From: a virus | Taxonomy: Duplodnaviria > Heunggongvirae > Uroviricota > Caudoviricetes | Reading direction: 5' to 3' (one strand) | DNA length: 64,000 bases | Virus record (IMG/VR): IMGVR_UViG_2576861193_000004 | Location: 42,259-106,258 of that record | In this document: piece after piece, positions 1-64,000 of the stretch | Position numbering within the stretch: the stretch's first letter is position 1 | How the letters are laid out: the number at the start of each line of letters is the position of its first letter | Notes under the pieces: model-generated | Seen by the model: only the letters and a program-made list of their open reading frames with translations | What the model was told of the DNA's origin: nothing | Databases searched by the model: none | Translations under genes and position numbers: made by a program

Positions 1-306
1 CCACGGAACTTCCGTCGTTTCGCAGCCTGCACGATCGGCATAAGATGCTTCTGCTGATTCATCAGTATGTGAATGCCAGATTGCGATAACATCACCCGCA
101 TCCTCTGCCGCCATAATGTCGTCAACGTGCATTACAAAAGTGTTCTGCGGGTTCTCCGAAACATTCCGCGCTTCCATAAAGCGATATTTGTCGCCATTAG
201 TTCTAACCAGAAAGCCACACGCTTCATTAGGGTAGCGATTTATGGCGCAGAGATAGATTTGCTGCATAACGTCAGAGCCAAGCTCAGGGATTGCTTTATT
301 ACCCAT
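1..306 (-). CDS. tail assembly protein K-like (JAB/MPN N-terminal part); 3' end lies beyond window start
   Basis: Minus-strand translation from ATG at 304-306: MGNKAIPELGSDVMQQIYLCAINRYPNEACGFLV...IWHSHTDESAEASYAD, a JAMM-type HxH..S..D motif; start overlaps stop of the L-like gene as in lambda; absent from ORF track because truncated. Confidence 0.55.
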   Translation of the reverse strand, partial: MGNKAIPELGSDVMQQIYLCAINRYPNEACGFLVRTNGDKYRFMEARNVSENPQNTFVMHVDDIMAAEDAGDVIAIWHSHTDESAEASYADRAGCETTEVPW

Positions 307-1030
307 ACCGCGTAGCTCCAATAAATCCGCCAAAATGGATCACACCGTCGGCAAAATAATTCCGACGCGCATTACAGGCGTCATAACGTTTTGTGCAGTA
401 ATCCGCACCAGACATAGACGTCTGCTGGTTATTTTTGTCGAAATATGGACCGGTATAGCCGCATTCTGGCCCTCGGTATTTCCACGGGCAGGTGTTTTTA
501 ATGATCTGACGATACGGCAGTTGCACCCCCATCAAATCGAACACACTGGACAATTCAAACTCGACAACCTGATGAGTTTCGAGAGTTTTCTGTTCGATAA
601 ACCACATTTCATCCGGGAAATGTTGGTTTGGATCTGCTGTTGGGTTGCCGTCTTTAAAATTAACGGCATCGAGGAAGCGAGCCAGCGTCATCTTGCGAAT
701 AATGCGGCAGCCAACAAGATCGTCGTTCGCCTGAACTTCCGCAGAGACGGTTCCGGCAAAGTTCGATACCTGAATTTTTGGACGTGGCAACGTTCCCTGG
801 CCAGTTTTGTCAAAGCCTGATGCTTTGATTGGCCACGGCTCGTATGTCACTCCTTGCCAGACGACCGGTTGCATCAGTTCGTTTGTTCCGGCGTGGAAGA
901 ATAGCTTCCCCCCTGAAGTTGTGTTCGACATATCCAATACGAACAACTCAATGAGTGCAGAGGGAGATAAGCTCTGAATATCAGCTTTAATTCCCATTGT
1001 TTCATCCTTGAAATAAGTAGGCGCTAACAT
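299..1030 (-). CDS. minor tail protein L-like
   Basis: 243 aa; sits between M-like and K-like genes; Cys cluster CPWKYRGPECGY..C..C consistent with the Fe-S site of the gpL family. Confidence 0.65.
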   Translation of the reverse strand: MLAPTYFKDETMGIKADIQSLSPSALIELFVLDMSNTTSGGKLFFHAGTNELMQPVVWQGVTYEPWPIKASGFDKTGQGTLPRPKIQVSNFAGTVSAEVQANDDLVGCRIIRKMTLARFLDAVNFKDGNPTADPNQHFPDEMWFIEQKTLETHQVVEFELSSVFDLMGVQLPYRQIIKNTCPWKYRGPECGYTGPYFDKNNQQTSMSGADYCTKRYDACNARRNYFADGVIHFGGFIGATRYG

Positions 1031-1079
1031 CCTGTCAGCGCCACAATGATAGTAAATTAGTACTTACTTATCCAGATGC

Positions 1080-1415
1080 TTAAGCCTCAAATACTTGTCT
1101 GAATGTAGCAGTTAAGACACAGTACCCCTGATATCGCTTGACCGTATGACTGTCACATACAACTACAATCTGCTTGCCTCTTGGATTAACCCAATAGAAC
1201 GATTCAACACCTGATCGCTCAGTCAGGAAGTCATCGATTGCATTAATTTCGTTGTATGATCTGGTAAAGGTTAACGACCATTCTTCTTTAATACGATTAA
1301 GACCTTGAGCCTGTCGCTGCTCGTAGTCATCACCAAAATTAAGTACCGTTACATTCGGTTTTACGCTCTTTTCAGATTCGTAATCTGGATACCAATTAAA
1401 CGTTTGTCTTTCCAT
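1080..1415 (-). CDS. minor tail protein M-like
   Basis: 111 aa ORF directly downstream of tape measure gene and upstream of L-like gene; size and synteny of lambda gpM. Confidence 0.6.
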   Translation of the reverse strand: MERQTFNWYPDYESEKSVKPNVTVLNFGDDYEQRQAQGLNRIKEEWSLTFTRSYNEINAIDDFLTERSGVESFYWVNPRGKQIVVVCDSHTVKRYQGYCVLTATFRQVFEA

Positions 1416-1457
1416 CTCACATCCTTGTGAGACTGCCCCGGTCGGGGCAGTCGATAG

Positions 1458-4400
1458 TTAGTTACGTTGAGTGTTTGGGTTGAGTGATCCGCCAGGGCGT
1501 TTCTCTTGAGCGATAGTCTCAAGCGCGATTGCTTTCATCCGTTGAGCGGCATTGTTCCATATGCTTTCTGTATCGCCGGATTCTGTCGTGCTACCGTCAC
1601 TATGGACGTTGATCTCAATTGATACAGGAGAAAGAACATTTCCGCCTCCACTCATACCATCGGTACTGAGCGTTACAGGGATTGTTCGGCCATCAGGCAA
1701 TGGAACATACGCCTCATTCATAGAACCTTCCCCAAACAACGCTAATTGAGGCGAGTTAGCAATACCGCCTTTCTGGTATGCCCGGAGCGGGATCACGCCG
1801 TCTTTTCCGAATATTCCTCCATTTGCAAACTTCGGGATTGCAGGAATGCCTTTAGTTCCGTCAGCCACACTGCTGGTTGCGGTTTTAGCAGAGCTTGATG
1901 TCACGCTGTCGAAACCACCGCCAGCCCAAGCTGAAACAAGACCAGATGCAACCGTTGCTCCAAAACTCAACCACTTATTACCAGAGCCGGAAGCATTAGC
2001 TCCAAGCATTGCAAACGCGGCAGACAGCGCGCCGGTAACAGAGCTTAGGTTCTGCATCGAGAAGATGGAGTCCTTCACTGCTTTTGTCTCAGCATCTTTG
2101 GCTTCAGTGCTATCAAATAGCCCTGATACCCAGCTACCAATCGCATTTGTTGCTGTGCCAATTGCGCTGGTGGTCTGCTGTGTTGTTTGCCCCAATCCAG
2201 TTACCGAACTGGACGTCTCCTTCGTGGCTTCTCCTACTGACTTGTCGCCGTTAACAGTGTTACCCATTCGTACACCTTGATTGGCAACTGCGGAAGCAAC
2301 CCCGGTGAGCAAATTACCACTCTGTAAACTACCAGCTGCGGTGGTTCCCATCCCCAACATGTTCATTAGAGGCAGCGTGATCTGCGACTTCACGACCATA
2401 TTGGTGATATCTTTCAAAATGGACTGAGATAGGCTGGAGAAGCTCATCTTCCCGTTAATAACGAAATCAGTCAGGACATCAGTTAAGCCACTAAACAAAT
2501 CAGTCCAGGTGCTTTCGATCTGCTCTGCCAGGTTTTCGTATTCCAGTGCCAACTTCTGCGTCGCAGTCCCCGTCTCTTTAATAAGCGCGGTATTGCCAGC
2601 AGCAATCAGTTGATTGATTTTCTTTGTATAAAGCGCCACAACTTTAGGATCAGACGCCTTATCACGAAGTTCTATCAACGCTTTGAGATTGCGGTTGTAG
2701 GTGTCTTCGAAATCAGCAACTTTCTCTTCACGAGACGGCGTATAGCCAGCACTAATAATGGAATCCGACTCCGGTGCCCAGGTGGAGATCATTTGCTCAA
2801 CATTGCGGCGATTAAACATCTCGCGATATTCAGGTGTCGCATTTTTGAGGTCTTCAAGACGTTTTTTCGCCTTGTCGATCATCTCTTGAGTGATGAACTC
2901 GTTAGGAACCGCATTAGCCAAATCAGTCAGCGATTTCGTTGTATCGCGAAGAGACTGATCAAACGATACCGTAGCCTTAGAGCTTTCACCCATTTGCCCC
3001 ATAAGCTGATCGGCTTTGTCCAGAGCCTTCTGGTATCCGGCTGCCAGTTTCTGTTGCGCTGCCTGTTCCTTCTTGGCCGCACGCTGCGAGGCGTTAGCTG
3101 ATCGTTGGGCTGCTTTCTCGGCTGCTGCTGCATCCTGTTCACGAGCTTTAGTCAGTGCGGCAATGGCTGCGGCACGCTCTTCATCGCTCATTTTCTCCAG
3201 AGAGCTGGCACTGGATGCTTTCTGCAAATTAAGCTGCGTCTTGAGTTGTTTAGGCCCAATAATCGGCTTACCTTCGAAGTCCATCATCGGAGTGCCGTCA
3301 GGCAAAGTACGTTGATAAGTCGCAGAATCCATCTGGTTTCGCATATATTGCGCCAGCGCCTTCTGAGCTGCTTTATCAGTTGTACCTAACCCCAGAACAG
3401 TCCCCTGGTTTGACATTACGCCCTTACCAGTTTTGGCCGCGTTATCTCTCTCGAACTCTGCCTGAGTCAGTTCCTGAGCGACGACTTCCAAATTCTCCTG
3501 ATAACCACGAATACTGCCTTGCAGTTTCTTGATCTGCTCGGTGTTTCCTTCCTTTTTCGCTTTTTCAAGCTGATCATTAAGAGTGGCTATTTGCCCCTCG
3601 ACAGCATTCTTACGAGAAGAAAGTGAATCAACCAGTTTTTGCGCAGGCTCCAGATAGCTTTTGTTTACCGTTTCACGTAACGGTGCCAATAGTTTGTTCT
3701 TTTCGTCATCAGAAAGTGAATCGTCATCATTGATTTTTTGGATCTTCTCCAGAGCCTCTTGACGAGCTTTAGCGAATGTTGCCGCAAAGTCTCTATTCTC
3801 TTCCCGTATTTTCTCTATCTGTGATTCTGCCGCATCTTTTGCAAGACGTTTGGCTACAGCAATGTCTCCGCGTTCAATTGCCCCAGTAGTTTTATCGCGT
3901 TTCTTACGAAGGTCATTTAGCTCATTTTCTATACGCTTACGTTCATCCTGATTAATCTTTACTGTAGTTCCGGCCATACCCGGCCCATAAACCACCTTTT
4001 CGCCAGATTTTAACTCTTGTTCCTTTTGCGTGATTTGTTGCTCAAGACGCGCTTTATACTCCGCCATTTGTGCACGTTTGGCCGCTGTCATCGCTTCTGG
4101 TATTTTCCTAATCTCGTCAACGACCTTTGAAGTTTCGCTGCGGAGCATGGTCATGTACGTGATTAGGCCAGCAACAGCTACAGTGGCAACTGTAAATGCT
4201 GCCCCTATAGGGTTTGCTGCAATGAACGCCGTTAATCCAGCAAAAGCGCCTTTAAGCCCCGTAATCGCCCCACGGATGGCGAAAATAAGAGAGGGGATCG
4301 GAGCCAGCCCCATACGTGCCGCACGATTGAATCGAGTTACTGCTGTAGCGCCGAGGTTAAATGGAGTCTGTATGGCGGTCGCCATCGTGGCAAAGGTGCT

Positions 4401-6038
4401 AACCATCTGGCTGCCTGCGCCAACTACCCCCATGATCCCTGCTCGCATCAGTTTGAACGCAACCATCGCGGCCACGACCTTACCGAGATTAATTACCAGC
4501 TCTTGGTTCTTTGCTAACCATTGAGCAAGCTGACGCAACCCATCGATTGCCGTCGTTAACCCCGAACCTAAAGAATTGGCAAACGAAATCCCTTCGGCGC
4601 TATTCATGATTGAAGCCAGTTCTTTCATCCCCTTCGATAGAGAATCCAGATATCCGGCCTGACCAACCCGATCAGCAAATAACGTGAATGACGTCTGAAG
4701 TTGCGCCAGCGCACCTGTGTAGGTTTGCATCATGTCTTTCGCTGCGTTCTCATTCTCCGCACGCAGACCAACAAACATCAGAGACAACGCCTGTTTTGCC
4801 TCAACCGTACCGCTGGCAACGGCTTTAGTCAGTTCCCCCATAGTGATGCCTGCGGCGTCTGCCATTGCCTGCATCGCGTTAGGAACGGCTTCACCTAATT
4901 GCTGACGTAGCTCTTCCATTGACACAACGCCCTTACCGGACATCTGCTGAACGGCCACAGCCGCACGTTTCAACAGCTCACTATCACCACCAAAACGAGC
5001 AACGGAGTCCACCAGCGCCTTCAGAGAACCATCGGTTGGATCTAAGCCAGCAGAACGAAACTTCACGAAGGAGTCTGTTAACGCCTGCATCGCGAACGGC
5101 GCATTTTGAGCCATGTCTACGATGTACTTCATATCATCAGCGGCAGCCTGGCCCGGGTTGGACTTCTCCTTATTCAACCCTCGAAGCATCACCCGCATAC
5201 GTTCCATTTCGGCCGCAGCTTCAACAATAGGCTTCTGCCACCCAAACATGATGTCAGTAACCGTTCTGGCTGCATCTCCGATCTCGCCAAGCAGGAAAAT
5301 GTTGCCACGAAGGCCAGAGAACATACCTCCTTCGTTACTTTTACCGCTATGGCCAGAAGCGCCGCTACGCCGCCCGCTACCACCATCGCCACTTCCAGAT
5401 GTACGAACGCGTACCGGCTTGCTAATCAGTTGCTGACGTCCGATAACTTCGTCCATCTGCTCACGAACCTTTTTCAGTCCCTCGGCAGCCTGACTCGTTG
5501 TGACACCCCAATTACTGAGTCGCTTCGTCGTGGTATTAAGGCGCGTATTCATGCCACTCACGGACGCAGAGGCTTCTTTGACCTCCGTACCAAAGCGGCT
5601 TGCGCTTTTGCTTGCATAGGTCGCCCAATCAGAGAAATCATTTAGCTCTGATTGCACTTTACGTAATGACGCGGTGAGTTTATCTACTGAAGAAGTTGTC
5701 GTATCGACGCGCTCAATCAGGGCTTTAAGACCAGAATTGAGGCTGGTGATGTTGCCACGCATTTTACGCGTAGCATCTGAAGCAAGCTCAAAACCGGCAG
5801 CTACATCCTGTAGTTTATCTGCCGTAGAATCGAGCTTGCTTTCCAGAACGCCAATGATACGGGCGACCGAACCCAAAGAGCGTTCAAAGGTTTGGATTTT
5901 TTGAGCAGGCTTTGTTACCTGCTCACCAAATCGAGTAAGCAGTTTCCCCGCACGATCGATTGACGCTGTAAACTGTTTGTCTTCCAGCGACAGGATAAAC
6001 TCTACGTTTTGTGACATTCCCTTGTCATCCTCTGCCAA
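1458..6038 (-). CDS. tail tape measure protein
   Basis: 1526 aa, long alpha-helical/coiled-coil regions with Gly/Ala-rich hydrophobic segments, between chaperone and M/L/K genes. Confidence 0.85.
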   Translation of the reverse strand: MAEDDKGMSQNVEFILSLEDKQFTASIDRAGKLLTRFGEQVTKPAQKIQTFERSLGSVARIIGVLESKLDSTADKLQDVAAGFELASDATRKMRGNITSLNSGLKALIERVDTTTSSVDKLTASLRKVQSELNDFSDWATYASKSASRFGTEVKEASASVSGMNTRLNTTTKRLSNWGVTTSQAAEGLKKVREQMDEVIGRQQLISKPVRVRTSGSGDGGSGRRSGASGHSGKSNEGGMFSGLRGNIFLLGEIGDAARTVTDIMFGWQKPIVEAAAEMERMRVMLRGLNKEKSNPGQAAADDMKYIVDMAQNAPFAMQALTDSFVKFRSAGLDPTDGSLKALVDSVARFGGDSELLKRAAVAVQQMSGKGVVSMEELRQQLGEAVPNAMQAMADAAGITMGELTKAVASGTVEAKQALSLMFVGLRAENENAAKDMMQTYTGALAQLQTSFTLFADRVGQAGYLDSLSKGMKELASIMNSAEGISFANSLGSGLTTAIDGLRQLAQWLAKNQELVINLGKVVAAMVAFKLMRAGIMGVVGAGSQMVSTFATMATAIQTPFNLGATAVTRFNRAARMGLAPIPSLIFAIRGAITGLKGAFAGLTAFIAANPIGAAFTVATVAVAGLITYMTMLRSETSKVVDEIRKIPEAMTAAKRAQMAEYKARLEQQITQKEQELKSGEKVVYGPGMAGTTVKINQDERKRIENELNDLRKKRDKTTGAIERGDIAVAKRLAKDAAESQIEKIREENRDFAATFAKARQEALEKIQKINDDDSLSDDEKNKLLAPLRETVNKSYLEPAQKLVDSLSSRKNAVEGQIATLNDQLEKAKKEGNTEQIKKLQGSIRGYQENLEVVAQELTQAEFERDNAAKTGKGVMSNQGTVLGLGTTDKAAQKALAQYMRNQMDSATYQRTLPDGTPMMDFEGKPIIGPKQLKTQLNLQKASSASSLEKMSDEERAAAIAALTKAREQDAAAAEKAAQRSANASQRAAKKEQAAQQKLAAGYQKALDKADQLMGQMGESSKATVSFDQSLRDTTKSLTDLANAVPNEFITQEMIDKAKKRLEDLKNATPEYREMFNRRNVEQMISTWAPESDSIISAGYTPSREEKVADFEDTYNRNLKALIELRDKASDPKVVALYTKKINQLIAAGNTALIKETGTATQKLALEYENLAEQIESTWTDLFSGLTDVLTDFVINGKMSFSSLSQSILKDITNMVVKSQITLPLMNMLGMGTTAAGSLQSGNLLTGVASAVANQGVRMGNTVNGDKSVGEATKETSSSVTGLGQTTQQTTSAIGTATNAIGSWVSGLFDSTEAKDAETKAVKDSIFSMQNLSSVTGALSAAFAMLGANASGSGNKWLSFGATVASGLVSAWAGGGFDSVTSSSAKTATSSVADGTKGIPAIPKFANGGIFGKDGVIPLRAYQKGGIANSPQLALFGEGSMNEAYVPLPDGRTIPVTLSTDGMSGGGNVLSPVSIEINVHSDGSTTESGDTESIWNNAAQRMKAIALETIAQEKRPGGSLNPNTQRN

Positions 6039-6294
6039 ATATTTGCATCAGTTGCTCTTTGGCGTCAGGGTCTGCCTTATCCTGGCTTGGATCGTAGACT
6101 TTATCTGTTACGACTGGTCTTCCAATCCTGAGTTGCAAACCCTCCATGAACGCCTTCACAGCCTCGCCATCCGCCTGGGACGCACGAGCGACTTGTAAGT
6201 TGCGGACATCCTCTTCCGCACGCAGACGGTCTATATTGCGACTGAGCATCCAGAACATCGTGAGAGGAACGTTCAGTAGCTCTAATGGCGACAC
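6025..6294 (-). CDS. probable frameshift extension of tail assembly chaperone (gpT-like part of G/GT)
   Basis: Alternate-frame ORF between gpG-like gene and tape measure start, overlapping tape measure start by 14 nt; lambda-like G-T synteny. Confidence 0.35.
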   Translation of the reverse strand: MSPLELLNVPLTMFWMLSRNIDRLRAEEDVRNLQVARASQADGEAVKAFMEGLQLRIGRPVVTDKVYDPSQDKADPDAKEQLMQIFGRG

Positions 6295-6374
6295 GGCGTA
6301 GTGAGCAACTACACGACTGAAATAGAATCCGAGATCTATTGAGACGGTCCTTGTCCCGGATTCATCGCGGGAAA

Positions 6375-6692
6375 TTACTTTGCCCCTTCGCCAGCCGCTT
6401 TTTCGTTTTCTTCATCAATCACTTCCATAGCGAAGGTGAAGATCTGCTGGAGTTGCGGAACAGTCAGTTTTTCAAGAACTTCGTCAGGTACTGAAGGGAT
6501 AACCTTACGAACCAGATCTGCATAAGCTGTCACTTGCTCAACAGGAGACATGTTCTTGAGATCTTTGCCTTCCATCTGCTTGATGGAAACAAAGAGGCCG
6601 ACGGTCATTTCAACGATGGGATATTCTTTGCCACCAAATTTGATGCTTTTTTTCGGCGGCAGAATGGAGTCGAGATCGAGTAATTTGGTCAT
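6375..6692 (-). CDS. tail assembly chaperone (gpG-like)
   Basis: 105 aa with acidic C-terminus, located between major tail and tape measure genes. Confidence 0.55.
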   Translation of the reverse strand: MTKLLDLDSILPPKKSIKFGGKEYPIVEMTVGLFVSIKQMEGKDLKNMSPVEQVTAYADLVRKVIPSVPDEVLEKLTVPQLQQIFTFAMEVIDEENEKAAGEGAK

Positions 6693-6753
6693 GGTTTAAA
6701 TCCTTTTAAACTCATACAGAGGCCCATCCATGGGCCTCTTGGGTTATCACAAT

Positions 6754-7500
6754 TTAGCTTGCGGCAGTTACAGAGACGGCTTTGGTCGCCTTCTTGGCAC
6801 CGTCATTAGTTGTGAAGGTGATATTGGCTGAACCGACAGCTTTACCAGTTACCAGTCCGTTCTGATCTACGGTCGCTTTATCAGTCGCATCAGAGCTCCA
6901 CACGCCAGTCTTATTGGTTGCATCGGCCGGGGTGAAGGTTGCGCTCAATTGAACTTTAGTGCCCACTTTTACGGTCGGTGAAGACGGGGTCAGCGTGACG
7001 CTCTCAACCGGCTTTGGGAGGCTCATTTTCCCCAACACGCCAGCGTCGTCCGGGTAAGCGGAAAACTCAACTGAGAACACGCGAACGTCGTCAGACTGGT
7101 AGGTCATGGTGAAGTTACCCGCGGTTGCTGCTTTAGGGATGGTCAGAACATAATCCGTCGCATCCTGCGGGGTCAGCACCAACTCTTTCGCAACGTCGAT
7201 CAGGTTCACTCCCTGCGCAGACGTGATGGTTACGGTATCTTCGCCAGAACTCAGCGTGGAACCTGGCATCAGATCGACCATGTTTTTCAACACGGATTCA
7301 GCCAGCGGCGCAGTAATGGTGATGTTGCGGCCCTGGATCAGCTCGGAGATCGTGGTCTGGCCCAGCTGGTCTACGGTCACTTTCAGCGTTTCGGTTGCGA
7401 TTTCAACCTGAACACCACCTTTGGTGTAACCCAAATCCACACCACCAAACGACACCTTACAGGCACCAAGTTTGATGTTTTTTACATGGGTATTAGACAT
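6754..7500 (-). CDS. major tail protein with C-terminal Ig-like (Big_2-type) domain
   Basis: Start taken at MSNTHVKNIK (ATG 7498-7500); C-terminal VTLTPSSPTVKVGTKVQLSATF..TNKTGVWSS..ATVDQNGLVTG..GSANITF is an Ig-like repeat pattern; synteny. Confidence 0.7.
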   Translation of the reverse strand: MSNTHVKNIKLGACKVSFGGVDLGYTKGGVQVEIATETLKVTVDQLGQTTISELIQGRNITITAPLAESVLKNMVDLMPGSTLSSGEDTVTITSAQGVNLIDVAKELVLTPQDATDYVLTIPKAATAGNFTMTYQSDDVRVFSVEFSAYPDDAGVLGKMSLPKPVESVTLTPSSPTVKVGTKVQLSATFTPADATNKTGVWSSDATDKATVDQNGLVTGKAVGSANITFTTNDGAKKATKAVSVTAAS

Positions 7501-7546
7501 TGATGGAAAACTCCTTTTTCCGTTAATTCTACGCATTCATTGCGCT

Positions 7547-7570
7547 AATAGTAAGTATATACTTACCAAT
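7547..7570. promoter_or_regulatory. motif-2 palindrome (ATAGGTAA-n-TTACCTAT family)
   Basis: aatagtaagtatatacttaccaat upstream of major tail gene. Confidence 0.45.
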
Positions 7571-7574
7571 TGAG

Positions 7575-7931
7575 TTAATTCAATAAATAGCCAGCAAATT
7601 CAACAGGAATGCCTGCTTCTATTAATGCCCCATCATTTTTGGGATAAATGATTGGCATCGCCATCGGTCGTACAAGTCGAAAATACACACCACCAGATTC
7701 CGTTTCCTCTACTGGAAACATCTCAATGATTTTATTGGCTTTCTCAACCGTCGTAGTAATTGACGAACCACGCACAATGATTGTGAATGATTCGTGATAA
7801 AAGCCCTGTAGCTCATGATCGATGCTGATGCCGGTATTTGGATTAATAAGCAGGACGCCAGATTTCACATTGGCAGGCAAGTAGTGACAGAAAATGTCAG
7901 TCCCGACCGTGCCAATCTTTGCCTTCTGCAT
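7575..7931 (-). CDS. hypothetical tail/head-tail joining protein
   Basis: ORF in structural module; start set at internal ATG (MQKAKIG) just after stop of upstream gene at 7960. Confidence 0.35.
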   Translation of the reverse strand: MQKAKIGTVGTDIFCHYLPANVKSGVLLINPNTGISIDHELQGFYHESFTIIVRGSSITTTVEKANKIIEMFPVEETESGGVYFRLVRPMAMPIIYPKNDGALIEAGIPVEFAGYLLN

Positions 7932-7959
7932 CAAACTTGCAAACGCTTCAATAAACACA

Positions 7960-8433
7960 TTAACCTCTCGTAAATCCGGCTTTTCTGGCAGCCTCAAGAA
8001 TCGCTTCTGAGAACTGCTTCTCGCTAATTTCCACCGCTCTTTCCAGAAAGTGTGGCCCAACACGGGGTTTAACACCGGCAATTGGTGGGTTTGTCACGTT
8101 CTTCATTCGAGAAAGATAACCGAGTCGGTATTTACCCAGCTCCATGTACTTAGCATAGTCACCTACTTCTACACCCGGATGCCCCTGACGTGGTTTTGCT
8201 CCAGACACAGAAAGCTCAATGCGCAGCCCTGAATAACCTTCTTTAATCACCCTGGCAAAGATAGCTGTCTCCAGAGATCCGGTTTCCAGCGGGGCCATTG
8301 CACGGCTGAGGCGCTCAACCAAACGCGCCAGCTTTTCCATGTCCCGAATAAGATATCGCTTAAATGCTTTCTGGCTGTTATTGAGTCTATTCCCCGCACG
8401 TTTGAACTGATGCGCATCGTATTTCAGACCCAT
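7960..8433 (-). CDS. hypothetical head-tail connector / tail completion protein
   Basis: 157 aa ORF in head-tail module; position only. Confidence 0.4.
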   Translation of the reverse strand: MGLKYDAHQFKRAGNRLNNSQKAFKRYLIRDMEKLARLVERLSRAMAPLETGSLETAIFARVIKEGYSGLRIELSVSGAKPRQGHPGVEVGDYAKYMELGKYRLGYLSRMKNVTNPPIAGVKPRVGPHFLERAVEISEKQFSEAILEAARKAGFTRG

Positions 8434-8768
8434 ATATTCGCCCCTACTTCAAGATGCCCAGGTCTTCCTCGTAGCCCCCAGCGGCGATGAACACTGGACA
8501 CCTTTAATTTTTGACCTTCAAGGATCAGTACATCATCAAGTTGTACAGCCGCTTCTAAAGGGACAACTAACACAGCATCAAACAGCTCCAGACTCGCCTT
8601 ACCACGACTACCAGAGCTATCAGCACGAACTGACGATTTCTCATTACTCTGTTCGAACTTAACCACGCCGACATTCGTCTTCCTGACGAATTGTAATTGC
8701 GCCTCACCGTAAACGTTCTTTGCGCCAAAGCGGTAGATCGCAATTTCTGTTTGCCATGAAATATTCAT
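8424..8768 (-). CDS. hypothetical head-tail joining protein
   Basis: Start taken at MNISWQTEIAIY; roughly 115 aa, typical size and position for a head closure/adaptor protein. Confidence 0.35.
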   Translation of the reverse strand: MNISWQTEIAIYRFGAKNVYGEAQLQFVRKTNVGVVKFEQSNEKSSVRADSSGSRGKASLELFDAVLVVPLEAAVQLDDVLILEGQKLKVSSVHRRWGLRGRPGHLEVGANIWV

Positions 8769-8847
8769 GCTCTCTCCCTGTTGTTGTCGGTCGCTCTCAT
8801 TACTGGCCAAAAACCCTTTAGACCAAAAGTAAATAATGCGACTGGCG

Positions 8848-9681
8848 TTACGCACGGCGAACAATCATACGGTTGTTGATGTAACTGACCAGCAAGCGCC
8901 AGGTGCTACGAGCCACATGCACGTTTGCAGCTTTACCGGTACGGTACATGTTGGTTGTTTCACCGATGGACTCTGACAAAATGCCATCCTCTCGTGCTGC
9001 GGCTACATCATTGCCATTTGCGATCTCACACGCTTCGTTGACAACGGCAAGCATCAACGCTTCTTTGAAGTAGTCAGGGAACTCTTCAAACTTCTCCTGC
9101 GTCATCTTTTCCCAATCGACTAAATCATGCCGGTACGCTCCATCTGCTCCCCACGGAATATCATACACATTCAGCATATTTTGAGGGCGATCGTATCGGT
9201 CAAAGTCGATACGTAGAATTTTGCGGATTGAGAACGGTAAAGTTTTAATTCGTCTGGTAGCCTCAATGAGACGCTTGCGCATTAAGCCTTCACCATCCGA
9301 CAGCAAAGTGTCCCCATTCAGCATATCGATCGCCTGCATTTGAGCATCAGCGACAGTTGCAAACGACTGTTCTGGTATCGACAGTTCAAAACTATTCAGC
9401 AGAACATACATTTGCCGCTCTTCATGCGTCAGACCCGATGCAACAGCCTTCACAATGACGTACCGCAGATCTCGCTCTTTCTCAGAGAGCTGGTTATATT
9501 CAGCCGACACGACAACCGGAATCGACATTTGACCGTTGGTAATTTCTAGCGGCTCGCCATCAACGAGAATAGCCCCGGTGCTGTCCTTTACTGTGTAGGT
9601 GGCAGATTCGATATCCAGCACGTTGAAGGCAAATGAAAGAGAAACAGCTTCACCGCTACGATACGAGTCGATCTGCGCCAT
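8848..9681 (-). CDS. hypothetical structural protein
   Basis: 277 aa ORF between capsid-side and tail-side genes. Confidence 0.35.
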   Translation of the reverse strand: MAQIDSYRSGEAVSLSFAFNVLDIESATYTVKDSTGAILVDGEPLEITNGQMSIPVVVSAEYNQLSEKERDLRYVIVKAVASGLTHEERQMYVLLNSFELSIPEQSFATVADAQMQAIDMLNGDTLLSDGEGLMRKRLIEATRRIKTLPFSIRKILRIDFDRYDRPQNMLNVYDIPWGADGAYRHDLVDWEKMTQEKFEEFPDYFKEALMLAVVNEACEIANGNDVAAAREDGILSESIGETTNMYRTGKAANVHVARSTWRLLVSYINNRMIVRRA

Positions 9682-10115
9682 TACTCACCACCTTGTGCTT
9701 TCAGGATGCCGTCAATCATTTCGACAATTCCTTTCGCTTTGACACCAACCTGATTACCAATAACTCGTAGACCGGCAATACCTTCGTTGTCTGCAATTGA
9801 CTCCAGTTCTTCTCGTGTGAAAGTCTGGATCTGTTTGGCCGGTTCATCTGGTGTCCCACGTTTCATTGGCACAATGTCAGGCGCTGCTGGCTCGGTAATC
9901 AGGTCTGCTGTCAATTCACCACGATCACTGTATGCGGCAGACGGAGAAACATTTTTGCCCTCTACTGTTGACGCTCGCATTGAAGCACAAATCCTCTGCT
10001 GATCGATAAAAGGCAACTCCGCTACGGATACCCCGTTCTCGAACTGAACGCCACACAGCATTCCCGAATAACCGGAAAATTGCGGTTCTAATAAAACAAT
10101 TTTTGCTGGTTTCAT
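9681..10115 (-). CDS. hypothetical structural protein
   Basis: 144 aa ORF, end-to-start abutting neighbour at 9681. Confidence 0.3.
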   Translation of the reverse strand: MKPAKIVLLEPQFSGYSGMLCGVQFENGVSVAELPFIDQQRICASMRASTVEGKNVSPSAAYSDRGELTADLITEPAAPDIVPMKRGTPDEPAKQIQTFTREELESIADNEGIAGLRVIGNQVGVKAKGIVEMIDGILKAQGGE

Positions 10116-10159
10116 AACGCTTTCTCTCCACTTGGGCGGCGAAAGCCGCCCAATATCGG

Positions 10160-11080
10160 TTATTCCTGTGCGGCAGTAACTTCTACAGTTGCTGTCGCTT
10201 TGTGGCTACCATCTTGGGTAGTAACCTCGATTGTGGCAGTACCAGCCGCAACGCCAGTTACAACACCGGTTTCGCTATCCACCGTTGCAAACTCGGTATT
10301 TTTGGATTCCCAAGTAACGGTTTTATTTGTGGCTCCTGCCGGCTCGACATTTGCGGTCAGCTGAACAGTTTTGTTTGCCTCAACGGTTGTGCTATTTGGG
10401 TCGATTTCGACGGCGGTAACAGCCACAACAGGCGCAGTTACTTCCACCGTTGCAGTTGCCTTTTTGCTGCCATCTTGGGAAACGATCTCAATCGTCGCAG
10501 TGCCAACTTCTACACCAGTAACGTTCCCGCTCTGGTCTACCGTTGCCTTATCTTCATTTTTGGAAGACCAGGTAACAGCCTTATTCGTCGCATTTGACGG
10601 CTGAACATTCGCTTTCAGACTGACTGATTTCCCTTTCTCAACAGACGTTGATTCTGGCGTTACCGTTACGGATTGAACGGCTACCGGATTTACGGTGACT
10701 TCCACTGAAGCGGAAAGCTGGGTTTCCTGATCAGTTGCAGTAATTTTTACTTTGCCTGGTGCTACGCCAGTTACTAATCCAGTGCCGTTAACGGTTGCAA
10801 TTTGGTCATTTGCTGACTTCCAGGTGAATGAACTGGCACTCTTACCCATACTAATACCTGCACTAAGTTGAACAGTTTTCCCAACCAAAACTGACGGTGA
10901 AGCCGGGGTTATGTTTACGGATTGGGAGAGGGGAACCGCCTGCAAACAAGCAGATAGCTGACTTTGTTGCCGCTCGGTTAAAGGTTCATCGGAGATAGAA
11001 TTGGTAAATCCGGCACGGCACATATGCCCCGTAAAATCCGAAAATGCCTCTTCCGTAATCTTCATCTTTTGTTCTGGCAT
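10160..11080 (-). CDS. Ig-like (Big_2) triple-repeat protein, probable capsid decoration protein
   Basis: Three tandem copies of about 85 aa each (VTV.P..TVE..K.VQL.A.V.P..ATNK.VTW.S....ATVD..G.VTG...GTATI) immediately downstream of major capsid gene. Confidence 0.55.
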   Translation of the reverse strand: MPEQKMKITEEAFSDFTGHMCRAGFTNSISDEPLTERQQSQLSACLQAVPLSQSVNITPASPSVLVGKTVQLSAGISMGKSASSFTWKSANDQIATVNGTGLVTGVAPGKVKITATDQETQLSASVEVTVNPVAVQSVTVTPESTSVEKGKSVSLKANVQPSNATNKAVTWSSKNEDKATVDQSGNVTGVEVGTATIEIVSQDGSKKATATVEVTAPVVAVTAVEIDPNSTTVEANKTVQLTANVEPAGATNKTVTWESKNTEFATVDSETGVVTGVAAGTATIEVTTQDGSHKATATVEVTAAQE

Positions 11081-11153
11081 TTCTCGCTCCTACAAAAAGG
11101 GTGGGCGTATAGCCCACCCTTTAACATAGATAACTACTTATCTACTACACTGA

Positions 11154-12029
11154 TTAAATTTTTACATTGGTCAGTGCAGCGATAGCCTTATCGTGCTTAT
11201 TCGCCAGAGAGCAGTACCACTTCACACGGGTACGTACTGCGTCTTTGTTCTGTACAGTACCAATGTTTTCAACAACGATACCTGCGTTGTCGCCGCCATA
11301 CAGACCAGTAACGCCGTTCTCTTCTGACAGATGCAGGCAGTAGATGCTTGCTTTGCCAGAATCGGTCGGGATGAAGTCGTTGATGATGAACGGAACGCCG
11401 TTATGACACAGCATCGGACGACCGAAGTTCTCCATCATGATTTCAGACGGACCTACGTTTACTGTACGCAGCAGCGCACGGTAAGCACGCAGGTGCTCTG
11501 AACGCATCATGATGCAGTCAGCACCAAGATCTTTCACCGCATCGACCAGTTCGTCGAACATAGAGAAAGTCATAGATGCACCGGCGATATCGATCTTCTG
11601 ATCTGCGTGCATCAGGCGTGGAATGCCGTCAAACGCCTTGTTGTTGGAGCTGGAGTCACCCAAAATCAGGTTGCGACGGAACGCACGAGCCAGACCTTTA
11701 ACTTTCTGACGAACCTGAATAGCCAACTGGTTGTTGGTGTCGGCCATAGTGGTCGCCAGGAATTTATCAACGTCTACGTCACCAGCCAGAATACGCAGTT
11801 TCGCAACGCATTCTTCGAAGGTTGCTGCACCTTCAGGGATGGTGTCGTTAACGTCGATGAAGGTAGCTTCACTCAGCGTTTTTTCACGGTTGTACAGATA
11901 TGCCTTTGAATTAATTTTCATAAAAGGCAGGATGGCAAACAGGTCATCGCGATCGATGATAGTTTCGATCACACCCTGTTCAAGTTCGTTGTTAGACAGC
12001 TTTTCAGCTTCTTCACGCAGTAATGGCAT
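11154..12029 (-). CDS. major capsid protein (HK97 fold)
   Basis: 291 aa, position after scaffold and before decoration protein, composition typical of HK97-fold capsid proteins. Confidence 0.8.
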   Translation of the reverse strand: MPLLREEAEKLSNNELEQGVIETIIDRDDLFAILPFMKINSKAYLYNREKTLSEATFIDVNDTIPEGAATFEECVAKLRILAGDVDVDKFLATTMADTNNQLAIQVRQKVKGLARAFRRNLILGDSSSNNKAFDGIPRLMHADQKIDIAGASMTFSMFDELVDAVKDLGADCIMMRSEHLRAYRALLRTVNVGPSEIMMENFGRPMLCHNGVPFIINDFIPTDSGKASIYCLHLSEENGVTGLYGGDNAGIVVENIGTVQNKDAVRTRVKWYCSLANKHDKAIAALTNVKI

Positions 12030-12054
12030 CTATCAATTCCCTTTGATTTAGATG

Positions 12055-12942
12055 TTACTTAAGTCCAATTTTCCCCAGACCGGAGGCCAACTTATCCATA
12101 GTCGACTTGTTCTTCGGTTGGGATATTGTGTAGGTCGATTTGGAATGTGAGCCTACACCCTGCTTGGCTTCGCTACGCATCAATGCGTCAGCTTCCGGAT
12201 CTGCCCGCACAATGCGTTCAATCGCGGATTCAAACGGCAACGGCTTACCTTCACCGTCAACCAGAACAGCTCGTTCTTTGTGACCTGCCGGTTTGTCATA
12301 ACCCACTACGCTACCGTCTTCACCCACTTCAAAATGAGAACCGTAGATCACGCGGGCTTTTGCCGGGGTCATCAGAACTTTGTCACGTAGGAAGAGAGAG
12401 TTACTGAAGGAAGCGCCCACGGTCATCTCGACTAATTGAGATTTCAGTGATGCGTTTTCACTTTCCAGTGCTGCATAACGTTCGTCACGCTGTGCCAGCT
12501 CTGCCTGGTGTGCTTCGATCATCTGTTTTTTAACAGCATCGAACTCACCACGACGCTCCAGTTCAGCTTGCTCCGCCTCACGACGTGCGTTTTCTGCGGC
12601 CTGTTCAGCTTCTAAAAGCTGGCGAGCACGAGCCGGATCGATATCACCGTACTGAGCAAGCTGATCGGCCAATGTGCGCTCTTTCTCTTTGCGCTTCATG
12701 TTCTCCTTCAGCAGTTCAGCACCAGCTTTCTTGGTTTTACGAAGTTCGGCCAGTAACTCTTCCTGAGTCATGCCAGCGTATTCGTCATCGCCCTTCGGCT
12801 GCTCTTTTTGTTCACCCTGTTTGTCAGGATCTTGTGTACTCTGCTCATTATCAGCAGCTACACCGCCAGCGCCTCCACGCTCATGCGCTTCAGCAACATC
12901 CATCAGACCACGACGGGCCAAAAGCATTTGCCACAGATTCAT
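12055..12942 (-). CDS. head scaffolding protein
   Basis: 295 aa, highly charged helical repeats (AEQAAENARREAEQAELERR, ELAQRDERYAALESENASLKSQL) between portal and capsid genes. Confidence 0.55.
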   Translation of the reverse strand: MNLWQMLLARRGLMDVAEAHERGGAGGVAADNEQSTQDPDKQGEQKEQPKGDDEYAGMTQEELLAELRKTKKAGAELLKENMKRKEKERTLADQLAQYGDIDPARARQLLEAEQAAENARREAEQAELERRGEFDAVKKQMIEAHQAELAQRDERYAALESENASLKSQLVEMTVGASFSNSLFLRDKVLMTPAKARVIYGSHFEVGEDGSVVGYDKPAGHKERAVLVDGEGKPLPFESAIERIVRADPEADALMRSEAKQGVGSHSKSTYTISQPKNKSTMDKLASGLGKIGLK

Positions 12943-12963
12943 AAAAATTCCTTTTGTTACTTA

Positions 12964-14538
12964 TCACTCGTTCTCTTGAGTAGATGAGTCCCCATTCCCT
13001 CGGGGTTGATCTTGCCCGCTTTCTTGGGCCGCACCACGATCATAAGTAAGTACTGACTTATTTTCAAGGGTATTTAGATCATTTTTTGGAGGAAAATTCA
13101 AGAGATCTTTATCAAATTCCTTTTTCATCGCCTCAGTAATGTTCGGGAAAATCTTCTCAATAAGCATTTCCATCTGGTGACGACGTACAGAGTCCGGTGC
13201 CTGAAGTAATGACAGTTTCTCGGCAACAGAAAATTCATCAGTAAGGCCACGAATATCGAAACTTTCTGGATACGCAATTAAAGAGTGGTCTTCGTCCAGA
13301 TCTACCCCCATCCATTTCGCAACCAGTAGCATGATTTGGCGTTCAGCCCTTTCCAGACGCTCTGCTTTTGTGACAAGCAAGCTATTTACACGCTGGAAGT
13401 CATACATTTTTGCGGCACCAGATGAATTATCGATTCCCTGTGCGTTGTCCTGCTTCGTTCGCTCACCAGCTACACCAACTGAATGGTAGATTTCGTTAAT
13501 CACCGTCTTAATCGTAGTGATGATCATCTGAGCTTGTTTCGGGTCTGGTGACAGATAAAACGGCTGGTTTCCACCTTCAGAATCGTAGGTGAAGACTCGC
13601 TTTGTGCCCATTTCAAGCACTTTAGTGTGGTTTTCATCACCAGGTAAAAGCGACTGTACCGGTATAGCCAACTGGCTAAATGTCTGATCCTGAATAATGG
13701 CATCAAGGTTTGACAGATAGTTTGCAACCGCACGATCAAGATAAGCAATATCATCGATCAACGATGGGCTGAAATACGGTGATTCACTTTCTCCAATACA
13801 ATCAACAGGAAACACAGGAACTACGCCGAGATTATGCGCGCCGCTGTCCTCTAAAATAACTTTTGCCTGACGACGACCTGCTCCACCAGCCCCCTTCTTC
13901 ACTTCCTCACGGAACAGATACCACTCGTTTTGTGTCCACAGACGATAACGTTGGTATTCCTGACCTGTAGAAGTAAAAGGATCTGCGTCATCGCGAGCGA
14001 CTTCCACAATTAACGCCCATAACATATTCCCGTCGTCGTCCCATGCCACATCCAGCATTTGCTGAGGTGAAATCCAGTAGGCGTAGGCGCGAGCATCTTT
14101 CTTTTTCTCGTCAGCTACTGACTCAACATCACCACTCATCGTGCTATCGACAACAACCCATATGCGACCGTAAATAGACGACTGCAAATCAATAGCGGCC
14201 ATAAATGAGTCAATAGAGGCATTCTGGCGAGTCGCACGTTTCCAGAAATTGCGGATCTGCTCTGGTGCCTCTTCGATATTTCTATGAATGTCTTCTTTAA
14301 AGAGATATTTGTTGATGAGGTTTACCACCTCACGAGTGTGGTTGAAGCGATAAGCACGCTCAACTCGCTCCTTAAACTCCTGATCTCCCTCTTTAAAGTA
14401 ACGAAAGATATTGTCTGTAAACCAACCACGCCCGCCAGCGTAAGTGCTGGCGAGGAAGTCCCAATGTTCTTTTTTCTTTTCGTATTCCGGGTGGCGTCGC
14501 GCCACCAGATCCTTAATTTGTTTGTCGTTCAATTCCAT
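12964..14538 (-). CDS. portal protein
   Basis: 524 aa ORF directly downstream of large terminase; size and synteny. Confidence 0.8.
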   Translation of the reverse strand: MELNDKQIKDLVARRHPEYEKKKEHWDFLASTYAGGRGWFTDNIFRYFKEGDQEFKERVERAYRFNHTREVVNLINKYLFKEDIHRNIEEAPEQIRNFWKRATRQNASIDSFMAAIDLQSSIYGRIWVVVDSTMSGDVESVADEKKKDARAYAYWISPQQMLDVAWDDDGNMLWALIVEVARDDADPFTSTGQEYQRYRLWTQNEWYLFREEVKKGAGGAGRRQAKVILEDSGAHNLGVVPVFPVDCIGESESPYFSPSLIDDIAYLDRAVANYLSNLDAIIQDQTFSQLAIPVQSLLPGDENHTKVLEMGTKRVFTYDSEGGNQPFYLSPDPKQAQMIITTIKTVINEIYHSVGVAGERTKQDNAQGIDNSSGAAKMYDFQRVNSLLVTKAERLERAERQIMLLVAKWMGVDLDEDHSLIAYPESFDIRGLTDEFSVAEKLSLLQAPDSVRRHQMEMLIEKIFPNITEAMKKEFDKDLLNFPPKNDLNTLENKSVLTYDRGAAQESGQDQPRGNGDSSTQENE

Positions 14539-14550
14539 TTGAATAACCTT

Positions 14551-14570
14551 AGATAATTACTTACCTATCT
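14551..14570. promoter_or_regulatory. motif-2 palindrome
   Basis: agataattacttacctatct between TerL and portal. Confidence 0.45.
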
Positions 14571-15821
14571 AGAACCACCAAGAATAACACGGTTTTTGAC
14601 TGGATACCTACGATGTACTGGATAGCCCAATGCGTCTGCACTATGCTCAATGCCACCTGTCTTATCCATATCTCGTGTTCCAGGCTTGTAGATGACTTTT
14701 TCCAATGAATCAATCAAATGCTTGCACTTCGGATCGATATACAGCCGGATATCTCCAGATGCGGTCATCAGCATTCGGTTAACAGCATTAACACGATCCG
14801 CAATTGGCGGGTGCTTTTTCGAATAATCGACACGTAAGAATCCCTTCTCTTTGAATATGTCGACGTCAGACTCCCCGCGAGCATGTTGGCGATAAGCACC
14901 TGCCGGATCTGGAAATACCGTTATCTGTGATTTCCAGCGCCAGAAGCGTCTCTCAAGCTCATCACAAACCTCTGCCGTGTTAGAGGAAAAGAGCACCAAT
15001 TCATCAATTGCCCATAGCTCACCATTTGGCTGAGGTTGCAAAATTACTGAAGACATCGGGTCAATGTTGAAGTCCTGCCCTACCCATATAGGCAACCGAG
15101 GGTTGAACTGAAGCGGTTTTACATGCACGTTACGATCGAACGGGTAGTAAACGCGCCCGGACATGTTCTCAAAGCTCGCCAGGTACTCCTGAGCGAACGA
15201 TTTCGGGTCCATATCGTTCTTAGCAGCTTCAATTTCCGCCGTAGGCACAAACGGAGAATCGGCAGTTACAAACTGCCAGCTCTTCCACTGTCCCTTTCTT
15301 TGCAGCTCTACGTTCTGGCCTATAGTCCACAGTTTGTGAAATTCCGAGAAGCCTTTTGGCGTACCAATGATCAGTGCACCGCCGCGTGTCGATGAAAGAG
15401 TAGGTCGTAACACCTTGTACCAGGTGTCAGCCTTCATATCCTGAAATTCATCAAGCACTACAAAATGCAACGCTACGCCGCGCAGAGTGTCAGGCTTATC
15501 AGCACCTTTGAGGGCGATCTCCGAACCGTTCTTCAACACGATTGTCATCGTGGTGTCGTTCTTTTTCCTAACCCACTTACGAGGCAGAACTTCCTGTAGA
15601 TCGTCCCACAAAATCTGGCGAGCCATCTGGTAAGTAGGAGCGACATACCAGACCCTTTGCTTTTTTTCCTTTGCCGCCGCACGAATAATAGTGGAGATCG
15701 ACAACCGGGATTTTCCCCAGCGTCGACCAGCACAAACAACTTTAAATCGATGCGGAGACTGGAAGACTTTCATCTGTCCAGAATGCAGTTGCACAAGACT
15801 GAGCGAGGACGGGATTGCCAT
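14565..15821 (-). CDS. terminase large subunit
   Basis: 418 aa; Walker A VVCAGRRWGKS, Walker B-like VVLDEFQD, C-terminal nuclease-like region; start overlaps stop of TerS-like gene. Confidence 0.85.
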   Translation of the reverse strand: MAIPSSLSLVQLHSGQMKVFQSPHRFKVVCAGRRWGKSRLSISTIIRAAAKEKKQRVWYVAPTYQMARQILWDDLQEVLPRKWVRKKNDTTMTIVLKNGSEIALKGADKPDTLRGVALHFVVLDEFQDMKADTWYKVLRPTLSSTRGGALIIGTPKGFSEFHKLWTIGQNVELQRKGQWKSWQFVTADSPFVPTAEIEAAKNDMDPKSFAQEYLASFENMSGRVYYPFDRNVHVKPLQFNPRLPIWVGQDFNIDPMSSVILQPQPNGELWAIDELVLFSSNTAEVCDELERRFWRWKSQITVFPDPAGAYRQHARGESDVDIFKEKGFLRVDYSKKHPPIADRVNAVNRMLMTASGDIRLYIDPKCKHLIDSLEKVIYKPGTRDMDKTGGIEHSADALGYPVHRRYPVKNRVILGGSR

Positions 15822-16453
15822 TATTCGTCCTCCCCTTCACTTCCATCATCTGTCGCATCAAATTCGCTTAGAGCTTCTTCTTCCAACGTCTCAAGCAATT
15901 CGTCATCGATGATTTCAGGCTCGTCGTCTTCCTGACGTAATTTCGCCACCTGGGAAGGCGTAAGCTCACCAAATACCAGGTTCGGAATTTCTTCCTCGTC
16001 ATTTTCCGCATGATCCATGCCCAATGCTTTGGACGAAACTTCAAAGCATTTTGCAAGGGTATTACTGGCTCTCTGTAAGCTCTTGAGAGAATCCTCAATC
16101 GCCCCTAAAGGCCTACCCTCACGTTTGGCCGTAGTGACTTCGACCATCACCATCTGCCCCAACGCATACGCCCAGCCGTCATAACGTGTACGACGTTCTT
16201 CTATCTTTTCCGCACGGGCTTTAGCGCGAAGCTCTGCGTCAGATTTAAGAGACTCACGAACCATCTTCCCAACAGAGTCCGCGCCTTTCTCTAATCCTCG
16301 CTTTTTGAAATGTCTGGAGAGTGTTTCACGACGAATGCCGTACTCTTCCTCCAGCTTTGAGAGTGTATATTCGCCTGACGTCCATTTGGCTTCAGCTTCG
16401 GCCCACTCCGCTGGTGTCAGGCGAGTTTTTACCTCGTCTTTTTCGACCGTCAT
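15821..16453 (-). CDS. terminase small subunit (putative)
   Basis: 210 aa, N-terminal HTH-like segment (TLSKLEEEYGIRRETLSRHFKKRG), acidic C-terminus, translationally coupled to TerL. Confidence 0.5.
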   Translation of the reverse strand: MTVEKDEVKTRLTPAEWAEAEAKWTSGEYTLSKLEEEYGIRRETLSRHFKKRGLEKGADSVGKMVRESLKSDAELRAKARAEKIEERRTRYDGWAYALGQMVMVEVTTAKREGRPLGAIEDSLKSLQRASNTLAKCFEVSSKALGMDHAENDEEEIPNLVFGELTPSQVAKLRQEDDEPEIIDDELLETLEEEALSEFDATDDGSEGEDE

Positions 16454-16492
16454 AGATCCCTCTAAAACACACAGAGCGCGTCCATGCGCTCT

Positions 16493-16508
16493 AAAACAAC
16501 TTGTTTAC
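16493..16508. promoter_or_regulatory. motif-1 palindrome (AAACAAnTTGTTT)
   Basis: aaaacaacttgtttac upstream of TerS-like gene. Confidence 0.45.
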
Positions 16509-16518
16509 TGCATCTGCT

Positions 16519-16534
16519 AACCAACTTGTTTTCT
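16519..16534. promoter_or_regulatory. motif-1 palindrome
   Basis: aaccaacttgttttct. Confidence 0.45.
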
Positions 16535-16649
16535 GGGGTGTTTAATTAGGTCTGGGCATGTCTTATTAAGCCTGCTTCCGTATATATTTAATAAGTTACT
16601 TATTATTTATATATACAGAAGCAGGTCTTTAAATAAGCTCCCAGACCGA

Positions 16650-16916
16650 TTACATCACCAGTAACTTCGCTTTGGCTCGACCTAAAGTGGTTAACCCAAG
16701 AGTTCGGCGGTGATAGCGATTGTCACTGCGTTGGCGCGTATGCCCTTTCTCCACCAGCCCCTTTTTTATCAGAGCGCGAATTGAGAACTGGATACTTTGC
16801 TTGGTTGTCTTGTACGGCAAAACTTCAAGCAATTCGTCCAGATCAAGTAAATGACCTCGCTCATAACCGAGATTGAGCGTTTTGATGATGTCCTTTTGTT
16901 TATCGGTTAACGTCAT
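16650..16916 (-). CDS. small winged-helix DNA-binding protein (putative regulator)
   Basis: 88 aa; helix-turn-helix-like segment TTKQSIQFSIRALIKKGLVEK; last gene of 5-gene operon. Confidence 0.35.
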   Translation of the reverse strand: MTLTDKQKDIIKTLNLGYERGHLLDLDELLEVLPYKTTKQSIQFSIRALIKKGLVEKGHTRQRSDNRYHRRTLGLTTLGRAKAKLLVM

Positions 16917-16925
16917 GGCAAATCC

Positions 16926-17816
16926 TTATGCCGGTAAAGCAATTTCTAACGGTTTATCCAAAGGTTGTTTGTCGAATGCCAGCAGTGGCAGCGTGTCAGG
17001 CAGTCGACGACCAAAGTCAGGGTTTCGGTACACACCATACAACGGAGACGTAAAGCTCAGGTTGTGAATGTCCTTGAGCAGCTTCACAATGCTGGCCTCG
17101 TCCACCAGACTGTCGGCAATGTCCTGAATCGTCGTGCCACGATTCCGCCCAGCTTTTGCCAGGGAACTGTTCTTGTGGTAGTCCGCCACCAGATCACGCA
17201 GTGCACGGCGACGACGAGACTCGCTCATTGCGAACAACTCTTTGACGATCGCCTCGTTATCACCAGGGTCGGAACGGAAATGGCGCTGGAATACACGCAG
17301 TGCACTTTCATAGCTCTTCGGTCGCTCAGGGCGGATGAACTTAAACCCTGCTTTCATGGCGAAGGGATTGTATTTGCTCATCGAGGACTGGATCTCAATG
17401 ATTGGCCGGTCATGCATCCTGCTAACCAGGTTAATCATTCGATAAGAGACGCCTACGCCACGATACTGAGTATCCACAACTGAGCGACTGATCACCGCAA
17501 AGTTGTTATTCACGTACCGACCCCAGTACTGGTTAGCCACGGTGGTATTAGTGGTTGGTTTCAACTTAGGAAACATGCGGTGGCGAGGTGCCAGCAGTAG
17601 TTTCGGGTAAGCCATAACCACGACGCCCACCAGACGGTCATCAAGTTCGCAGCGATAGTAAGTTGGCGCGAAAGGTTTGCCGTCTGTTTTGTAGTGAAGC
17701 GACTTAAGAGCGTGCCAGTCCTCTACAGTTCCCTTTGTGACAGTCATTCGCTCCAGAAAGTCCAGATGACGCGGAAACTCTTCAGGGCGGTAGCGTTTAA
17801 TGATGATGTCCGTCAT
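16926..17816 (-). CDS. GNAT-fold acetyltransferase-like protein with long C-terminal extension
   Basis: 296 aa; acetyl-CoA motif-A-like QYRGVGVS and motif-B-like NPFAMKAGFKF; 4-nt overlap with upstream ATPase gene. Confidence 0.45.
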   Translation of the reverse strand: MTDIIIKRYRPEEFPRHLDFLERMTVTKGTVEDWHALKSLHYKTDGKPFAPTYYRCELDDRLVGVVVMAYPKLLLAPRHRMFPKLKPTTNTTVANQYWGRYVNNNFAVISRSVVDTQYRGVGVSYRMINLVSRMHDRPIIEIQSSMSKYNPFAMKAGFKFIRPERPKSYESALRVFQRHFRSDPGDNEAIVKELFAMSESRRRRALRDLVADYHKNSSLAKAGRNRGTTIQDIADSLVDEASIVKLLKDIHNLSFTSPLYGVYRNPDFGRRLPDTLPLLAFDKQPLDKPLEIALPA

Positions 17817-18478
17817 AAATGAACCTCATCATGACTACCATTGTGATATTCCACCTTCACGCGTTCTTTGTAGTGCTTGGTGATCTGCATATCCGGGCGC
17901 AGCGCGTTCTTCAGGTCTTCGTGAGTCGTCGCCACCATTACCGTCGCACCAACCTTTCGAGCGGCACGCTGGAGGTTAGATGCCACAACCTGAGCGGTTA
18001 CACGGTCTAGAACAGCACCGAACTCGTCAGCAGCCCACACTTTAGCGCCTGACTCAATCAGTTTGGCAATCTTGAGACGATATTTCTGACCGTCTGACAT
18101 TTCAGAAGGCTTGCGAACAAACAGATATGCATCGTTCAGACCAGCCATAGATAACAACCCAAGCGCATCGCTGGTCGTTTTGCCCAACTGATCGATGACG
18201 TTAACCTCATTATCGAAGGTAAAATCATCGATGGAGGCTACAGACAGCCCTTCATCCTTCATCTGTCGTTGCAACTCGCGCAGCACAACGGATTTGCCGG
18301 AACCGGATTGGCCGGTGATGTACACCACATCGCCCTGCTTCACTTCCAGCTCCAGATTGTCGTAAAGCGTCCACTCTTTTTCGTCCAGGCCAAGCCCGAA
18401 CGACTCAGCGATTTCCAACGTGCGCGTGGTTTTATTTACGCGTGTCTGAAACGATACGTTGATGATGTATTTGCTCAT
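17813..18478 (-). CDS. stand-alone ABC-type ATPase
   Basis: 221 aa; Walker A GQSGSGKS, signature-like LSDGQKYR, Walker B VWAADEF, H-loop TTHE; no transmembrane domain. Confidence 0.7.
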   Translation of the reverse strand: MSKYIINVSFQTRVNKTTRTLEIAESFGLGLDEKEWTLYDNLELEVKQGDVVYITGQSGSGKSVVLRELQRQMKDEGLSVASIDDFTFDNEVNVIDQLGKTTSDALGLLSMAGLNDAYLFVRKPSEMSDGQKYRLKIAKLIESGAKVWAADEFGAVLDRVTAQVVASNLQRAARKVGATVMVATTHEDLKNALRPDMQITKHYKERVKVEYHNGSHDEVHL

Positions 18479-19143
18479 GCAGCCATCTCCCCGGAAGAGA
18501 TCTTCTCCGCATATGCCACAAATGCGTCTACACCGCTTTCTCCCGTCATTTCTTCCATATGGGCAAGCAAATCACCAACAACAATGGCAGAGCCAGCAGG
18601 GAGCGTTTTAAAGCCCAATACGTCGACAACACGTACTTCTTCCGCTGCAACTTCATGACTGATCTCGGTGTGTTCATCCTTCTGTCGTTTAGTTTCTTCG
18701 CCAAGATCGATAACTAGCGAGTCGGTGTCCATTTCTTCTGTCATGCTGCCAACGAGAACATTCAACTCACGCTCTTCAAAGCCGAAAACCTCGATATCGT
18801 CCAGAACAAGCGACTCAAGCTCTTTCTGTAGCTTAATTGCATCGTAATCAATGCTGGCAAGTCGGTTATCTTCAAGACGCTTCGCACGAACCTCGTCATC
18901 ACTGAGATCATCGCGAACAATAACCGGTACGCGCTCAAGTCCAGCAAAAATTGCAGCCTCACGGCGGCCGTGGCCAGTAATAATTACGTCGTTCTTATCG
19001 ACCGTAATTGGCTGGTCAAATCCGCGCTTTTTAATGGCTGCGGCCAGATCTCGGATCTGCTGTTCATCATGCTTTTTGGCATTCATCTCATAGGGAATAA
19101 GATCTGCCGGGTCGCGATATACGATTTCAAACTTTTTGGTCAT
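18475..19143 (-). CDS. ParB/Srx-fold (ParB-like nuclease domain) protein
   Basis: Start set at ATG 19141-19143 (TAATG overlap with upstream stop); ParB-box-like IITGHGRREAA. Confidence 0.6.
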   Translation of the reverse strand: MTKKFEIVYRDPADLIPYEMNAKKHDEQQIRDLAAAIKKRGFDQPITVDKNDVIITGHGRREAAIFAGLERVPVIVRDDLSDDEVRAKRLEDNRLASIDYDAIKLQKELESLVLDDIEVFGFEERELNVLVGSMTEEMDTDSLVIDLGEETKRQKDEHTEISHEVAAEEVRVVDVLGFKTLPAGSAIVVGDLLAHMEEMTGESGVDAFVAYAEKISSGEMAA

Positions 19144-19841
19144 TACATACGCTCCTTGTAGTAGTCGACCAGCCACACCAGAGCCTCACCAGCGTTTTCC
19201 ATTTCATTGCCAGTATTAATTGCCTGGTCTTTGATGATGTTTTTTATGGTTTCTGCAACGCGATCTGACGCATCGAAAGTTACTTTGAAGCGCATGGTCT
19301 GATGTTCCGCACCGACACGTTCGGTTTTCTCTCGTTTGTCGGTATCGACAGGCTCATCACTACCACGAGACAACGCCTCCAGTGCTTCAAGGTCGATTGC
19401 CGCCTCTTTTGCTAAAACCATCGAGATTTCGTCGTCATACGGGGCGATTTCAGACAGTTGATAGTCAAGTTCTGACTGAATTTCTTCAATGAAGCGCTGC
19501 AATGCGATTTGGTCGTCTTCACCGTATCGCTCGTTGTCCACCAGTGACATCTGTTTAGCTACGACATCGCTAATTTTGCCCACAGAAAGCACCGGAACCG
19601 TTGAAATTCCTTGCTCAATAGCAGCACGCCAGCGATGTTCGCCGCCGAGGATTTCAAAAAATCCATCTTCAAGTTCACGAGCCAAAATTGGCTTAAAAAA
19701 GCCCAATTTTTCGATAGAACCTTTCAGTTTTTCAAAATTCTGCGCACCAACCGAATTGGTGTTCCAGGTATTCGGGCGAAGGTTGGCAACATCAACCTGC
19801 AAAATCGTGATTTTTACATCCATTTTATTGCTACAATCCAC
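19143..19841 (-). CDS. ParB/Srx-fold (ParB-like nuclease domain) protein
   Basis: 232 aa; ParB box II-like ILGGEHRWRAA; first gene of operon, motif-2 palindrome just upstream. Confidence 0.6.
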   Translation of the reverse strand: MDCSNKMDVKITILQVDVANLRPNTWNTNSVGAQNFEKLKGSIEKLGFFKPILARELEDGFFEILGGEHRWRAAIEQGISTVPVLSVGKISDVVAKQMSLVDNERYGEDDQIALQRFIEEIQSELDYQLSEIAPYDDEISMVLAKEAAIDLEALEALSRGSDEPVDTDKREKTERVGAEHQTMRFKVTFDASDRVAETIKNIIKDQAINTGNEMENAGEALVWLVDYYKERM

Positions 19842-19842
19842 T

Positions 19843-19866
19843 ATGTAATCACTTACTTATTATAAT
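19843..19866. promoter_or_regulatory. motif-2 palindrome
   Basis: atgtaatcacttacttattataat in divergent region between ParB-like operon and helicase. Confidence 0.45.
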
Positions 19867-19905
19867 AGCCAAATAACATACAAAAGGCACTAAGGAAAGA
19901 GGTTT

Positions 19906-21465
19906 ATGACTGTTCGGATTGTATCTAACGCAGTAAATGCACTTATTTCTGGCGCAGATGACAAGGTAAAGCAACTGGTGCAACAGATGTTGAGCTACGA
20001 AGTCGAGACTGGCGACTGGAAGGGCACAAGCACGATGTTCAACTGGAGTAAAAACTCGTTCCCTGCTGGCTTTGCCAAGCCTGTAGCGGCGAACTTGAAC
20101 AAGGCGGGCATCAAATGTGTTCATATCCGCAAAGACAAAGCCCCGGCGCTTGGAAAGCCAAATCCGGCGGTCAACCCATTCCCATACAATCCTGATTATG
20201 CATATCAGGATCAGACTGTGGAAACACTGGTTCGAGAGGGAATGATGATTGCGCAGATCGCTACTGGTGGCGGGAAATCTAATGTTGCCTGCAAAGCAGC
20301 TGCACGTATCGGTCGAATGACATTATTTTTAACAACCCGCTCTGTTCTGATGTTTCAGATGGCCGAAAACTTCCAGAGATCCATCGACTACCGCGCCGAA
20401 AATGGCGAACCGTGGTTAAAAGACCAAAAGGTTGGAGTCATTGGCTCGGGTGAGTTCCAGGTATCACGACATATCAACGTCGCTACAGTTCAAACTCTGG
20501 CAAGTTTCCTTGAAGAACCACCACGCGATGCAACTCCAGATAAGAAGAGCTACCACCTCAAACGTCGGGACTTGGTGAAACGCTTCCTTTCAAGTGTGTC
20601 TCTTCTTATTCTGGAAGAGGCGCATGAGTCTTCAGGCTCTAATTTCTATGACATCGCCAGATTATGTGCGAACGCAGACTATCGCCTGGCGCTTACGGCA
20701 ACGCCGTTCATGAAGGATTCTACGGAAGCCAACATGCGTCTGATGGCAGTGGCCGGGCGAATTGAAATAAAAGTCACGGAAAAGTATCTGATTGATAGAG
20801 GCATTCTGGCAAAGCCATACTTCCTTTATCATAAAGTTGCCTACAAGCCGGACGAGGCCAGAATCAAGGCAGAACTTGCCAACAAACACCTCAATTTTAG
20901 AGTAGGTATGAGCACTGCCTACCAAAAGGCTTATCAGTTGGGGATCGTGTATAATTTGGGACGTAATGAGGCCATTGTTCGCGAAGCATTGCTCTATAAG
21001 CAACATTCTCTCAATTGTATGACTCTGGTTCGTCTTAAACGCCACGGGCAAATCCTGATGGAAATGATGAAAGAGTCCGGCCTTAGAGTTGACTTCATTT
21101 ATGGGGAATCGAACCAGTCGACAAGGCAAGCAAAGCTGAACAGTTTAGCGTCTGGCGACATAGATGTTTTAATAGGCTCGACTATTCTGGATGTCGGTGT
21201 TGATGTGCCAAACGTTGGTGCGGTCATTCTTGCTGGTGGTGGGAAAGCAGAAGTTGAAATGAGACAACGTGTCGGTCGTGGCTTACGAGCCAAGAAGAAT
21301 CAGGCAAACGTGTGTTTTGTCACTGATTTCATTGACATTAGCAACAAATACCTGTTGTCTCACTCTTATGAGCGAAAACACATCATCGACACCACACCTG
21401 GCTTTGCAGAAGGTGTATTGCCTGTTGATGGCGCATTCGATTTTGGAGTTCTGAAACGAGATTAG
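19906..21465 (+). CDS. SF2 DEAD/DEAH-box DNA helicase
   Basis: 519 aa; Walker A ATGGGKS, DEAH-like LEEAHE, TATP motif, QRVGRGLR motif VI; RBS aggaaagagg upstream. Confidence 0.75.
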   Translation: MTVRIVSNAVNALISGADDKVKQLVQQMLSYEVETGDWKGTSTMFNWSKNSFPAGFAKPVAANLNKAGIKCVHIRKDKAPALGKPNPAVNPFPYNPDYAYQDQTVETLVREGMMIAQIATGGGKSNVACKAAARIGRMTLFLTTRSVLMFQMAENFQRSIDYRAENGEPWLKDQKVGVIGSGEFQVSRHINVATVQTLASFLEEPPRDATPDKKSYHLKRRDLVKRFLSSVSLLILEEAHESSGSNFYDIARLCANADYRLALTATPFMKDSTEANMRLMAVAGRIEIKVTEKYLIDRGILAKPYFLYHKVAYKPDEARIKAELANKHLNFRVGMSTAYQKAYQLGIVYNLGRNEAIVREALLYKQHSLNCMTLVRLKRHGQILMEMMKESGLRVDFIYGESNQSTRQAKLNSLASGDIDVLIGSTILDVGVDVPNVGAVILAGGGKAEVEMRQRVGRGLRAKKNQANVCFVTDFIDISNKYLLSHSYERKHIIDTTPGFAEGVLPVDGAFDFGVLKRD

Positions 21466-21467
21466 TT

Positions 21468-21746
21468 ATGAGCGAAAAGAAAACAACTTATTGCCAAGTG
21501 GCATTGTCTGATAAGGCCAATGAAAAACTTGGAAAATTTCAAATAAAACTCAAAGAGAAAAAAATCAAGATGTCTAAGGCTGAAGTTATCAATGCCATTC
21601 TGGAGACGATGACTATGGCTGAATTTGACAAAGTCACATCTGCCGTTGGGGTTTCCGCTAAGACGCGTGAGAAAATCATGCGCATCTATGAGAACTCCAA
21701 TATGACAAAAAAAGATCTAGAGGAAATACTGAGCAGGTTGCCGTAA
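21468..21746 (+). CDS. hypothetical small protein
   Basis: 92 aa ORF starting 3 nt after helicase stop. Confidence 0.3.
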   Translation: MSEKKTTYCQVALSDKANEKLGKFQIKLKEKKIKMSKAEVINAILETMTMAEFDKVTSAVGVSAKTREKIMRIYENSNMTKKDLEEILSRLP

Positions 21747-21811
21747 CATTTCATATTTACCCCCTATCTACTAATTCTATGATGTGCTCACTTGTTAGAA
21801 AGGAGCACATC

Positions 21812-22378
21812 ATGAGTTGGTTAAAAGAATTATCATTTGTTGACACCACTGGCGCTAAGAAAAATCATTCTTTCTGGAAAGTCAGCGATCCTTCTGATTT
21901 TCTTGTTGGTGCTAATGCTGCTTTTGAATTGCTTAACTTTTATCAACGTTATCCTGAAATGAAACACAGTCCACTCCTGTACAGAATAACAAACGATATG
22001 AATAGGTCTGGTTTATTATCAAGTGAGTCAGCGAAAGGCTTTTTTAGCAAAATTACGCCACACATATCATTCGATTCAGCAAACGAAATTGATTATCTAC
22101 CCACGAAACCTCAAGAACAATTATCTGTACCACCTGAGAAAAAAGAAAGACGAATTTCCAGCATTGAAAATATATCGAAAGAGCTTCGCACAACAACGTT
22201 GAGGCTGCTGAACTTTCTTACGCTACTTAATTGGATAGATGATCAAACATTGATTCCATCAACCGATGCGTTGGATAACAGAGTCCTTAGGCTGAACAAA
22301 AAATCGCAATTTGGTTTTGTGTTCACCAAAAAAGGTGAAGATTTAATCAAAAGAAAATATAGATTATTGAATGATTAA
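21812..22378 (+). CDS. hypothetical protein
   Basis: Start set at MSWLKELSF (ATG 21812) preceded by GGAG; ORF track start 21779 would lie inside an inverted repeat. Confidence 0.3.
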   Translation: MSWLKELSFVDTTGAKKNHSFWKVSDPSDFLVGANAAFELLNFYQRYPEMKHSPLLYRITNDMNRSGLLSSESAKGFFSKITPHISFDSANEIDYLPTKPQEQLSVPPEKKERRISSIENISKELRTTTLRLLNFLTLLNWIDDQTLIPSTDALDNRVLRLNKKSQFGFVFTKKGEDLIKRKYRLLND

Positions 22379-22523
22379 TAGTCTACATGCAGGTGTATGA
22401 GAGCACCTGCATGTGACACTCATCACATTTTTTGAAGCACACACCTCCGGCTGAAAAAATTTCTTGATTGGCTGAACGATATTTGTAGGCTTTTCAATTG
22501 ATAACTAAGGTCGGATACTGTAG

Positions 22524-23012
22524 ATGAGTATTTCTATAAACAAAATAATTAACTCTTTACGACATAAAATATCACATGGAAAAGATGTTCTTTTTAAAGA
22601 AAAATATTATCTATTCAACTTAGAGCCGTACAAATGTACAAAATTTTATATCACTCGGAACCGTAAATATTCAGTTTCAATCACAAAAGACATGAAGAAA
22701 ATCTCTTCAGAAGAGTACTTCATATCACATATTTATATCTACCCATTTAAATTAGAACCATTAAATATAATTCTTCCTACAATAAAAGGGGTTGAACTTG
22801 AAGGTTATACTTTAAGCTCTAACTTTAATGATATGGGTGTACAAAAACCAGGGACAAGGTCATACTACGCCTACAAAGTAAAATGCAATAACTACAACGC
22901 ACTTAACATGCTAATCAGCAAACTTGAAACGGAGATAGTCGAAGGAAATCTAAATGATGATCATGAAAAATTAGAACAAATAGAAAAACTTAGAAAGTGT
23001 GATGTTAAATAA
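22524..23012 (+). CDS. hypothetical protein (AT-rich, Lys/Tyr/Asn-rich)
   Basis: 162 aa; first gene of translationally coupled trio; lower GC than flanks. Confidence 0.3.
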   Translation: MSISINKIINSLRHKISHGKDVLFKEKYYLFNLEPYKCTKFYITRNRKYSVSITKDMKKISSEEYFISHIYIYPFKLEPLNIILPTIKGVELEGYTLSSNFNDMGVQKPGTRSYYAYKVKCNNYNALNMLISKLETEIVEGNLNDDHEKLEQIEKLRKCDVK

Positions 23013-23627
23013 TTGGATTATCATGATATGAAAATGAAACTTTCGTTACTCCTTGCTTGTATATACCTCCCGGCGTTTCCCGCCAACGCATTATCAGATT
23101 TCGTCTCTGACATGCAAAAAACGTACAGCATGTTTACCTCCGAAGACGTAGTAGAATACAAATCACGAGGTCTGAATCAGCCAGTTTGGTTCAGATTCTC
23201 AGACAACGCAGAAGAAACAATACTTAATGGAGGAAAAGAAAGATTACGGTTGCAAATTAACGGGACCGCTGTACCAGAAAACGTTAATGTAAGCTCTGAC
23301 GAAGCCATGAAGCCATCTGGAATTGTTTTAGAAGTTCAAGACGGCACACTTTACTGTGATGAAATGGCTACAACAGGTTGCCAAGTAAACATTAGGGTTG
23401 GCAATGAAGAGCCTATCGTTACTTACGCCAAGGCTGAAGGGAATACAAGTGGAAAGGTATTGTTTATCGATGAAAATATCTCAAAACGTATCGTTCGTGA
23501 CATACAGAAAACAGCTAACTCTAAATCCGTCGATAAAAAAATCTATGTTGAGGTTCCCTTCTTTGTCGTTGGTAACAAAGAATTTAAATTTGGGTTGCTG
23601 AAAACACCTCTAAGAGTATCAGAATGA
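23013..23627 (+). CDS. hypothetical secreted protein (Sec signal peptide)
   Basis: N-terminus MKMKLSLLLACIYLPAFPANA with AxA cleavage-like site; start abuts previous stop. Confidence 0.35.
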   Translation: MDYHDMKMKLSLLLACIYLPAFPANALSDFVSDMQKTYSMFTSEDVVEYKSRGLNQPVWFRFSDNAEETILNGGKERLRLQINGTAVPENVNVSSDEAMKPSGIVLEVQDGTLYCDEMATTGCQVNIRVGNEEPIVTYAKAEGNTSGKVLFIDENISKRIVRDIQKTANSKSVDKKIYVEVPFFVVGNKEFKFGLLKTPLRVSE

Positions 23628-24148
23628 GAACATTGGACATCACCTACGGCATACCGGCTGAAGTCTGGCCGCGAGACTACGAACATGCTGAGAACATACT
23701 TATGTTCTGGCGGAAGAACAACATTCCTGTAAGAGTCACGCTTGAAGACGGTCAGGTGTTTTGCATGTACGTTCAGGGGACAATGCCTTCACGCAATAAG
23801 CTAGATTTATGCCCGATTCCATATGATAAAGAAAATCGTATAAGACTCCCACTTGAGCGCATTAGCACAATTGAATCAGGTGTAATCGATGGCATTGCTC
23901 GCGAGTTCAAAGGTAGGCTAACAATACATCCAGACTATGTTGACAATCAGCCATCACGCCGTGACTTTTTTGCGATATGTCGCAAGGCTTATCAAAACGA
24001 CCAATCTATAAGGGTCTACATGACAGACGGTCGTGAAATAGAAGGGGTGTCAAGAGGCGTTGATGCTTGCCAGGTCACTCTTAAGTTAGAAGACGGCAGA
24101 AAAATACTTGTTTTCTTCGATTGGGTTGAACGAATCCTTCCATTTTAA
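23624..24148 (+). CDS. hypothetical protein
   Basis: 174 aa; 4-nt overlap with upstream gene; followed by hairpin terminator. Confidence 0.3.
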   Translation: MRTLDITYGIPAEVWPRDYEHAENILMFWRKNNIPVRVTLEDGQVFCMYVQGTMPSRNKLDLCPIPYDKENRIRLPLERISTIESGVIDGIAREFKGRLTIHPDYVDNQPSRRDFFAICRKAYQNDQSIRVYMTDGREIEGVSRGVDACQVTLKLEDGRKILVFFDWVERILPF

Positions 24149-24160
24149 ATCTATAAGGGT

Positions 24161-24190
24161 AATAACCGGCTAAGTCCGGTTATTATTTTA
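24161..24190 (+). terminator. rho-independent terminator after accessory operon
   Basis: aataaccgg-ctaagt-ccggttatt perfect 9-bp stem followed by atttta. Confidence 0.5.
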
Positions 24191-24341
24191 CATGCCATTC
24201 ATTTAAAACTCTTTCAATGCCACCCCGTATAAATATATAAGGTTAAAGGCCCGAATTGATTATTTATTTAGGGAACACCTTCGACGATCTCGCTTTTATT
24301 TCTAGGACTTTCATCCCTGCAGAAAATTTAAAAAAAAACAC

Positions 24342-24370
24342 TTGCAATCTTTTTTCACGTATTGATAATT
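24342..24370 (+). promoter_or_regulatory. sigma70-like promoter for gene 24444-25094
   Basis: TTGCAA (24342-24347), 17-nt spacer, ATAATT (24365-24370); about 70 nt 5' UTR then AAGGA-ATG. Confidence 0.4.
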
Positions 24371-24443
24371 GAACTCGTCGAAAGCGAGCTGGCTAACGAC
24401 AGTAAAAATAAATTCATTTTAATTTTTCGTAAGGATGTCCATC

Positions 24444-25094
24444 ATGGCTAACATTATCATTTCTAAAAAGTCCATCATTGAAGCTGCTGCCATTGTATCC
24501 GACGAGCTGCGCGAAAAAGCAGATCTGGCAACTCAAACATATAACGAACATTATAAAAATGGTACGCACACAAAAGCAGACAAAGCAAACATGCAAGCTG
24601 CGACCACTAAACTTGCTTACTTCATCAACAACGTTGTGAACGCAGTAGAAGACGAAAAATTATGCTCTGTTTTCTACTATGCGATTAAAGCAAGCAAACA
24701 AGCGCCAGAAGTATTTTTCCGTGATGCAATGACTAATAGTTATTCTCTGGAAAAACTGGTTTATCTGGTTAAATCAATTAAATCTGGTAAATGCGTTTAC
24801 TCCATCGCTGATATGTCTGGATCTCGTGTATTCGCTTTAATCGATATGATTAACGACGAGATCGACACGTTCACCAATGGCGCTGTTTTCGATTTAATGA
24901 ATGAAGCTAAAAAAGCGTGCGAAATTAAATTGGACGCTGGCTATACTCAAGCCAACCAGTTGATCAATCTTTGCGAACGTCTTGGACTTGTTGAGAAAGT
25001 CAAAGGAATGGGAAGCGCAAAAGCTGGTACGCAGCAATATCGCTTTATTAAAAATGATTTCTATAACTATCTGGCTGATGCTTTCAAAGCGTAA
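24444..25094 (+). CDS. hypothetical protein (stand-alone, own promoter and terminator)
   Basis: Start set at MANIIISKK with RBS AAGGA; 217 aa; no family recognised. Confidence 0.35.
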   Translation: MANIIISKKSIIEAAAIVSDELREKADLATQTYNEHYKNGTHTKADKANMQAATTKLAYFINNVVNAVEDEKLCSVFYYAIKASKQAPEVFFRDAMTNSYSLEKLVYLVKSIKSGKCVYSIADMSGSRVFALIDMINDEIDTFTNGAVFDLMNEAKKACEIKLDAGYTQANQLINLCERLGLVEKVKGMGSAKAGTQQYRFIKNDFYNYLADAFKA

Positions 25095-25107
25095 TTAATG
25101 GAATCTT

Positions 25108-25128
25108 GCGCCCACTATGGGCGCTTTT
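25108..25128 (+). terminator. rho-independent terminator (copy 1 of duplicated hairpin)
   Basis: gcgcccactatgggcgc + tttt. Confidence 0.6.
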
Positions 25129-25141
25129 AAGGAGCTTAATC

Positions 25142-25372
25142 ATGTTTATTCTTATCGCTGGCGTTAACGTGCGCAATGAATATTTTGTTAATCGCATCGC
25201 TGGGATCGCTGGTTACGCTGGGCGCGCAGTCGAGTTCATAAATGAAACAACGCGAAGAATTGACTTATTGAACGACCAGGAGCGAAAAAAAGCAGACGTG
25301 AATGACGCTGATATATTTTTAATGTTGAAAGCGTTTGTAGAAATGGGATTCAAAATTAGTTTACACAAATAA
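25142..25372 (+). CDS. hypothetical small protein
   Basis: 76 aa from ATG 25142 with RBS aaggag; flanked by identical hairpins. Confidence 0.25.
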   Translation: MFILIAGVNVRNEYFVNRIAGIAGYAGRAVEFINETTRRIDLLNDQERKKADVNDADIFLMLKAFVEMGFKISLHK

Positions 25373-25378
25373 AATCGA

Positions 25379-25401
25379 GCGCCCACTATGGGCGCTTTTT
25401 T
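25379..25401 (+). terminator. rho-independent terminator (copy 2 of duplicated hairpin)
   Basis: gcgcccactatgggcgc + tttttt; identical 21-bp unit to copy 1. Confidence 0.6.
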
Positions 25402-25860
25402 CGTTTCCAATACTCCCACCATAACGCGCCATCATTGGCGCGTTTTTTATTGTCTTTAACTCGCTCCAACAACATAAAAATAAGCACCAAAATAACGCCA
25501 TAGACGCGCTTTTATATCCTTGTCAGTACATACCCATTACTTAACACATTAACGCGCTTAAAACGCGTTATATTGCGCTATAGAGTATGGTTAATCATTG
25601 GCTTTTAGTCTTGCTATGTGATCCGCGTTTATTTGTCGGCGCGGATCGGCTCTTTGTGTTGTTTTGTATCCGCTCGCGTATTATGTGCGCGTGATTTTTC
25701 ACATAATCACACCACTTAATCACATATGTGATTACGCTACGAAAGAAATCTGGATGTCTCAGGCGACGAAAGTCATCATAATTTTCCCCGCTCACCTGTC
25801 CGACAACCGCTGGTTGGATTCCACCAGCTTCCCGATGTTTTTTCTACATAAAGGCGAATG

Positions 25861-25981
25861 CAGCCGTTTCCCGAAAAAATCCTGGCCGTTTCCCGTCGGC
25901 TCATGAATGCGTTCCTCGCCGTTTCTGAAAATTTCCCTGCGGCAGCTGGTGGCTATAGAGAAAGGGCCGTTTCTGGCCCTC
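25861..25981 (+). repeat. iteron-like direct repeat array (4 copies, GCCGTTTC core)
   Basis: cagccgtttcccgaaaaaa / tggccgtttcccgtcgg / tcgccgtttctgaaaat / gggccgtttctggccc at roughly 21-27 bp spacing. Confidence 0.5.
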
Positions 25982-25988
25982 TTCTCAG

Positions 25989-26471
25989 TTACACGCCATC
26001 AAGGATGTGGATGCGGTTGCTTGCGTATACATTCAGCATAAAGTTAGCGCAAAACAGTTTCCATGTATCAACGCCAGCGGTATACGTAATGTTTTTGCAT
26101 TTAATTGCATTGTTGGCGATCCGCATCCCCTGCGATACTGCTTCATCGTCGGAAAATTTGAACGACGATTGAGTTTTAATCCAGACAGAAATCTGCGTAG
26201 CGAACTCAATCAGCTTGGACTGGCAGAATCGCCCGGAGCGCACCGGAAAGACGAACGTTCCGAATCCAGAATTTACCACATACGCTTTCTCAAATACCCG
26301 CGAGTAACGACGATTGCCAATGATGTCGCGTGCAATAATGCATTTTTCTTGTGCTGACAGTTCTACCGTCTCATTGTCGCGCCATGCACCAAGTACTCGT
26401 TTTTCAATGTCAGAGAACGTTACAGCGATATTGCCATGTGCGGGTGCGTTTACAGTAGCGATAAAATTCAT
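25989..26471 (-). CDS. hypothetical protein
   Basis: 160 aa; motif-1 palindrome 20 bp upstream of start. Confidence 0.3.
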   Translation of the reverse strand: MNFIATVNAPAHGNIAVTFSDIEKRVLGAWRDNETVELSAQEKCIIARDIIGNRRYSRVFEKAYVVNSGFGTFVFPVRSGRFCQSKLIEFATQISVWIKTQSSFKFSDDEAVSQGMRIANNAIKCKNITYTAGVDTWKLFCANFMLNVYASNRIHILDGV

Positions 26472-26490
26472 GATTAATTCCTTATCGTAA

Positions 26491-26508
26491 ATAACAAATT
26501 GTTTTCTT
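26491..26508. promoter_or_regulatory. motif-1 palindrome
   Basis: ataacaaattgttttctt, 20 bp upstream of start at 26471. Confidence 0.5.
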
Positions 26509-26821
26509 GTTGGTGTTAATTATCGTTGTACGAATAAGGCGTCAAAGTGGAAAGTTGCGGTAGCCGGACGGGAACAGGTGGGTTTGTCGGTTGCCTGGAG
26601 GTAAGAGGTTGGTGTTTTTAGCCTGCGGGAAACAGGATGGTCATTTAAGGCCACCAATGCTGATGGCCTTAATAATTATCGCCCTATTACGCTAAGGATC
26701 TTTTCCTCAACTGATTTGTTGTTGCGACTAAACTGCCTTGCGTATCTGATGACAGAAGAGGCGTTTTGCTTTCTGACCAATTCGACTCTTTCCTTCAGGG
26801 TTTTCTTGAAATCGCCCATAT

Positions 26822-27196
26822 TTACCACCAGGCGCAGAAGGTCAGTCTGTTATTGTGAAAGTCGTGGTTCCTGATCAGGTCTTCCACAAGTTTTTTCAGC
26901 TTATCCACGTCATGCCAGTAACCTTCGTCGTACTCCTGACTGCCGAAGAAAAAACCTTCCCGAGTAGGCAAGTACTCTTCGCAATTGCTTTCGTTTATGT
27001 GCATCAAATGAGCTTTCAGAAGACAAATGTCATTCATCGTTAATTCTAAAAGCTCACAATTTTCGACTTCACCTACGTTGCGCTCCATCCACCCAACGAG
27101 CGCATTGAACTTACGGAAGTAAGCAACCTGCTTTCTGGATGCCTCGTTATTCAGATCGTTTTTAGGCTGTGTCTCGATATAGATATCAAGTCCCAT
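26822..27196 (-). CDS. hypothetical acidic protein
   Basis: Start set at MGLDIYIE with RBS AAGGAAACC; motif-1 palindrome upstream; possible 46-aa coupled ORF downstream (about 26684-26821). Confidence 0.3.
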   Translation of the reverse strand: MGLDIYIETQPKNDLNNEASRKQVAYFRKFNALVGWMERNVGEVENCELLELTMNDICLLKAHLMHINESNCEEYLPTREGFFFGSQEYDEGYWHDVDKLKKLVEDLIRNHDFHNNRLTFCAWW

Positions 27197-27252
27197 GATG
27201 GTTTCCTTATTAAGTTGCTTCAGTGAAATCATTTTCACAAATCAGATAAGGC

Positions 27253-27268
27253 AGAAAACAAATTGTTA
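27253..27268. promoter_or_regulatory. motif-1 palindrome
   Basis: agaaaacaaattgtta. Confidence 0.5.
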
Positions 27269-27313
27269 TCGGGCATAATAAAATGGCGCGGTTTACGCGC
27301 CATTTAAAGAGGA

Positions 27314-27709
27314 TTAAGCGAATACGCTTTCAGGGATTAAGGTGTCGGCAGGAATGCCAGAGGTAATGCGCAGACCGTACTGGCCAATCCAGGTGGTGCT
27401 GGTGTTCAGGCTGGAGGCGAATACGGTGTTAACCATATTCATCATGGTTTCAAACACCTCTTCATCAACCTGGCGGAAGTAGTTCTCGATTTTCAGCAGC
27501 AGCGGGTCAGTTGCATCGAGAATGGACTGGTATTGAGTCGCGTACTCGCCGCCGGAGGCATCACCTTTACGCACGATCGTACTGGCCTGGACTTCGGCAC
27601 CAGTTTCGGTGTTGTACGTAACAACGGTAATTTTTGCCACATTCTTACCTTCGGCGGTTTCAGAGGCATAGTAAACATCAACTGTCAGTTTTTCGCGTTT
27701 AACGGTCAT
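27314..27709 (-). CDS. hypothetical protein
   Basis: Start set at MTVKREKL with RBS GGAGAG; motif-2 palindrome upstream. Confidence 0.3.
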   Translation of the reverse strand: MTVKREKLTVDVYYASETAEGKNVAKITVVTYNTETGAEVQASTIVRKGDASGGEYATQYQSILDATDPLLLKIENYFRQVDEEVFETMMNMVNTVFASSLNTSTTWIGQYGLRITSGIPADTLIPESVFA

Positions 27710-27775
27710 TTCACTCTCCGTAGTGTCTTGGTTATTTTTATATTCTATGATCGTAAGTATGTACTTACAATACAA

Positions 27776-27805
27776 AAAAGCCCCGTAAGGATGGCGGGGC
27801 TGTCG
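27776..27805 (-). terminator. rho-independent terminator
   Basis: Minus strand agccccgccatccttacggggct followed by tttttg. Confidence 0.5.
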
Positions 27806-27835
27806 TACGGTCGACTAATTACCACTTGCACATTA

Positions 27836-28147
27836 TCAGGCTATTGCCATCACTGATGCTCTCTGAATCTCTTGCTGGGCCACGCGGTTAACTTCCATCA
27901 AAGCCAGTTCGAGCTGATGTTCCGGCCACATTCTTTGAAATGCCACCCAGCCTTTTCCACGCTGGCGACGAACATTCATTACATAACGAGTAAAGGTGTT
28001 TTTATCGAAAGACACCGCTGTTTCACGGAACAGACGAATAGAGGTTCCATTGGCAACGATGTCCAGCAAAGTTAATTGAGCAACCAGCGCAGGCTTCTCT
28101 TTTCTCTTCTGGTCTTTGTCCAGACCAAGAACCAATGATTTTTTCAT
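27836..28147 (-). CDS. hypothetical basic protein
   Basis: Start set at MKKSLVLGL; motif-1 palindrome immediately upstream. Confidence 0.3.
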   Translation of the reverse strand: MKKSLVLGLDKDQKRKEKPALVAQLTLLDIVANGTSIRLFRETAVSFDKNTFTRYVMNVRRQRGKGWVAFQRMWPEHQLELALMEVNRVAQQEIQRASVMAIA

Positions 28148-28157
28148 CACAACTCCG

Positions 28158-28174
28158 TAAACAACTTGTTTTCT
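28158..28174. promoter_or_regulatory. motif-1 palindrome
   Basis: taaacaacttgttttct preceded by caactccg. Confidence 0.5.
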
Positions 28175-28300
28175 CAATGGCGTAAATAATACCAGTAAGA
28201 AAACGGCTACAAAGCATATTGATCAGGTGCATGAGCGATATGCAGGTTCTTCCCTGCGGCTATAGAGAAATTAAGCCAGCAATGCTGGCTTTGGTTGGGG

Positions 28301-28630
28301 TTACTCGAATACTTCAAGAAACTCCTGAACGTCCCAATGCTGGACGAGGTGAAGATAGACCTTAGAAATCACGTCATTTTCGCTATCGCATGTGAAGTAG
28401 TACTTCTGGCTGCGGTTGTATGTGTCCACACAAAATTCGCTCATATCCATAAAGTCAGCATCTTCACCCATGTCGCAAATCATCAAAGCAGGTGCGTCAT
28501 CACGAGTCATCAGCTCCAGCACCCATCTTGAATTAATCAGAGTGGAAGACCAACCTTCCAGCTCATAGAACTGGTCAAACTCTTTTTGAGTCAATTTCTT
28601 GATTTGGTTGATGTCGATATTTGCAAACAT
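28301..28630 (-). CDS. hypothetical small acidic protein
   Basis: Start set at MFANIDINQ with RBS AAGGA; Asp/Glu-rich; motif-1 palindrome in 5' UTR. Confidence 0.3.
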   Translation of the reverse strand: MFANIDINQIKKLTQKEFDQFYELEGWSSTLINSRWVLELMTRDDAPALMICDMGEDADFMDMSEFCVDTYNRSQKYYFTCDSENDVISKVYLHLVQHWDVQEFLEVFE

Positions 28631-28642
28631 AAAGCAATCCTT

Positions 28643-28658
28643 AAACAACATGTTTTCT
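28643..28658. promoter_or_regulatory. motif-1 palindrome
   Basis: aaacaacatgttttct in 5' UTR of 28301-28630. Confidence 0.5.
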
Positions 28659-28991
28659 TGATGGTGTTATTATCGCAATAACGCACAGGCGAAAAAGGAT
28701 TTTATTCCGGTGAATGTGGTTTTGGCAGTGAGTTTTCAGGTTCAGTACCGAGTACACTTTTTACATTATTCTGATTTAGTGGCCGAAGGTGGCTGGTGGG
28801 CAGAATAATCATCTCCCCGAAAACCTACTGAAATCGATTGTGACCCGCTGACTGTCTGGCACAATTACGCTGTAGTTGGGCATTCAGAGGGAATCCAGCG
28901 GTAAGTAAGTTCGCCTGCACGTGAGCGCCTCTCTTCTTCCCGCACATTACAGGTGGGTAGCCGCAACTCTCCCTATCGCTATACCGGTACG

Positions 28992-29129
28992 CCGCCGTTC
29001 CTGAACCGGCATCGAGCCTTTTCCCGAAATCCACACAGGCAACTCGACCGTTTCCCTGAAAACCTCCAGCCGTTCCCCGAAGGCAACCCAGCCGTTTCTG
29101 TAGCGGGATGCAGCCTTTTCCCTGTATGG
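28992..29129 (+). repeat. iteron-like direct repeat array (6 copies, GCC(G/T)TT(T)CC core)
   Basis: cgccgttcctgaa / gagccttttcccgaaat / cgaccgtttccctgaaaac / cagccgttccccgaagg / cagccgtttctgtagc / cagccttttccctgtat at about 22 bp spacing; same family as array at 25861-25981. Confidence 0.5.
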
Positions 29130-29229
29130 ACCTAAGGCTGACCGTAGGGGTGTTACGGGGGATAAAATCAGGAGTTGATTAAATACGAAAAAGGAGGCGA
29201 CACCCCTCCTTCCCTCCCCACTTATACAT

Positions 29230-29995
29230 ACCTGTCTTGTTCGCTATACATGTTGTGTTTTCTTCGTGTTTTATCTGTCTCAACCTCTCTATAGGCGTTA
29301 ATGCTCACTCCTTCCAGAATGTTCTATACGGCGACTATTTCTGTTGGTGAATTGGGTGTGTTGTTTTCTCTGTCGGTGTATGTGGTTTCGTTCGTTTTGC
29401 GGTGGTTCTTCTATGGGGTGTTCTCGTCGTTTTGGTGATTGTTCTTCTCCGTGTATGGAGTAATGGCAGGTGGGCGATTCCTTTCGTTATTGTGTTTGAG
29501 TTGTTTGTCTGGAGTGTGAAAGGCTTTTGTAGTTATTCGTGTATTGGGTAATGGCGTTTCCCGTGATTGTTATGTTTCGTGTCTTTTGGGATTGAGAGAA
29601 ACCTTGCGGTTACAGGCTTCGTTGGGGTTTCAGTGATTCTGGTGTTTCTTCGCTGTTTGGGTAATGGCGTGTCGTGGGTATCGCGCGTATGAATGTTTTC
29701 GGATTGCCTGTGAAAGTTAGGTTGGTTGTCCGGTAGCCTGGGGAGAAGAGGTGGGTCTTTTCGGTAGCCTGCCATAAAGAGGTTGGTTGTTTTGGGGAAT
29801 GGCATGTGTGTTATTTAGTTGTTTTGTTATGCCTGAAAATAAGTTGTTTATATGGTTGTGTAACGCAACGGGAACGATTTTGAGCGTGTGTTTTTGTTGG
29901 TGGTGTGTTGGGTCGTCTGTGGTGAAAATTGGACGCTGTGGCGCTGTCTGCTGCGTAGAATTACGGGTATAAGAAGTGATGTGTGAATACGTCAA
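29230..29995 (+). other. ORF-free tract with extreme G+T strand bias (C+A-rich on minus strand)
   Basis: Plus strand almost devoid of A and C over about 0.75 kb; only low-complexity ORFs on minus strand; contains CGGTAGCCTG..AGAGGTKGGT motif also present at 26555-26620. Confidence 0.5.
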
Positions 29996-30192
29996 TTTTT
30001 TAGACCAAATCGGGTGAAAGCGTTGACGTTTCGTTGATCTGTTATTCAGTTGTTTTCTTATTGGTATAAACAACGTTAACCTATTGATATTTAAAGGTGT
30101 GATTGCAGGTATGGAAGGAGAGTAGTGGCGATCAACAGATTCTTATAGAAAAGAATCAAATTGTGACCGCCATTATCAATAAGTTGCAACCG

Positions 30193-30762
30193 TTAGTTGT
30201 TCAGATAAACATTTGGAACACGGACGTAGAAGTTCCTGTCGCCGGTAAGTTCCAGAGTAATGTTAATGTCATTACCATTGTCTAGTGTAGCCGTTGCTCT
30301 ATAGAACTTATCCGTCACCTTGTCCTCTATTGTCACCTTCATACATTTTGGTGCAGTCGAACCGTTATTCTCTTTCAGAATAGTTGTCACGAGAGGGCAG
30401 GCTGCTTCTTCAAGAGCAACCTCGTCCTTGTGTGGGATGCCGATGAAGATAATCCAAGCCAGCGACGCAACGATTATGATAAATGGCACTCTGCTGCCTT
30501 TTGTAATAGTCGCGCGCTTCCAGAGATAGACAGGCAGGAGGAATACCCCCCATAGAATTGAAGGTGGTTCACAGCCAGACTCCGATAGAGCCATTCTGTC
30601 AGCTACTAACAAACCGATGGTAGTTACACCCCCAATTATAATAGCGTAATTGGTATACTCTTCCGGCGATACTCCAAAGAAGAAAGGCATGAACGCTAGA
30701 ATCCACGCATAAATGTTATTCAGAGGTTTTGTTTGTTGGTTCTGGGTTTCCATCACATCCAT
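30193..30762 (-). CDS. hypothetical membrane protein (N-terminal TM helices + C-terminal soluble domain)
   Basis: Hydrophobic segments IYAWILAFMPFFFGV, AIIIGGVTTIGLLVA, ILWGVFLLPVYLW, FIIIVASLAWIIFIGI. Confidence 0.35.
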   Translation of the reverse strand: MDVMETQNQQTKPLNNIYAWILAFMPFFFGVSPEEYTNYAIIIGGVTTIGLLVADRMALSESGCEPPSILWGVFLLPVYLWKRATITKGSRVPFIIIVASLAWIIFIGIPHKDEVALEEAACPLVTTILKENNGSTAPKCMKVTIEDKVTDKFYRATATLDNGNDINITLELTGDRNFYVRVPNVYLNN

Positions 30763-30914
30763 TCCATCACATAAAAATCGCGTTTATATATTATCAATTT
30801 TCTCACTTGTATAACCTAAATACGCATCCGTTTATCAATCCACCTTCCACAAACATCAGCTTTAGCTATGAAAAATAACAATCTCAAAGTGAAAACCATT
30901 ATCATAGGAAACGA

Positions 30915-31100
30915 TTAGATGAGATGGTCTAATTCATCATCTATCATTGCTTTAACACTTGAGTCATTAACCCCGTATTGATTTATGAGCCGTTTCAGCT
31001 CCGGTGAAAACTGAAGGTAGATATCGTGAGCGTTTTTCACTGTAGGTTCAACGCCACGCATTTCAAGCGCCTTTAGTAGATATGAGTCTTCTTTAAGCAT
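30915..31100 (-). CDS. hypothetical small protein
   Basis: 61 aa ORF downstream of 31137-31436. Confidence 0.25.
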   Translation of the reverse strand: MLKEDSYLLKALEMRGVEPTVKNAHDIYLQFSPELKRLINQYGVNDSSVKAMIDDELDHLI

Positions 31101-31136
31101 AAATTCTCCGTTATCTAGTATGAAGCGATTGCCGGA

Positions 31137-31436
31137 TTACCATTGCCAGCACTCTAGCCCTTCAACGACCGGTGCACCACAATCAAAATGTACAGAGTCA
31201 AAGCCTACATCAAGTACTTTCTGAATGTTAGCAATCGCGCCTTCGGATATACCATATCGACGCAAGTCATCTTTCCAGACATCATCCTGTAACCCGGCGT
31301 GGACAATACAACCGCCATCAATTTGTGAAACCCAATCCAGCTCATTGCTTGCGATCATGAATCGGCGAGCATCTTCCTCTGATGTATGAGATGAACTGAT
31401 CAATGCCACCTGGTAGGCTTGGGTAATGTTCAACAT
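31137..31436 (-). CDS. hypothetical protein
   Basis: 99 aa; two motif-1 palindromes upstream (31448-31465, 31497-31514). Confidence 0.3.
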   Translation of the reverse strand: MLNITQAYQVALISSSHTSEEDARRFMIASNELDWVSQIDGGCIVHAGLQDDVWKDDLRRYGISEGAIANIQKVLDVGFDSVHFDCGAPVVEGLECWQW

Positions 31437-31447
31437 TTCAACAACTC

Positions 31448-31465
31448 CGAAACAATTTGTTTTCT
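31448..31465. promoter_or_regulatory. motif-1 palindrome
   Basis: gaaacaatttgttttctt preceded by caactccg. Confidence 0.5.
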
Positions 31466-31496
31466 TATGTGGCTTATTATCTCAATCAACAAAAGG

Positions 31497-31514
31497 TAGA
31501 AAACAAATTGTTTT
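31497..31514. promoter_or_regulatory. motif-1 palindrome
   Basis: agaaaacaaattgtttta; last phage-type signal before metG terminator. Confidence 0.5.
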
Positions 31515-31549
31515 AGGGTTTGTTAAAGTCAGAAGGGGTTGTGTCTATA

Positions 31550-31580
31550 TGAAAATGCCCAGCGTGTTGCCGGGCATTGC
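31550..31580 (-). terminator. putative terminator downstream of metG
   Basis: aatgccc-N11-gggcatt 7-bp stem just after metG stop, followed on minus strand by ttcatat. Confidence 0.35.
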
Positions 31581-31597
31581 GAACAGAGGTTGTTTAA

Positions 31598-33631
31598 TTA
31601 CTTAACCTGGTGGCCTGGTTTAGCACCAGCATCCGGGCTTAACAGGAAGATATCTTTCCCGCCGGGGCCAGCAGCCATCACCATGCCTTCGGAGATACCG
31701 AAGCGCATTTTACGCGGAGCCAGGTTAGCCACCATAATGGTGTGACGACCAATCAGTGCCTGTGGGTCTGGATAAGCAGAACGGATGCCTGAGAAGACAT
31801 TACGCTTTTCACCACCGAGATCCAGTGTCAGACGCAGCAGTTTGTCAGAACCTTCGACAAACTCCGCGTTTTCAATCAGCGCCACACGCAGGTCAACTTT
31901 GGCGAAGTCGTCAAAGGTGATGGTTTCCTGAATCGGGTCGTCAGCCAGTGGGCCAGTTACCGGTGCAGCTGTGGCTTTCACTTCTTCTTTGGATGCTTCC
32001 ACCAGTGCTTCCACCTGTTTCATATCGATACGGTTATACAGTGCCTTGAACGGATTCACTTTATGGCCCAGCAGCGGTTGCTGGATACCATCCCAGGTCA
32101 GTTCTGTATTCAGGAATGCTTCTGCACGTTCAGTCAGTTTCGGCAGTACCGGTTTCAGGTACGTCATCAGCACGCGGAACAGGTTAATGCCCATAGAGCA
32201 AATCGCCTGCAGGTCGGCATCGCGGCCTTCCTGCTTCGCCACCACCCACGGAGCCTGTTCATCAACATAGCGGTTAGCCAGGTCAGCCAGTGACATGATT
32301 TCACGGATAGCTTTGCCAAATTCGCGGCTTTCCCACGCTTCACCAATCACTTCAGCGGCATCAGTGAAGGTTTTGTACAGTTGCGGGTCAGCCAGTTCGC
32401 TTGCCAGCACGCCGTCAAAACGTTTGTTGATAAAACCTGCATTACGGGAGGCCAGGTTAACCACTTTGTTCACGATATCGGCATTCACGCGCTGAACAAA
32501 ATCTTCCAGGTTGAGATCGATATCATCAATGCGCGAAGAGAGTTTCGCAGTGTAGTAGTAACGCAGGCTGTCGGCGTCAAAATGATTCAGCCAGGTGCTG
32601 GCTTTAATAAAGGTGCCGCGAGACTTGGACATCTTCGCGCCGTTCACCGTCACATAGCCGTGAACAAACAGGTTGGTCGGCTTGCGGAAGTTGCTGCCTT
32701 CCAGCATGGCAGGCCAGAACAGGCTGTGGAAGTAAACGATATCTTTACCGATGAAGTGGTACAGCTCGGCGGTGGAGTCTTTCTTCCAGTATTCGTCGAA
32801 GCTGGTAGTGTCGCCGCGTTTGTCGCACAGATTCTTGAAGGAACCCATGTAGCCAATCGGCGCGTCCAGCCAGACGTAGAAATATTTGCCCGGTGCGTTC
32901 GGAATTTCAAAACCGAAGTACGGCGCATCGCGGGAGATATCCCACTGTTGCAGGCCAGATTCAAACCACTCCTGCATTTTGTTTGCCACCTGCTCCTGCA
33001 ACGCACCGCTGCGGGTCCATGCCTGCAACATTTCGCTGAAAGAGGGCAGATCAAAGAAGAAGTGTTCAGAATCACGCATTACCGGCGTAGCGCCAGAAAC
33101 CACCGATTTCGGCTCGATCAATTCAGTCGGGCTATATGTTGCGCCGCAGACTTCACAGTTATCGCCGTATTGATCTGGCGCTTTACATTTAGGACAGGTG
33201 CCTTTTACAAAACGGTCCGGCAGGAACATGCCTTTTTCCGGGTCGTACAACTGAGAGATAGTGCGGTTTTTAATAAAACCGTTCTCTTTCAGGCGAGTAT
33301 AGATAAGCTCAGACAACTGACGGTTCTCTTCGCTGTGCGTCGAGTGATAGTTGTCATAGCTGATGTTAAAGCCTGCGAAATCAGTCTGGTGTTCCTGACT
33401 CATTTCGCCAATCATCTGCTCCGGTGTGATACCAAGCTGCTGTGCTTTCAGCATGATCGGCGTACCGTGGGCATCGTCGGCACAGATGAAATTAACCTCG
33501 TGGCCGCGCATTCGCTGGTAACGAACCCAGACATCAGCCTGGATGTGCTCCAGCATATGGCCGAGGTGGATTGAGCCGTTAGCGTACGGCAGCGCGCACG
33601 TCACCAGAATTTTCTTCGCGACTTGGGTCAT
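31598..33631 (-). CDS. metG: methionine--tRNA ligase
   Basis: Translation from [26 protein letters not shown] (HIGH motif) through KMSKS to C-terminal tRNA-binding domain ending [10 protein letters not shown]; 677 aa from ATG 33631; ORF track N-terminal extension rejected. Confidence 0.95.
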
Positions 33632-33788
33632 AGTAGGCATTACTTCTTTGTAGTGAAAAGGGGCTTGATAGTAACAAAATGGCCTTATGTCTGCCATGTG
33701 ATAACAGCATTTCTCATAAATGATTAAATGTCGTAGCTGGAGTACACTACAAGGCGACAATTGCGCAAATTAAAATAAAGGAGACGGG

Positions 33789-34889
33789 ATGAGCGAGTCC
33801 AAATCGCCGGATGCCCTGAGAGCAATGGTAGCCGGTACGCTGGCTAATTTTCAGCACCCAACCCTGAAACACAACCTGACTACGCTTAAAGCGTTACACC
33901 ATGTTGCGTTGATGGATGACACACTGCATGTCGAACTAATCATGCCTTTCGTGTGGAATAAGCCTTTTGAAGACCTGAAAGAGCAATGTAGTGGTGATCT
34001 GCTCCGTATCACTGGCGCAAAGGCTATTGACTGGAAGCTGTCGTACAACATTGCCACGCTTAAGCGCGTCAAAAACCAACCAGGCATTAATGGCGTTAAG
34101 AACATTATCGCCGTCAGCTCAGGCAAGGGCGGCGTGGGTAAATCCTCCACGGCGGTAAACCTGGCACTGGCGTTGGCTGCTGAAGGTGCGAAAGTTGGTA
34201 TTTTGGATGCCGATATCTATGGTCCATCAATTCCAACCATGCTGGGCGCGGAAAACCAACGTCCAACCTCACCTGACGGTACTCACATGGCACCTATCAT
34301 GTCTCATGGCCTGGCAACCAACTCTATTGGTTATCTGGTCACCGACGACAATGCAATGGTGTGGCGTGGACCGATGGCCAGCAAGGCGCTGATGCAGATG
34401 TTGCAGGAAACTCTATGGCCTGATCTGGACTATCTCGTTCTCGATATGCCGCCGGGCACTGGTGATATTCAGTTGACGCTGGCGCAGAACATTCCTGTAA
34501 CTGGTGCGGTTGTGGTAACTACGCCGCAAGACATCGCGCTGATCGATGCGAAGAAAGGCATTGTGATGTTCGAAAAAGTCGAAGTGCCGGTACTGGGTAT
34601 CGTCGAAAACATGAGTGTGCATATTTGCAGTAACTGCGGTCATCACGAGCCAATTTTTGGCACCGGTGGCGCACAGAAACTGGCCGAGAAATACAACACG
34701 CAGTTGTTAGGCCAAATGCCACTTCATATCTCTCTTCGTGAAGATCTGGATAACGGAACACCAACCGTTATTAGTCGTCCAGATAGCGAATTTACGGCTA
34801 TTTATCGTGACCTCGCAGATCGCGTTGCTGCCCAAATGTATTGGCAAGGTGAAGTAATACCTGGCGAAATCGCATTCCGCGCAGTGTGA
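33789..34889 (+). CDS. apbC: Fe-S cluster carrier ATPase ApbC/Mrp
   Basis: 366 aa; Walker A SGKGGVGKS, CxxC-type motif CSNCGH; divergent from metG with a 157-bp intergenic region as in E. coli. Confidence 0.9.
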   Translation: MSESKSPDALRAMVAGTLANFQHPTLKHNLTTLKALHHVALMDDTLHVELIMPFVWNKPFEDLKEQCSGDLLRITGAKAIDWKLSYNIATLKRVKNQPGINGVKNIIAVSSGKGGVGKSSTAVNLALALAAEGAKVGILDADIYGPSIPTMLGAENQRPTSPDGTHMAPIMSHGLATNSIGYLVTDDNAMVWRGPMASKALMQMLQETLWPDLDYLVLDMPPGTGDIQLTLAQNIPVTGAVVVTTPQDIALIDAKKGIVMFEKVEVPVLGIVENMSVHICSNCGHHEPIFGTGGAQKLAEKYNTQLLGQMPLHISLREDLDNGTPTVISRPDSEFTAIYRDLADRVAAQMYWQGEVIPGEIAFRAV

Positions 34890-34890
34890 T

Positions 34891-34920
34891 AAAAAGGCGG
34901 TGCATTGCACCGCCTAATCA
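34891..34920. terminator. bidirectional hairpin terminator between apbC and the umuD'-like gene
   Basis: aaaaa-ggcggtgca-t-tgcaccgcc; A-run on one side gives a U-run for the minus-strand transcript. Confidence 0.5.
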
Positions 34921-34926
34921 GTTCTC

Positions 34927-35316
34927 CTACATCACGGGACAATCATCAAACTCGCCACTTCTTGCGTCGTTGATAATGTGAGTGATCACACCAAACACGG
35001 CATTGCTGCCCGTGCATCCATCGTCATCCTTTGGCAATGCTTCCTTCTTACCGGTTCTTAAATCCTCCAGATGCTGACGTGGGTACTTCCGGTATCTTTT
35101 TACGCGATATTCCCCATCCAGAGCGCATACAAGCAGAGAACCATCAACCGGGGTAAGTGAGGAATCGACCACCAGCAATGCACCCTGTAATATTCCCTCA
35201 CGATGATGACTATCAGCTGCCCTCATGAAGTAGGTCGCTGAAGGATGTCTAATTATCTGCTGATCAAGAGAAATACGGCTCTCAGCATAATCCGCCGCAG
35301 GAGAAGGGAAGCCCAT
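34927..35316 (-). CDS. umuD: UmuD'-like peptidase S24 protein (P1 HumD-like; encoded without the UmuD N-terminal arm)
   Basis: 129 aa starting MGFPSPAADY, which matches UmuD just after its autocleavage region; LexA box 20 bp upstream. Confidence 0.75.
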   Translation of the reverse strand: MGFPSPAADYAESRISLDQQIIRHPSATYFMRAADSHHREGILQGALLVVDSSLTPVDGSLLVCALDGEYRVKRYRKYPRQHLEDLRTGKKEALPKDDDGCTGSNAVFGVITHIINDARSGEFDDCPVM

Positions 35317-35334
35317 AGCGTTTTCACCTCAGAG

Positions 35335-35354
35335 TACTGTTTATCCATACAGTA
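35335..35354 (-). promoter_or_regulatory. LexA (SOS) box
   Basis: Gene-strand TACTGTATGGATAAACAGTA = CTGT-N8-ACAG consensus, followed by GAGG RBS and ATG of the umuD'-like gene. Confidence 0.7.
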
Positions 35355-35414
35355 TACATTAAAGATGCTTGAAGTGTGCAATAGCGCGATGCTTTGCGCT
35401 CGCCTGGTGGCGCG

Positions 35415-35678
35415 TTATTTTTTGGCTATATCTTCTTTCTGATATACCGGATCGTTTCCTTTTGGCAGCAGGAGGCTTAACTGCCGGTAGTGCCGTAGCC
35501 GTTCCATGAAATAGGTGCGCAGGTTCTCAGGTTGCTCACGGGCTACCTGTTCCGCTATGACGGGTATGTTCAATCGCTCTTTGTAGGCAACCCCCCTGGC
35601 AGCCAGGTCAACGTTAACTTTATTCCTTTCTTCCTGGCTTTTAGCTGCTATGTTCCATTCGTTCATATTAAATCCCAT
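35415..35678 (-). CDS. holE: DNA polymerase III theta subunit homolog (P1 Hot-like)
   Basis: [42 protein letters not shown] closely parallels E. coli theta [42 protein letters not shown]; true start may be the internal MNEWNIAAK. Confidence 0.65.
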
Positions 35679-36134
35679 CCAGAATAATTGAATAACGGCT
35701 ATTATTTAGTCGCCGCAATATCTTCAAAGTTTTTTTTCTCACCCCATTGCTTTTTGCGCACAGCTTATCTGGCTTGCGGTGCGCGAAATGTAAATTCGCC
35801 TTCAGAGTTATCCACAAAGTTATGCACTTGCAACGGGGCCATTTTCCTCATACCGTGTTTGCACACACAGGAAATGGATATTTTATTAATTGAATTTTAT
35901 TAAATAATAATGATAAGGAGAAAATTTGAGATGTAATCATGACATTAATAGATAGGGCCTGCATTACAGGCCCCAACTACATCAAGGAATTCACAGTTCC
36001 CTGATTTTTATACCGAAAACATGTGCCGTAAGTTCACGTTAACGACTTTCTTTCACCGAATCCAACTATATAGAGGTTGGGTTTCTACGTCAACGTGAGA
36101 GCACGCAGCTTTACATTAGACGAGGATTACCCTG

Positions 36135-36272
36135 ATGATTGTATTTTTTCAGTTTCTAAGTGCATTTTTAAATGCGCCTGTTCTTAGCCAAGTGCTGGCG
36201 ATTGTCTTCATCGTGGTTCTGATATGGTTTTTCAAGTCAGTGATAAACAGAGGCGTGCGCTGGCTTATTTAA
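36135..36272 (+). CDS. small hydrophobic peptide (45 aa), possible membrane toxin-like protein
   Basis: MIVFFQFLSAFLNAPVLSQVLAIVFIVVLIWFFKSVINRGVRWLI; RBS gagga 8 nt upstream; below ORF-track size cutoff. Confidence 0.3.
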   Translation: MIVFFQFLSAFLNAPVLSQVLAIVFIVVLIWFFKSVINRGVRWLI

Positions 36273-36804
36273 TGTCGCGATGAGATATTAATTCCCTTGC
36301 TGTTTAACCATTTTTTGTGTGTGCTGGTGAGCGTGTGAAGGCTCAATTTGTTGCCCACCAGTATTTACTATTTCTAAGCTCCACAGTGTCACTTCCGCAC
36401 AAACAACTTAGCGCGGAATCAGTATTCGGCCCAAGATGTAAAAAGCCAACCTGCGTTATGGTTCGCATTTCCAAATAGTGTTCTGAACGCCCTTGCCGGG
36501 CGCGAGATGTAGATTAGCGTTCACGCTATGCTGATATACGGCTTTAGACTTTCCATATTGCTGACAGGCTTTATCTGCGGTTTTTTGCAGGCTATCCAGC
36601 CCATACCAGCCATCAGACTGGATGCTTACCTTTTCACCGTCATTGTATTGCACCATCGCGCACCCAAACATGGCTATCATCGCACCGACAATACCACTTT
36701 TCCAAAAAGCTCTAATTAGGTCATTCGTTACCTAATGTCCGAACTGCTAAAGCATCCAAGTTGCTGTAGAATCACCGCCAATTACATAAGCCTGAAATAA
36801 GTGG

Positions 36805-38367
36805 ATGAAAATGACAAGTATTCAACAACGTGCAGAGCTTCATCGTCAAATCTGGCAAATTGCTAACGATGTCAGGGGTTCGGTCGATGGATGGGATTTT
36901 AAGCAATACGTTCTGGGCGCACTTTTCTACCGTTTTATCAGCGAAAATTTTTCCAGTTATATTGAAGCCGGTGATGACAGTATCTGTTATGCGAAACTGG
37001 ATGACAGCGTAATTACTGATGACATTAAAGACGATGCCATCAAAACTAAAGGCTACTTCATCTACCCCAGTCAGCTTTTCTGCAACGTAGCTGCGAAAGC
37101 AAATACTAATGACAGACTGAATGCAGATTTAAACAGCATCTTCGTTGCTATCGAAAGTTCTGCTTACGGTTATCCTTCAGAAGCAGACATCAAAGGTTTG
37201 TTTGCTGATTTCGATACCACCAGTAACCGCCTGGGTAACACCGTTAAAGATAAAAATGCCCGCCTGGCTGCGGTTCTGAAAGGGGTTGAAGGGTTAAAAC
37301 TTGGTGACTTCAACGAACATCAGATTGACCTGTTCGGTGATGCCTATGAGTTCCTGATTTCTAACTATGCGGCAAATGCCGGTAAGTCAGGCGGTGAGTT
37401 CTTTACACCGCAGCACGTCTCCAGGCTGATTGCACAACTGGCAATGCATGGCCAGACCCACGTTAACAAAATCTACGACCCGGCAGCGGGTTCCGGCTCA
37501 CTGTTGTTGCAGGCGAAAAAACAGTTTGATAACCACATCATCGAAGAAGGCTTTTTCGGTCAGGAAATCAACCATACGACCTATAACCTGGCGCGTATGA
37601 ACATGTTTTTGCACAATATCAACTACGACAAGTTTGATATCAAGCTGGGTAATACACTGACTGAGCCGCACTTCAGAGATGAAAAACCGTTTGACGCCAT
37701 CGTATCTAACCCACCGTATTCGGTGAAATGGATTGGCAGCGATGACCCGACGCTGATTAACGATGAGCGTTTTGCCCCGGCTGGCGTTCTGGCCCCCAAA
37801 TCCAAAGCTGACTTTGCGTTTGTATTACATGCACTGAACTATCTTTCTGCCAAAGGTCGTGCTGCGATTGTCTGCTTCCCGGGTATTTTTTACCGTGGCG
37901 GCGCGGAGCAGAAAATCCGTCAGTATCTGGTCGATAATAACTATGTCGAAACCGTGATTTCACTGGCACCGAACCTGTTCTTTGGCACCACCATTGCAGT
38001 AAACATTCTGGTGCTGTCTAAACATAAAACGGATACCAACGTTCAGTTTATTGACGCCAGCGAACTGTTCAAAAAAGAGACTAACAACAATATCCTGACC
38101 GATGCCCATATCGAACAGATTATGCAGGTATTTGCCAGCAAGGAAGATGTTGCTCATCTGGCGAAATCTGTCACGTTTGAGACCGTTGTCGCGAATGACT
38201 ATAACCTGTCGGTAAGCAGCTATGTGGAAGCGAAAGATACTCGCGAAATTATCGATATCGCTGAGTTGAATGCAGAACTGAAAACCACGGTCAGCAAAAT
38301 CGACCAGTTGCGTAAAGATATTGATGCGATTGTGGCTGAAATTGAAGGCTGCGAGGTGCAGAAATGA
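36805..38367 (+). CDS. hsdM: Type I restriction-modification methyltransferase subunit
   Basis: 520 aa; AdoMet motif [10 protein letters not shown], catalytic NPPY (VSNPPYS); start of next gene overlaps stop by 4 nt. Confidence 0.95.
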
Positions 38368-39599
38368 GCGAGTTGAGTTATCTGGAAAAATTGCTGGATG
38401 GGGTTGAGGTTGAGTGGTTGCCATTGGGGAAACTAGGTGAATTAGTTCGTGGAAATGGATTGCCTAAGTCTGATTTTACCGAATCTGGGGTTCCTGCCAT
38501 ACACTATGGTCAGATATATACTTTTTACGGATTATCTACTGAAACAACAAAGTCATTTGTTTCCCATGAAACGGCGAAGAAGCTTAAAAAGGTTAACTCT
38601 GGTGATGTTGTTATTACTAACACAAGCGAAAATTTTACTGATGTTGGTAAGGCGCTTGTTTATCTAGGTAAAGAGCAAGCTGTTACTGGTGGCCATGCAA
38701 CTATTTTCAAGCCAAATAGCACTATTATTGGGAAATACTTTGCCTATTTCACGCAAACGGATTCTTTTGCAAATGAGAAAAGGAAATACTCCAAGGGAAC
38801 TAAAGTAATTGATGTGTCTGCATCGGATATGGCGAAAATTATTATCCCTATCCCCTGTCCGGAAAATCCCAAAAAATCCCTTGCTATCCAGTCTGAAATC
38901 GTTCGGATTCTGGACAAATTTACTGCACTTACCGCTGAGCTTACCGCTGAGCTTACCATGCGTAAAAAACAGTACAACTACTATCGCGACCAATTGCTGA
39001 GTTTTAAAGAAGGTGAGGTTGAGTGGAAAACTTTGGGAGAAGTGGCTCAATACTCGAAAACAAGAATTAGTTTCGAACTACTTGATGAAAGGAATTATGT
39101 TGGCGTAGATAATCTGCTGCAAAACAGAGCAGGAAAATCATTATCTAATCATGTACCCACATCAGGTAAATTAACGGAGTTTATACCTAACGATATACTG
39201 ATTGGGAATATCCGCCCATATTTGAAAAAAATTTGGCAAGCAGATTGTATCGGTGGAACAAATGGCGATGTATTGGTTATTCGTTGCATAGATAGCTCAA
39301 TAAATACCAGATATCTATATCAGATTTTGGCAGATGACAAATTCTTTGAATACAACATGCAGCATGCTAAAGGAGCAAAAATGCCGCGTGGCAGTAAAGA
39401 GGATATAATGAAATACCCAATCCCTGTACCGCCACTCACCTTGCAAGCTCGCATTGTCGAAATACTCAACAAATTCGATACCCTGACAAACTCCATCACT
39501 GAAGGTCTTCCGCGTGAAATCGAATTACGCCAGAAACAATACGAATACTACCGTGATTTACTGTTCAGTTTCCCAAAACCTGAAACTGTCAGTAATTAA
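38364..39599 (+). CDS. hsdS: Type I restriction-modification specificity subunit
   Basis: 411 aa; conserved N-terminal, central ([42 protein letters not shown]) and C-terminal ([35 protein letters not shown]) regions separating two variable target-recognition domains. Confidence 0.9.
38931..38954 (+). repeat. tandem 12-bp repeat (ACCGCTGAGCTT x2) encoding TAEL-TAEL in the HsdS central spacer
   Basis: accgctgagctt accgctgagctt read directly in sequence. Confidence 0.8.
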
Positions 39600-39720
39600 T
39601 TGACCATTGCTACCGACCGGGCCACCTTAACACCCGGTCTGTATATAGACTATTTTTTACGCGCCGGAAGTCACTCTTAACGCCCTTCCGGCCCTTGCCA
39701 GGCGGCACAAAGGATGCGCT

Positions 39721-42700
39721 ATGACTCATCAAACACACACCATTGCTGAATCCAATAACTTTATCGTCCTTGATAAGTACATCAAAGCTGAGCAAACAAG
39801 CGACAGCTACCAGAGCGAATCGGACCTGGAACGTGAACTGATTCAGGACCTGCGGAATCAGGGTTATGAATTTATTTCCGTAAAATCACAGTCGGCAATG
39901 CTGTCCAATGTTCGGGAACAGCTTCAGAGCCTCAATGGTGTGATGTTTAATGACAGCGAGTGGCGGCGCTTCACGGAGCAGTATCTGGACAATCCCAGCG
40001 ATGGTATTCTGGATAAGACCCGTAAAATCCATATCGACTATATCTGCGACTTTATTTTTGACGACGGGCGTCTTGAGAACATCTATCTGATCGATAAAAA
40101 GAATCTCATGCGCAACAAAGTGCAGATTATCCAGCAGTTTGAACAGGCAGGTTCTCATGCTAACCGTTATGACGTCACGATCCTGGTTAATGGCTTGCCT
40201 CTGGTGCAAATCGAACTGAAAAAGCGCGGCGTGGCGATTCGTGAGGCTTTCAACCAGATACATCGTTACAGCAAAGAGAGTTTTAACAGCGAAAATTCCC
40301 TGTTTAAGTATCTGCAACTGTTTGTCATTTCTAACGGCACCGATACCCGTTATTTTGCCAACACCACAAAGCGCGATAAAAACAGTTTTGACTTCACCAT
40401 GAACTGGGCGAAATCAGACAACACGCTGATTAAAGACCTCAAAGACTTTACCGCTACCTTTTTCCAGAAACATACCCTGCTTAATGTTCTGGTGAACTAC
40501 AGCGTGTTTGACAGTAGTCAGACGCTACTGGTGATGCGACCGTACCAGATTGCAGCTACCGAACGGATCTTATGGAAAATCAACAGCTCCTATAAAGCGA
40601 AAAACTGGTCTAACCCCGAAAGCGGTGGCTTTATCTGGCACACCACTGGTTCCGGTAAAACACTGACCAGCTTTAAAGCCGCGCGTCTGGCAACTGAACT
40701 GGACTTTATTGATAAAGTCTTCTTCGTGGTCGACAGGAAAGACCTCGATTACCAGACCATGAAGGAATATCAGCGTTTTTCGCCAGACAGCGTCAACGGC
40801 TCGGAAAATACCGCAGGTCTTAAACGAAATCTGGATAAGGACGATAACAAAATTATCGTCACCACTATTCAGAAACTTAATAACCTGATGAAAGCAGAAA
40901 GCGACCTGCCTGTATACAATCAGCAAGTGGTGTTTATATTTGATGAATGCCACCGCAGCCAGTTTGGAGAAGCGCAGAAAAACCTGAAGAAGAAATTCAA
41001 ACGCTATTATCAGTTTGGTTTTACCGGCACCCCTATTTTCCCGGAAAATGCCTTAGGCTCAGAAACGACCGCCAGCGTATTTGGTCGTGAATTGCATTCG
41101 TATGTAATTACCGATGCGATTCGTGACGAAAAAGTGCTCAAATTCAAGGTGGACTACAACGATGTGCGGCCACAGTTTAAGTCTTTAGAGACAGAAACTG
41201 ACGAGAAAAAACTGAGTGCGGCTGAAAATCAGCAGGCGTTTCTTCATCCCATGCGTATTCAGGAAATCACGCAATATATCCTGAACAACTTCCGCCAGAA
41301 GACTCACCGTACTTACCCCGGCTCCAAAGGTTTTAATGCCATGCTGGCAGTAAGCAGCGTGGATGCCGCGAAAGCCTATTACGCGACGTTTAAACGGTTA
41401 CAAGAGGAAGCCGCTAATAAATCTGCTACCTATAAACCACTGCGTGTTGCGACAATCTTCTCCTTTGCCGCCAATGAAGAACAAAATGCCATTGGTGAAA
41501 TTTCCGATGAAACTTTTGATACCAGCGCAATGGACAGCAGTGCTAAAGAGTTTCTTGACGCTGCAATTCGTGAGTATAACAGCTATTTTAAAACTAACTT
41601 CAGCACCGACAGTAACGGTTTTCAGAACTACTATCGTGATTTAGCCCAACGGGTTAAAAATCAGGATATCGATCTGTTAATTGTCGTTGGGATGTTTTTA
41701 ACCGGCTTCGACGCTCCAACATTGAACACGCTATTCGTCGATAAAAACTTGCGTTTTCACGGCCTGATGCAGGCATTCTCCCGTACCAACCGCATTTATG
41801 ACGCTACTAAAACCTTCGGTAACATCGTCACTTTTCGGGATCTGGAACGCTCAACCATTGATGCCATAACGCTGTTTGGTGATAAAAATACTAAAAATGT
41901 GGTGTTAGAAAAGAGTTATGCAGAGTATATGGAAGGCTTTACTGATGCTGCTACAGGTGAAGCTAAACGCGGCTTTATGGCAGTAGTTTCAGAACTGGAA
42001 CAACGGTTCCCTGACCCTGCCAGTATTGAAAGTGAAAAAGAGAAGAAAGACTTCGTTAAACTGTTTGGCGAATACCTGCGTGCCGAGAACATCCTGCAAA
42101 ACTATGATGAATTTGCCACGCTGAAAGCCCTGCAACAAATCGATCTTAGCGATCCTGTTGCGGTAGAAAAATTCAAAGAAGAACATTATGTGGATGATGA
42201 AAAGTTCGCTGAATTGCAAACGATTCGTCTCCCTGCTGAACGCAAGATTCAGGATTATCGTTCTGCCTATAACGATATTCGTGACTGGCAGCGCCGCGAG
42301 AAAGAAGCTGATAAAAAAGAAAAATCAACCACTGACTGGGATGACGTGGTTTTTGAGGTCGATTTGCTGAAGTCTCAGGAAATAAACCTGGATTATATCC
42401 TTGGACTGATTTTCGAACACAACAGACAAAATAAAGGCAAGGGCGAAATGATCGAAGAGGTCAAACGCTTAATTCGTTCAAGCCTGGGGAACCGGGCGAA
42501 AGAGGGCCTGGTGGTCGATTTTATTCAGCAAACGAACCTGGATGATTTACCAGACAAAGCCAGCATCATTGACGCGTTCTTTACCTTTGCTCAACACGAA
42601 CAGCTACGTGAAGCAGAAGCGTTGATTAAAGAAGAAAATCTCAATGAAGAGGCGGCGAAACGCTATATTCGCACGTCTTTAAAACGCGAATACGCCACCG

Positions 42701-42837
42701 AAAATGGCACAGAATTAAACGAGACATTACCAAAACTTAGTCCGTTAAACCCGCAATATAAAACGAAAAAACAGACGGTTTTCCAGAAAATCGTCACGTT
42801 TATTGAAAAGTTCAAAGGAGTAGGTGGGCAGATATAG
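39721..42837 (+). CDS. hsdR: Type I restriction enzyme R subunit
   Basis: 1038 aa; helicase motifs [12 protein letters not shown] ([11 protein letters not shown]), endonuclease-type N-terminal region; 120-bp gap after hsdS with no intervening gene. Confidence 0.95.
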
Positions 42838-42895
42838 TGTATTAATCTGAACCAGATCTGGCAGATATCTGTGCAAATTGCAGATAGCTGTCAGA

Positions 42896-43306
42896 TCAAG
42901 CCATCGTAGGGATGTCTGTATCCACTTTGAACTCCGGTACACCAACGAACTCTTTAACCTTCATCTGATAGCCGGTTCTGTCAGTTTTGATGACTTCCTG
43001 CTTGCCCTCGATAAATTGCTCACGCCACTCGTCGCGACGGGAAGCTGGCATGATCAGCAAAACGTTAGTCATATCCGTGACCTTCCTCCAGTACTCGGCC
43101 CAAATATTCTGTTTCACCCATTCCAGATCGACTTTATCCAGCCAAGCTCGATTCAAACGTGAGCGATCTTCATCTGGTCGATGGTTTAGTCTCAGCAGGC
43201 GATTAATCATGTTGTGGCGTTCGTCGCCATAAACGAAGTCGTGTACCTGATACATGAAGGCGATCTCTTTCTCGCACTCGGCCACGATTTCGTGGATGAC
43301 ATTCAT
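42896..43306 (-). CDS. hypothetical protein
   Basis: 136 aa ORF; no family recognised. Confidence 0.3.
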   Translation of the reverse strand: MNVIHEIVAECEKEIAFMYQVHDFVYGDERHNMINRLLRLNHRPDEDRSRLNRAWLDKVDLEWVKQNIWAEYWRKVTDMTNVLLIMPASRRDEWREQFIEGKQEVIKTDRTGYQMKVKEFVGVPEFKVDTDIPTMA

Positions 43307-43378
43307 TTCCTGCCGATAGTCGATAGTCGATAGCAGCGTTTGAGTTGGGATCGTCGATGATGGAAAGGGCTGTATTCA

Positions 43379-43420
43379 TAATAGCACCATTAAGAAGTGA
43401 TTTGTTTAATGGTGCTATTA
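43379..43420. other. perfect 15-bp inverted repeat with 12-nt loop
   Basis: taatagcaccattaa-gaagtgatttgt-ttaatggtgctatta; also a 3x gatagtc direct repeat at about 43312-43335. Confidence 0.6.
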
Positions 43421-43482
43421 TTTCAAAAATGAAAAGGTACTAAATAGAAATAAACCGGCAATCCTTCAAATAAAGGCATTGT

Positions 43483-44097
43483 CTAATCATACTTGGAGGT
43501 ATTTATCACCAGAATTTTGTTTGTATAAATCTTCTTAATATCCCATGTGACATTACCGGAATACCATTGGCCGTTATACACTTGGTTTCCAGTTGCACCT
43601 GTCATAGTTACATAGACAGGTCTGTCGTAATCGGTTCGTCTATAGTTATATACCCCAACCATAGCAGGCATTACTGCGCACGGATACCCCATATCTATTG
43701 TAAATTGTGGGTCAGAAATAGTGATAAGTTTCGCATCAAGGGGCATCATCTCACCGTGATACACCATTGCGCCTGCGCTGTTATACATGGCAATGCCATA
43801 GCCAGAATGTGGTAACACCATATCAGAAAAAGCATAAACTGTTATTGTTCCGGGGCTACCATTTACCTGATGCAATCTGAGAGCATTGTATCCGTTACTA
43901 TTTTCATGAATAAACATCATGTTCGCCTTATTACTGCTTTTTATGAAGAAAAAGCATGATTTGTTTGATGGGATTGATGTTTTAAAAACAGAACCTTTAG
44001 ATGCAGACATTGTCCCTTTATTAATCAGATTTTGCGGAGTAAATTCTGGACTCATCCACAAACCTCCATCTGATTGAGTAATTGACATCCCGAACAT
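43483..44097 (-). CDS. hypothetical protein (Gly/Ser/Thr/Asn/Tyr-rich, beta-rich)
   Basis: Start set at MFGMSITQSDGG (ATG 44095-44097) right after stop of upstream gene; low-GC region. Confidence 0.3.
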   Translation of the reverse strand: MFGMSITQSDGGLWMSPEFTPQNLINKGTMSASKGSVFKTSIPSNKSCFFFIKSSNKANMMFIHENSNGYNALRLHQVNGSPGTITVYAFSDMVLPHSGYGIAMYNSAGAMVYHGEMMPLDAKLITISDPQFTIDMGYPCAVMPAMVGVYNYRRTDYDRPVYVTMTGATGNQVYNGQWYSGNVTWDIKKIYTNKILVINTSKYD

Positions 44098-44099
44098 AA

Positions 44100-44381
44100 T
44101 TATCCCCAGTATGTGTATATGTAAGAACCAAGCCCCGTATATAAATTTGACCAACTAACCGTATTTCCATTAATAGTAACTTTCGGAACAGGTAAATTGA
44201 TGTAGTTGTCGTTGTTAAGAGGCATCAATGACCACACGGCATGAAGTGATTTACCCGGTGGCGGATTAGAGTACGTCTTAGAGCCTGATGACGCCGTAAA
44301 TCGATCAAGAAAAAAAATAGGTGTAAGGAAGCCAGTAACGTTAATTCCTTTATTGTTGTAAATCCCTGTACCGTATGCCAT
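44100..44381 (-). CDS. hypothetical protein
   Basis: 93 aa; coupled to downstream gene; low-GC. Confidence 0.3.
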   Translation of the reverse strand: MAYGTGIYNNKGINVTGFLTPIFFLDRFTASSGSKTYSNPPPGKSLHAVWSLMPLNNDNYINLPVPKVTINGNTVSWSNLYTGLGSYIYTYWG

Positions 44382-44435
44382 TTTTCACCCTTGTTTTTAT
44401 CAACACAATATGGCCGATCATGCGGCCATATCAGA

Positions 44436-45005
44436 TCAATTAGAGCTTTGAAAGACTTTGTGTGGTTGTGTTGCGAGGTTATGTCGATGGCTTAACTCAC
44501 GCATCATGTCTTCAAGGCGACTCTTTGTGTCGTCGAGTTGGTCGGCCATTGCTCCCAAAAGCTGACGAACGGCCATCGGATCATCGCTGTTTAGTGATGG
44601 CATTTTATAACCCGCCTGAGAAGACATAAGATTGAACGCAGACATCAACATCGTTAGAGAGGATTTAAGCCCAGCAATTTCACGATCTTTGCTGGCAATA
44701 ATCGCCTCACTCTTGTTAGTGTCATCAGTACGTTGAGTCTCGCTCACCATATCCAAAGTCGCCTGCAACTTATCAGCGAGCTCTTTTTCAGCAAGATAAT
44801 GAACGCCGAAATGATGTGCTAAAGCTACAACCTGAGTTGGTTCTTCAAAGGTGGAATTAAAATTAAGTACTGTAAACAGTCTCTCAAATATGGAAACGTC
44901 TTCTGTTCCCCGAACAATACCTAACATTTTGACAAGTTCATTAGCATCCATTTCTTCGAATAGGGCGTTTTGTTCATCAGCTATTGCTTTGCATTTCTCG
45001 CACAT
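44436..45005 (-). CDS. hypothetical protein
   Basis: 189 aa; 5' UTR AAGGAAAACAC-ATG with motif-1 palindrome upstream, same architecture as the TerB-like gene. Confidence 0.3.
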   Translation of the reverse strand: MCEKCKAIADEQNALFEEMDANELVKMLGIVRGTEDVSIFERLFTVLNFNSTFEEPTQVVALAHHFGVHYLAEKELADKLQATLDMVSETQRTDDTNKSEAIIASKDREIAGLKSSLTMLMSAFNLMSSQAGYKMPSLNSDDPMAVRQLLGAMADQLDDTKSRLEDMMRELSHRHNLATQPHKVFQSSN

Positions 45006-45022
45006 GTGTTTTCCTTAATTCT

Positions 45023-45040
45023 TAAACAAGTTGTTTTCTT
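45023..45040. promoter_or_regulatory. motif-1 palindrome
   Basis: taaacaagttgttttctt upstream of 44436-45005. Confidence 0.5.
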
Positions 45041-45302
45041 ATTGGGTTTATTGTGATGTGGCATATAAGGGGAGCAAGCTAAACGTAAAGGTGCAAACTC
45101 TCTATTTTGGTCAACGAAACACAAGGGCCATTTGGCCCTTGCCATTAACACGTTGCTTTACGGACTAGCGGATAGGCGAAGTAGATCGCCAAACCAATGA
45201 GGACGCCATCAGAAATGACAGACATCATCTTTCCCGTAAAATCCACCAACACCGCCATCACCAGAAGAGCAATGACGGTCACAAGCCGGAATCTCTCAAG
45301 CA

Positions 45303-45728
45303 TTAGAGATAAGCATCCAGTGACAACTGAAGCGCCTGGGCGATCTTTTTCAGTGCCTGCTCTTCTTGTTCACCAATGCCGTCCTGGTCGGCAATATCAA
45401 GGCACAGACACAGAACATCGACCGCCTCTGGAGTGCCCGCAATATCAGCCAGCTCACGCATAGCCTGCGCATTCGCAGAACGAGGGGACGCTTCGTAACG
45501 AGCACGGATATTGGCGCTCATTTGGGCAATTTCACCAGCAAACGGAGAAAACGCAGGCAGAGCTGCAATTGTCTTCTCAAGAATGGCAATTTCTTTTGCG
45601 TCACATGTGCCGTCGGCATAGGAGATCATGTACGCGCCCCACACGGTGGCCTCAACCGCATCACGGTTCTCCATTTTTTTGACTTCGATAACAGCTTTAC
45701 GAGTTTTCTTTTTGAAGAAACCTAACAT
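45303..45728 (-). CDS. TerB-domain protein
   Basis: 141 aa; two TerB-like acidic helical repeats (ISYADGTCDAKEIAILEKTIAAL and LCLCLDIADQDGIGEQEEQALKKIAQAL). Confidence 0.45.
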   Translation of the reverse strand: MLGFFKKKTRKAVIEVKKMENRDAVEATVWGAYMISYADGTCDAKEIAILEKTIAALPAFSPFAGEIAQMSANIRARYEASPRSANAQAMRELADIAGTPEAVDVLCLCLDIADQDGIGEQEEQALKKIAQALQLSLDAYL

Positions 45729-45750
45729 GTGTTTTCCTTTTGTTATTTGT

Positions 45751-45767
45751 CAAAACAAGTTGTTTTA
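45751..45767. promoter_or_regulatory. motif-1 palindrome
   Basis: caaaacaagttgtttta upstream of TerB-like gene. Confidence 0.5.
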
Positions 45768-45821
45768 TAGTTTCATAAATTGCTTACGCAAAGATGGTCA
45801 ATGCATATGCACTAACAACCG

Positions 45822-46010
45822 TCAGAAATAACCAAGTACCGAACCGACTGGAAAAACAAAAATCCCAACTACACGAGCCAAGGTCATGCCAGCCTGAAAC
45901 TTGAGATCACCTGAGCAAACGAGTTTTATAATGTTGGATACCCAACCGGCGGCCATGAGAGCCAGAATTGCCAGCCAAATTTTCCCAAAGTGATTTGAAA
46001 GCCAGTTCAT
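45822..46010 (-). CDS. small membrane protein
   Basis: 62 aa, two hydrophobic segments (IWLAILALMAAGWV, VVGIFVFPVGSVLGYF). Confidence 0.3.
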   Translation of the reverse strand: MNWLSNHFGKIWLAILALMAAGWVSNIIKLVCSGDLKFQAGMTLARVVGIFVFPVGSVLGYF

Positions 46011-46019
46011 ACAACCACC

Positions 46020-46514
46020 TTAGTCACAACATGATCCTGAGTAACTGGATGAACTTGAGGTATCGCATCCACCGTCATCCCATCCAGAGTGACAGGACGC
46101 TCTACTGTAGTGGTGGTAATTGTCGTCGACGGAGGTGTGGTGATGGATGAATCCGGCATCAAAAGGCTCTGACCGGCTGGTACGGTAATCGCTGCCAGAG
46201 TTGCCAAAATCACTCCGTAGGCCATTGGCTTCAGTCGATTTCGTTGAAAATTTTCCATGAGAACTGTCCTTGTGTGTCCGGGTTTCACGCAACACACGAG
46301 AAGCGACGCTATTACGCACCTTCTCCATGCCTACTGTCGTGCCCAGATTAGCTATGGCGGTAGCTTGCGCATTAATGCGCTTCTCCAGTTCAAACACTCG
46401 TTCTTCCAGTTCCGTAAGGCGTGCGGAAACACGACCACTAAACAGCTCGGTCAGCACCAGGCGAATTGAACGGGGACGTTTATTGAAAGAAGTGAAAGAC
46501 GTTTGACGGGCCAT
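46020..46514 (-). CDS. hypothetical protein; C-terminal half overlaps an alternative-frame ORF (46007-46258) so the true end is uncertain
   Basis: N-terminal 80 aa look protein-like (coiled-coil LTELEERVFELEKRINAQATAIANL); C-terminal half is low-complexity; the other frame encodes a hydrophobic N-terminus then a Pro/Thr-rich segment. Confidence 0.25.
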   Translation of the reverse strand: MARQTSFTSFNKRPRSIRLVLTELFSGRVSARLTELEERVFELEKRINAQATAIANLGTTVGMEKVRNSVASRVLRETRTHKDSSHGKFSTKSTEANGLRSDFGNSGSDYRTSRSEPFDAGFIHHHTSVDDNYHHYSRASCHSGWDDGGCDTSSSSSYSGSCCD

Positions 46515-46656
46515 GTGGATTCCATTCAGTGTCAGAAAGAGTTGCGGCTGGCCAAGCCAGCCGCCTTTTGGCGTTCCATCCTGGAACCGTACCTAACCGG
46601 TACTTCGTCATCCTGACGATTTATAAGATACCTGATTTATTATAGTGGGTAAATAC

Positions 46657-47265
46657 TTACTTATCTTTTTGTGACAAAAACCCAATGTCATGCTTGTGAG
46701 GCATATCAGCTGCGGAATAGGCGGCGATCTTCGCCAGACGGTCACACATTTCGTTCTCGCGATGACCTGCATGGCCTTTAACCCACTTCCAGCGGACATT
46801 ATGACGACTGGCGGCCGCGTCGAGACGTTTCCAGAGATCCACGTTTTTGACTGGCTTCTTCTCAGACGTGATCCATCCGTTACGCTTCCAGCCTTTCATC
46901 CAGAGCGTCATGCCGTTTTTAAGATACTGGCTGTCGGAATGCAGGATCACGTTGCAGGGGTACTTCAGACGCTCCAGCGCAATCAGGGCGCCCATCATCT
47001 CCATCCGATTGTTGGTCGTGCTGTGAAAGCCCTCAGAAAGCTCGCGCTCTTCGCCTCGATACTGGAGAACGATGCCGTAACCGCCCGGCCCGCCCGGATT
47101 TTTGAGGCAAGAGCCATCACTGAATACTTTTACGGTTTTGAGCTGGGGATTGAACTCGACTACGGGGGTTTTGAAGTTGGTACGGGATTGCTGGTGGGTT
47201 TGGTATCTGGCTTTGGACTTCGTGCGGCAGCCAGTATGTTGCCGGGCTGGGGTCTTGGTCGTCAT
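46657..47265 (-). CDS. rnhA: ribonuclease HI
   Basis: Core [58 protein letters not shown] parallels E. coli RnhA; start set at MTTKT. Confidence 0.8.
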
Positions 47266-47843
47266 TTTGGCTCCAGAATCGCGCGCCGCGACGATTTTTT
47301 TTTCCCTCGCGCGTGTGCGCACGCGTGCGTGTAAATATTAAAAATTTTTTAGAAAAGAAAAATTACTTCCCAGAACAGGTTTTAATAAAACCTGAACTGA
47401 ACGAACGAAGTGAGTGAAGTTCACCTCGAACGAAGTGAGAGGTTGTCTTTTCAGGTAATACTCTCCCAGGGAGGTGAGTACAAAATTACCTCACCAACCT
47501 GGTCGTTTCATAACCTGAAAAGTTATGACCTAAGTCTACTGCCAGCTTAGGCTTGGGAAGTTATGGATGACAGCACCCCAGAACCGAGATCTTCCCACAC
47601 TTTATGAAGGGGAGTACTGGATTCAACCTCTCGAAACACTCCAGACTCGACAATCATAAAGTGACCCTTCTCTCTGCCCACTTTGGTTCCCCCTTCCCCA
47701 ACCCCTAAACGGTGCCGGTTCTACGCTGGTAGTGAGCTTTTTTAAACCTGACGCCAGTGACGCTATCCCCCACCCATCAGGTCGAGCTGCCAAAAGTATC
47801 CGGAAGCGGATAGATTGTATCACTGGTTAGTGGTGTTTTGAAT

Positions 47844-47858
47844 GGTAAGTACTTACAT
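47844..47858. promoter_or_regulatory. motif-2 palindrome
   Basis: ggtaagtacttacat (perfect GTAAGTACTTAC palindrome). Confidence 0.45.
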
Positions 47859-47859
47859 A

Positions 47860-48090
47860 TTATATTGATTGATTAATTTCTCGCCCATGAAGCTGGACGT
47901 TCAGGGCAAACACCTCATTGATGAGTTCCCCTAACAGCTGCTCCACCAGCTCTTTGTGCTCGCCTGAATGAAGACATTTGAGCGACCATTCGTAGAGACT
48001 GAAAGCCTTATCGCGATCTTTCATCATGTCGCGCACTGTGGCCAGAAAATCGCTCTCAACGAGCGCTACGACGTTCGTCGGGTATACCAT
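47860..48090 (-). CDS. hypothetical small protein
   Basis: 76 aa ORF; motif-2 palindrome near 47844-47858. Confidence 0.25.
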   Translation of the reverse strand: MVYPTNVVALVESDFLATVRDMMKDRDKAFSLYEWSLKCLHSGEHKELVEQLLGELINEVFALNVQLHGREINQSI

Positions 48091-48292
48091 GATAGTTTTC
48101 CTTACTGTGGTTCATAAAATCGATTCTAGAGCGTCTGGAGAGGGGCTCCAGTAGGTTCTGAAGGTGTAAAACGGTCTGGGAGTTGTTTGGAAATCACGTC
48201 TTAAAAAGCCTGCGTCTGTATATATTAATAATTAGTACTTAGTTATTTATATATACGGAAGCAGGTTCTCAAACTAACTCCCAGACTGGTGT

Positions 48293-48886
48293 TTACGCTG
48301 CCTTTTTACGTGGTCTCTTCTTCCTGACAACATTGGCAGGGTCATAACCAACCAGCTTTTTCATCACCGCCAGCGGTATTTTACTGATGGTGTGCCCAGC
48401 TTCCTGACAGTAGCCACGGAAGATAAGCAACATGCTGCCACCAGGGTTGATGTCTACTTCCACCAGCCCAAGTTCAACATCCGGCTCAACAAATGCCACG
48501 CGGCCACCTGACAAGATGACTGTTTCGTTTGCGCACTCAGCCGCACGCTCATACCACCGCGTATCGAGGGATTGTGGTATCAGCATGATCGTCGTCACTC
48601 CACGCGTCTGCTCGCGAATGGCCGCTTCTATCCAGGGGGTGATTTTGGAGTAAGGCGGGTTAAGGAACGCCACAGTGCCAGGTTCTCCCCAACTGCACTT
48701 GAGCGCATCACGCTCAACACCGATAAAGTTCGGCAGGAGAGCATTATCTTTGTTGCAGGCGACGTCCACATCGAACTTTACGCCTATGTAACGTTGGATG
48801 GCGACAAACAACCACTGCGGTGTGCGCCAAAGGTCGCGAAGAGAGGCATCACGCTCTCGCTTTTTGATTTTTTCGGCTGCGATCAT
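48293..48886 (-). CDS. phage-type DNA N6-adenine methyltransferase (Dam-like, orphan)
   Basis: 197 aa; WRTPQWLF N-terminus and catalytic NPPYS motif; no adjacent restriction gene. Confidence 0.7.
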   Translation of the reverse strand: MIAAEKIKKRERDASLRDLWRTPQWLFVAIQRYIGVKFDVDVACNKDNALLPNFIGVERDALKCSWGEPGTVAFLNPPYSKITPWIEAAIREQTRGVTTIMLIPQSLDTRWYERAAECANETVILSGGRVAFVEPDVELGLVEVDINPGGSMLLIFRGYCQEAGHTISKIPLAVMKKLVGYDPANVVRKKRPRKKAA

Positions 48887-48896
48887 TACTTTACTC

Positions 48897-48921
48897 TGAT
48901 AGGTAAATACTTACCTATTTT
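48897..48921. promoter_or_regulatory. motif-2 palindrome
   Basis: tgataggtaaatacttacctatttt: perfect ATAGGTAA-ATAC-TTACCTAT, 10 bp upstream of Dam-like gene. Confidence 0.5.
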
Positions 48922-49041
48922 TTCATTTAATCCAACGGATAGCAAACAAAGAAGAACGCGCCAGATTCGCAAACGGGAAGCTCTCTGGCGCGTTTTATCG
49001 ATGCTGGGTATGCAATGAGCTTACCCAGCGTCCTAAAGCTC

Positions 49042-49914
49042 TCAGGGTGCTTTAGATCGCGCAGAGGAACATTGTTCAATGGAATACTCCGCTATGAATT
49101 TTTTGACGATCGGCGACTCTTTATTAAGCGTTAGATTTCCACCTTCTCTGGTGGCAATGCCTGTGGCCGGAAACACAGCCATCATCTGGCCAGCCTGAGT
49201 CGAAGCCGTGTTAAGTGGATATGGTTTCTCCGGGTAGCTCATTAGCGCCAGTTTAATGCTATTGCTGGTCGCCGTGTTCGTATCAAGAATATGGCGCATT
49301 GCGATTACCGTGTAGACGCTGATTTCCGGGCCACCACTAAACCAGTTCAGGAGGTTTAAGATTTTGTCTTTCGCTTTGACCGGCGCGCCTTCAAATGCGG
49401 CAGTAAAGCGCTCACTATCCAGACCGGCTGTCACATAGAACGATTCATCCTTACCCTCCAGCGTGAAGCGAGGTTTGGTCGGCGCACGCTTTGATTGTGC
49501 CTTCTGGTGTTTTGGCTGCTCTTCTTCAGGTTTAGGCCCAGACTCCACTGAAGGTAAAAGCGTTGGAGCTATATCGGTGGTCTCAGCGCTTCGAGCATCA
49601 AGTTCAGGTGTTGGCTCGTCCACTATCTCCGCAATAGGGCCACGCTCTGGCACCTCGACCTTCACCGATTCGTGTGCAATCTCAAGCTCTTCCAGAACGC
49701 CACTCAGATCGCCGGTAGAGCTGACATTCATGACTTCATCTGCCACCGCCTCGACTGGTTTTGCGATTGCATCATCCAGACCAGAAAGAAGATCGTCGAT
49801 CTCGTCGACACCGCTCATTTTCGCAGCTTTCTGAACCGGTTCTTCGAGAGATTGCAGCATTGCAGTCAATTCATCCAGGTCATCGTTTTTAACAATGTTT
49901 GAAACTGCGCTCAT
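49042..49914 (-). CDS. hypothetical protein
   Basis: Start set at MSAVSNIVKN; acidic/Pro-rich middle region. Confidence 0.3.
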   Translation of the reverse strand: MSAVSNIVKNDDLDELTAMLQSLEEPVQKAAKMSGVDEIDDLLSGLDDAIAKPVEAVADEVMNVSSTGDLSGVLEELEIAHESVKVEVPERGPIAEIVDEPTPELDARSAETTDIAPTLLPSVESGPKPEEEQPKHQKAQSKRAPTKPRFTLEGKDESFYVTAGLDSERFTAAFEGAPVKAKDKILNLLNWFSGGPEISVYTVIAMRHILDTNTATSNSIKLALMSYPEKPYPLNTASTQAGQMMAVFPATGIATREGGNLTLNKESPIVKKFIAEYSIEQCSSARSKAP

Positions 49915-50042
49915 TTTTAACTCCTTATGTTTTCGTTGGTGCATTTCCGCGTTTTGGTTGAGCTTATTCTGGCAAAACCTATCAGGCAGAAAAGTCATAA
50001 CTACAGGCAGTTAAAGGAACTGGAGGCAAAGAAAAAGCGCCA

Positions 50043-50597
50043 TCAGGCGCTTTCGAATGGGAGTTTGAAGAAGCCGTATTTCTCTCGGGCTTTGAAGAAA
50101 CACTGCATCATCAGATCAGTATCGTAGAGAGCACTGTGGGCTTTCTCACGGTCGTAAGTGAACCCAAGTGAGAATGCCAGCTCTTCCAGGCGTGGGCGCT
50201 TCCCATCCTCGGTAGCCCACAGGGAAAATAGAGTGTCAACCAGAGGGATTTCTGGCAATTTCACTCCATAGCTTCCGAACTCGTGGCGAATGAACGGAAG
50301 GTCAAAAGCCTCCCCGTTATGGGCGACTAACGCGCTACATGCCCCCATATATGCAGCAATCTTACCTGCGTGATCAGCCAACAGCGGTTCAGCAGCCAGT
50401 TCTTCCAGAGAGATACCATGTACAGCCTGCGCCTTCGGATCGATGCTACGACGCGGGTTGAAGCGCATCTCAAGGCTGTCAATGCGCTTCTGGGTTTCCA
50501 GTTCATAACGAGATATCGCGATTTCGATAATTTTGTGGCCGGATGTGAAGTCCAGCCCCGTGGACTCAATATCGACGCCACCGACAATCGTGGTCAT
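50043..50597 (-). CDS. DnaQ-like 3'-5' exonuclease (DEDDh)
   Basis: Exo I GVDIESTGLD, Exo II AHNGEAFDLPF, Exo III HSALYDTD. Confidence 0.7.
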   Translation of the reverse strand: MTTIVGGVDIESTGLDFTSGHKIIEIAISRYELETQKRIDSLEMRFNPRRSIDPKAQAVHGISLEELAAEPLLADHAGKIAAYMGACSALVAHNGEAFDLPFIRHEFGSYGVKLPEIPLVDTLFSLWATEDGKRPRLEELAFSLGFTYDREKAHSALYDTDLMMQCFFKAREKYGFFKLPFESA

Positions 50598-50606
50598 TGG
50601 TACTCC

Positions 50607-51041
50607 TTACAGCTTCTTCGCGCCTTTCAGCAGTGCGCCACGCACAAACTGAGCAGCCTTTTTTAGTGCGTCCTCGCCGCTTTCGCAGACGACCGGCTCA
50701 CGCCATTCGCCCGTTGACGTGTTGAGGAGCTGGATTTGGTTAGTCTCCAGGCAAACGGACACATACAAAACCGTACCGCCCGAGAGTTTGAGATGCATAG
50801 GAAACAGAGAGCGCTTGGTGCCGCCATTGAATTGCGACATCGCCGCATTAATGGCTTCACCAACCTCTTCCCCAACAAGACCTTGAACGGACTCAAACAC
50901 TGCTCGGATAGCCAGACGTGCTTCACGTTCACTCATTAAGGAACGGGATTGTTCGTCAGCAATACGGATCAGTGCTTCAATCGCTTTGCGATCTAATTCA
51001 TCCGACAGGGGAAGTTCATCTATCATTCTGTTTTTCCTCAA
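50607..51041 (-). CDS. hypothetical protein
   Basis: 144 aa ORF. Confidence 0.3.
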   Translation of the reverse strand: MRKNRMIDELPLSDELDRKAIEALIRIADEQSRSLMSEREARLAIRAVFESVQGLVGEEVGEAINAAMSQFNGGTKRSLFPMHLKLSGGTVLYVSVCLETNQIQLLNTSTGEWREPVVCESGEDALKKAAQFVRGALLKGAKKL

Positions 51042-51089
51042 TTCATTTCGCGTGTCTTATTGTCACACTGCCCAACAGGGGAACAACAT

Positions 51090-51734
51090 TCAGTGGAAGG
51101 TCACTCGTCCTGTTATACGGCTCTCGATGTTTTCAGTGGCTCTTTCCAGCACACGCAATACCGATCTGGCTCGCGCCTCAACCGTGCGGCACTTTTCAGA
51201 GATAATGAAAACCTGCAAATCGCCGGTATGGGGAAGGGCACTAATTTTCGTCAGCTCGCCACACATAAGTGCATCGATGCGAGCAACATAGAGACGGTCA
51301 AGCGATCCTCGCTGGGGACGCGCGAGATCTTTGCCGGAAAGATCAACGCCCGGGCGAAGACCCGCTATAGCATTAAAGTTGGAAATGGCCGCTTTGTGGC
51401 AAAACTGCTCAATGTCGAGAGCCAGCTCGATGCAGCGGTCTTCGTTGGTCTGGCCGACCAGGTCAAGCGTATAAGCCATGACATCGGCTGGCGTGCGGTC
51501 GATGACAAAACCTTCAACGCCGCGGGTGATCATCTCGATGTGTCTGGCAATCTCCATCTGAACCTGAAGACGCTCGTAAAGGGGCAAACGCTCGCCAACC
51601 TTCACCCCCAGACTGCTCATCAGCTTGCCAACACCGGCATCCACATACGGAATGCCATAGTGCGCATCGATGTACCTTGCCAGGGTTGTTTTCCCACTGC
51701 CCTGTGCGCCAGTGATTCCAATCCGGTAATCCAT
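51090..51734 (-). CDS. P-loop nucleotide kinase-like protein (dNMP kinase-like)
   Basis: Walker A IGITGAQGSGKTTL; 214 aa; sits in nucleotide-metabolism cluster. Confidence 0.45.
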   Translation of the reverse strand: MDYRIGITGAQGSGKTTLARYIDAHYGIPYVDAGVGKLMSSLGVKVGERLPLYERLQVQMEIARHIEMITRGVEGFVIDRTPADVMAYTLDLVGQTNEDRCIELALDIEQFCHKAAISNFNAIAGLRPGVDLSGKDLARPQRGSLDRLYVARIDALMCGELTKISALPHTGDLQVFIISEKCRTVEARARSVLRVLERATENIESRITGRVTFH

Positions 51735-52210
51735 TACGACCTTCTGTATACGATCTGCAAAAAGCCAGGCTCATCCTCATTTGCACGTTGGGTATAAGCC
51801 GTTTCGACTGGTACGAACCCTAAAGAACGCATCATTGGCGCCGGGAAGAACGCATCCGCGCACGGCACATCCACGCCAATATGCGATAGCCAGATCTCTT
51901 CTACGTATGGCAGAAATAGCGAATAAATCTGCCCGCCACCAATCACCCAGACCGGAGCTGGTAGTTTCAAAACGTCATCGATGCCAGCGGGGTAGAAACC
52001 ATTGGGGATATAGCCACGAGAGCGCGTCAAAATGAGGTTATGGCGCTCTGGCAGCGGGCGTTTGAGACTTTCCATCGTCTTACGTCCCATCACGACAGTG
52101 GCGTTTTTGGTGAGTTGTTTGAACAGTTTCAGATCGGTCGGGCAACGCCAGGGAAGTTCGTTGCCAATGCCGATTTCATAGTTGCGGCCGACAGCTGCAA
52201 TCATCTTCAT
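51734..52210 (-). CDS. folA: dihydrofolate reductase
   Basis: MKMIAAVGRNYEIGIGNELPWRCPTDLKLFKQLTKNATVVMGRKTMESL then VWVIGGGQIY; 158 aa. Confidence 0.85.
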   Translation of the reverse strand: MKMIAAVGRNYEIGIGNELPWRCPTDLKLFKQLTKNATVVMGRKTMESLKRPLPERHNLILTRSRGYIPNGFYPAGIDDVLKLPAPVWVIGGGQIYSLFLPYVEEIWLSHIGVDVPCADAFFPAPMMRSLGFVPVETAYTQRANEDEPGFLQIVYRRS

Positions 52211-52620
52211 TGGCTTACCTCATAGATGGTTGGTCGCTGGTGAGAATCTGCCAGCGCAGAACGCAGACGCGGATCATGAACCAGTGCGGCGATAAGTAAG
52301 TCGCCTTTGTGCTCTGCCAGCGTGCGCTTGATATGGGTTTCAAAACTGACACCGCGCGGAACCAGGTGGAGCCAGTCATAATCAATGCCGAAGTCCTTCA
52401 GCCAGCGCTTGGTTGGGCCTTCGAGCGCTTCCGGACGACTACTGATAAGCACCACTTCAGCACCGGAGCGAGCAAAACCACGCAACATGCGGCTGGTGGG
52501 AAAGATGAGTTCATCACCGGCAATGAGAGCGCCTGCATCCGCATCAGGCACTGCTTTGCGATGGCTGGCTCTCGCCAGCACACCTTCAATTTCACACAAC
52601 ACATACATCCCTCTGGCCAT
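52207..52620 (-). CDS. hypothetical protein
   Basis: Start set at internal ATG adjacent to thyA-like stop; coupled to DHFR gene (4-nt overlap). Confidence 0.3.
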   Translation of the reverse strand: MARGMYVLCEIEGVLARASHRKAVPDADAGALIAGDELIFPTSRMLRGFARSGAEVVLISSRPEALEGPTKRWLKDFGIDYDWLHLVPRGVSFETHIKRTLAEHKGDLLIAALVHDPRLRSALADSHQRPTIYEVSQ

Positions 52621-52621
52621 A

Positions 52622-53737
52622 TCACACCGCCACTGGAACCTTGATCCACGGAAGAGGGCTGTAGCCGCACACCTGCACACCTTCCCATTTGAAGTCGTCC
52701 AGTTCGGCCCATTCATGCGGGAAGATGACTACCGGGTCGGACTCTTTGGGCGGCTCGCGCTTCATCAGTTCCTCAACGCCTTCCATGTGGTTGTCGTAGA
52801 GATGAACGTCAAAGCCAAAATGCACGAATGCGCCAGCCATGTGGCCGGTGATCTTCGCGAGGAAGTGGGTGAGAATGCCGTAACCGGCGATGTTGAACGG
52901 CATACCAACAAAGGTATCGACACTGCGTTGAACCAGGCATGAGTTCAGAATGCGTTTCGGGATGCCCAGCTCGTCCAGCATGTTCTCAGTAATGCCGCCA
53001 TCTCTTTCCAGAAGACACAGCATCTGGGTGTAAATGGACTCGTGGCCGTGGCGGTTGTGCTGTATGCCAATGTCGGTGGCCATAGTCAGTCGGGTCTCAA
53101 AGTCCAGCTCGCGACTCCACAGTGAAAACACGAAATGGCATGGCGGCAGCTTCATATCTTCCAGTTCGCCAACATTCCAGGCATTCAGCAGGATGCGACG
53201 ATCTGTAGGGTTGGTGCGAAGCGTGTCAACGATACGCTGTAGCTGGTCAATTTCACGGGACAACACAACGCGATCTTCACTTACGCCCAGATACCCCTCG
53301 ACCTTGTACCCGCGCTCACGGAACGTGTCGATTTTGCGCAGATACTCGCTATGGCTCACGATGCGAGTGTCTTCCCACCGACGCCATTGCTTGCCATAGA
53401 CCGGGCCTAAATCGCCATTTTCATCGGCCCAGGCATCCCAGATTTTGACGCCATTGTCTTTCAGGAACTGGATGTTGCCTGTTCCTTTGAGATACCACTC
53501 CAGCTCAACCAGTAACGGCTTCAGATTGACGGCTTTTCCGGAGATAAGTGGAACAGATCCGCCCGTCAGCATGTAGCAGGAAGGGACATATGAAACACTT
53601 TTTGTGCCGGTTCCGGTGCGATCACCCGCGTGAACGCCAGTGTTGAGCACCGTTTCAACCACTTTGGCATACGAACCACTGGCAAACTGACCGTTCGTAA
53701 AGTCTCGATTCAGTAGGATAGACAAAATCAACCTCAC
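52622..53737 (-). CDS. thyA: thymidylate synthase family protein with two internal insertions
   Basis: DRTGTGT, WADENGDLGPVYGKQWRRW, RRILLNAWNVGELEDMKLPPCH (catalytic Cys), QRSVDTFVGMPFNIAGY, HLYDNH; about 371 aa versus about 264 aa for E. coli ThyA; start is GTG/TTG. Confidence 0.75.
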   Translation of the reverse strand: MRLILSILLNRDFTNGQFASGSYAKVVETVLNTGVHAGDRTGTGTKSVSYVPSCYMLTGGSVPLISGKAVNLKPLLVELEWYLKGTGNIQFLKDNGVKIWDAWADENGDLGPVYGKQWRRWEDTRIVSHSEYLRKIDTFRERGYKVEGYLGVSEDRVVLSREIDQLQRIVDTLRTNPTDRRILLNAWNVGELEDMKLPPCHFVFSLWSRELDFETRLTMATDIGIQHNRHGHESIYTQMLCLLERDGGITENMLDELGIPKRILNSCLVQRSVDTFVGMPFNIAGYGILTHFLAKITGHMAGAFVHFGFDVHLYDNHMEGVEELMKREPPKESDPVVIFPHEWAELDDFKWEGVQVCGYSPLPWIKVPVAV

Positions 53738-53741
53738 ACAA

Positions 53742-53768
53742 GATAAGTAAGCACATACCTATTATTTT
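53742..53768. promoter_or_regulatory. motif-2 palindrome
   Basis: agataagtaagcacatacctattattt immediately upstream of thyA-like start. Confidence 0.45.
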
Positions 53769-53904
53769 ATACAAGTTTATCTGTCAGAAGTGTGTAAGGC
53801 TAGGAGGGGAGTAAAAAAAATGGTGGCTCTTCGGCCACCATTGCAATGAGCAATTAAGAACTTGGACAATAAAACACGCCAAGGCAATATATAATGATAA
53901 GTAC

Positions 53905-54783
53905 TCACTTACAATTATTTTTTACCATCTCGTAAAGAGATGAGGACTTCGCCTTCTCAACAAAGCAAGTCAGATCCACATCGCTGTAGGTGGGAGATTT
54001 GAGGATCTTGCCATCAGAAACCCTGAAACCGATCATCATGTCAGTCCCTTCAGCATGGCAGAAGCCCAGGTCTTCCTTGTCATATTTGCAATTCTCTACC
54101 GCCACACGACGCTCTTCGGCGTCAGCCGGCCACAGCTTGGTCATGTTGGAACGGTGGATTTCTGCCACCAGCTCAACAATATCGATTCCGAGAAAATCAG
54201 CCAGACGGTAGGTCATCATGCAGGCAACGTAGATTTTGTTCATCACGCGGCGCAGCTCCTGCACCAATTCGGAATCGCTTATCGGCTTCGCTTCAAGTTT
54301 GTCAGCCAACGCATTCAGCATTAATGCAGCTTCTTTTGCTTCTTCAAACGGGATAGCCATATCGTCAAAGACCGTGTTGCCCGGAACCATGATGGTGTGG
54401 ATGAAGCGATCAACACTCTGCTCTTGGGTGTAGTAACTCATGCCCGTCGAGATGCCGCCTTTGATGGCCACCATTGTGCCGACGCCCACGTAAAGGAAGT
54501 CAGCCATCGCGTCCAGCAGTGCCGTCATATCCCCATTTTTGGCTGCCGGGATGCCCTCGGTAACTGCTTCTTCGTGGATCAGCTTGGCACGCAGACGCAG
54601 TAATGCCGGATCTGGAATGGCACGGCGTGGGTGCTGAAACAGTGTGTGGAACTGGTCAACCATCAGGTAGATGCTTTCCGTTGTCTTGCCGAAACCGGGA
54701 TTCAACTCGTAAGGCTCTGGTTTAAACCCCACGAGTTTGTCTGCGGCAAGTTTCAGATGATCGGTCAGTTTCGTAAATTTCAT
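53905..54783 (-). CDS. hypothetical protein
   Basis: 292 aa ORF. Confidence 0.3.
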   Translation of the reverse strand: MKFTKLTDHLKLAADKLVGFKPEPYELNPGFGKTTESIYLMVDQFHTLFQHPRRAIPDPALLRLRAKLIHEEAVTEGIPAAKNGDMTALLDAMADFLYVGVGTMVAIKGGISTGMSYYTQEQSVDRFIHTIMVPGNTVFDDMAIPFEEAKEAALMLNALADKLEAKPISDSELVQELRRVMNKIYVACMMTYRLADFLGIDIVELVAEIHRSNMTKLWPADAEERRVAVENCKYDKEDLGFCHAEGTDMMIGFRVSDGKILKSPTYSDVDLTCFVEKAKSSSLYEMVKNNCK

Positions 54784-55048
54784 GTTTTCTTTCCTTTAGA
54801 CTTCTTTTGATACGCCAATTTTGACCCAGCAGCGCCAGGCCACAAAGTGGTTAAACTCGGCTTAGAGGTATTCGAACTGGCTCGGGCCAGTGCAATCGAC
54901 AGCGAACTTTGTCAGCGCTTCATGCAGCTGGCAGCGGCTCGGTGGGCGTTACGTTTTACGATACTTATTATGTGTAGCCCAATTAAAAAGACCACTATAT
55001 ATAGTGGCCTCATGGTAATAGATAAGCACTTACCTATCAATTATCAAC

Positions 55049-55618
55049 TTATAAAATTCCAGCAAGAACATCGCGAACCTGACGGAATTGATCAGTTTGC
55101 ATACCGGTGTAAATCGATGCGACAGCGTCCGCAAGGTGCTCGTTTTTATTCACCAGCACTTCCTTGCCCGATTGCTTCCGGCGCAACCACGGGGCGTTTG
55201 GCTGCTTCTGCGTAGCCCACTGAATGATCTCTTCTTTCGACGTAGTCAGCTTATTCCCGACATAGTACTTAATCTCGTTTGGCGTGACCTGTATCAGTGG
55301 CTTATCCACACACGCCAGTACGCCAAGACAACCACCATAAGAAACCATCGCTCTAGCAGATTGACTGCCTACTGGCAGTTCACAGAACACTAAATGAACT
55401 TGGTCAATCAGTGGCTTAATACCACGCCAAATCTCGTTCAACCGCCGCATATCGTCACTGTTAACGCGAACTTGCTTTTTCGTATCACCAGCTTTCGTCT
55501 CAATGAGATGCAACTTATTGACCTGCAATGCACCTGAATCCAGTTCTATTTCTCCGATGGCAACGCCAAAATTTGACAGAGATGGATCGAGACCTGCAAC
55601 TTTGATTACTTTTTTCAC
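55049..55618 (-). CDS. hypothetical protein, possibly RuvC-fold resolvase-like
   Basis: N-terminus VAGLDPSLSNFGVAIGE resembles RuvC/RNase H-fold start; weak. Confidence 0.3.
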   Translation of the reverse strand: MKKVIKVAGLDPSLSNFGVAIGEIELDSGALQVNKLHLIETKAGDTKKQVRVNSDDMRRLNEIWRGIKPLIDQVHLVFCELPVGSQSARAMVSYGGCLGVLACVDKPLIQVTPNEIKYYVGNKLTTSKEEIIQWATQKQPNAPWLRRKQSGKEVLVNKNEHLADAVASIYTGMQTDQFRQVRDVLAGIL

Positions 55619-56391
55619 TCTGTGACCTCCATTTCAACAAAATGCGGTAGATTGTGCTCTTCGATAAATCGCTTACGCGCTAAGTAAGCCTCCAATTCAT
55701 CGTGACATTGATACAAGAAGACACACTCTCCTTTCCACACAACTCTAGCAACCCAAACCTTGTTCGTTTTGCAGTAATGAACGCCAGTAAACTTCGACGT
55801 ACTACCATCCACTTTCCCTTGTTTATTTGCACTCTGGACGTGCTTGTCAGCCCACCTCAGATTCCCTGGTTCATATCCCTTGCTGGAGTCGATGCGATCA
55901 AGCGTAACCCCCTCTACAACTCTCTCCGTATCGGAAAACGGATAGCCCTCAAGTACGGAAACATACCTGTAAAAATTATCAAAATCCTCGAACCCGGTGG
56001 CGTAAGATATTCCCCGTCCTCCATACTTTTCGTATCTTGCCCGATTTGGATTGTTACAACGCGCCTTCATACTTGCCCAAGTCCAGTACAGAGGGTTTTC
56101 CATGACTTTATATTCTGCGTTCTGGCGATATATTCCGGCACATTTGTTTGAGCAGGTCTTCTGTCTGACTCGCTTCGCGTTCTCAAGGTTTGCAGAGAAT
56201 CGATGACCGCAGATAAAGCATTCAAGCTCAACAATTCGGCGCTTACGCCCCCTTGAATCAAATATTGGCTCCAACTCTCTAATGAAATTTCCGTCGAAAT
56301 CGTCGGGATTGATAGGTTTCGCATCTTTTCTTAATTTTGTCGCTCTTCCTCTCACTTTTGGTCTCCTTACCACGTAGCCCAGGTTGGGCAT
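55615..56391 (-). CDS. HNH-type endonuclease with AP2-like DNA-binding domain (homing-endonuclease-like)
   Basis: Zinc-ribbon CFICGH..CSNKC, HNH-like LDRIDSSKGYEPGNLRWADKHVQ, AP2-like FTGVHYCKTNKVWVARVVWKGECVFLYQCHDELEAYLARKRF. Confidence 0.55.
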   Translation of the reverse strand: MPNLGYVVRRPKVRGRATKLRKDAKPINPDDFDGNFIRELEPIFDSRGRKRRIVELECFICGHRFSANLENAKRVRQKTCSNKCAGIYRQNAEYKVMENPLYWTWASMKARCNNPNRARYEKYGGRGISYATGFEDFDNFYRYVSVLEGYPFSDTERVVEGVTLDRIDSSKGYEPGNLRWADKHVQSANKQGKVDGSTSKFTGVHYCKTNKVWVARVVWKGECVFLYQCHDELEAYLARKRFIEEHNLPHFVEMEVTE

Positions 56392-57113
56392 TCCATTAGT
56401 TTCTGTTCAAGTGTCTTCTCCGGCTCGCGAGTTGGCGGCTTCGGAATGTCGTTAACTACGTGAATGCCATCGTTGATCAGAACGCCTGCAGCAATATCTG
56501 CATCAATAATGCTCTGGCCGATGAAATGCCGCATGATGTCAATAAGTTGGCACGCAGCCTTTTCATTCGCGTTGAATACGTGGGGGAGGAGAACTTCAAT
56601 AATCGCTACTTCACATCCCTTCTCGTAAAAGCAGAGTTTCGCCCGCTTTGAAATTGGCGCGTGCCGGTCATAGTCAACAGAGAAGCTGGCGAAGGCAGCA
56701 CCCGGCATTGCAACGTGATCCGCGCGTGCGTTAGCGTGTCGAATCAGATTAGTGAATGCGGTGCTGATGTGCGTCTCCATTGCATTGAAGAGTGCATTTT
56801 CTTGGATGTTCAGCGTTCCGGTTTCAGGAATCACAACGAACCCCGGCCCAGAATGTGGGAGATATCCACCTTCCGTAAATGGATTAATAAGGATCGGCGC
56901 AGTGCTTCCTGACGGCAGATTAGCCAAGCTCGGCATCAAAGGAGTCGATGACAATAGATTGGTTAATACCGAGAACTGGTTGTCGCTGATGTTTACGTTT
57001 TTCCACAAAAGTGCAGGCGGAGTTACTTTTGCTGTATGGTTGTTTATCAGCTTTATAGACTGCATCACGGCAAACATCTGCAAAAACTGCGTGCGGCTCA
57101 AGTTAAACGACAT
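56367..57113 (-). CDS. hypothetical protein
   Basis: 248 aa ORF. Confidence 0.3.
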   Translation of the reverse strand: MSFNLSRTQFLQMFAVMQSIKLINNHTAKVTPPALLWKNVNISDNQFSVLTNLLSSTPLMPSLANLPSGSTAPILINPFTEGGYLPHSGPGFVVIPETGTLNIQENALFNAMETHISTAFTNLIRHANARADHVAMPGAAFASFSVDYDRHAPISKRAKLCFYEKGCEVAIIEVLLPHVFNANEKAACQLIDIMRHFIGQSIIDADIAAGVLINDGIHVVNDIPKPPTREPEKTLEQKLMECPTWATW

Positions 57114-59019
57114 AGCTGCGCCCCTCTTTAACTTCGACAGTGATAATTTCCCGGAACCACGATTTCATCTCTTTGTGGGAGATGATCATCACTGTGCCAC
57201 GTTCACGCGCTTTGGCTTCCAGAATCCCCATGAGACGCTCCAGACCGGCTGTGTCGAGCGCGTCGTCAATTTCATCACCGATAAATAGCTCGATATTCTT
57301 ACTGGCGCGACTGGCAACCAGATCCTGCAAAGCCAGAGAGCACGCAATACGTACCTTACGCTTCTCACCACCAGACAAAGTCTGGAAGGATTTGCTGGAG
57401 CCTGTTTTGATTACGCTGATATTGAATTTGTCGCGATACTCACCTTTCTTCGTTGTCTCCATTGTCGACCATTCGGCAACGATATTGCCGTCCGACAGCG
57501 TGTTGAGATACTCCGCAGTCCTGATGTTCAGGAAAGGCGTAACGGAGGTCAGGATGTGTGAACGCACGCCTGCTGGGGAGTAAACCTGGCGGGCCTTCTC
57601 CAGCAACAGAGCCTGTTCCTGAATGCTCTTTAACTCATTTTTAAGTACTGCATGATTAGATTTATTGGCAGCCAGGTTGTCTTCATGGCGCTTAATAACG
57701 GCCAGAAATGGGTTTGCTTCCGCCATGATGCGATTCACTTCAGTACGCGCCCGCGCAACCATCGCTTCGACGGCCACAACTTCACGTTCGCGATGACGCA
57801 GCGCACTTAGCTCATTGGTCAGGCGTTCTATTGTGGAGATGATTTCTGAGACGTCGGGTGTGGCTGCGACCAGTGCAGACTCGATACCGAGTGCTTTCTC
57901 AAGACGAGTCTTGTGTTGAGCCACTGCCGCTGCTGATGTCTGCGCAAGGCCGATCTCATTGCGCGCTTGTTCAATGAAGCTCTCCTTCACCGTGGATAAA
58001 TCTTCTTCGCAGTAGGGCTTTCCGCACGTAATGCAGGGTGCCCCGATCTTTGTGCTGACCTCTTCAGCTTTGGTTTTAAACGAGCGAGCACGGTTTATCG
58101 ACTCGTTCTGTGCCGCTTCTGAAGTACGGATGCTTGAGCGGATCTCAGTAATAGCACTGCGCACCTTCAGCAGTTTGGCGTCATGCTCTTCTTTGGAGGC
58201 CAGCTTGCTGCGTTCGCCAGCAATCGCATTTTCCGTATCACGGATCTGTTCTGGCAGCGAGCGAATTTCCATCTCGACTTCAGACAGTGTTACCTCCGCG
58301 CCAGCCAAATCGGCTCGGGCCTTGTCCAGACGCTCGCCGCGATCGCGCTCCCAGCTTTCAGAGGACGCTTTGGCCGCCTCAATCTCTGACTGTGCAGTCT
58401 CGATAAGCGTGAGACAGGCGTCCATTTTGGATTTGGTAACGTCCATACGTGCGGCAGCTGCATTAGCACGCTCGCGGGCAATGGCATAGGCTCGCGTCAA
58501 TCGGTCGACGCCAGCAGCTTCTTCAACGATGGTTTTGAGGCTCTTGTCGGACATACCGGGCAGATCTGGCATCGCTTCCTGACTGGCGTAGATGGACGCC
58601 ATGAACACCTCTTTCGATGCCCCAATCAGACGTTCTACGAACGTCTGTGTCAGCGTGTCCTTGCCTTTGGTCATATCACCGTCTTCACCACGGACGATTA
58701 GTCGGTTCTTGAACTCTTTGTGTTTACGATGGCGAATGATCGCGTATTTCTTACCTTCGTCTTCAACTGTAACCATCACACGGCAGTTCTTCTCATGGCC
58801 CGTCGACAGCACGTCATCGCCTTTGACGCCATGTGCAGTCTCACCATACAGACACCACATTAAGCTATTCATCAGAGTGGATTTCCCGGCGCCATTGCTG
58901 GCAGCAGACGTATCGCCACTGTTCACACCCTGGATCAGCACCAGTCCACGCTGGTCTAACTCGACTTCTGCGCTGGCGATTGCCATAAAATTTTCAACCT
59001 GGAGCTTTAAAAACTTCAT
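57103..59019 (-). CDS. sbcC: SbcC/Rad50-like recombination ATPase
   Basis: Start set at MKFLKLQVENFMAI; Walker A NGAGKST, long coiled coil, signature LSGGEKRKV, Walker B FIGDEIDDALD. Confidence 0.75.
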   Translation of the reverse strand: MKFLKLQVENFMAIASAEVELDQRGLVLIQGVNSGDTSAASNGAGKSTLMNSLMWCLYGETAHGVKGDDVLSTGHEKNCRVMVTVEDEGKKYAIIRHRKHKEFKNRLIVRGEDGDMTKGKDTLTQTFVERLIGASKEVFMASIYASQEAMPDLPGMSDKSLKTIVEEAAGVDRLTRAYAIARERANAAAARMDVTKSKMDACLTLIETAQSEIEAAKASSESWERDRGERLDKARADLAGAEVTLSEVEMEIRSLPEQIRDTENAIAGERSKLASKEEHDAKLLKVRSAITEIRSSIRTSEAAQNESINRARSFKTKAEEVSTKIGAPCITCGKPYCEEDLSTVKESFIEQARNEIGLAQTSAAAVAQHKTRLEKALGIESALVAATPDVSEIISTIERLTNELSALRHREREVVAVEAMVARARTEVNRIMAEANPFLAVIKRHEDNLAANKSNHAVLKNELKSIQEQALLLEKARQVYSPAGVRSHILTSVTPFLNIRTAEYLNTLSDGNIVAEWSTMETTKKGEYRDKFNISVIKTGSSKSFQTLSGGEKRKVRIACSLALQDLVASRASKNIELFIGDEIDDALDTAGLERLMGILEAKARERGTVMIISHKEMKSWFREIITVEVKEGRSYVV

Positions 59020-59248
59020 ATAACACCTCTGATATCGTGTGTTAACTTTTGACCATCTTTCAATCTGAACTCCGTATGCGCGGGGAAGGATCTGCGATTC
59101 AATAAGCCTTTTCTGGTTAGCCTTCCAAGATAAAACGCTACGGGATTTCCTCCTGAAGGGTATGGCTTGTGAAACATAACCGTCTGGCCTTTTTGAAGTT
59201 TTTTCATCACGATGGCAAACTCTCGAAAGCTCCCATAATAACGTTGCC

Positions 59249-60334
59249 TCACACAGCCTCCGCACTCTCTGCTTCGGTCAAGATCTCCTGACACAGTATG
59301 TCCAGCTTGCTCAGGTCGAAGCCACCGTCAGTGTCGTGAACGATCTTGCAGTACGCCGCAACGGACTCGCCCAGGCTGTCAATTTTGCTGGTTTCCGCAG
59401 TACTGGCAGCGCCTTCCATCATCGATGCCTTGCGAATGAAGTTGCAGACGACACCCTTCGCGCCCATTGTTTTCAGGACGTTCTGAAGTTTGATGCCTTC
59501 TTCATCGCTCTCAACAACGGCACGGAAGCGCACGTAGTTGCCGCGAATCTGATCGTCATCTACATCGTCCTCAAGGTTCACGAATTTAGGTGCCGAGGTT
59601 TCGTGGTGAGTGAATGAGCCGTCCGGTTTGACGATCATGAAGCCGGCCAGTGAACCAACATCCCCCCAATTCTGGTGTGTCAGCGCCCCGATACTTACCA
59701 CTCCAGGCAGCACTTCTTTGTGGTTGTGGTAGTGCCCGGACAACAATAAACGGAAGCCGATATCTTTCAGTTCCTGTGCGTCGATGCCGACATCGGGCAT
59801 GGTGGGGATCGCTTTGTTGATTGAGGTATGTACAACAACATCATGGTTGTCACCATCCAGCCCGGAACGCAGCGTTTTGAGATCGCTGATAAGTTCTGCG
59901 TGGTTATTACGCCAGCTAATCAGATGGACGGTTACGTCGCCCATTTTGATGGAATGAGGACGTTTGCCGCAGACGATTTCCACACCGATTGAGCGCAGAG
60001 AGGCTGCTGCATTGGCGCTGTATACGGAATTGTTGGTTTCGAGGTCGTGGTTGCCAGCCAGCATTACCACCTTGAGACCCAACTCTTTGATGATCCACTC
60101 GTAAGTTTCGGTCACGAAATGCAGAACGGAAGGTGATATAGCACCGCGAACATGGAAGGTATCACCAGCTACCAGCATGTGCTTACAGCCAGCAGCTTTC
60201 ATCGCTTTGGCCGCCTCCTTCGTAGCGTCCAGTTGGATCTCCAGCCGAGAGTTAAGCCCGTCAGCGTTTGTTGTCGCAAAAGCATCCCAACGATGATAAT
60301 GGGGATCTGATATTACCCCGTATGGCAATGTCAT
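59249..60334 (-). CDS. sbcD: SbcD/Mre11-like nuclease (calcineurin-like phosphoesterase)
   Basis: Motifs ISDPHYH, VAGDTFH, GNHD, GHYH. Confidence 0.75.
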   Translation of the reverse strand: MTLPYGVISDPHYHRWDAFATTNADGLNSRLEIQLDATKEAAKAMKAAGCKHMLVAGDTFHVRGAISPSVLHFVTETYEWIIKELGLKVVMLAGNHDLETNNSVYSANAAASLRSIGVEIVCGKRPHSIKMGDVTVHLISWRNNHAELISDLKTLRSGLDGDNHDVVVHTSINKAIPTMPDVGIDAQELKDIGFRLLLSGHYHNHKEVLPGVVSIGALTHQNWGDVGSLAGFMIVKPDGSFTHHETSAPKFVNLEDDVDDDQIRGNYVRFRAVVESDEEGIKLQNVLKTMGAKGVVCNFIRKASMMEGAASTAETSKIDSLGESVAAYCKIVHDTDGGFDLSKLDILCQEILTEAESAEAV

Positions 60335-60448
60335 GTGTCTTTTCCTTTGTGGTTATTTTGATACAAATTCTAAGCGTGCATAAGAGGCATACAACCCAGA
60401 CAACACGGCACACAAAAGAATATAAAGGCACATGATAATGACAAAAAA

Positions 60449-60477
60449 ATAAGTAAGTAAATACCTATCAGATAGGG
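60449..60477. promoter_or_regulatory. motif-2 palindrome
   Basis: aataagtaagtaaatacctatcagatagg upstream of SbcD-like gene. Confidence 0.45.
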
Positions 60478-60730
60478 CAGCAACGATTTCTAAACGTCAC
60501 AAGCAATTTTATGAGAGCAGTCATTTACTGATGACAAGAAATGAAAAAGGAGAACGGACGGTGAAGTTGTGAGATGACATCTACGGCGTTTGCGTGTGTC
60601 GTCTTCAAACGCATCCGTCGGCCACAGTTTCTGCTCTTGAATAAAATTCACTCATGCATTAATCCCTAAAGCTCTCAGTGTCTTTCTAAGACACCATATT
60701 TTATGCCCGGTAAAAAGCATGAGTTTGCCT

Positions 60731-61375
60731 TTAAAACGTCTCTGAGGGCTTCTGACGCGCTCTGCTGATGTCTATTACCCCAGCTTTTGGACGAGGGTCT
60801 ACAAGATTCAACTCTTCAGCACTGTGATACTCCGTGTCGAACTCCCGATCGACATGGCGAATGTAAATGGCTGTCAGAAGGCTGTTATCATTCAGAAAGT
60901 GTCCGTAAGATTTGCGAATTACTTCGCCAACCTTCTCAATCTTCTCTCCGCCCATGCAGAGATGGTTAAATCGGCTGTGTTTCCGCAGCATTTCATCCAC
61001 CGGGCCTGAGTAGACCTTATCAACTCTCCCGAACCGGATGATATTTCCGGTATCAGCTTCAACCAGACAAACGAGTTTGCCAGGTTCGACACGATCTCGC
61101 CAAGTGACACCAGAGCGCAGTGTGTTGAAGTAGGGAGCATCCAATCCGATGATCGGTTTACGAAATGCTAGTAGTGGCACGTAACGTATGCAGCTGTTTA
61201 GGTGGAAATGCGCACCGGCGTCGTGGAGTTTAAGCCGGGTTTCGTTAATCGGGCATTTCGAAGCAATGCCGCAAAGGTCGCAGAGCAACTTCTGTTTGTT
61301 CAGACTAGTGTTTGATTCAATGGTGTAGGAGCCATCTTCAAGACGGCGAACCCAGCGCGTGCGTTTAAGATCCAT
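60731..61375 (-). CDS. hypothetical protein
   Basis: 214 aa; Cys pair CDLCGIASKC. Confidence 0.3.
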   Translation of the reverse strand: MDLKRTRWVRRLEDGSYTIESNTSLNKQKLLCDLCGIASKCPINETRLKLHDAGAHFHLNSCIRYVPLLAFRKPIIGLDAPYFNTLRSGVTWRDRVEPGKLVCLVEADTGNIIRFGRVDKVYSGPVDEMLRKHSRFNHLCMGGEKIEKVGEVIRKSYGHFLNDNSLLTAIYIRHVDREFDTEYHSAEELNLVDPRPKAGVIDISRARQKPSETF

Positions 61376-61460
61376 AATTCTTGTTCAAATAATTTTGTCC
61401 GGGGCAACGATAACGGATAAGGCGCACCGGAGTTTGCAAATGCCTGTTTACTTATTCACT

Positions 61461-61677
61461 TTATTCACAGGCCCGATCCAATATTTAGATCCCCAGAGAG
61501 ATCCTACAGAAGATCAAAAGAGATCCCAGATCGTCTCCAGCGCTTGCGGTTACTGGCTTGAGAAGGGGTTACTATCCACTATAGGGAGCAAAATAACCAC
61601 TGTAGAGAGCATAATAACCGCTATGAAGAGCAAAACAACCTCTCTGGAGAGTAGTCGGTATCCACTGTAGTGAGTAG
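61461..61677 (+). promoter_or_regulatory. origin-like region copy 1: DnaA box, GATC cluster, iterons
   Basis: TTATTCACA (61461-61469); six GATC within about 70 bp (61475-61542); then 4-5 iterons with core CCACTRTAGRGAG (61571-61677). Confidence 0.6.
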
Positions 61678-61844
61678 GAGACAATGTTTTAACTGGATAA
61701 CTCCGAGCCTGTTTTTCTGCGGCAGATGGCTGATATTCTTGGAAATATTGTAAATTTTGCGCTGCGGCGTGTTTATTTCGATCACACATTATCCCCAGAA
61801 GGGGAGTGATGCCTGATTTTGTAATTATCTGATTTTTATACACA

Positions 61845-62075
61845 GGCCCGATCCAGTAATTCAGATCCCTGTTAGAACCAAAGAGAACCACAAAGACCCA
61901 AAGAGATCCCCGGCCCCTGCAAACCGTTGTGCCACATGGCTTTAGAGGTTATCGATATCCACTATAGTGAGAATAACAACCACTATAGAGAGTAAATCAA
62001 CCACTATGGAGAGTAGAAAAACCGCTGTAGGCGGTAGGATAACCACTGTGATGGGTGCTACTATCCACTGTAATC
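61845..62075 (+). promoter_or_regulatory. origin-like region copy 2: DnaA box, GATC sites, iterons upstream of repA
   Basis: TTATACACA (61845-61853) followed by cacaggcccgatccagtaattcagatccc (near-copy of 61466-61492), then 5 iterons (61955-62075). Confidence 0.6.
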
Positions 62076-62117
62076 AGTAAAGGCACCCAAGCCGTCGAAT
62101 AAAAAGAGACATTTGGA

Positions 62118-63173
62118 ATGAGCGTAAACGACAATAAAAACATTGCGATAAGCGAAGCATTTTCCGAAACAGACAAAAAGACCGGCGAAGTTGTTACGTT
62201 AGTTCCTAACACCAACAACACAGTTCAGCCTGTTGCTCTGATGCGTCTTGGTCTCTTCGTTCCGACGCTGAAATCGACATCCAGGGGTAGAAAGGGGCAA
62301 ATGGTCTCTATGGACGCCTCCGCTGAACTCAAACAGCTGTCTCTGGCCAAAGCCGAAGGGTACGAGGATATAAGGATTGCTGGTCTTCGTCTTGATATGG
62401 ATAACGATTTCAAAACATGGGTGGGCATCATCCACGCGTTCGCCAAGCACAAGGTTGTTGGTGACACCGTCACGTTGCCGTTCGTCGAGTTCGTCAGACT
62501 TTGTGGCATACCAACAGCCAGATCGTCCGCGAAGTTACGTAAGCGCCTGGACAGCTCTCTAAGTCGTATCGCCACAAACACCATCTCATTCCGCAGCAAA
62601 GGCTCTGAAGAGTATTACGTTACGCACCTTGTGCAGACGGCAAAGTACAGTACCAAGAATGACACGGTCGAACTGAAGGCCGATCCTAAGATTTTCGAAC
62701 TTTACCAGTTCGACAAAAAGGTGCTTTTGCAACTTCGGGCCATCAACGAACTCTCCAGAAAGGAATCCGCGCAGGCGCTCTACACCTTCATTGAAAGTTT
62801 GCCACCAGACCCGGCGCCAATCTCATTGGCTCGCTTACGCGCCAGACTTAACTTAACCAGCCGTACCATTACCCAGAATGCGACAGTCAGGAAGGCGATG
62901 GAGCAACTGCGAGAGATCGGCTATCTCGATTACACTGAAGTGAAACGCGGCAGCTCGGTCTACTTCGTCATCCACTATAGACGGCCGAAGTTACGTTCGG
63001 CACTGCCGCCATCTATGGCCACGCCTGAAGATCCAGAAGATATCTTGTCAGGTGATGATCCGGAGGACATTATCGATGTTGCTCCTGAAGAAAAAGACGG
63101 GGAAATGGTCATGTTGAGCAAGGAAGAACTGGCGATTCTCGAAGAGCTGCGCAAGGCAAAGGCTCGCAAATAG
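62118..63173 (+). CDS. repA: iteron-binding plasmid replication initiator RepA (P1/RepFIB type)
   Basis: 351 aa; [62 protein letters not shown]; flanked by iteron arrays. Confidence 0.75.
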
Positions 63174-63180
63174 CCCAACC

Positions 63181-63790
63181 ACTGTAGAGAGTAAAAAGGC
63201 TCACTATCCACTGTAGTGAGCCTTTTTGTTTATCGGAAATGCAATATCCACTGTAGTGAGTAAAAGAAACCGAAGAATAACCACTGTAGGCAGTGCGCAC
63301 AAATCGCGAAGTAAATGTTAGTGGTTGCAAACATAGATAAAACAAGGGCTGAGAGGTTAGCGGTCACTGGGTATCTCTGTTAAGTCTACTCTCTACAGCG
63401 GTTATCGTCGCTCTCCTCATTGTTGACTATCCACTGTGAAGAGCAGAATTGGCTGACTTGACCTCTATCCACTGTAGTGAGTGGATATCCGTTTAAAACA
63501 GCGAAGATTTACTCTCCATAGTGGATATCCGCTGGAGGGGGCATTCCATCACTCTCTATAGTGGTTGTTTGTAGTCAGTGAACGCCTGTTTACTCACTAC
63601 AGTGTATAGCGACCCCGATAATCACCAATTTACTCACTACAGTGGATAGTTGATATCGTGGCAGAGGGTTTGCTCACTACAGTGGTTGGGGTGCATACCT
63701 GAAGGGTGTTCTACTCGCTACAGTGGTTATGAGCCGGATTCACACGCGGTGAGCTGGCTACTCACCGCAGTGGATAGTGTTATCAGTGGA
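63181..63790. repeat. downstream iteron array (incA-like), at least 9 copies in both orientations
   Basis: Repeated CCACTGTAGTGAG / CTCACTACAGTGG cores about every 40-60 bp. Confidence 0.6.
63193..63227 (+). terminator. rho-independent terminator after repA (hairpin built from an iteron)
   Basis: aaaaa-ggctcacta-tccactg-tagtgagcc-ttttt. Confidence 0.55.
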
Positions 63791-64000
63791 TTTTCTTCAG
63801 CAGACCCCAGAGTGTCCCGGCCTTCGTTGCGAGCTTACCTGTTTCCGGATCGTACATGCGCCATTCACGTCGCTGGTGGACAATATACCCATCTTCACGT
63901 TCCAGTCGTTCCAGTACGCCGGACTGCTTGAACCCTTTGGCACGCCAGGTGATGCTGCCAACTTACTGATTTAGTGTATGATGGTGTTTTTGAGGTGCTC
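63783..64000 (-). CDS. hypothetical protein, C-terminal part only (gene starts beyond window end)
   Basis: Minus-strand frame ending ...WRAKGFKQSGVLERLEREDGYIVHQRREWRMYDPETGKLATKAGTLWGLLKKIH with stop at 63783-63785. Confidence 0.3.

Follow-up and report, generated by a model that had tools for sequence, protein, structure and literature searches.

A degenerate 20-bp dyad with the consensus ATARGTAAGT/ACTTAYYTAT (the slash marks the centre) occurs in 14 copies in the window, a 64-kb stretch of DNA (64 000 nucleotides, analysed whole) from an SSU5/pHCM2-type phage-plasmid of E. coli. The copies lie almost always between lytic genes and atop promoter-like sequences; the motif is therefore most likely a putative docking site of one regulator of the whole lytic gene set. 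We tentatively favour a dispersed operator, at which a repressor would silence the lytic regulon.

Definition and enrichment of the motif

Each window position was tried as a possible centre and scored as matches out of 20. At a score of at least 16, 12 window sites were found against 0.04 expected from 200 dinucleotide shuffles (shuffle maximum 1), an excess of about 300-fold; at a score of at least 15 there were 16 sites against 0.49 expected. The SSU5 genome, with about 26 copies in total, gave 22 sites scoring at least 16/20 (0.03 expected). This excess sets the motif apart from a generic AT-rich RBS context, an alternative raised in a sequence-only reading of the window.

The same reading had listed 13 copies, and the element is present at every one of those positions; a 14th good copy (11126–11145) was missing from its list. 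The literal ATAGGTAA/TTACCTAT pattern is exact at only three places, much rarer than the title of that reading implied. It had also described some copies as perfect inverted repeats: 48899–48918 is the sole site with both 8-nt arms, and it reaches 19/20 as a 20-mer palindrome. The copies at 7549–7568 and 27751–27770 are variants with a centre 4 bp longer (GTAAGTAT/ATACTTAC). No published description of this motif was found in the literature.

Table 1. Motif copies in the window and proteins considered as their ligands. Offsets (+) are in nucleotides from the motif centre.
Feature	Position	Strand	Remarks
Motif copy, 17/20	1052–1071	−	ATAAGTAAGTACTAATTTAC on the − strand; upstream of L-like minor tail gene; sigma-70-like TGGATA-17-TATCAT on gene strand; followed by hairpin with CAGGATG loop
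Variant, centre 4 bp longer	7549–7568	−	TGGTAAGTAT/ATACTTACTA; upstream of Ig-domain major tail gene; conserved TTGAAT-18-TATACT with −10 at palindrome centre
Motif copy, 16/20	11126–11145	−	Between ORF 11154–12029 (291 aa; SSU5 and Cyrano orthologues annotated as major capsid protein) and ORF 10160–11080 (306 aa; Ig-domain structural protein in SSU5/Cyrano annotations); intrinsic terminator hairpin 11090–11122 directly after copy
Motif copy, 19/20	13042–13061	−	Inside 3′ end of portal gene; spacer of near-consensus promoter TTGAAA-17-TATGAT, which all relatives keep
Motif copy, 17/20	14549–14568	−	Fills 26-bp gap from terminase large subunit stop to portal start; portal ATG at +21
Motif copy, 16/20	19841–19860	−	Divergent region, ParB-like operon (−; ATG at +28) versus helicase/FljA-like operon (+); half nearest + strand TATAAT matches perfectly
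Variant, longer centre	27751–27770	−	Preceded by terminator; TTGTAA in upstream half is −35 of conserved TTGTAA-17-TAGAAT
Motif copy, 17/20	46645–46664	−	Overlaps RNase H stop; TATAAT and a 140-nt leader with covariation-conserved hairpins come next
Motif copy, 17/20	47841–47860	−	Overlaps stop of ORF 47860–48090 and −35 of conserved extended −10 promoter (47842–47814)
Motif copy, 19/20	48899–48918	−	Most perfect window copy; Dam-like methylase ATG at +23
Motif copy, 18/20	53743–53762	−	Thymidylate synthase start (TTG) at +28
Weak copy, 15/20	53893–53912	−	Overlaps stop of MazG-like gene; TTGTAA-17-TATATT on gene strand; terminator at about +60
Motif copy, 18/20	55018–55037	−	TTGATA-17-TACCAT on gene strand; terminator-like hairpin 55011–54988 directly after copy
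Motif copy, 18/20	60449–60468	−	Upstream of SbcD-like gene, ATG at +125
Candidate binding protein (speculative)	21468–21746	+	92 aa, conserved in the family
Candidate binding protein (rival)	19143–19823	−	ParB family: N-terminal domain and HTH region

Placement relative to genes

Centre-to-start distances, measured to the best-supported start codon at the 14 window sites, are 21, 23, 28, 28, 52, 56, 59, 65 (or 32), 110, 125, 141, 178, 245 and 586 nt. The 5–100 bp upstream of gene starts given previously is only partly correct. Many copies instead touch or run into the stop codon of the preceding gene, and copies are squeezed into tiny intra-operon gaps where they overlap stop codons, RBSs or start codons, which suits a purely promoter role poorly. 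Start-codon distances overall span 12 to over 700 nt. The reported absence of the motif from the central segment holds except for the variant at 27751–27770; the other best scores between 20 and 46 kb are 14–15, inside R-M genes.

The genes behind the motif comprise virion and lysis genes and also dam, thyA, mazG-like, sbcD, SSB, helicase, ligase and nrdA. Since replication and nucleotide-metabolism genes are preceded by it as well as virion and lysis genes, the motif defines no temporal late class; together with the variable hexamer registers described below, this leaves the 'distinctive middle/late promoter class' unsupported in the form first proposed.

Conservation

Among the IMG/VR loci carrying the exact pattern, 57 of 60 are SSU5-like. 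Motif sites are retained at orthologous gene junctions in relatives, their core identity being 0.9–1.0, while the flanks (+11 to +25 and −16 to −12) vary, and the motif is the best-conserved non-coding stretch at these junctions in the relatives compared. In relatives with 69–81% portal identity these junctions also bear a palindrome, its outer arms unchanged and its centre different. The form in the more distant relatives is ATAGGTA-N6-TACCTAT, and the group-specific centres (AGTACT, GTTAAC and TTTAAA) are each palindromic.

One 10-kb part of the window is matched by 762 PLSDB plasmids. SSU5-type phage-plasmids are very common (Escherichia, Klebsiella, Salmonella, Yersinia and Enterobacter) and also carry resistance genes (PMC9600943).

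Expression in the Cyrano lysogen and proposed mechanism

In published RNA-seq data for the relative Cyrano (LF82 lysogen), which are gene-level and contain no induced sample, the genes downstream of the sites are silent (PMC9928086 supplement). Near-consensus promoters with the palindrome as spacer are found at 13051 (TTGAAA-17-TATGAT) and at Cyrano 57455 (TTGAAA-17-TATCAT); the genes behind them are at background (CYRAN_4, 10.9; CYRAN_5, 7.4; CYRAN_56, 5.0; median 9.8; PMC9928086 supplement). The central segment, free of motif copies except for the variant at 27751–27770, is expressed in the lysogen, as is the region downstream of 47841–47860. The sites at 47850 and 19850, the halves of which are degenerate, adjoin lysogen-expressed regions, as might be expected of weak operators.

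In the mechanism that we propose, the SSU5-type phage-plasmid would encode a dimeric regulator that binds the dyad, ATAGGTA-N6-TACCTAT in its general form. The copies lie in core promoter regions and short gaps of practically every lytic unit, from packaging, head, tail and lysis to replication and nucleotide metabolism. The repressor would be made in the plasmid-prophage state and, by covering the spacer, the −35 or the −10 of sigma-70 promoters that range from weak to strong, would keep an approximately 75-kb lytic regulon silent; in gaps with no recognizable promoter the bound protein may act as a roadblock. On loss of the repressor all units would be released at once. The fuller version, in which one symmetric operator used about 26–30 times would let a small non-canonical repressor silence the early and late regulon directly, with no late activator, appears unlikely. 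If true, it would give enterobacterial phage-plasmids a global switch of the 'stoperator' kind that differs from the schemes of P1 (C1 plus Lpa) and of lambda/N15.

Promoter overlap: operator or activator site

Nine of the 14 window sites are overlapped by sigma-70-like hexamer pairs in gene orientation, against a single site for pairs on the opposite strand; the corresponding SSU5 counts are 11/26 and 3/26. The overlapped sites make up only about 1% of the sequence; hexamer matches are easily found in AT-rich DNA, and the motif ends themselves supply TA..T. The −10 hexamer starts at −3, 0, +8, +11, +14/16, +22 or +32 relative to the centre, and most often the palindrome forms the promoter spacer. 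Because the hexamers overlap the motif in several registers, the arrangement resembles that of operators, unlike activator sites with their fixed geometry.

A serious rival, less probable in our estimation, is an activator-dependent promoter class that lacks a −35: a phage activator would bind the palindrome in the spacer and host sigma-70 polymerase would use the adjacent TAnnnT as −10, as happens with Lpa at P1 late promoters (−22 box plus −10). Transcription would then begin some 20 nt beyond the motif centre. A −35 is missing from most sites, and taken as a class the −35 matches do not exceed background, so that an activator would be a natural requirement if these are promoters. TAnnnT stands at +8 in 16/26 SSU5 sites and at any other offset in at most 2/26, but it is mirrored on the other strand in 15/26 and so may be a mere part of the palindrome. 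An activator would also fit the order terminator–motif–gene at operon starts with no other visible promoter (27760; SSU5 39096, 55704 and 93174) and the covariation-conserved hairpins that begin at +17 to +22, where the 5′ end would fall. The centre AAGT/ACTT resembles the P1 −22 box AAGTnACTT in a similar geometry (box, 4 bp, −10); this P1-like centre is, however, not conserved in more distant relatives, whereas the outer arms are.

In macrophage samples, Cyrano transcript levels rise immediately behind some sites (from CYRAN_55 to 56, 59 to 60 and 11 to 12), which would favour activation, but there is no rise at the perfect site before dam, whereas weaker sites with better hexamers do show one. 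Some genes starting at +21 to +28 have no Shine–Dalgarno sequence, as would suit near-leaderless mRNAs. Against this, several copies stand at +12 to +28 from starts with a good Shine–Dalgarno sequence (SSU5 57755 and 2040); were transcription to begin where the −10-like hexamer implies, about 20 nt beyond the centre, the mRNA would have no RBS. Strong terminators immediately follow two copies (11135 and 55027), and the set contains early-type genes. A tblastn search with P1 Lpa against the window and SSU5 gave no homologue (best E 0.4), and a PHROGs scan of 20 ORFs from the window and SSU5 gave no match to phrog_1704, the group of Lpa.

Candidate binding proteins

Two ParB_N proteins are encoded in the window (19143–19823 and 18475–19176). 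The first matches ParB_N with E = 3e-13 and aligns with Spo0J (1vz0) over residues 7–154, through the HTH region. It is conceivable, though improbable, that the motif copies are parS/OB-like loading sites for these proteins, which would act as a global regulator like RK2 KorB or as a DNA organizer for packaging or replication in lytic growth. Like the KorB OB sites, the copies have dyad symmetry and are scattered over promoters, and copy 19841–19860 lies directly upstream of the ParB-like operon itself. This operon is, however, at or near the floor in the LF82 lysogen (CYRAN_119, 4.99, and CYRAN_120) and therefore cannot encode the silencer. The site is also longer than known parS/OB sites (20 bp against 13–16 bp) and has no sequence likeness to them, and the ParA partition gene of the plasmid is located elsewhere.

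Under the preferred repressor reading the ligand would be a product of the lysogen. The + strand operon that the lysogen expresses includes the gene of the 92-aa protein at 21468–21746, the one with the highest expression among its conserved genes. Inspected by eye, the protein resembles a ribbon-helix-helix protein, a speculative assignment; Pfam and PDB gave no support and the AlphaFold model is of low confidence (pLDDT 52). This possible ribbon-helix-helix protein is a candidate for the small non-canonical repressor. The sole annotated 'repressor' in the window is a FljA homologue (23624–24148) with tandem Sm-like repeats, which is expressed in the lysogen; it is more likely an RNA binder. 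No homologue of P1 C1 was found by tblastn (best E 2.7).

DNA site or RNA hairpin

The motif halves show no covariation (permutation p = 0.40 for Watson–Crick pairs and 0.74 with G·U), and mismatches are free of strand bias (41 of G·U type and 37 of A·C type on the sense strand). Both features suggest that a dimeric protein recognizes the motif as double-stranded DNA, rather than that the motif acts as an RNA hairpin. The flanks of the motif are symmetric too, and Rfam contained no match for it.

A hairpin in polycistronic mRNAs, serving as a processing site, stabilizer or translational operator and perhaps bound by the FljA-like Sm-type protein, is consequently very improbable. In its favour, eight of the 26 SSU5 sites lie 21–28 nt before a start codon and abut the RBS directly, the expressed FljA homologue is at hand, and Salmonella FljA represses the translation of fliC mRNA (PMC2652032). 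The scatter of start-codon distances and a weak, A/U-rich stem speak against it, as do the palindromic centres, which a loop would not need. From the dyad without covariation, the junction conservation, the restriction to SSU5-like elements and the promoter overlap we infer protein binding; the earlier proposal of a binding site for an element-encoded transcription factor thus gains indirect support.

Chance, a generic AT-rich intergenic or RBS context or a 'linker' serving only module recombination is hardly credible: the sites are AT-rich and intergenic and some mosaic junctions adjoin them (for example upstream of 55027 and 1061), but this is outweighed by the excess over shuffles, by a specific 20-bp dyad kept at orthologous junctions while the adjoining RBSs vary between relatives, and by a copy within a coding region that is kept in all groups.

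Comparison with known systems

Dispersed operator or promoter motifs are not new as a kind of system, P1 and mycobacteriophage L5 being precedents. As with the P1 C1 operators, one regulator site is repeated over a phage-plasmid of about 100 kb and, in registers that vary, overlaps sigma-70 promoters of lytic genes, among them those for DNA metabolism. The C1 operators, in contrast, are 17 bp and asymmetric (ATTGCTCTAATAAATTT type), and P1 leaves its late genes to Lpa, whereas the present dyad also precedes virion and lysis genes.

The L5 repressor gp71 reportedly binds some 25–30 'stoperators' in short intergenic gaps of lytic genes; these are said often to touch a stop or a start codon and presumably keep the prophage silent as a whole. 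The many copies described here, in lytic-gene gaps and touching stop or start codons, with a lysogen-expressed central segment left free, are similar. L5 stoperators are, however, reportedly 13 bp, asymmetric, orientation-dependent and mostly not at promoters, whereas here site and flanks are symmetric and lie mostly on promoter-like hexamers; hosts and phages are unrelated.

P1 late promoters share the phage-plasmid setting and may share the inverted repeat in a spacer beside TAnnnT, usually with no −35. Their box spans 9 bp, the −10 hexamer stands apart from it, 4 bp downstream, and the arrangement serves late genes only. The SSU5-group centre AAGT/ACTT lacks the middle base of that box and the relatives have GTTAAC or TTTAAA there; in the 20-bp dyad it is the outer arms that are conserved, not the P1-like centre.

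For the lysis–lysogeny control of SSU5-type phage-plasmids, a conserved site at nearly every lytic unit amounts to a map of the regulon. The motif is a ready bait in the search for a master regulator (DNA pull-down or DAP-seq) and offers a means to predict or engineer how readily SSU5-type elements are induced.

RK2 KorB has 12 OB sites, dyad-symmetric and dispersed at promoters. The likeness of the present motif to KorB/ParB–parS systems lies in palindromes at many plasmid promoters, including that of a ParB-family gene's own operon; it differs in sequence, and the ParB-like genes are here silent during plasmid maintenance.

Identity of the element and gene layout

By sequence comparison, the window is part of an SSU5/pHCM2-type phage-plasmid of E. 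coli. Over 46–56 kb it shares 95% identity with Salmonella phage SSU5 and 99.6% with the E. coli plasmid CP099103, and this region is matched by 762 PLSDB plasmids. Across the head–tail module (1–16.6 kb), identity to Cyrano, a phage of E. coli LF82, is 97%. Every lytic gene of the window is carried on the − strand. The central segment (∼20–46 kb) has a + strand operon comprising a UvsW-like helicase, small ORFs and an FljA homologue. It also holds cargo absent from SSU5: host-like metG and apbC, a UmuD-like gene, a DNA polymerase III theta homologue and a complete type I restriction–modification system.

Definition and placement of the motif

The places that the sequence-only reading had assigned to a ATAGGTAA/TTACCTAT family share the degenerate 20 bp dyad ATARGTAAGT/ACTTAYYTAT (the slash marks the centre). 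All 13 fit this consensus, but the literal pattern is rare, with three exact occurrences and a single one in which both arms are exact. Each window position was taken as a candidate centre and scored as matches out of 20 positions, with 200 dinucleotide-preserving shuffles as the expectation. 12 sites scored at least 16, against 0.04 in the shuffles. Features and their coordinates are listed in the table.

The motif had been described as absent from the central segment and as lying 5–100 bp upstream of gene starts. No good copies occur in the central segment, although a variant is present there (centre 27760). The spacing was borne out in part only, the distances to the best-supported start codons being 21–586 nt. 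Many touch or run into the preceding gene's stop codon, and one sits inside the portal gene, at its 3′ end. This last copy encodes the conserved peptide L-E/D-N-K/R-x-V-x-T-Y-D, and its TTGAnA-17-TATGAT persists at the DNA level in relatives only 69% identical; DNA sequence and protein sequence both seem to be under constraint here.

Features of the window and of related elements (window coordinates unless a genome is named; motif copies are named by their centres, from which offsets are counted)
Feature	Position	Strand	Description
Motif 1061	1052–1071		−35 = TTG + first ATA of palindrome; −10 at +11
Motif 7558	7549–7568		Centre 4 bp longer; −10 at palindrome centre
14th motif copy	11126–11145		Overlooked in first reading
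Motif 13051	13042–13061		TTGAAA-17-TATGAT; −35 upstream, −10 from final TAT of palindrome; kept in every group though coding
Motif 27760	27751–27770		Centre 4 bp longer; TTGTAA within upstream half; −10 at +12 to +16
Motif 47850	47841–47860		−35 at +9; extended −10 at +31
Motif with both literal arms exact	48899–48918
Motif 53902	53893–53912		Weak; TTGTAA within upstream half; −10 at +12 to +16
Motif 55027	55018–55037		−35 = TTG + first ATA of palindrome; −10 at +11
SSU5 motif	SSU5 58083		−10 at palindrome centre
Region of portal-gene copy	12964–13070
ParB_N/ATPase cassette	16650–19823	−	Directly upstream of terS
92-aa ORF	21468–21746
FljA homologue	23624–24148	+	Full length; PF03614, E = 9e-81
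Cargo	31598–42837
Extended −10 promoter	47842–47814	−	Conserved; TTCAAA-17-TGaTACAAT
Stretch without annotated gene	47266–47842	−	∼550 nt
∼55 bp palindrome	16575–16635; 48222–48276; SSU5 ∼33482, 78328; L008 (IMG/VR locus) ∼26618; Cyrano ∼31184, 78104
CAGGATG-loop hairpins	1020–1042; 46571–46589; 46603–46621	−	In leaders downstream of two motif copies
Motif copies followed by TGTAAGAAT	SSU5 38187, 84187; Cyrano 34739, 84629		Paralogous; box at +15..+23

Conservation in relatives

SSU5 contains 22 sites scoring at least 16/20 (0.03 expected) and ∼26 good sites altogether. Such sites lie in front of, or between, the portal, capsid, tail, tail-fibre and holin genes, and also stand before helicase/primase, ligase, the DNA polymerase region, SSB, SbcCD, NrdAB, ThyA, Dam, a second methylase and the ParB-like operon. 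In IMG/VR, 60 loci carry the exact pattern, and 57 of these are clearly SSU5-like. The other three are an unrelated locus (L016) and a dam-like fragment (L067), each with one copy, and a locus with ∼20% similarity and three good copies (L038).

Orthologous junctions were aligned for E. coli, Salmonella and Klebsiella elements. No non-coding stretch in them is better conserved than the motif core (0.9–1.0 identity), and the 15 bp flanking it on both sides are the most variable. In relatives with a portal only 69–81% identical, the palindrome is retained at the same junctions with its outer arms unchanged and its centre altered, to ATAGGTgGTT/AACtACCTAT or ATAGGTATnT/AAATACCTAT. The general form across relatives is ATAGGTA-N6-TACCTAT.

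DNA site or RNA hairpin

The right halves of the 26 SSU5 sites were permuted: the permuted sets averaged 181.5 Watson–Crick pairs, the real sites had 183 (p = 0.40), and allowing G·U brought no surplus pairing either (p = 0.74). Sense-strand mismatches in three genomes were no more often of the G·U type (41) than of the A·C type (37). The group-specific centres are palindromic too, and an Rfam search of the window returned no matches. An RNA hairpin was rejected on the covariation, mismatch and Rfam results. Because pairing is not in excess, mismatches are unbiased and centres palindromic, and Rfam gave no match, the motif behaves as a pair of half-sites on double-stranded DNA, each under its own constraint, which is the mark of a dimeric binding protein and not of a hairpin. 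Its flanks in SSU5 are nearly symmetric (A at −13 in 17/26 sites, T at +13 in 16/26; TAnnnT in 16/26 and, read from the opposite strand, in 15/26), so the motif by itself gives no direction and its orientation cannot be read from it.

Overlap with promoters

Sigma-70-like hexamer pairs show no overall enrichment in the lytic regions and are depleted to about half in window 1–20000 (10 pairs versus 21.8 ± 4.7 in shuffled sequence); the late-gene block seems to be kept clear of spurious promoters. Over the motif, such pairs lie on the gene strand at nine of the 14 window sites and on the opposite strand at one; the SSU5 counts are 11/26 and 3/26. These overlapped sites make up ∼1% of the sequence. 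The promoter register relative to the motif varies between sites (see table), a variety that an activator of fixed geometry would not tolerate. Variable register is typical of repressor operators such as those of LexA or P1 C1.

Expression in a lysogen

RNA-seq data for LF82 carrying Cyrano were taken from the supplement of PMC9928086; these are gene-level values from uninduced samples of a relative and are supportive only. Genes downstream of motif sites are at background (∼5–12, median 9.8), including those behind two near-consensus promoters, CYRAN_4 and CYRAN_5 behind one and CYRAN_56 behind the other. The + strand operon is expressed (helicase 46, 92-aa ORF 114, FljA-like gene 18), as are the UmuD-like gene, toxin–antitoxin genes, repA and the region after a degenerate site of the 47850 type (117). 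In macrophage 6 h samples transcript levels rise directly past some sites, those with better hexamers; dam, behind a near-perfect palindrome, shows no rise.

A conserved extended −10 promoter opens the stretch without an annotated gene, whose product may be a small protein or a regulatory RNA. Its Cyrano equivalent, CYRAN_81, is 12-fold over background in the lysogen.

Proposed role of the site

The best-fitting reading, which we hold tentatively, is a dispersed operator for an element-encoded dimeric repressor. The motif would lie at the lytic transcription units, in their core promoters and short gaps, and the putative repressor would occupy it in the plasmid-prophage state. The regulatory logic resembles that of the P1 C1 operators, and the placement and number of sites resemble the L5 'stoperators'.

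The main rival, which we hold with somewhat less confidence, is a class of promoters that lack a −35 element and depend on an activator, as P1 late promoters do. TAnnnT adjoins the repeat, but is mirrored on the other strand. The general lack of −35 elements favours this class; the varying promoter registers speak against it. The motif centre is like the P1 −22 box AAGTnACTT, but is not conserved in distant relatives. The order terminator, motif, gene occurs, and covariation-conserved hairpins start between +17 and +22, the expected place of a 5′ end; against this, some copies are followed immediately by strong terminators and others lie 12–28 nt from start codons with good Shine–Dalgarno sequences. 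A homology search found no Lpa, the regulator of P1 late promoters, which also speaks against this class, and no C1.

A ParB/KorB-like role is improbable: two ParB-family proteins are encoded and a motif site precedes their operon, but this operon is silent in the lysogen. In the cassette, the two ParB_N proteins are accompanied by two ABC-type ATPases and an 88-aa protein; one ATPase has a fused domain for which relatives carry an acetyltransferase annotation. The whole cassette is silent in the lysogen.

Full-text literature searches (SSU5, pHCM2, phage-plasmids) found no description of the motif. One regulator site repeated over the lytic genes of a phage-plasmid is already known as a kind; the site described here differs in its dyad symmetry and in spanning early-type and late-type genes alike. 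The family that carries it is widespread.

Candidate binding proteins

Several candidates were set aside. The putative immunity genes SSU5_054/055 are annotated as HicAB in Cyrano and have their own, different palindromes; CYRAN_45, the 'putative repressor' of Cyrano, lies within an integrase island that SSU5 lacks; and the Rha/Ant gene is missing from the window, with TciA/TerB-like genes in its place. By eye, the product of the 92-aa ORF, a conserved gene with high lysogen expression, looks like a ribbon–helix–helix protein. Its homologue search returned close homologues only, Pfam, profile and PDB searches gave no ribbon–helix–helix support, and its AlphaFold model is of low confidence (pLDDT 52). 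The remaining ORFs of the + strand operon and ORF 16650–16916 had no PDB relatives.

FljA is the Salmonella phase-1 flagellin repressor. Its homologue here is conserved across the family and lysogen-expressed; the gene is also intact in the lytic isolate SSU5, which is therefore uninformative on this point. With two tandem Sm/Hfq-like repeats and no HTH, the protein is unlikely to bind DNA. More probably it binds RNA, or is a moron directed at host flagellin, whose translation it might repress. The E. coli fliC leader has no more than a vague ATAGGAT likeness.

Additional elements

A second repeated element is a ∼55 bp palindrome, GCCTGCTTCCGTATATAT..AATAAGTTACTTATT..ATATATACAGAAGCAGG, with a centre similar to the motif half-sites ATAAGT/ACTTAT. 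One of its copies sits immediately before terS, at the place to which the deposited SSU5 and Cyrano ends map; a role as cos/pac site or as origin is conceivable for the palindrome.

The CAGGATG hairpins have a constant loop and quite different stems between relatives (GGCGCTga..ttAGCGCC versus CAACGTCa..tGACGTTG), a genuine case of covariation that suggests an RNA element presenting AGGAUG. Outside the window, the extended −10-like box TGTAAGAAT follows two paralogous motif copies; CYRAN_34, behind one of these, is expressed in the lysogen.

Follow-up and report, generated by a model that had tools for sequence, protein, structure and literature searches.

Why does one short palindrome recur in front of so many genes of a phage-plasmid, and what reads it? 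The question is raised by Motif-1, a 13-base palindrome (AAACAAnTTGTTT) repeated far above chance in an SSU5-like phage-plasmid of E. coli of about 110 kb, part of which makes up the window (the whole stretch of 64,000 nt that was analysed). A search of the accessible literature did not turn up Motif-1.

Over-representation and conservation of Motif-1

The window holds 20 strand matches to AAACAANTTGTTTTCT with at most 2 mismatches, against 0.32 expected from 100 dinucleotide-preserving shuffles of the window, the highest of which gave 3. With a symmetric weight matrix derived from the ten Motif-1 sites in the window, 11 sites of at least 15 bits are retrieved where 0.07 are expected; the eleventh is a degenerate copy within a coding region. 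Further copies, at 29834-29852, 21481 and 27121, are weaker. The original prediction, which took the palindrome as the mark of a regulon and listed ten copies, is borne out by this excess over background, and all ten copies are present, displaced by 0-2 nt (16493 was found at 16494, 16519 at 16519, 26491 at 26492, 27253 at 27253/27256, 28158 at 28159, 28643 at 28643, 31448 at 31450, 31497 at 31498/31501, 45023 at 45024 and 45751 at 45750/45753). Each of the ten lies upstream of a minus-strand gene, as claimed, and the proposed distance of about 60 bp to the gene start was nearly right, the span from site centre to ATG being 18-72 nt. The AAACAA-type extension CAACTCCG exists but does not belong to the palindrome: it is the complement of the ribosome-binding site of the downstream gene, CGGAGTTG. 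Both arms are kept as sequence, with variants that are single and uncompensated, and no compensatory base changes between the arms were found.

The weight-matrix scan was run on the window and on the rest of p15ODDR, the closest plasmid, which contributed 4 more strong sites; the range 16493-45767 therefore does hold the ten copies, but the motif also occurs beyond it and beyond the window. SSU5 carries 20 sites with at most 1 mismatch (0.36 expected) and 27 sites of at least 15 bits, and a pCAV-group Klebsiella plasmid, whose proteins are only about 35-90% identical to those of the window, has 13 sites in 40 kb. Motif-1 is conserved in all three of these diverged groups of plasmids, and no other part of the surrounding promoter cassette is conserved as well as the palindrome. 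Related elements are found in Klebsiella, Salmonella Typhi (pHCM2) and Yersinia pestis (pMT1). Among 5,426 complete E. coli genomes the 96-bp cassette is present in 295, with 354 occurrences on plasmids and none on chromosomes, and an isolated copy resides in P1-like plasmids. The window belongs in its entirety to one SSU5-like phage-plasmid, which is why the motif is found to either side of the metG-hsd cargo, and the suggestion that it links the two arms as a single element stands.

Predicted promoter cassettes and the genes behind them

Motif-1 sites are parts of homologous cassettes with predicted extended -10 promoters, in which they occupy two fixed positions. Class A sites are centred at about +13 relative to the inferred transcription start, directly before the ribosome-binding site and always in the sense orientation, at a variable distance from the ATG (18-35 nt). 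Class B sites, about one third of the total and conserved as well as class A, are centred at about -38 relative to the inferred start; they follow terminators and lie upstream of the -10 element. The best -10-like hexamer, assigned by eye and with our own hexamer scan, starts 25-26 nt upstream of the site centre at 14 of 20 class A sites (TG extension in 9) and exactly 26 nt downstream at 10 of 12 class B sites (TG extension in 10). The copies of the window, together with the operon gene behind the first two, are as follows.

16491..16509, minus strand: promoter-distal copy of a tandem pair, AGTAAACAAGTTGTTTTAG, 47 nt before the ATG of the terS-like gene 15821-16453
16516..16534, minus strand: second tandem copy, AGAAAACAAGTTGGTTAGC, 25 bp upstream of the former and just downstream of an A/T-rich -10-like TAATTA
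15821..16453, minus strand: terS-like gene that opens the packaging/structural operon behind the tandem pair; its leader contains a stable hairpin (about 16455-16492)
24098..24116, no strand assigned: degenerate copy, AGAAAAATACTTGTTTTCT, within the 3' end of the FljA-family gene
26489..26507, minus strand: class A copy, AGAAAACAATTTGTTATTT, with -10-like GATAAT at 26519-26524 and the ATG of gene 25989-26471 27 nt downstream
27253..27271, minus strand: class B copy, CGATAACAATTTGTTTTCT, preceded by a terminator hairpin and followed by extended -10 TGTGAAAAT (27231-27236); the true start of the downstream gene is likely 27196
28156..28174, minus strand: class A copy, AGAAAACAAGTTGTTTACG, directly followed by a GGAG ribosome-binding site, with extended -10 TGGTATTAT at 28186-28191; downstream gene 27836-28147
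28640..28658, minus strand: class A copy, AGAAAACATGTTGTTTAAG, with extended -10 TGCGATAAT at 28669-28674; downstream gene 28301-28630
29834..29852, minus strand: weak copy, TATAAACAACTTATTTTCA, about 13-15 bits
31447..31465, minus strand: class A copy, AGAAAACAAATTGTTTCGG, of a two-operator promoter; downstream gene 31137-31436 (DUF5983)
31498..31516, minus strand: class B partner of the preceding copy in its promoter, CTAAAACAATTTGTTTTCT, lying 51 bp farther upstream; the two share extended -10 TGAGATAAT at 31476-31481
45021..45039, minus strand: class A copy, AGAAAACAACTTGTTTAAG, before gene 44436-45005 (189 aa, phrog_5508)
45750..45768, minus strand: class A copy, ATAAAACAACTTGTTTTGA, before the TerB/TciA-like gene 45303-45728

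The tandem pair before terS has an orthologous pair in SSU5 (L004:56 and 81) and a single counterpart in pCAV. The degenerate copy is missing at the corresponding place in both SSU5 and pCAV and probably results from the codons that specify GRKILVFF. Four promoters carry a class B and a class A site together, each pair exactly 51 bp apart; pairs of this spacing are seen in SSU5 and pCAV as well as in the window. The right arm of class B sites is 2 bp too far from the -10 element to act as a -35 element, and a promoter scan with a simple -35/-10 consensus did not call the cassette promoters. Homology between cassettes exceeds the motif, extending to the spacer CCTT.T, the TGnGATAAT element and a CCAaca stretch; some cassettes have terminators just upstream, and the small unknown genes flanked by cassettes lie where the element is most variable and AT-rich. 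Shared ancestry of the cassettes, and not function, could account for their rigid spacing. Promoters with a class B site only retain a lone AGAAAACAA half-site at the transcript start, which a dimeric DNA binder leaves unexplained.

The regulon is wider than the small early-type genes to which it had been assigned: besides these, Motif-1 precedes the terS/structural operon in the window and, elsewhere on the plasmid, parA, a dnaB-like helicase gene and a cobT-like gene. When RNA-seq values from a lysogen of a related element (LF82/Cyrano) were mapped onto the Motif-1 sites, the genes behind the motif were off or low, most at log2 2.3-6; CYRAN_105 and CYRAN_111 reach log2 7.7-7.8 in some conditions, and parA is an exception, bearing the motif yet moderately expressed (PMC9928086, S1 table). 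This silence favours repression and disfavours lysogenic conversion, so that the conversion role originally proposed for these genes is unlikely, while anti-defence or early lytic roles are possible. That Motif-1 marks a gene set jointly switched off in the plasmid state is a reading to which we attach even confidence.

How such silencing might work is suggested by the architecture of the cassettes. We consider it evenly balanced whether Motif-1 serves as an operator common to a family of homologous sigma-70 promoter cassettes with an extended -10 element, TGnGATAAT. Within a cassette the order would be an optional terminator, operator B at about -38, the extended -10 element, operator A at about +13, the ribosome-binding site and the ATG; a given promoter would possess A, B or both, the 51-bp spacing corresponding to about five helical turns, with the two in mirror symmetry about the core promoter. 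The sites would be occupied, as duplex DNA, by a sequence-specific factor that the element produces, and the occupied operators would block both binding and escape of RNA polymerase, keeping about 15 transcription units quiet during plasmid life (small stand-alone genes, the terS late operon, the dnaB-like helicase gene and the cobT-like gene). The position of the sites, overlapping the predicted promoter and leader, fits the repressor-operator relationship put forward in the original prediction.

Candidate readers of the palindrome

It had been suggested that the cognate regulator may lie outside the window; this need not be so, as the window itself contains a candidate.

23624..24148, plus strand: candidate trans-acting factor, a 174-aa FljA-family protein (Pfam Flag1_repress)

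Residues 5-171 of this protein match positions 1-170 of the Flag1_repress profile (PF03614; E 9.1e-81) with 270 bits, above the gathering score of 24, and the protein is 36% identical, end to end, to FljA of plasmid NZ_CP038605.1, which is encoded beside a flagellin gene; 17 invariant columns are shared. No flagellin or invertase gene was found near 23624-24148, and the family splits into phage-plasmid and flagellar clades. The gene is a core gene in all SSU5-like phage-plasmids and is expressed in the LF82/Cyrano lysogen at log2 7-8 (PMC9928086, S1 table). Its product is the only conserved lysogen-expressed regulator without an assigned site; in the pCAV plasmids it falls to 36-42% identity, with the motif unchanged. 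The predicted model contains two tandem Hfq-like Sm domains with the N-terminal helix and five bent β-strands typical of the Hfq/Sm fold, which suggests that RNA binding is likelier than dimeric binding of duplex DNA; since Hfq/WYL-like folds bind single strands, recognition of duplex DNA by the protein is doubtful. Counting action on DNA and on RNA together, we regard the FljA-family protein as the leading candidate, at slightly less than even confidence, with an unrecognised DNA-binding protein being about equally likely as the binder.

Several other regulators were considered and set aside. The genes of two ParB-like proteins are at background level in the lysogen, and in these proteins only an N-terminal ParB domain, and no helix-turn-helix, was detectable. 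An 88-aa winged-helix-like protein is likewise not expressed there (PMC9928086, S1 table for both), and the DNA-facing residues of an RHH-like protein vary while the motif does not.

A tentative alternative, which we judge unlikely though far from negligible, moves the operator to the RNA level: the FljA-family protein would read the motif in the 5' leader beside the ribosome-binding site and block translation, leading to mRNA decay, in the way reported for fliC mRNA and FljA. It draws on the end-to-end alignment of a full-length family member with a bona fide FljA, on the fact that class A sites always read in the sense direction and immediately precede the ribosome-binding site, on the half-site kept at the transcript start even where only class B is present, and on expression of this core gene in the lysogen. 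In Salmonella and Citrobacter the fliC leader also shares the core of the motif, as CAAGTTGT, at a matching distance from the ATG (24 nt), and fliC mRNA is reportedly undetectable when FljA is present (Yamamoto & Kutsukake 2006). However, a perfect palindrome is needless in a single-stranded RNA site, and the motif forms no stable hairpin (at most -0.7 kcal/mol, unused in 5 of 6 leaders, z-scores near 0) in addition to lacking compensatory changes. Class B sites, lying after terminators and upstream of the -10 element, should be absent from mRNA; on this reading they would be cassette relics or would act on read-through or antisense RNA. The likeness to fliC is moreover weak (a score of 3.4 bits with the core matrix, placed 5th to 12th in loci of 8 kb), and the FljA-family protein does not covary with the motif.

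The remaining explanations dispense with this protein altogether. It is improbable that Motif-1 merely travels within a passive mobile promoter cassette, spread by duplication and recombination between small genes and without a dedicated binding protein: the homology beyond the motif, the position of cassettes beside small genes of the variable part, the terminators upstream of some and the isolated copy in P1-like plasmids all agree with such spread, but the palindrome is the best-conserved part in strongly diverged genomes, two palindromes 51 bp apart with a right arm too distant for a -35 element have no promoter-intrinsic rationale, and extended -10 promoters that look good are silent in the lysogen. 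Less probable still is that Motif-1 is the operator of a cI-like XRE master repressor (the CYRAN_45 homologue, encoded outside the window) in the manner of P1 C1. This repressor is expressed in lysogens and present in all plasmid-state relatives, and its absence from the phage isolate SSU5 could be understood if the latter is a virulent deletion derivative. Its own control region, however, lacks Motif-1 and carries a different palindrome, GGTAAGTGCTTACC, plus half-sites; members of the GGTAAGTGCTTACC family are in turn scattered among other promoters of the genome, and the family is also conserved in pCAV and appears to belong to the cI-like repressor. Equally remote is binding by a host transcription factor common to Enterobacterales, for which the invariance of the motif in Escherichia, Salmonella and Klebsiella elements with diverging proteins could speak, but against which stands the confinement of the 96-bp cassette to plasmids. 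We know of no E. coli factor with a Motif-1 site; the KdgR box, presumably the closest, has half-sites 2 bp closer together.

Known systems and significance

As in P1, where one short operator of C1 is dispersed at many promoters of a plasmid prophage, including that of a DnaB-type helicase, and where most of the genome is silent in the plasmid state, most of the SSU5-like element is kept silent as a plasmid. The P1 operator is an asymmetric 17-mer, whereas Motif-1, a perfect palindrome of 13 bp, occupies two set positions in its putative promoters. Unlike in P1, a second palindrome family here appears to be that of the cI-like repressor, which implies two regulons in the SSU5-like element. 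The KorB/KorA system of RK2 (IncP) offers another parallel: a 13-bp palindrome with a free central base occurs in a dozen or more copies for element-wide repression, and one KorB site class lies just upstream of -35 (about -39/-40), as class B does here. In contrast to RK2, the two ParB-like genes are silent in the lysogen and their products lack a detectable helix-turn-helix, and the site sequence is unrelated. With the Salmonella FljA/fliC pair the element shares a family member and presumed sites directly upstream of the ribosome-binding site, where the dyad-symmetry region of the fliC leader, with its core CAAGTTGT, likewise lies. Salmonella FljA, however, has one target against the 15-27 sites of SSU5-like elements, no flagellin or invertase gene is linked here, a third of the sites should fall outside mRNA and the similarity to fliC is weak. 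Finally, the promoter-early stem-loop (PeSL) cassettes of T4-type phages are reportedly repeated promoter-plus-terminator modules flanking many small unknown genes in the plastic part of the genome (Arbiol et al. 2010). Homologous promoter modules flank many small genes here too, some with terminators, but these cassettes hold a strongly conserved palindrome at fixed positions, which suggests a trans-acting factor, and they serve the core terS, parA and dnaB-like operons as well.

We tentatively propose, at a confidence clearly short of even, that FljA-family proteins are mainly phage-plasmid regulators with two Hfq-like domains, reading AGAAAACAAnTTGTTT(AAGG) at the 15-27 sites of SSU5-like elements and silencing the regulon, and that Salmonella FljA is a domesticated copy that still recognises the core CAAnTTGT, in its case in the fliC leader. 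Should the FljA-family protein be the reader, the origin of the flagellar phase-variation repressor and the nature of its fold would be explained. SSU5-like phage-plasmids are common, and their gene regulation is essentially unstudied; Motif-1 serves as a guide to one set of co-regulated genes and to the promoters of that set, and the second palindrome GGTAAGTGCTTACC points to a two-regulon control logic. Together the two palindromes make the quiescence of the plasmid prophage, and the identity of the first genes expressed on induction, directly testable, and the small genes under Motif-1 are good places to seek early anti-defence or host-takeover functions.

Distribution of the palindrome in SSU5-like phage-plasmids

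Positions 26000-32000 of the window match 730 plasmids, nearly all non-mobilizable, from Escherichia, Klebsiella, Enterobacter, Yersinia and Salmonella, as well as the SSU5-like phages Cyrano, CMS-2020a and PhiR41_1; the best plasmid match is the E. coli IncFIB plasmid p15ODDR (112.8 kb, 98% identity). In the p15ODDR annotation, capsid, portal, terminase and replication genes flank the metG-apbC-humD-hsdMSR segment on either side, and from this gene order we infer that the entire window is a single SSU5-like phage-plasmid with the metG-hsd block as internal cargo. In Cyrano, the position of this block is occupied by other genes.

All ten copies of the 13-base palindrome (Motif-1) in the original prediction were recovered with offsets of 0-2 nt, and the motif is indeed more frequent than background: when up to 2 mismatches are allowed, AAACAANTTGTTTTCT has 20 strand matches in the window where 0.32 would be expected, and a symmetric weight matrix places 11 sites at 15 bits or above (expected 0.07). 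The extension CAACTCCG, previously read as a continuation of several copies, is the ribosome-binding site CGGAGTTG of the minus-strand gene downstream, seen as its complement. Four further strong sites lie in the 49 kb of p15ODDR beyond the window. Each precedes a start codon by 23-42 nt, and the genes concerned are one for a parA-like ATPase, one for a dnaB-like helicase, one cobT-like and one small. SSU5 contains 20 copies with at most one mismatch (0.36 expected), or 27 copies of at least 15 bits, and shares with the window plasmid the tandem pair upstream of terS and the sites before parA, dnaB and cobT. Two Klebsiella plasmids of the pCAV group have protein identities to the window of about 25-90%, yet 13 sites of unchanged sequence were counted in 40 kb. 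A scan of IMG/VR for AGAAAACAANTTGTTT retrieved multi-site contigs that were exclusively SSU5-like; the remaining matches were single and attributable to chance, so that the scan yielded no independent lineage carrying several copies.

Two positions of Motif-1 in putative promoter cassettes

When oriented by the downstream gene, 42 Motif-1 sites fall into two classes, from which 20 class A and 12 class B sites entered a spacing scan. Class A sites lie 18-35 nt before the ATG and read AGAAAACAAnTTGTTTA(A/C)GG, usually with the ribosome-binding site directly downstream; class B sites lie 60-76 nt before the ATG and read CCTTAAACAAnTTGTTTTCT. Upstream of 14 of the 20 class A sites, 25-26 nt separate the start of the best -10-like hexamer from the site centre (with a TG extension in 9 of these); in 10 of the 12 class B sites the hexamer begins exactly 26 nt downstream of the centre (TG in 10/10). 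If this hexamer represents positions -12 to -7, the centres of classes A and B would fall near +13 and -38, respectively, of predicted extended -10 promoters (TGnGATAAT). A simple -35/-10 consensus scanner called none of these putative promoters because it demands a -35 element. Four putative promoters combine both classes, and in each of them the distance between the two sites is 51 bp:

Window 31507/31456, A+B pair, in the 96-bp B+A cassette 31430-31525
SSU5 88325/88376, A+B pair
SSU5 93668/93719, A+B pair
pCAV 30560/30509, A+B pair

Among 5,426 complete E. coli genomes, a 96-bp cassette occurs at 354 places in 295 genomes, all of them plasmid-borne. In both classes the longer and better-conserved arm of the palindrome faces the core promoter (AGAAAACAA / TTGTTTTCT), and the outer flank AAGG/CCTT is retained in 7/12 class B sites, where a role as ribosome-binding site is impossible. 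Where a promoter has class B only, a half-site AGAAAACAA remains at the point where the transcript is predicted to begin, and several cassettes are immediately preceded by a terminator hairpin.

Some class B sites of a pCAV plasmid (L018:24626-24700 and 24097-24160) are adjoined by 2-3 extra direct repeats of AGAAAACAA, located on the strand opposite the gene at 17-22 nt intervals. Several annotated gene starts in reference records overlap the inferred promoter or motif (window 27196-27232; Cyrano 95805 and 97903); translation more likely begins at an ATG further downstream that has a good ribosome-binding site, such as 27196 instead of 27232. Directly after its two motif copies, the terS leader has a stable hairpin (window about 16455-16492, minus strand; -17.9 kcal/mol, z -3.35), and a U-rich run comes next; SSU5 and pCAV keep a hairpin there with different stem sequences, and the structure may act as an attenuator of the late operon. 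P1-like E. coli plasmids (L141:2990-3050, NZ_CP077449.1) carry a single, isolated cassette resembling class B, in which TGAGAAAAT comes after CTTAAACAATTTGTTTTCT; this suggests cassette exchange between phage-plasmid families.

Recognition of Motif-1 and its candidate reader

Salmonella FljA is reported to act on the leader of fliC mRNA. The following genes of the window were considered as encoding readers of Motif-1:

23624-24148, FljA-family (Flag1_repress) protein of 174 aa
21468-21746, 92-aa protein whose N-terminus resembles a ribbon-helix-helix (RHH) DNA binder, YCQVALSDKANEKL...SKAEVINAILE

An RNA hairpin formed by the palindrome was rejected, as it is worth no more than -0.7 kcal/mol, is unused in 5/6 leaders and has z-scores near zero. 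The absence of a useful hairpin, the motif variants, which are single uncompensated changes, the spacing, which is rigid to the -10 hexamer and loose to the ATG, and the location of class B outside the inferred mRNA all argue for recognition of duplex DNA. The rigid spacing could also be explained by common descent of the cassettes. Our preferred reading, which we consider an even call, is that Motif-1 serves as an operator on duplex DNA, present singly or in pairs, which in homologous promoter cassettes silences a phage-plasmid-wide regulon. In the main rival reading, held to be less likely, the FljA-family protein would recognise this sequence in the leader of the mRNA (candidate leader RNA AGAAAACAAnUUGUUUAAGG), as FljA reportedly does on fliC; in favour of an RNA-level role, class A sites are strictly sense-oriented beside the ribosome-binding site and lone A-rich half-sites occur.

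The protein encoded at 23624-24148 is a full-length member of the Flag1_repress/FljA family (E 9e-81), 36% identical to an FljA encoded beside a flagellin gene. Its gene is core to every SSU5-like record, with near-full-length matches in 835 plasmids and 12 phage records. A profile search recovered two clades only, phage-plasmid and flagellar, with most of the members found being SSU5-like phage-plasmid genes and fewer residing at flagellar loci; record P0074, labelled 'on a chromosome', is a fragmented assembly with 21 short called genes and no Pfam match except the query. Taking the duplex-DNA and RNA readings together, the FljA-family protein is a tentative choice as cognate factor of Motif-1, with slightly less than an even chance. 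The fliC leader contains the core CAAGTTGT at a matching distance; its matrix score of just 3.4 bits, at rank 5 to 12 within 8 kb, is too low to prove the FljA link, and the core provides a weak hint only. The pCAV FljA-like proteins are 36-42% identical while the motif is unchanged, and covariation neither supports nor refutes the link. The Flag1_repress family, usually annotated as transcriptional regulator, was modelled as two tandem Hfq-like Sm domains devoid of a helix-turn-helix.

Other binders were considered and set aside. The RHH-like protein matches no Pfam family, and in Cyrano its homologue ranks with the most highly expressed lysogen genes; its predicted DNA-facing strand residues vary between plasmid groups while the motif is invariant. 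An analogy with ParB-like/KorB proteins was rejected, since these proteins are silent in the lysogen and only an N-terminal ParB domain, with no helix-turn-helix, was detected. No DNA-binding domain was detected in any product of the Motif-1 genes, which speaks against an autoregulated regulator among them, and the other small lysogen-expressed proteins yielded neither a DNA-binding domain nor a family assignment. The cI-like XRE repressor, encoded outside the window, is conserved throughout the plasmid-state relatives, and SSU5 lacks it; it was dismissed as the Motif-1 binder, as its own control region is devoid of Motif-1 and has a perfect GGTAAGTGCTTACC plus half-sites instead. Palindromes related to GGTAAGTGCTTACC, of the form (G/A)(G/A)TAAGTA..TACTTA(C/T)(C/T), make up a second family that is dispersed in the window (7550, 27752, 46648, 47844, 48898, 53742, 53896 and 55021), in the rest of the plasmid (L002:28563 and others) and in pCAV. 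This family is probably the operator of the XRE master repressor and defines a separate regulon; in the covariation test, the repressor and this palindrome behave as the FljA-like protein and Motif-1 do.

Expression of Motif-1 genes in lysogens

Motif-1 sites were mapped onto the related phage-plasmid Cyrano, which is induced by ciprofloxacin, and paired with RNA-seq values from Cyrano lysogens in the S1 table of the LF82 study (PMC9928086).

Table. Expression of Cyrano genes in lysogens (log2; PMC9928086)
Most Motif-1 genes (CYRAN_1, 32, 47, 70, 85, 87, 93, 101, 106, 108, 110): about 2.3-6
CYRAN_105 and CYRAN_111, also behind Motif-1: up to 7.7-7.8 in some conditions
parA (CYRAN_28): 5-10
cI-like XRE repressor (CYRAN_45): 6.4-10.3
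FljA-like gene (CYRAN_114): 4.2-8.1
RHH-like 92-aa gene (CYRAN_117): 6.3-9.9
ParB-like genes (CYRAN_119, 120): background to low, 2.3-5.2
88-aa winged-helix-like gene (CYRAN_123): 2.9-6.6

The dominant transcript of the element in lysogens, by a wide margin, is CYRAN_43 (log2 11.5-15), whose 184-aa homologue (L002:26225-26779, outside the window) adjoins the integrase and is missing from SSU5. Downstream of the two-operator promoter, a 61-aa protein (window 30915-31100) matches the T7 Gp5.9 RecBCD inhibitor with an E value of 0.005, below the Pfam cut-off, which hints weakly at anti-defence functions of regulon genes.

Systems of this kind are known: plasmid prophages such as P1 have dispersed operators, and RK2 has global regulons. 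In the searchable literature, we found none of the four Motif-1 13-mers, no paper on SSU5 operators or transcriptomes besides the LF82 study, and no description of Motif-1, its two-position geometry or the apparent two-regulon logic. The repeated palindrome, as originally observed, is confirmed and extends beyond the window. The suggestion that the controlled genes serve lysogenic conversion is spoken against by their mostly low expression in Cyrano lysogens (PMC9928086). This expression pattern fits repression of the Motif-1 genes in the plasmid state.

Follow-up and report, generated by a model that had tools for sequence, protein, structure and literature searches.

What does a phage gain from encoding two ParB-like proteins, a stand-alone ABC ATPase, a GNAT-fold protein and a small winged-helix (wHTH) protein next to its packaging genes? 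We addressed this question in an SSU5-like phage-plasmid of E. coli, a 99% match to Cyrano/pLF82 and PhiR41_1, from which a stretch of 64,000 nucleotides (hereafter the window) was analyzed. The five genes occupy window positions 16650-19841 on the minus strand, all in the same direction, with terS, terL and the portal gene downstream (Table 1). An earlier sequence-only reading had described them as an overlapping operon, and both the open reading frames and the junctions were confirmed: the ParB1 and ParB2 genes overlap by 1 nt at TAATG (19143), ParB2 and the ABC ATPase by 4 nt at ATGA (18475-18478) and the ABC and GNAT genes by 4 nt at a further ATGA (17813-17816), and the wHTH gene follows the GNAT gene after a 9-nt spacer with AAGGA. 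We agree with that reading that the combination is no canonical ParAB partition system, terminase accessory or toxin-antitoxin pair. Across the terminase region (14565-16453), Pfam matches were to Terminase_6N and Terminase_6C and PHROG matches to phrog_867, phrog_10250 and phrog_2.

Table 1. Operon genes, neighboring terminase genes and flanking DNA elements, in window coordinates.
Feature	Position	Strand	Remarks
Intergenic region separating ParB1 from the divergent UvsW-like helicase gene	19842-19905		64 bp; from sequence
ParB1	19143-19841	-	GTG start; ATG at 19823 (226 aa) in the Cyrano annotation
ParB2	18475-19143	-	ATG start; 222 aa
ABC ATPase, stand-alone	17813-18478	-	221 aa; nucleotide-binding domain only
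GNAT-fold acyltransferase-like protein	16926-17816	-	296 aa; ~90-residue helical region
Probable winged-helix DNA-binding protein	16650-16916	-	88 aa; last operon gene
Imperfect palindrome, ~100 bp	16549-16647		between operon and terS; center AATAAGTAACTTATT
Terminator-like GC-rich hairpin with T-rich tail	16472-16493	-	just upstream of terS; consensus scan
Putative small terminase (terS)	15821-16453	-	phrog_867; context gene
Large terminase (terL)	14565-15821	-	context gene; portal gene next

Judged by sequence comparison, the ABC and GNAT genes are the split form of a fused ABC-GNAT protein (COG2401, 'ABC-type ATPase fused to a predicted acetyltransferase domain'). The ATPase (Pfam ABC_tran, 5.8e-13) was 44% identical to the fused family in an alignment covering residues 7-221 (hhalign, E = 5e-72), and the GNAT protein, encoded directly after it in the same order as in the fused family, aligned with residues 209-469 of the fused form (hhalign, E = 1e-40). 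Polar residues of the GNAT domain are invariant across the ABC-GNAT family. The fused forms surfaced through an exhaustive representative search, the matches listed by an alignment-based homology search being close family members only; among the family members is gp038 of Tenacibaculum phage pT24, which matched the fused-family HMM at 6e-40 and was also a tblastn match. All ABC motifs are intact, namely the Walker A (GQSGSGKS), signature (MSDGQKYR), Walker B (VWAADEF) and H-loop (TTHED) motifs. The sequence-only reading had given the signature as LSDGQKYR; its other motifs (GGEHRWRAA, GHGRREAA, GQSGSGKS, VWAADEF and QYRGVGVS) were found as described, and its domain calls were correct. We reject an ABC transporter because no gene for a permease or other membrane protein was found in or beside the operon, the neighbors being ParB, GNAT, wHTH and terminase genes.

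The GNAT fold was confirmed, but its structural matches were generic, mostly to protein and small-amine acetyltransferases. In BFVD, the model gave only weak generic GNAT matches, with Mom at rank 2, and a sequence search of the PDB gave no match to the protein. What had been read as a 130-aa C-terminal extension is better described as ~90 helical residues plus a conserved strand motif at the terminus, all of which is common to the fused family. The likeness proposed to Mom of phage Mu, a GNAT that acylates double-stranded DNA by glycylating N6 of adenine with Gly-tRNAGly, holds at the level of the fold and does not extend to the sequence (hhalign probability 0.3% (A1) and 1.5% (A2)). Moreover, Mom acts alone, with neither an ATPase nor a ParB partner, and the com/mom control is absent here. 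A closer parallel in logic is provided by TmcA/NAT10, which make N4-acetylcytidine in RNA and likewise couple a P-loop ATPase to a GNAT that acylates a base amine; TmcA and NAT10 ranked 5 and 14 among the Foldseek matches of the GNAT protein, at low TM-scores (~0.3), and the similarity is one of fold only (TM ~0.33). However, the ATPase is an ABC domain here and helicase-like in TmcA, the context is ParB and terminase rather than tRNA metabolism, and the Pfam domains of the TmcA/NAT10 modules (DUF1726, Helicase_2 and the tRNA-binding tail) were not found in the operon.

Both ParB-like proteins carry a ParB/Srx N-terminal domain, of the GGEHRWRAA type in ParB1 (Pfam ParB_N, 3.4e-13; phrog_723, 2.7e-79) and of the GHGRREAA type in ParB2 (Pfam ParB_N, 1.3e-8; phrog_930, 2.6e-112), and the two are paralogues (28% identity, E = 4e-8). 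The top PDB sequence matches of ParB1 were the N-domains of CTP-dependent ParB/Spo0J/Noc proteins, and the first ~150 residues of ParB2 are closest to the ParB module at the N terminus of ParB-methyltransferase fusions (phrog_498, 1e-31; PADLOC MTase_II, 3.7e-17). Confident alignment with solved ParBs covered the N-domain only, and neither an HTH nor a C-terminal dimerization domain was detected in this comparison. The structure model of ParB1 had a pLDDT of 37, with input homologues that were all at least 85% identical. The 88-aa protein belongs to phrog_900 (1.9e-45), a family of unknown function, and otherwise gave only weak matches, to the archaeal Sta1/Lrs14 wHTH regulators and to CARF-associated wHTH. 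Its gene directly follows the GNAT gene in related loci L003-L005, L007 and L008; in L006 (RHEph10), phmmer found no homologue, and a small gene is annotated at that position.

A ParB/Srx N-domain beside a nucleic-acid-modifying enzyme, often near the terminase, is also seen in the ParB-dependent DNA modifiers, that is, the T-dioxygenases, DpdA/DpdB and the ParB-methyltransferase fusions. Clade E 5mYOX enzymes require a phage ParB-like partner for oxidation of T in DNA, and the ParB-like DpdB is thought to act likewise with DpdA. The operon differs from these in that the enzyme is a GNAT with an ABC ATPase and that there are two ParB paralogues.

The conservation of the block in related phages, which the sequence-only reading had proposed as a check, proved to be high. 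The whole block was present in 68 of the 80 closest IMG/VR loci, each exception being consistent with a cut at the contig end, and it persists down to ~41-44% protein identity in other bacterial orders. Each of the relatives examined carries it in synteny as a core block; these include Nickievirus, a group of non-plasmid, apparently virulent phages in which temperate behavior was not seen. On the sequence comparisons, then, the five-gene arrangement is not a chance juxtaposition. Within the closest loci, ABC, GNAT and TerL are highly conserved and ParB1, ParB2, wHTH and TerS are more variable.

Beyond this lineage, fused ABC-GNAT proteins are encoded by many unrelated tailed viruses, both bacterial and archaeal, and their genes usually adjoin a ParB-like and/or TerL gene. 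The order is ABC-GNAT, ParB, TerL in Planctomycetota prophages, ParB, ABC-GNAT, TerL in Leptospira phage LE4, and ParB, ABC-GNAT, Formyl_trans_N, terminase as genes 1 to 4 of Gordonia Sourvirus; in S. pyogenes prophage 315.4 it is ParB, ABC, ASCH, TerL, with a ParB of the ParB2 type (4.5e-25). TerL lies at most two genes from ABC-GNAT in 48 of 80 archaeal-type viral contigs. Most archaeal-type relatives lack an adjacent ParB, which is therefore not obligatory. In the Mu-like phage phiE255, the ABC-GNAT gene has a formyltransferase as its partner and follows the tail-fiber genes, the position of mom in Mu. Some relatives contain an intein, some are fused to a family-B DNA polymerase (PolB; 1260 aa, 12 contigs), and some adjoin genes for ASCH-domain proteins, a family that includes N4-acylcytosine amidohydrolases.

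The operon is silent in the plasmid state. In LF82 lysogens, CYRAN_119-123, which correspond to the five genes, had values of 5.0-9.5 in the published RNA-seq table against a prophage median of 9.8. They were thus at prophage background, similar to terS (7.1) and terL (8.4), and the divergent helicase gene reached 46.

According to Iyer et al. 2021 (Viruses 13:63), who cite Iyer, Zhang, Burroughs & Aravind 2013, computation predicts that a GNAT coupled to an ABC ATPase modifies a DNA base with an acyl group of uncharacterised nature; pT24 is their named example. The literature that we searched contained no experimental test of DNA acylation by ABC-GNAT proteins and no report of a modified base in SSU5-like phages. 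The genes described here belong to the same family as the predicted system, with end-to-end alignment, pT24 in the same profile and a phage context. They differ from it in that they are split into two translationally coupled genes, lie between two ParB paralogues and a wHTH gene, and form a core block of a 100-120 kb siphovirus/phage-plasmid lineage.

The split ABC-GNAT family, the ParB partner, the proximity of the terminase and the prediction from the Aravind laboratory together favor a role in base modification and anti-restriction, which the sequence-only reading had offered as one of its hypotheses and which stands as a prediction. We put a probability of about 0.5 on the five genes acylating phage DNA at a late stage, driven by ATP and assisted by ParB, as a protection against restriction. 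The operon would then be a DNA-modification machine of the lytic cycle, in which the GNAT may transfer an acyl group (acetyl, other acyl or aminoacyl) onto an exocyclic base amine of replicated phage DNA. The ABC ATPase, fused to the GNAT in most relatives, would be its obligate partner, with ATP binding and hydrolysis serving either in DNA engagement or in presentation of the base. The two ParBs could act as NTP-dependent DNA-loading partners and the wHTH protein as a DNA-binding partner, bringing the enzyme to DNA or activating it there, and the modified DNA would then be packaged and withstand host restriction. More tentatively, and at somewhat less than even odds, SSU5-like phage-plasmids and many other tailed viruses with ABC-GNAT proteins may package DNA with a so far undescribed N-acyl base. 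An ATP-driven GNAT, loaded onto DNA by ParB-like clamps shortly before packaging, would install it on replicated DNA. Candidates include cytosine with an N4-acetyl or N4-acyl group, or a purine that is aminoacylated and, in some phages, further processed by a formyltransferase.

If correct, DNA acylation by this operon would add a chemically new class to the natural DNA modifications, in which an ABC ATPase drives acylation of the base, and would provide a second case, after the T-dioxygenases, of ParB-like proteins partnering DNA-modifying enzymes. It would also be relevant clinically: phage-plasmids of the SSU5/pHCM2/pKpn type are frequently found in Escherichia, Klebsiella and Salmonella and may bear resistance genes, and crossing restriction barriers matters for their spread. 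Since PhiR41_1 infects E. coli K-12 MG1655, the prediction is simple to test.

Of the other explanations, the one that fares best, unlikely as we consider it, is that the module is an accessory of packaging, in which the ParBs and wHTH protein recognize or process a packaging site at the nearby palindrome and ABC-GNAT helps or controls the terminase, perhaps through acetylation of a packaging protein, a head protein or a DNA counter-ion. The module lies directly upstream of terS-terL and adjoins TerL in many unrelated viruses; the variability of ParB1, ParB2, wHTH and TerS against the conserved ABC, GNAT and TerL also fits, as does the location of the gene, which is found at a contig end in 27 of 80 viral contigs and, in the SSU5, Cyrano and Gordonia records, at the physical terminus. 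However, a TerS-like gene (phrog_867) is already there, with the terminator-like hairpin between it and the operon (RNA fold -18.5 kcal/mol, z = -2.9), and both the PolB fusions and the post-tail-fiber position in phiE255 are non-packaging contexts. We also know of no terminase system with an ABC ATPase or a GNAT.

The palindrome itself (DNA fold -27.4 kcal/mol, z = -9.0) is conserved in pJN2-26 and PhiR41_1. The linear SSU5 record terminates within it, the SSU5 and Cyrano matches both stopping at about window position 16588, and it is a candidate packaging or end site. Terminase-adjacent and genome- or contig-end positions are predicted equally well for a packaging accessory.

We regard as improbable a role in host take-over or anti-defense through acylation of proteins, RNA or small molecules, in which the GNAT would acetylate a tRNA, a nucleotide-derived signal or a protein of the host and the ParBs, as nucleases or NTPases, would attack host DNA or nucleotide pools. 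There are precedents in phage GNATs that modify host RNA polymerase (Rac) and in ParB/Srx domains that are nucleases or NTPases, and the fold matches of the GNAT are, as noted, mostly to protein and small-amine acetyltransferases. Yet by expression and position the operon groups with the late packaging genes and not with early genes, its obligate ABC coupling, recurrent ParB neighbor and PolB fusions point to DNA, and the ASCH and formyltransferase neighbors better suit the chemistry of nucleic-acid bases. The defense or anti-defense island proposed from the sequence is contradicted by the core, syntenic position of the block in the phage lineage. A defense-system reading was likewise rejected after PADLOC, which gave generic ATPase and ParB-MTase matches only.

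Last, the atypical partition system that had also been proposed, with ParB1 and ParB2 as centromere-binding proteins and the ABC ATPase as motor, has very little left to recommend it beyond the ParB partition label that databases and the phage-plasmid literature attach to these genes, the low copy number of the plasmid (~5.5 in LF82) and the similarity of the ParB1 N-domain to true ParB CTPases, including the arginine-containing NTP-binding motif that both ParBs share with ParABS: conservation of the block in the non-plasmid Nickievirus and its silence in lysogens show that it is not a partition system, no ParB domain other than the N-domain could be detected, the module adjoins terminases in integrated prophages, and there is no ParA or other adjacent partition NTPase (Walker, actin-like or tubulin-like), the sole ATPase of the operon being an ABC domain and the window's 'MinD' (33789-34889) a host-type Mrp/ApbC homologue beside MetRS, found in the E. 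coli subgroup only.

Database labels of plasmid partition and transporter are thus wrong for the five genes, which form a conserved phage module. A confirmed role in DNA acylation would correct a widespread mis-annotation as 'ParB partition protein' and 'ABC transporter', labels that are used as plasmid markers in calling phage-plasmids.

The intergenic region ahead of ParB1 probably contains a promoter. The palindrome that had been noted at the head of the operon is only weakly confirmed, as a 10-bp, all-A/T sequence in this region, TATTATAATA (19858-19867), which overlaps a TATAAT hexamer; its palindromy is lost in SSU5 and pJN2-26, both of which retain the core TAAGTAAGT. An overlapping 11-mer, ATAATAAGTAA (19853-19863), has a second copy at 16596-16606, and at no more than one mismatch it has six matches in the window against 0.9 expected. 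Elsewhere in the window, the 'ASCH' annotation of a Cyrano gene (60731-61375) was not reproduced with Pfam, and a second 'ABC transporter' (51090-51734) lacks an ABC domain and is an AAA_28 kinase-like protein.

By megablast, nucleotides 16400-20000 of the window matched 12 phage records, the nearest being Escherichia phage CMS-2020a, PhiR41_1 and Cyrano (pLF82, the prophage-plasmid of LF82) at 98-99% identity, followed by SSU5 at 85% and Klebsiella SSU5-like phage-plasmids at ~80%. These matches place the window within an E. coli SSU5-like phage-plasmid. The sequence-only reading had described an atypical five-gene operon here, coding for two ParB-fold proteins (ParB1 and ParB2), an ABC ATPase, a GNAT-like protein and a small wHTH protein. 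This observation is real and its dissection correct: the ORF check placed all five minus-strand ORFs exactly as described, and reading the strand bore out the three overlaps at the operon junctions. The motifs it had quoted were all found, with the ABC signature reading MSDGQKYR instead. Pfam recognized ParB_N in the first two proteins and ABC_tran in the third, with zero matches for the GNAT-like and wHTH proteins, while PHROGs placed the five in the large phage families phrog_723, 930, 293, 886 and 900. The gene after the operon belongs to phrog_867 and is followed by the large terminase gene (TerL).

Positions of features in the window that are discussed in the text
Feature	Position	Strand	Detail
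ParB1 start candidates	19841 or 19823	minus	GTG, or ATG per Cyrano annotation
ParB1 stop/ParB2 start	19143	minus	TAATG, 1-nt overlap, strand read; ParB2 start ATG, 222 aa
Overlap junction	18475-18478	minus	ATGA, strand read
Overlap junction (ABC|GNAT)	17813-17816	minus	ATGA, strand read
Gap ahead of last operon gene		minus	9-nt spacer with AAGGA, strand read
Palindrome	16549-16647		imperfect, ~100 bp
Terminator-like hairpin	16472-16493		GC hairpin with T-rich tail
11-mer, exact copies	16596-16606 and 19853-19863	minus	ATAATAAGTAA
11-mer, further sites	13039, 47853, 54961, 60446
UvsW-like helicase	19906-21465		divergent from operon
Small gene after helicase	21468-21746
Mrp/ApbC-like ATPase and MetRS	31598-34889		Mrp-like gene at 33789-34889
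CYRAN_75 homologue	51090-51734

The JGI name for homologues of the GNAT-like protein, 'ABC-type ATPase with predicted acetyltransferase domain', is that of COG2401, a family in which the two domains are fused. An exhaustive profile search gave 891 representatives, many of them proteins of 445-500 aa with the GNAT-like region at residues about 200-480 and with an N-terminal half in which Pfam finds an ABC domain. In profile comparisons with the fused family, the window's ABC protein aligned over residues 7-221 (44% identity, E 5e-72) and the GNAT family over residues 209-469 (probability 100%, E 1e-40). Judged by sequence, the ABC and GNAT genes of the window together are one protein, split in two.

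The AlphaFold model of the GNAT-like protein, built from a 35-sequence alignment (A1), was confident (pLDDT 87, pTM 0.79), and a Foldseek search with it returned many generic GNATs, consistent with a GNAT fold. Three GNATs that acylate nucleobases were in the list, namely NAT10 (rank 5), Mom (rank 8) and TmcA (rank 14), with TM-scores that were low throughout. Mom, which moves glycine from Gly-tRNAGly onto adenine in dsDNA and has an essential helix-turn-helix-like insertion, shares no sequence similarity with the GNAT-like protein. After its core strands the model has ~90 helical residues (about 165-255), followed by a conserved terminal motif, YG(V/A)YxNPD. The alignment shows no variation at the polar residues H41, Y42, R111, R119, E141 and Y260 or at the glycine of the CoA-type loop, and from its sequence the enzyme does not look degenerate.

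DNA acylation by ABC-GNAT proteins was predicted by Iyer et al., citing Iyer et al. 2013, with Tenacibaculum phage pT24 as the example; pT24 gp038 falls within the fused-family profile (6e-40). The module type is already predicted in the literature, and our literature search turned up no experimental study of an ABC-GNAT protein. One fused representative matched 78 phage records. Gordonia phage Axumite begins with a ParB-like gene 1 and an ABC-GNAT gene 2, followed by gene 3, annotated as a tRNA methyltransferase yet carrying a Formyl_trans_N domain, and the terminase gene 4. Streptococcus pyogenes prophage 315.4 has a ParB of the ParB2 type (4.5e-25), ABC, a small ORF and ASCH, then TerL and portal. 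Leptospira phage LE4 carries ParB-like gp14, ABC-GNAT gp15 and TerL gp19, and Planctomycetota prophages have ABC-GNAT first, then ParB and TerL. In the Burkholderia Mu-like phage phiE255, ABC-GNAT gp29 and formyltransferase gp30 lie behind the tail-fibre genes, in the position that mom occupies in Mu. Among 80 viral contigs with a tail module, TerL was within two genes of the fused gene in 48, the fused gene was at the contig end in 27 and an ASCH-like gene was nearby in 8. Fused-form matches in the genome collection came from Bathyarchaeia, Nitrososphaeria and Planctomycetota.

The Formyl_trans_N gene lies directly 3' of ABC-GNAT in both Gordonia Sourvirus (L070 1805-2452) and phiE255 (L073 5044-5658), and the pairing suggests a two-step modification in these phages. 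ASCH-domain neighbours occur in S. pyogenes prophages (L071 4981-5358, Pfam 1e-5) and, weakly, in archaeal-type viral contigs (L153 7304-7663, 9e-4). Hydrolysis of N4-acylcytosines is a known activity of ASCH proteins, for example YqfB. The recurring formyltransferase and ASCH neighbours invite the speculation that an amino-containing acyl group or N4-acylcytosine chemistry is involved.

The most economical reading takes the operon to be the form in which the predicted DNA-acylation system of ABC-GNAT proteins occurs in the SSU5 lineage. To this extent the earlier hypothesis of a base-modification or anti-restriction module is favoured; domain assignments, homology, synteny and expression are observed, and the substrate and the chemistry we infer. 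Relative to the predicted system, the window's version is split and has, in addition, two ParB paralogues and the small wHTH protein. Expression of the operon alongside the late genes would allow DNA to be modified ahead of packaging. The operon offers a tractable E. coli K-12 model, MG1655 being the host of PhiR41_1, and a correction of annotation.

The main rival to DNA acylation is a packaging role for the module, for which its tight linkage to the terminase and its linkage to genome ends both speak. Between the operon and the small terminase gene (terS) lies a conserved imperfect palindrome with a DNA fold of -27.4 kcal/mol (z = -9). As the linear records of SSU5 and Cyrano stop near its centre, it may be a virion DNA end or packaging site. 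The terminator-like hairpin immediately upstream of the terS start suggests that the operon forms a transcription unit apart from that of the terminase genes, or that the two units are under antitermination control.

A partition system, also proposed in the sequence-only reading, fares worse. Phage-plasmid literature and NCBI class the two ParB genes as ParB partition genes, and the N-domain of ParB1 aligns best with those of chromosomal ParB/Spo0J/Noc proteins, with GGEHRWRAA replacing their GERRxRA. Its paralogue ParB2 diverges more and has its nearest counterpart in the ParB module at the N-terminus of ParB-DNA-methyltransferase fusions (phrog_498, 1e-31; PADLOC MTase_II, 3.7e-17). Outside the N-domain, neither protein had an assignable domain. 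Phage ParB-like proteins without a DNA-binding domain are required partners of one phage thymidine dioxygenase subclass. We reject partition because the operon is at background in LF82 lysogens, a ParA partner is absent, and Nickievirus phages, in which no temperate behaviour has been seen, carry the module. The published transcriptome table for LF82 gives means of 5.0, 9.5, 9.2, 8.0 and 7.8 for the five operon genes of Cyrano, and readings of 7.1 and 8.4 for terS and terL, against a prophage median of 9.8. The divergent helicase and the next small gene, at 46 and 114, are far above this lysogen background, and the operon, across a shared 64-bp intergenic region from the helicase, is not.

Rather than the suggested defence or anti-defence island, the operon is a core phage module, its synteny kept in lineage relatives. 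The gene order is divergent helicase, ParB1, ParB2, ABC, 0-3 small inserts, GNAT, a small protein, TerS-like, TerL and portal. It is retained in a 3.3-Mb metagenome contig, an Ectothiorhodospira contig, Pseudomonas phage nickie, Rhizobium phage RHEph10, Stenotrophomonas phage BUCTxx99 and Xanthomonas phage JGB6, with GNAT identity across these more distant relatives of just 34-44%; the annotated small gene after GNAT in RHEph10 was unmatched to the window's wHTH protein by phmmer. All nine genes were present in 68 of the 80 closest IMG/VR loci, the remainder all being consistent with contig truncation. Across these 80, ABC, GNAT and TerL were best conserved (median identity 96-99%), and ParB1, ParB2, wHTH and TerS less so (87-90%).

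The junction between ABC and GNAT is a hotspot for insertions (loci L156-L235, L074 and L075). Among the 80 loci it holds 0 nt, as in the window, in 19, ~260 nt in 39 (an 84-aa ORF in SSU5) and ~540-550 nt in 22 (a 183-aa ORF, ~550 nt, in pJN2-26); in more distant relatives as many as three small genes intervene, among them DUF2829, Phage_gp49_66 and RyR-domain genes.

Allowing at most one mismatch, the window has 6 matches to the 11-mer found in exact copies at both operon ends, where 0.9 would be expected, and some of the further sites are intergenic and promoter-like. The label 'ABC transporter ATP-binding protein' of the CYRAN_75 homologue was rejected, having no ABC_tran match; the protein has an AAA_28/kinase-like P-loop match and its gene lies among nucleotide-metabolism genes. 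Cyrano's 'septum site-determining protein MinD' is Mrp-like and adjoins the methionyl-tRNA synthetase (MetRS) gene, a pair that looks host-derived and that, among phage records, is confined to the E. coli subgroup of SSU5-like elements. Certain ABC-GNAT relatives bear an intein (with a LAGLIDADG domain in P0222), a TFIIB-like tail or an N-terminal family-B DNA polymerase, the 1260-aa polymerase-ABC-GNAT fusion being found on 12 contigs. Complete polymerase fusions of ~1260-1310 aa occur in metagenomic viruses (relatives P0261, P0337 and P0235; loci L079, L097, L120 and L121), in which a RecA gene adjoins the fusion genes.

Follow-up and report, generated by a model that had tools for sequence, protein, structure and literature searches.

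FljA-type proteins block translation of the fliC mRNA, and in the fljB-fljA pair of S. Typhi pBSSB1 such a repressor is carried on a mobile element (PMC2652032). In the Salmonella fljBA operon the repressor gene is distal and the gene for an exported protein, the flagellin, is proximal. Loci orthologous to the one described here are present in SSU5 (SSU5_122, 'putative lipoprotein', and SSU5_121, 'putative repressor of phase 1 flagellin'), pMT1 and Cyrano/pLF82 (CYRAN_115 and CYRAN_114), where the genes run in the order ParB, ParB, helicase, a 92-aa gene, a slot of variable content, the fljA-like gene and a 216-aa gene. In all of these an envelope-protein gene adjoins the fljA-like gene. A second point of comparison is provided by the classical envelope-protein morons, such as bor and lom of lambda, cor of phi80 and N15 and llp of T5, which encode exported proteins or lipoproteins on temperate phage and are accessory, variably present and of deviant composition.

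The stretch of DNA analysed here, referred to as the window, comprises 64,000 nucleotides and by sequence comparison is part of an E. coli SSU5-type phage-plasmid. Over a 4.1-kb query it is 99.5% identical to p15ODDR; the same query was matched by 770 plasmid records, and the phage matches were SSU5, Cyrano and their relatives. The locus has the gene order of SSU5, pMT1 and Cyrano and ends in the same terminator. An initial annotation of the window had described three translationally coupled, AT-rich genes, orientated against most of the phage genes. The three open reading frames are present, at 22524-23012 (162 aa), 23013-23627 (204 aa from a TTG) and 23624-24148 (174 aa), and they do lie in a plus-strand block (19906-25372) set within a mostly minus-strand region. 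Coupling holds for genes 2 and 3, where the start of gene 3 overlaps the stop of gene 2 in an ATGA at 23624-23627. It does not hold for genes 1 and 2. Gene 2 starts at the ATG at 23028 in its homologues and in the PGAP annotation of pAVS0747-B, giving a protein of 199 aa, and a 15-nt gap therefore follows the stop of gene 1 in place of an overlap.

The compositional claim likewise separates the three genes. Among 60 ORFs gene 1 has the lowest GC content (0.288, 3.8 SD under the mean), gene 2 is less deviant (0.400, -1.5 SD) and gene 3 is ordinary (0.444, -0.6 SD), a gradient rather than a shared trait. The enrichment in Lys, Asn and Tyr is confined to gene 1, gene 3 being Arg-rich. The neighbours on either side of the three ORFs are also low in GC (0.358 and 0.391), and the low-GC region spans 21.5-25.5 kb of the window. 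The features of the locus are collected in the table. We consider it fairly likely that the region is one transcription unit of the phage-plasmid backbone, with a gene of the FljA family as its fixed last gene and a cargo slot upstream, together forming a lysogenic-conversion module.

Table. Features of the locus, in window coordinates.
Feature	Position	Strand	Description
Upstream hairpin	22385..22414	+	11-bp stem, 8-nt loop, 3' of the stop of the upstream 199-aa gene; dG -24.7 kcal/mol, z -4.46
CRP-consensus palindrome	22412..22427		TGTGACACTCATCACA, 16 bp, TGTGA-N6-TCACA, then T6; putative operator
Promoter-like element	22464..22491	+	TTGATT-16 nt-TAGGCT, in conserved flank; putative assignment
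Swappable cargo cassette	22493..23635 (1143 bp)		Genes 1 and 2 plus 12 nt of the 5' end of gene 3
Gene 1	22524..23012	+	162-aa cytoplasmic orphan, phrog_25050, AT-rich; short representative of a slot-specific family of 162-201 aa
Gene 2	23028..23627	+	199-aa predicted periplasmic precursor, phrog_18942; mature 178 aa, beta-rich, invariant C110 and C118
Gene 2 signal peptide	23028-23090	+	Predicted cleavage between ANA and LSD
Gene 3	23624..24148	+	174-aa FljA family (PF03614, phrog_1444), putative RNA-binding translational repressor; SSU5-type phage-plasmid core gene
Downstream terminator-like hairpin	24156..24191	+	Core AATAACCGG/CCGGTTATT at 24161-24184, followed by ATTTTA; end of unit; dG -15.3, z -3.4
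Direct repeats AAATnTATAAGGnTAA	24147-24162 and 24231-24246		Bracket the terminator; within 24147..24246

No protein family had been recognised by eye for any of the three products, which proved incorrect for gene 3. The protein matches the PF03614 profile (Flag1_repress) with an E value of 9.1e-81 and 270.1 bits (cut-off 24), residues 5-171 aligning with positions 1-170 of 170, and matches phrog_1444, labelled 'transcriptional repressor', with an E value of 6e-98. The same homology searches, run against Pfam, NCBIfam, PADLOC and PDB sequences, gave nothing above noise for genes 1 and 2. Gene 3 was found in 831 plasmid records (Klebsiella 341, Escherichia 229, Enterobacter 92, Yersinia 62 and Salmonella 60), and its carriers include Y. 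pestis pMT1, Klebsiella and Shigella. From the profile matches and this distribution we class gene 3 as a clear member of the FljA family and a core gene of the phage-plasmids, not orphan cargo.

Gene 3 resembles its counterparts in Salmonella fljBA and on pBSSB1 in being a full-length PF03614 member, and the locus shares with fljBA the distal position of the repressor gene behind a gene for an exported protein. Unlike in Salmonella, that upstream gene encodes a Sec-exported 199-aa orphan rather than flagellin, and the locus is without a fljB operon with an invertible promoter (hin or pinR); genes 1 and 2 take its place. No flagellin or invertase/recombinase gene is annotated or called within ~3-6 kb in p15ODDR, which is nearly identical, or in the other relatives inspected, the neighbours over this distance being ParB, helicase and hypothetical proteins. 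A further difference is the ~35% identity to a provisional FljA sequence of LT2, a value used as a lead only. A genome scan for canonical fljA returned only relatives of the phage-plasmid type, and full-text searches of the available literature found no paper on FljA in SSU5-type phage-plasmids.

The hosts also differ from those of fljBA. Klebsiella pneumoniae, Y. pestis and Shigella have no flagella, and the retention of gene 3 in such hosts therefore makes it unlikely that fliC is its exclusive target. This raises the question of whether the FljA-like protein instead controls the life cycle of the phage-plasmid itself, acting on the translation of phage mRNA or on the adjacent conserved TATAAGG repeats and not on host flagellin, with genes 1 and 2 as unrelated passengers. 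We regard this as possible but on the unlikely side. The abundance of the gene in phage-plasmids of non-flagellated hosts would fit, as would the modest identity to the provisional LT2 sequence, the missing flagellin and invertase genes and the invariant motifs in the flanking non-coding DNA. Against it, gene 3 belongs over its full length to a family in which fliC mRNA is the target of the characterised members, and flagellated Enterobacteriaceae account for most of the family's hosts.

We return to the view that gene 3 ends a backbone transcription unit, on which published RNA data from LF82/Cyrano lysogens bear. In this comparison the slot holds a different cassette. The gene 3 orthologue, CYRAN_114, the nearest relative for which RNA-seq data exist, is transcribed in these lysogens (PMC9928086 S1 Table). 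Its RNA was 3-8-fold higher than that of the upstream CYRAN_116 in DMEM and in macrophages at 1 h, and ~4-fold higher at 6 h; relative to the downstream CYRAN_113 it was 16-30-fold higher in DMEM and in macrophages at 1 h, and ~5-fold higher at 6 h (PMC9928086). This pattern is consistent with a promoter and a terminator of its own and with expression in lysogeny. Between stationary LB and the inside of macrophages the log2 value rose from 4.2 to 8.1, a ~15-fold increase (PMC9928086 S1 Table). The gene was left off the authors' moron list because it was less than 5-fold above background in LB (PMC9928086).

Candidate control signals were found in the conserved flanks. The promoter-like element has the TTGA of its -35 and the T-A-n-n-n-T of its -10 as invariant alignment columns; a consensus scanner did not call these hexamers. 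Upstream of it, the hairpin covaries. Across 8 lineages 94% of cells pair and changes on both sides occur at 6 of 11 pairs, a level reached by 0 of 500 shuffles. It is not a canonical intrinsic terminator, as the 16-bp palindrome separates it from the T-run, and it is probably a terminator or an RNA-stabilising structure of the upstream unit. The palindrome itself is the sole perfect match to the CRP consensus in 64 kb, where 0.09 would be expected. Of the 9 aligned relatives with this region, 7 (including the L012 lineage) retain both half-sites and the other two, L015 and L021, are one base off, and the spacer varies; SSU5 and pMT1 have neither the upstream 199-aa gene nor the region of the CRP-type palindrome. 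Given a putative -10 at 22486-22491 and the start that it would imply, the centre of the site (22419.5) falls near -77 to -80. A position of about -78 differs from the classical activating positions (-41.5, -61.5, -71.5 and so on). In the Cyrano data, CYRAN_114 RNA had its minimum in stationary LB and was more abundant in glucose-rich DMEM, the reverse of simple CRP-cAMP activation (PMC9928086).

At the other end, the downstream hairpin is nearly invariant across 10 lineages, and the direct repeats around it, which exist in only two exact copies in the window, are invariant across lineages. A terminator scanner called neither hairpin and an Rfam search returned nothing at gathering thresholds. 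A weak match to Ysr206 (E 0.0018) was dismissed as noise; it was not reproduced and the pMT1 locus lacks the family. Both hairpins thus exist as the initial annotation had proposed, but they lie in DNA common to relatives with other cassettes and are not the cassette's own. Judged by this conservation, the promoter-like element, the CRP palindrome, the covarying hairpin and the downstream terminator belong to the backbone and not to the cassette.

The limits of the cassette are sharp. Using blastn, similarity to Cyrano and L023 breaks off at 22492 and returns at 23636, with flanks that are 97% identical. The left edge falls directly after the conserved -10-like hexamer and the right edge 12 nt into gene 3. 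Other genes fill the slot in Cyrano, SSU5, pMT1, L017, L019 and L021, and the plasmid records with gene 1, gene 2 and gene 3 number 23, 65 and 831 respectively. The cargo found elsewhere is non-homologous: a 117-aa Sec protein, a 140-aa lipoprotein (SSU5 and pMT1) or a 266-aa lipoprotein (inverted in Cyrano), with or without a relative of gene 1. The locus therefore contains a two-gene exchangeable cargo, a cytoplasmic orphan and an exported periplasmic orphan, just 5' of a core FljA-type gene.

This cassette behaves only in part like a moron, as the three genes had been described. Presence and absence among near-identical relatives was seen for genes 1 and 2 alone, and the deviant base composition applies to the cassette and not to gene 3, given the SD values above. 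The promoter-like element and the terminator both lie outside the inserted DNA. What stands of the proposal is variable accessory DNA encoding a Sec-exported protein; the self-contained three-gene unit does not. The cassette resembles the classical morons in its accessory, variable and deviant character, and differs from them in that its proteins have no sequence or structural similarity to theirs, gene 2 does not encode a lipoprotein, and the promoter and terminator are supplied by the backbone. The cassette genes themselves are ordinary orphan cargo, and it is the layout that is informative rather than the kind of feature.

The signal peptide proposed for the middle protein was borne out. 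The precursor has an n/h/c layout (MKMKLSLLLACIYLPAFPANA before LSD), divided into MKMK, LSLLLACIYLPAF and PANA ahead of L, and its hydropathy on the Kyte-Doolittle scale peaks at 1.93 over residues 5-19. The positively charged n-region, the h-region within the usual 10-15 residues, the small residues at -3 and -1 and the lack of a lipobox Cys at +1 all agree with Sec export and cleavage by signal peptidase I; Cys11 is not conserved and is too near the N-terminus for a lipobox. In homologues at 47-80% identity the signal region has diverged yet remains hydrophobic, and the A-x-A site is retained. The protein probably carries a disulfide bond. PGAP annotates gene 2 as 165 aa in p15ODDR. Relatives are rare, with only 9 among 1.84 billion representative proteins. 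In 7 of 7 loci examined where a relative precedes the FljA-like gene the two are separated by between a 4-nt overlap and a 6-nt gap, and gene 1 is absent from 4 of the 7. Synonymous sites are saturated between distant lineages and a closer pair was therefore used for dN/dS, which gave 0.14 for gene 2, indicating purifying selection. Remote kinship with the SSU5_122 lipoprotein, suspected because both touch IalB weakly, was rejected (hhalign probability 0.7%).

Gene 1 belongs to a fast-evolving orphan family, seen at this slot only, of 15 clusters with the conserved motifs PF...LSSNFN...GY. Its relatives always occupy the same position, followed by a gene of the gene 2 type, by the 117-aa Sec protein or by neither. 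A match to YmgB/AriR was dismissed, being below the cut-off (E 0.0036 over 23 residues). AF2 models of the products of genes 1 and 2 were of low confidence (pLDDT 57.5 and 56.6), and in Foldseek searches of these models against BFVD all hits had TM < 0.5 and were to uncharacterised proteins, at the noise level.

It has to be asked whether genes 1 and 2 are the two components of an anti-phage or superinfection exclusion system, with the periplasmic protein blocking a receptor or DNA entry and the cytoplasmic protein as partner or regulator. The link to fljA would then be positional only, as the slot provides expression. We judge this unlikely, and a part in superinfection exclusion or as effector and immunity proteins is speculative. 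It would account for a variable hotspot with exported proteins or lipoproteins in every lineage, and for rapid non-synonymous divergence (dN 0.34-0.44 vs 0.05 for the helicase). Synonymous divergence is mosaic and therefore points to allele exchange, and remote relatives of genes 1 and 2 are found together again at the slot in a distant lineage, both of which are in keeping with such a system. Against it, Klebsiella and other lineages have gene 2 but no gene 1, and relatives of gene 1 are found with other partners or none. In addition, neither protein has enzymatic or membrane domains, and the PADLOC-DB 2.0 defence models gave no match at E <= 1 to the products of genes 1, 2 or 3.

That gene 1 is instead non-functional, AT-rich filler DNA in decay downstream of the promoter and ahead of gene 2, seems very unlikely. 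The PGAP call of only 106 aa in p15ODDR, the dN/dS of 1.7 vs pAVS0747-B and the low-confidence model would be compatible with decay, but this dN/dS derives from about 7 non-synonymous changes and a single synonymous one, and an intact ORF of 161-162 aa, its N-terminus conserved, persists in Citrobacter and Salmonella at 57% identity despite saturated synonymous sites, within a family that has conserved motifs. Least credible, to the point of being nearly discounted, is the idea that all three genes are a single recently acquired moron with its own terminators and a three-component function, for while the tight spacing with its ATGA overlap, the regional low GC and the hairpin on each side could be read that way, the presence and absence pattern already contradicts it, as do the ordinary GC of gene 3, the cassette edges and the conservation of both hairpins in relatives with other cassettes.

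We therefore keep to the reading of one backbone unit with a fixed FljA-type gene and exchangeable cargo. Transcription would begin at the conserved promoter-like element, 3' of the hairpin and the CRP-type palindrome, and would stop at the invariant hairpin at 24161-24184. Cassette exchange may proceed through homologous recombination, with the promoter region on one side and the 5' end of the fljA-like gene on the other. Like FljA of Salmonella, the FljA-like protein would bind the leader of a specific mRNA and block its translation; the target may be fliC in flagellated hosts and another host or phage mRNA otherwise. The exported cargo would work in the cell envelope during lysogeny, for example in surface alteration or superinfection exclusion, and together with the FljA-like protein would make up the lysogenic-conversion module. 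Our best guess for genes 1 and 2 is a lysogenic-conversion cargo that acts on the envelope and is expressed together with an RNA-binding repressor.

A bolder version, which we think quite improbable, is that SSU5-type phage-plasmids, among them pHCM2 of S. Typhi and pMT1 of Y. pestis, carry a conserved and environmentally regulated 'surface-switch' operon, in which swappable exported proteins are translationally coupled to a FljA-type repressor. If so, it would be the phage counterpart of flagellar phase variation, silencing flagellin or another surface antigen post-transcriptionally while installing phage envelope proteins. Such a switch could serve to evade flagellin-sensing immunity in macrophages or to exclude flagellotropic and other phages, and the gene 1 and gene 2 families would represent a new polymorphic protein pair, one cytoplasmic and one periplasmic, in its service.

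The analysis corrects an uneven public annotation of genes 1 and 2 and sets these two, the exchangeable payload, apart from a backbone made up of the promoter region, the FljA-like gene and the terminator. Phage-plasmids of the SSU5 type are frequent in clinical E. coli, Klebsiella, Salmonella Typhi (pHCM2) and Y. pestis (pMT1). A putative post-transcriptional repressor of the FljA type is a core gene of these elements, one for which searches of the available literature yielded no paper, and whether the elements alter host motility, antigenicity or phage susceptibility is a directly testable question.

The 4.1-kb stretch around genes 1 to 3 is 99.5% identical to the E. coli plasmid p15ODDR and matches 770 plasmid records, the majority of them non-mobilizable and ~105-115 kb in size, with further matches to phage SSU5, the E. 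coli phage-plasmid Cyrano (pLF82) and Klebsiella relatives. These matches and the genes nearby, among them two ParB genes, a DEAD-box helicase and a tape-measure gene, identify the window by its sequence as a phage-plasmid of the SSU5/pHCM2 type. The element also carries a complete type I restriction-modification system as cargo, and metG (methionyl-tRNA synthetase) with a divergent apbC/mrp gene, a block present at 95-99% identity on ~200 E. coli and Shigella plasmids of the same type. An ORF-poor region of ~1 kb has an extreme strand bias, its GC skew reaching +0.48 and its AT skew -0.52. Tandem repeats are absent from it and its direct repeats are weak; candidate identities are an origin, a packaging region and a non-coding RNA region. 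The initial annotation described a self-contained, AT-rich three-gene moron here. That observation was largely real, but its boundaries were wrong, and gene 3 belongs to a known family and is a core gene; what stands is two orphan genes, 1 and 2, that form a typical accessory cassette in a well-defined cargo slot.

All three ORFs are present, and genes 2 and 3 share an ATGA overlap at 23624-23627. Genes 1 and 2 had been thought to abut at 23012/23013. The start of gene 2 is most likely ATG 23028, giving 199 aa, rather than TTG 23013, which would place the two genes 15 nt apart. The biggest cluster of gene 2 homologues (226 member sequences) has a length of 199 aa and the N-terminus MKMK, the PGAP annotation of the close relative pAVS0747-B has the 199-aa form, and homologues at 47-80% identity keep the N-terminal hydrophobic segment. 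The proposed signal peptide is of textbook form, MKMK-LSLLLACIYLPAF-PANA/LSD, and the mature protein has two invariant cysteines. PGAP calls disagree, gene 2 being 165 aa without the signal peptide in p15ODDR, and gene 1 is called as 106 aa in both plasmids. We take the full 162-aa ORF of gene 1 to be correct despite the 106-aa call in p15ODDR; its N-terminus, including MSISIN, is conserved at 57-80% identity. Measured against 60 ORFs of at least 100 aa (mean GC 0.476, SD 0.050), the low GC attributed to all three genes is a gradient, from gene 1 (0.288, the lowest of the 60) through gene 2 (0.400) to gene 3 (0.444), and low values are shared by the adjacent 199-aa (0.358) and 219-aa (0.391) genes. 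Richness in Lys, Asn and Tyr is confined to gene 1 (K 13%, N 8%, Y 8%), gene 3 being Arg-rich.

Gene 3, for which no family had been recognised, covers the whole Pfam profile PF03614, 'repressor of phase-1 flagellin' (E 9.1e-81, 270 bits, cut-off 24), and also matches phrog_1444, with weak Hfq/LSM-like matches in its C-terminal half. Its membership of the FljA family is secure; the 35% identity to LT2 FljA is a lead only. A tblastn search found gene 3 in 831 plasmid records (Klebsiella 341, Escherichia 229, Enterobacter 92, Yersinia 62, Salmonella 60), and orthologues include SSU5_121, CYRAN_114 and one on pMT1. FljA-like genes of 54-63% identity also occur on two metagenome contigs (L032, L033) labelled Bacillota and Candidatus Fimivivens; the contigs have been misbinned or the host range is broader. 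Characterised FljA acts post-transcriptionally, blocking translation of fliC mRNA (PMC2652032; bioRxiv 10.1101/2025.10.27.684867). The fljA-like gene is kept in phage-plasmids of Klebsiella, Y. pestis and Shigella. These hosts are without flagella, which argues for a target other than, or besides, fliC. That the FljA-like protein regulates the phage-plasmid itself is a serious rival explanation.

In blastn comparisons with Cyrano and a second related locus (L023), whose flanks are 97% identical, similarity is lost at 22492 and regained at 23636. The exchangeable unit therefore consists of genes 1 and 2 and the first four codons of gene 3. The slot is occupied by a lipoprotein gene (266 aa) in inverted orientation in Cyrano and by a 140-aa lipoprotein in SSU5 and pMT1. 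Lineages of Klebsiella, Cronobacter and E. coli have a gene 1 relative together with a Sec-signal protein of 117-118 aa, and Klebsiella and other lineages have gene 2 alone. In one locus (L021) a gene 1 relative stands alone, 3' of genes for a membrane zinc-ribbon protein (189 aa) and a 140-aa lipoprotein. Where a gene 2 relative precedes the FljA-like gene (seven loci examined), spacing ranges from a 4-nt overlap to a 6-nt gap. A domain (phrog_2320, motif LLDPD...F...YGGYTG) is common to the 117-118-aa proteins and the N-terminal portion of the 266-aa CYRAN_115-type lipoprotein, so these two alternative cargos are related to each other. In some lineages a further short Sec-signal ORF separates the fljA-like gene from the conserved terminator, so that one unit has received exported cargo on either side of the repressor gene.

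A direct search with gene 1 found 3 clusters only, and a profile including two remote relatives from neighbouring loci found 15 (162-201 aa); in all six clusters with context examined, the relatives lie at the same position on SSU5-type contigs. PHROG cross-matches link phrog_25050, 29155 and 31250. The gene 2 profile found only 9 proteins among 1.84 billion representatives. The remotest, P0024, occupies the same slot in a distant lineage on the opposite strand; its neighbour there is a remote gene 1 relative that directly adjoins the fljA-like gene. This remote pair and the slot survey indicate that the two families co-occur repeatedly; each is also found without the other. Among the sequences searched, both genes are confined to one slot of one element family.

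Coordinates of features in the window and in related loci
Feature	Location	Position	Strand	Detail
199-aa gene	window	21779-22378	+	phrog_13473
Upstream hairpin	window	22385-22414		dG -24.7 kcal/mol
Putative promoter TTGATT-16-TAGGCT	window	22464-22491		
Exchangeable unit	window	22493-23635		
Gene 1	window	22524-23012	+	162 aa
Gene 2	window	23028-23627	+	199 aa
Gene 3, fljA-like	window	23624-24148	+	174 aa
Conserved downstream region	window	24147-24434		
Direct repeats AAATnTATAAGGnTAA	window	24147 and 24231		only copies in 64 kb
Downstream hairpin	window	24161-24184		followed by ATTTT
Promoter for 219-aa gene, CTTGCA-17-GATAAT	window	24342-24369		then conserved leader
ORF-poor region	window	29250-30200		
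metG and apbC/mrp	window	31598-34889		metG on minus strand
hsdM, hsdS, hsdR	window	36805-42837	+	520, 411 and 1038 aa
Orthologues of CYRAN_113 to CYRAN_118	window	19906-25094		
Orthologue of CYRAN_117	window	21468-21746		92 aa in Cyrano
Genes 1 and 2, differing PGAP calls	p15ODDR (L001)	4293-5228		
Genes 1 and 2, differing PGAP calls	pAVS0747-B (L026)	3108-4043		
Extra Sec-signal ORF (103 or 99 aa)	L012	4391-4702	-	
Extra Sec-signal ORF (103 or 99 aa)	L005	6131-6430	+	
phrog_2320-domain cargo	L017	4631-4987		
phrog_2320-domain cargo	L023	4605-4958		
phrog_2320-domain cargo	L023	5071-5871		

The hairpins read as the unit's own terminators sit, with the other control signals, in the backbone. 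Upstream of the slot we compared nine relatives over two overlapping alignments. The upstream hairpin carries compensatory changes (94% of cells pair, slid controls 14-47%; both sides changed in 6 of 11 pairs). Directly after it lies a perfect CRP-consensus palindrome, TGTGACACTCATCACA, the sole copy in 64 kb (expected 0.09). Seven of the nine aligned relatives retain both half-sites, the remaining two deviate from them by a single base, and the spacer is variable, a pattern characteristic of a protein-binding site and not of an RNA stem. This DNA also contains the invariant block ACCTCCGGCTGAAAAAA, and in TTGATT-16-TAGGCT the TTGA and T-A-n-n-n-T columns are invariant; the cassette starts one base past the -10-like TAGGCT. 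We infer a promoter at these hexamers and a CRP site at the palindrome. Against this assignment count the palindrome centre, near -78 relative to the putative start, and SSU5 and pMT1, which are without the palindrome region; a consensus promoter scanner did not call the hexamers. The 199-aa gene occurs wherever the palindrome region occurs and is missing from SSU5 and pMT1. It diverges strongly in its middle, and its 3' end and the intergenic DNA after it are conserved. Downstream, the hairpin is near-invariant across ten lineages and the non-coding DNA beyond it shows stronger conservation than the genes. This region, in which the two direct repeats and the blocks ATTTATTTAGGnAACACCTTCG and TTTATTTCTAnGAC are invariant, is a candidate operator array or RNA target.

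In published RNA-seq data for the LF82 lysogen, given as log2(fpkm+5), CYRAN_114, the fljA-like gene, is expressed in a condition-dependent manner (stationary LB 4.2, DMEM 6.9-7.4, macrophages 8.0-8.1; PMC9928086, S1 Table). The cassette of Cyrano differs from that of the window. Values in the same order are 2.3-3.7, 4.0-5.8 and 5.6-5.9 for the upstream CYRAN_116, and 2.3-2.8, 2.8-3.2 and 3.4-5.7 for the downstream CYRAN_113 (PMC9928086), which is consistent with a promoter located between CYRAN_116 and CYRAN_114 and with termination past CYRAN_114. Simple cAMP-CRP activation does not resemble this profile. CYRAN_114 was left off the authors' moron list because it was <5-fold over background in LB (PMC9928086). 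RNA of the lipoprotein gene CYRAN_115 and of CYRAN_114 is ~15-20-fold higher inside macrophages than in stationary LB, and CYRAN_117, which is on that list, has the highest expression in the CYRAN_113-118 block (PMC9928086).

Between lineages, where synonymous sites are saturated, dN is 0.34 for gene 1, 0.34-0.44 for gene 2, 0.17-0.28 for gene 3 and 0.05-0.07 for the helicase. Relative to pAVS0747-B, dS is 0.011 in the helicase and gene 1, 0.28 in gene 2, 0.45 in gene 3 and 0.09 in the 219-aa gene, a mosaic that indicates allele exchange inside the unit. In the same comparison gene 2 has a dN/dS of 0.14, indicating purifying selection; the 1.7 of gene 1 rests on ~8 substitutions and is not significant.

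Neither gene 1 nor gene 2 matched a Pfam, NCBIfam or PADLOC family, and a PDB sequence search found no relative. Their AF2 models are weak (pLDDT 57.5 and 56.6), with ordered cores of a beta-sandwich-like domain plus one helix in gene 2 and a beta-alpha-beta-beta-alpha domain in gene 1, and structural searches with them returned noise-level matches only. The gene 1 product is cytoplasmic. Purifying selection and the signal peptide conserved in homologues make it very probable that gene 2 is exported. Since the other cargos of the slot are all exported proteins or lipoproteins, the context suggests that genes 1 and 2 are envelope-acting lysogenic-conversion cargo, co-expressed with an RNA-binding repressor and possibly serving superinfection exclusion. 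The more interesting lead is the conserved unit around the cassette, in which an FljA-type repressor is combined with a CRP-type operator; this unit is widely distributed and, it seems, unstudied.
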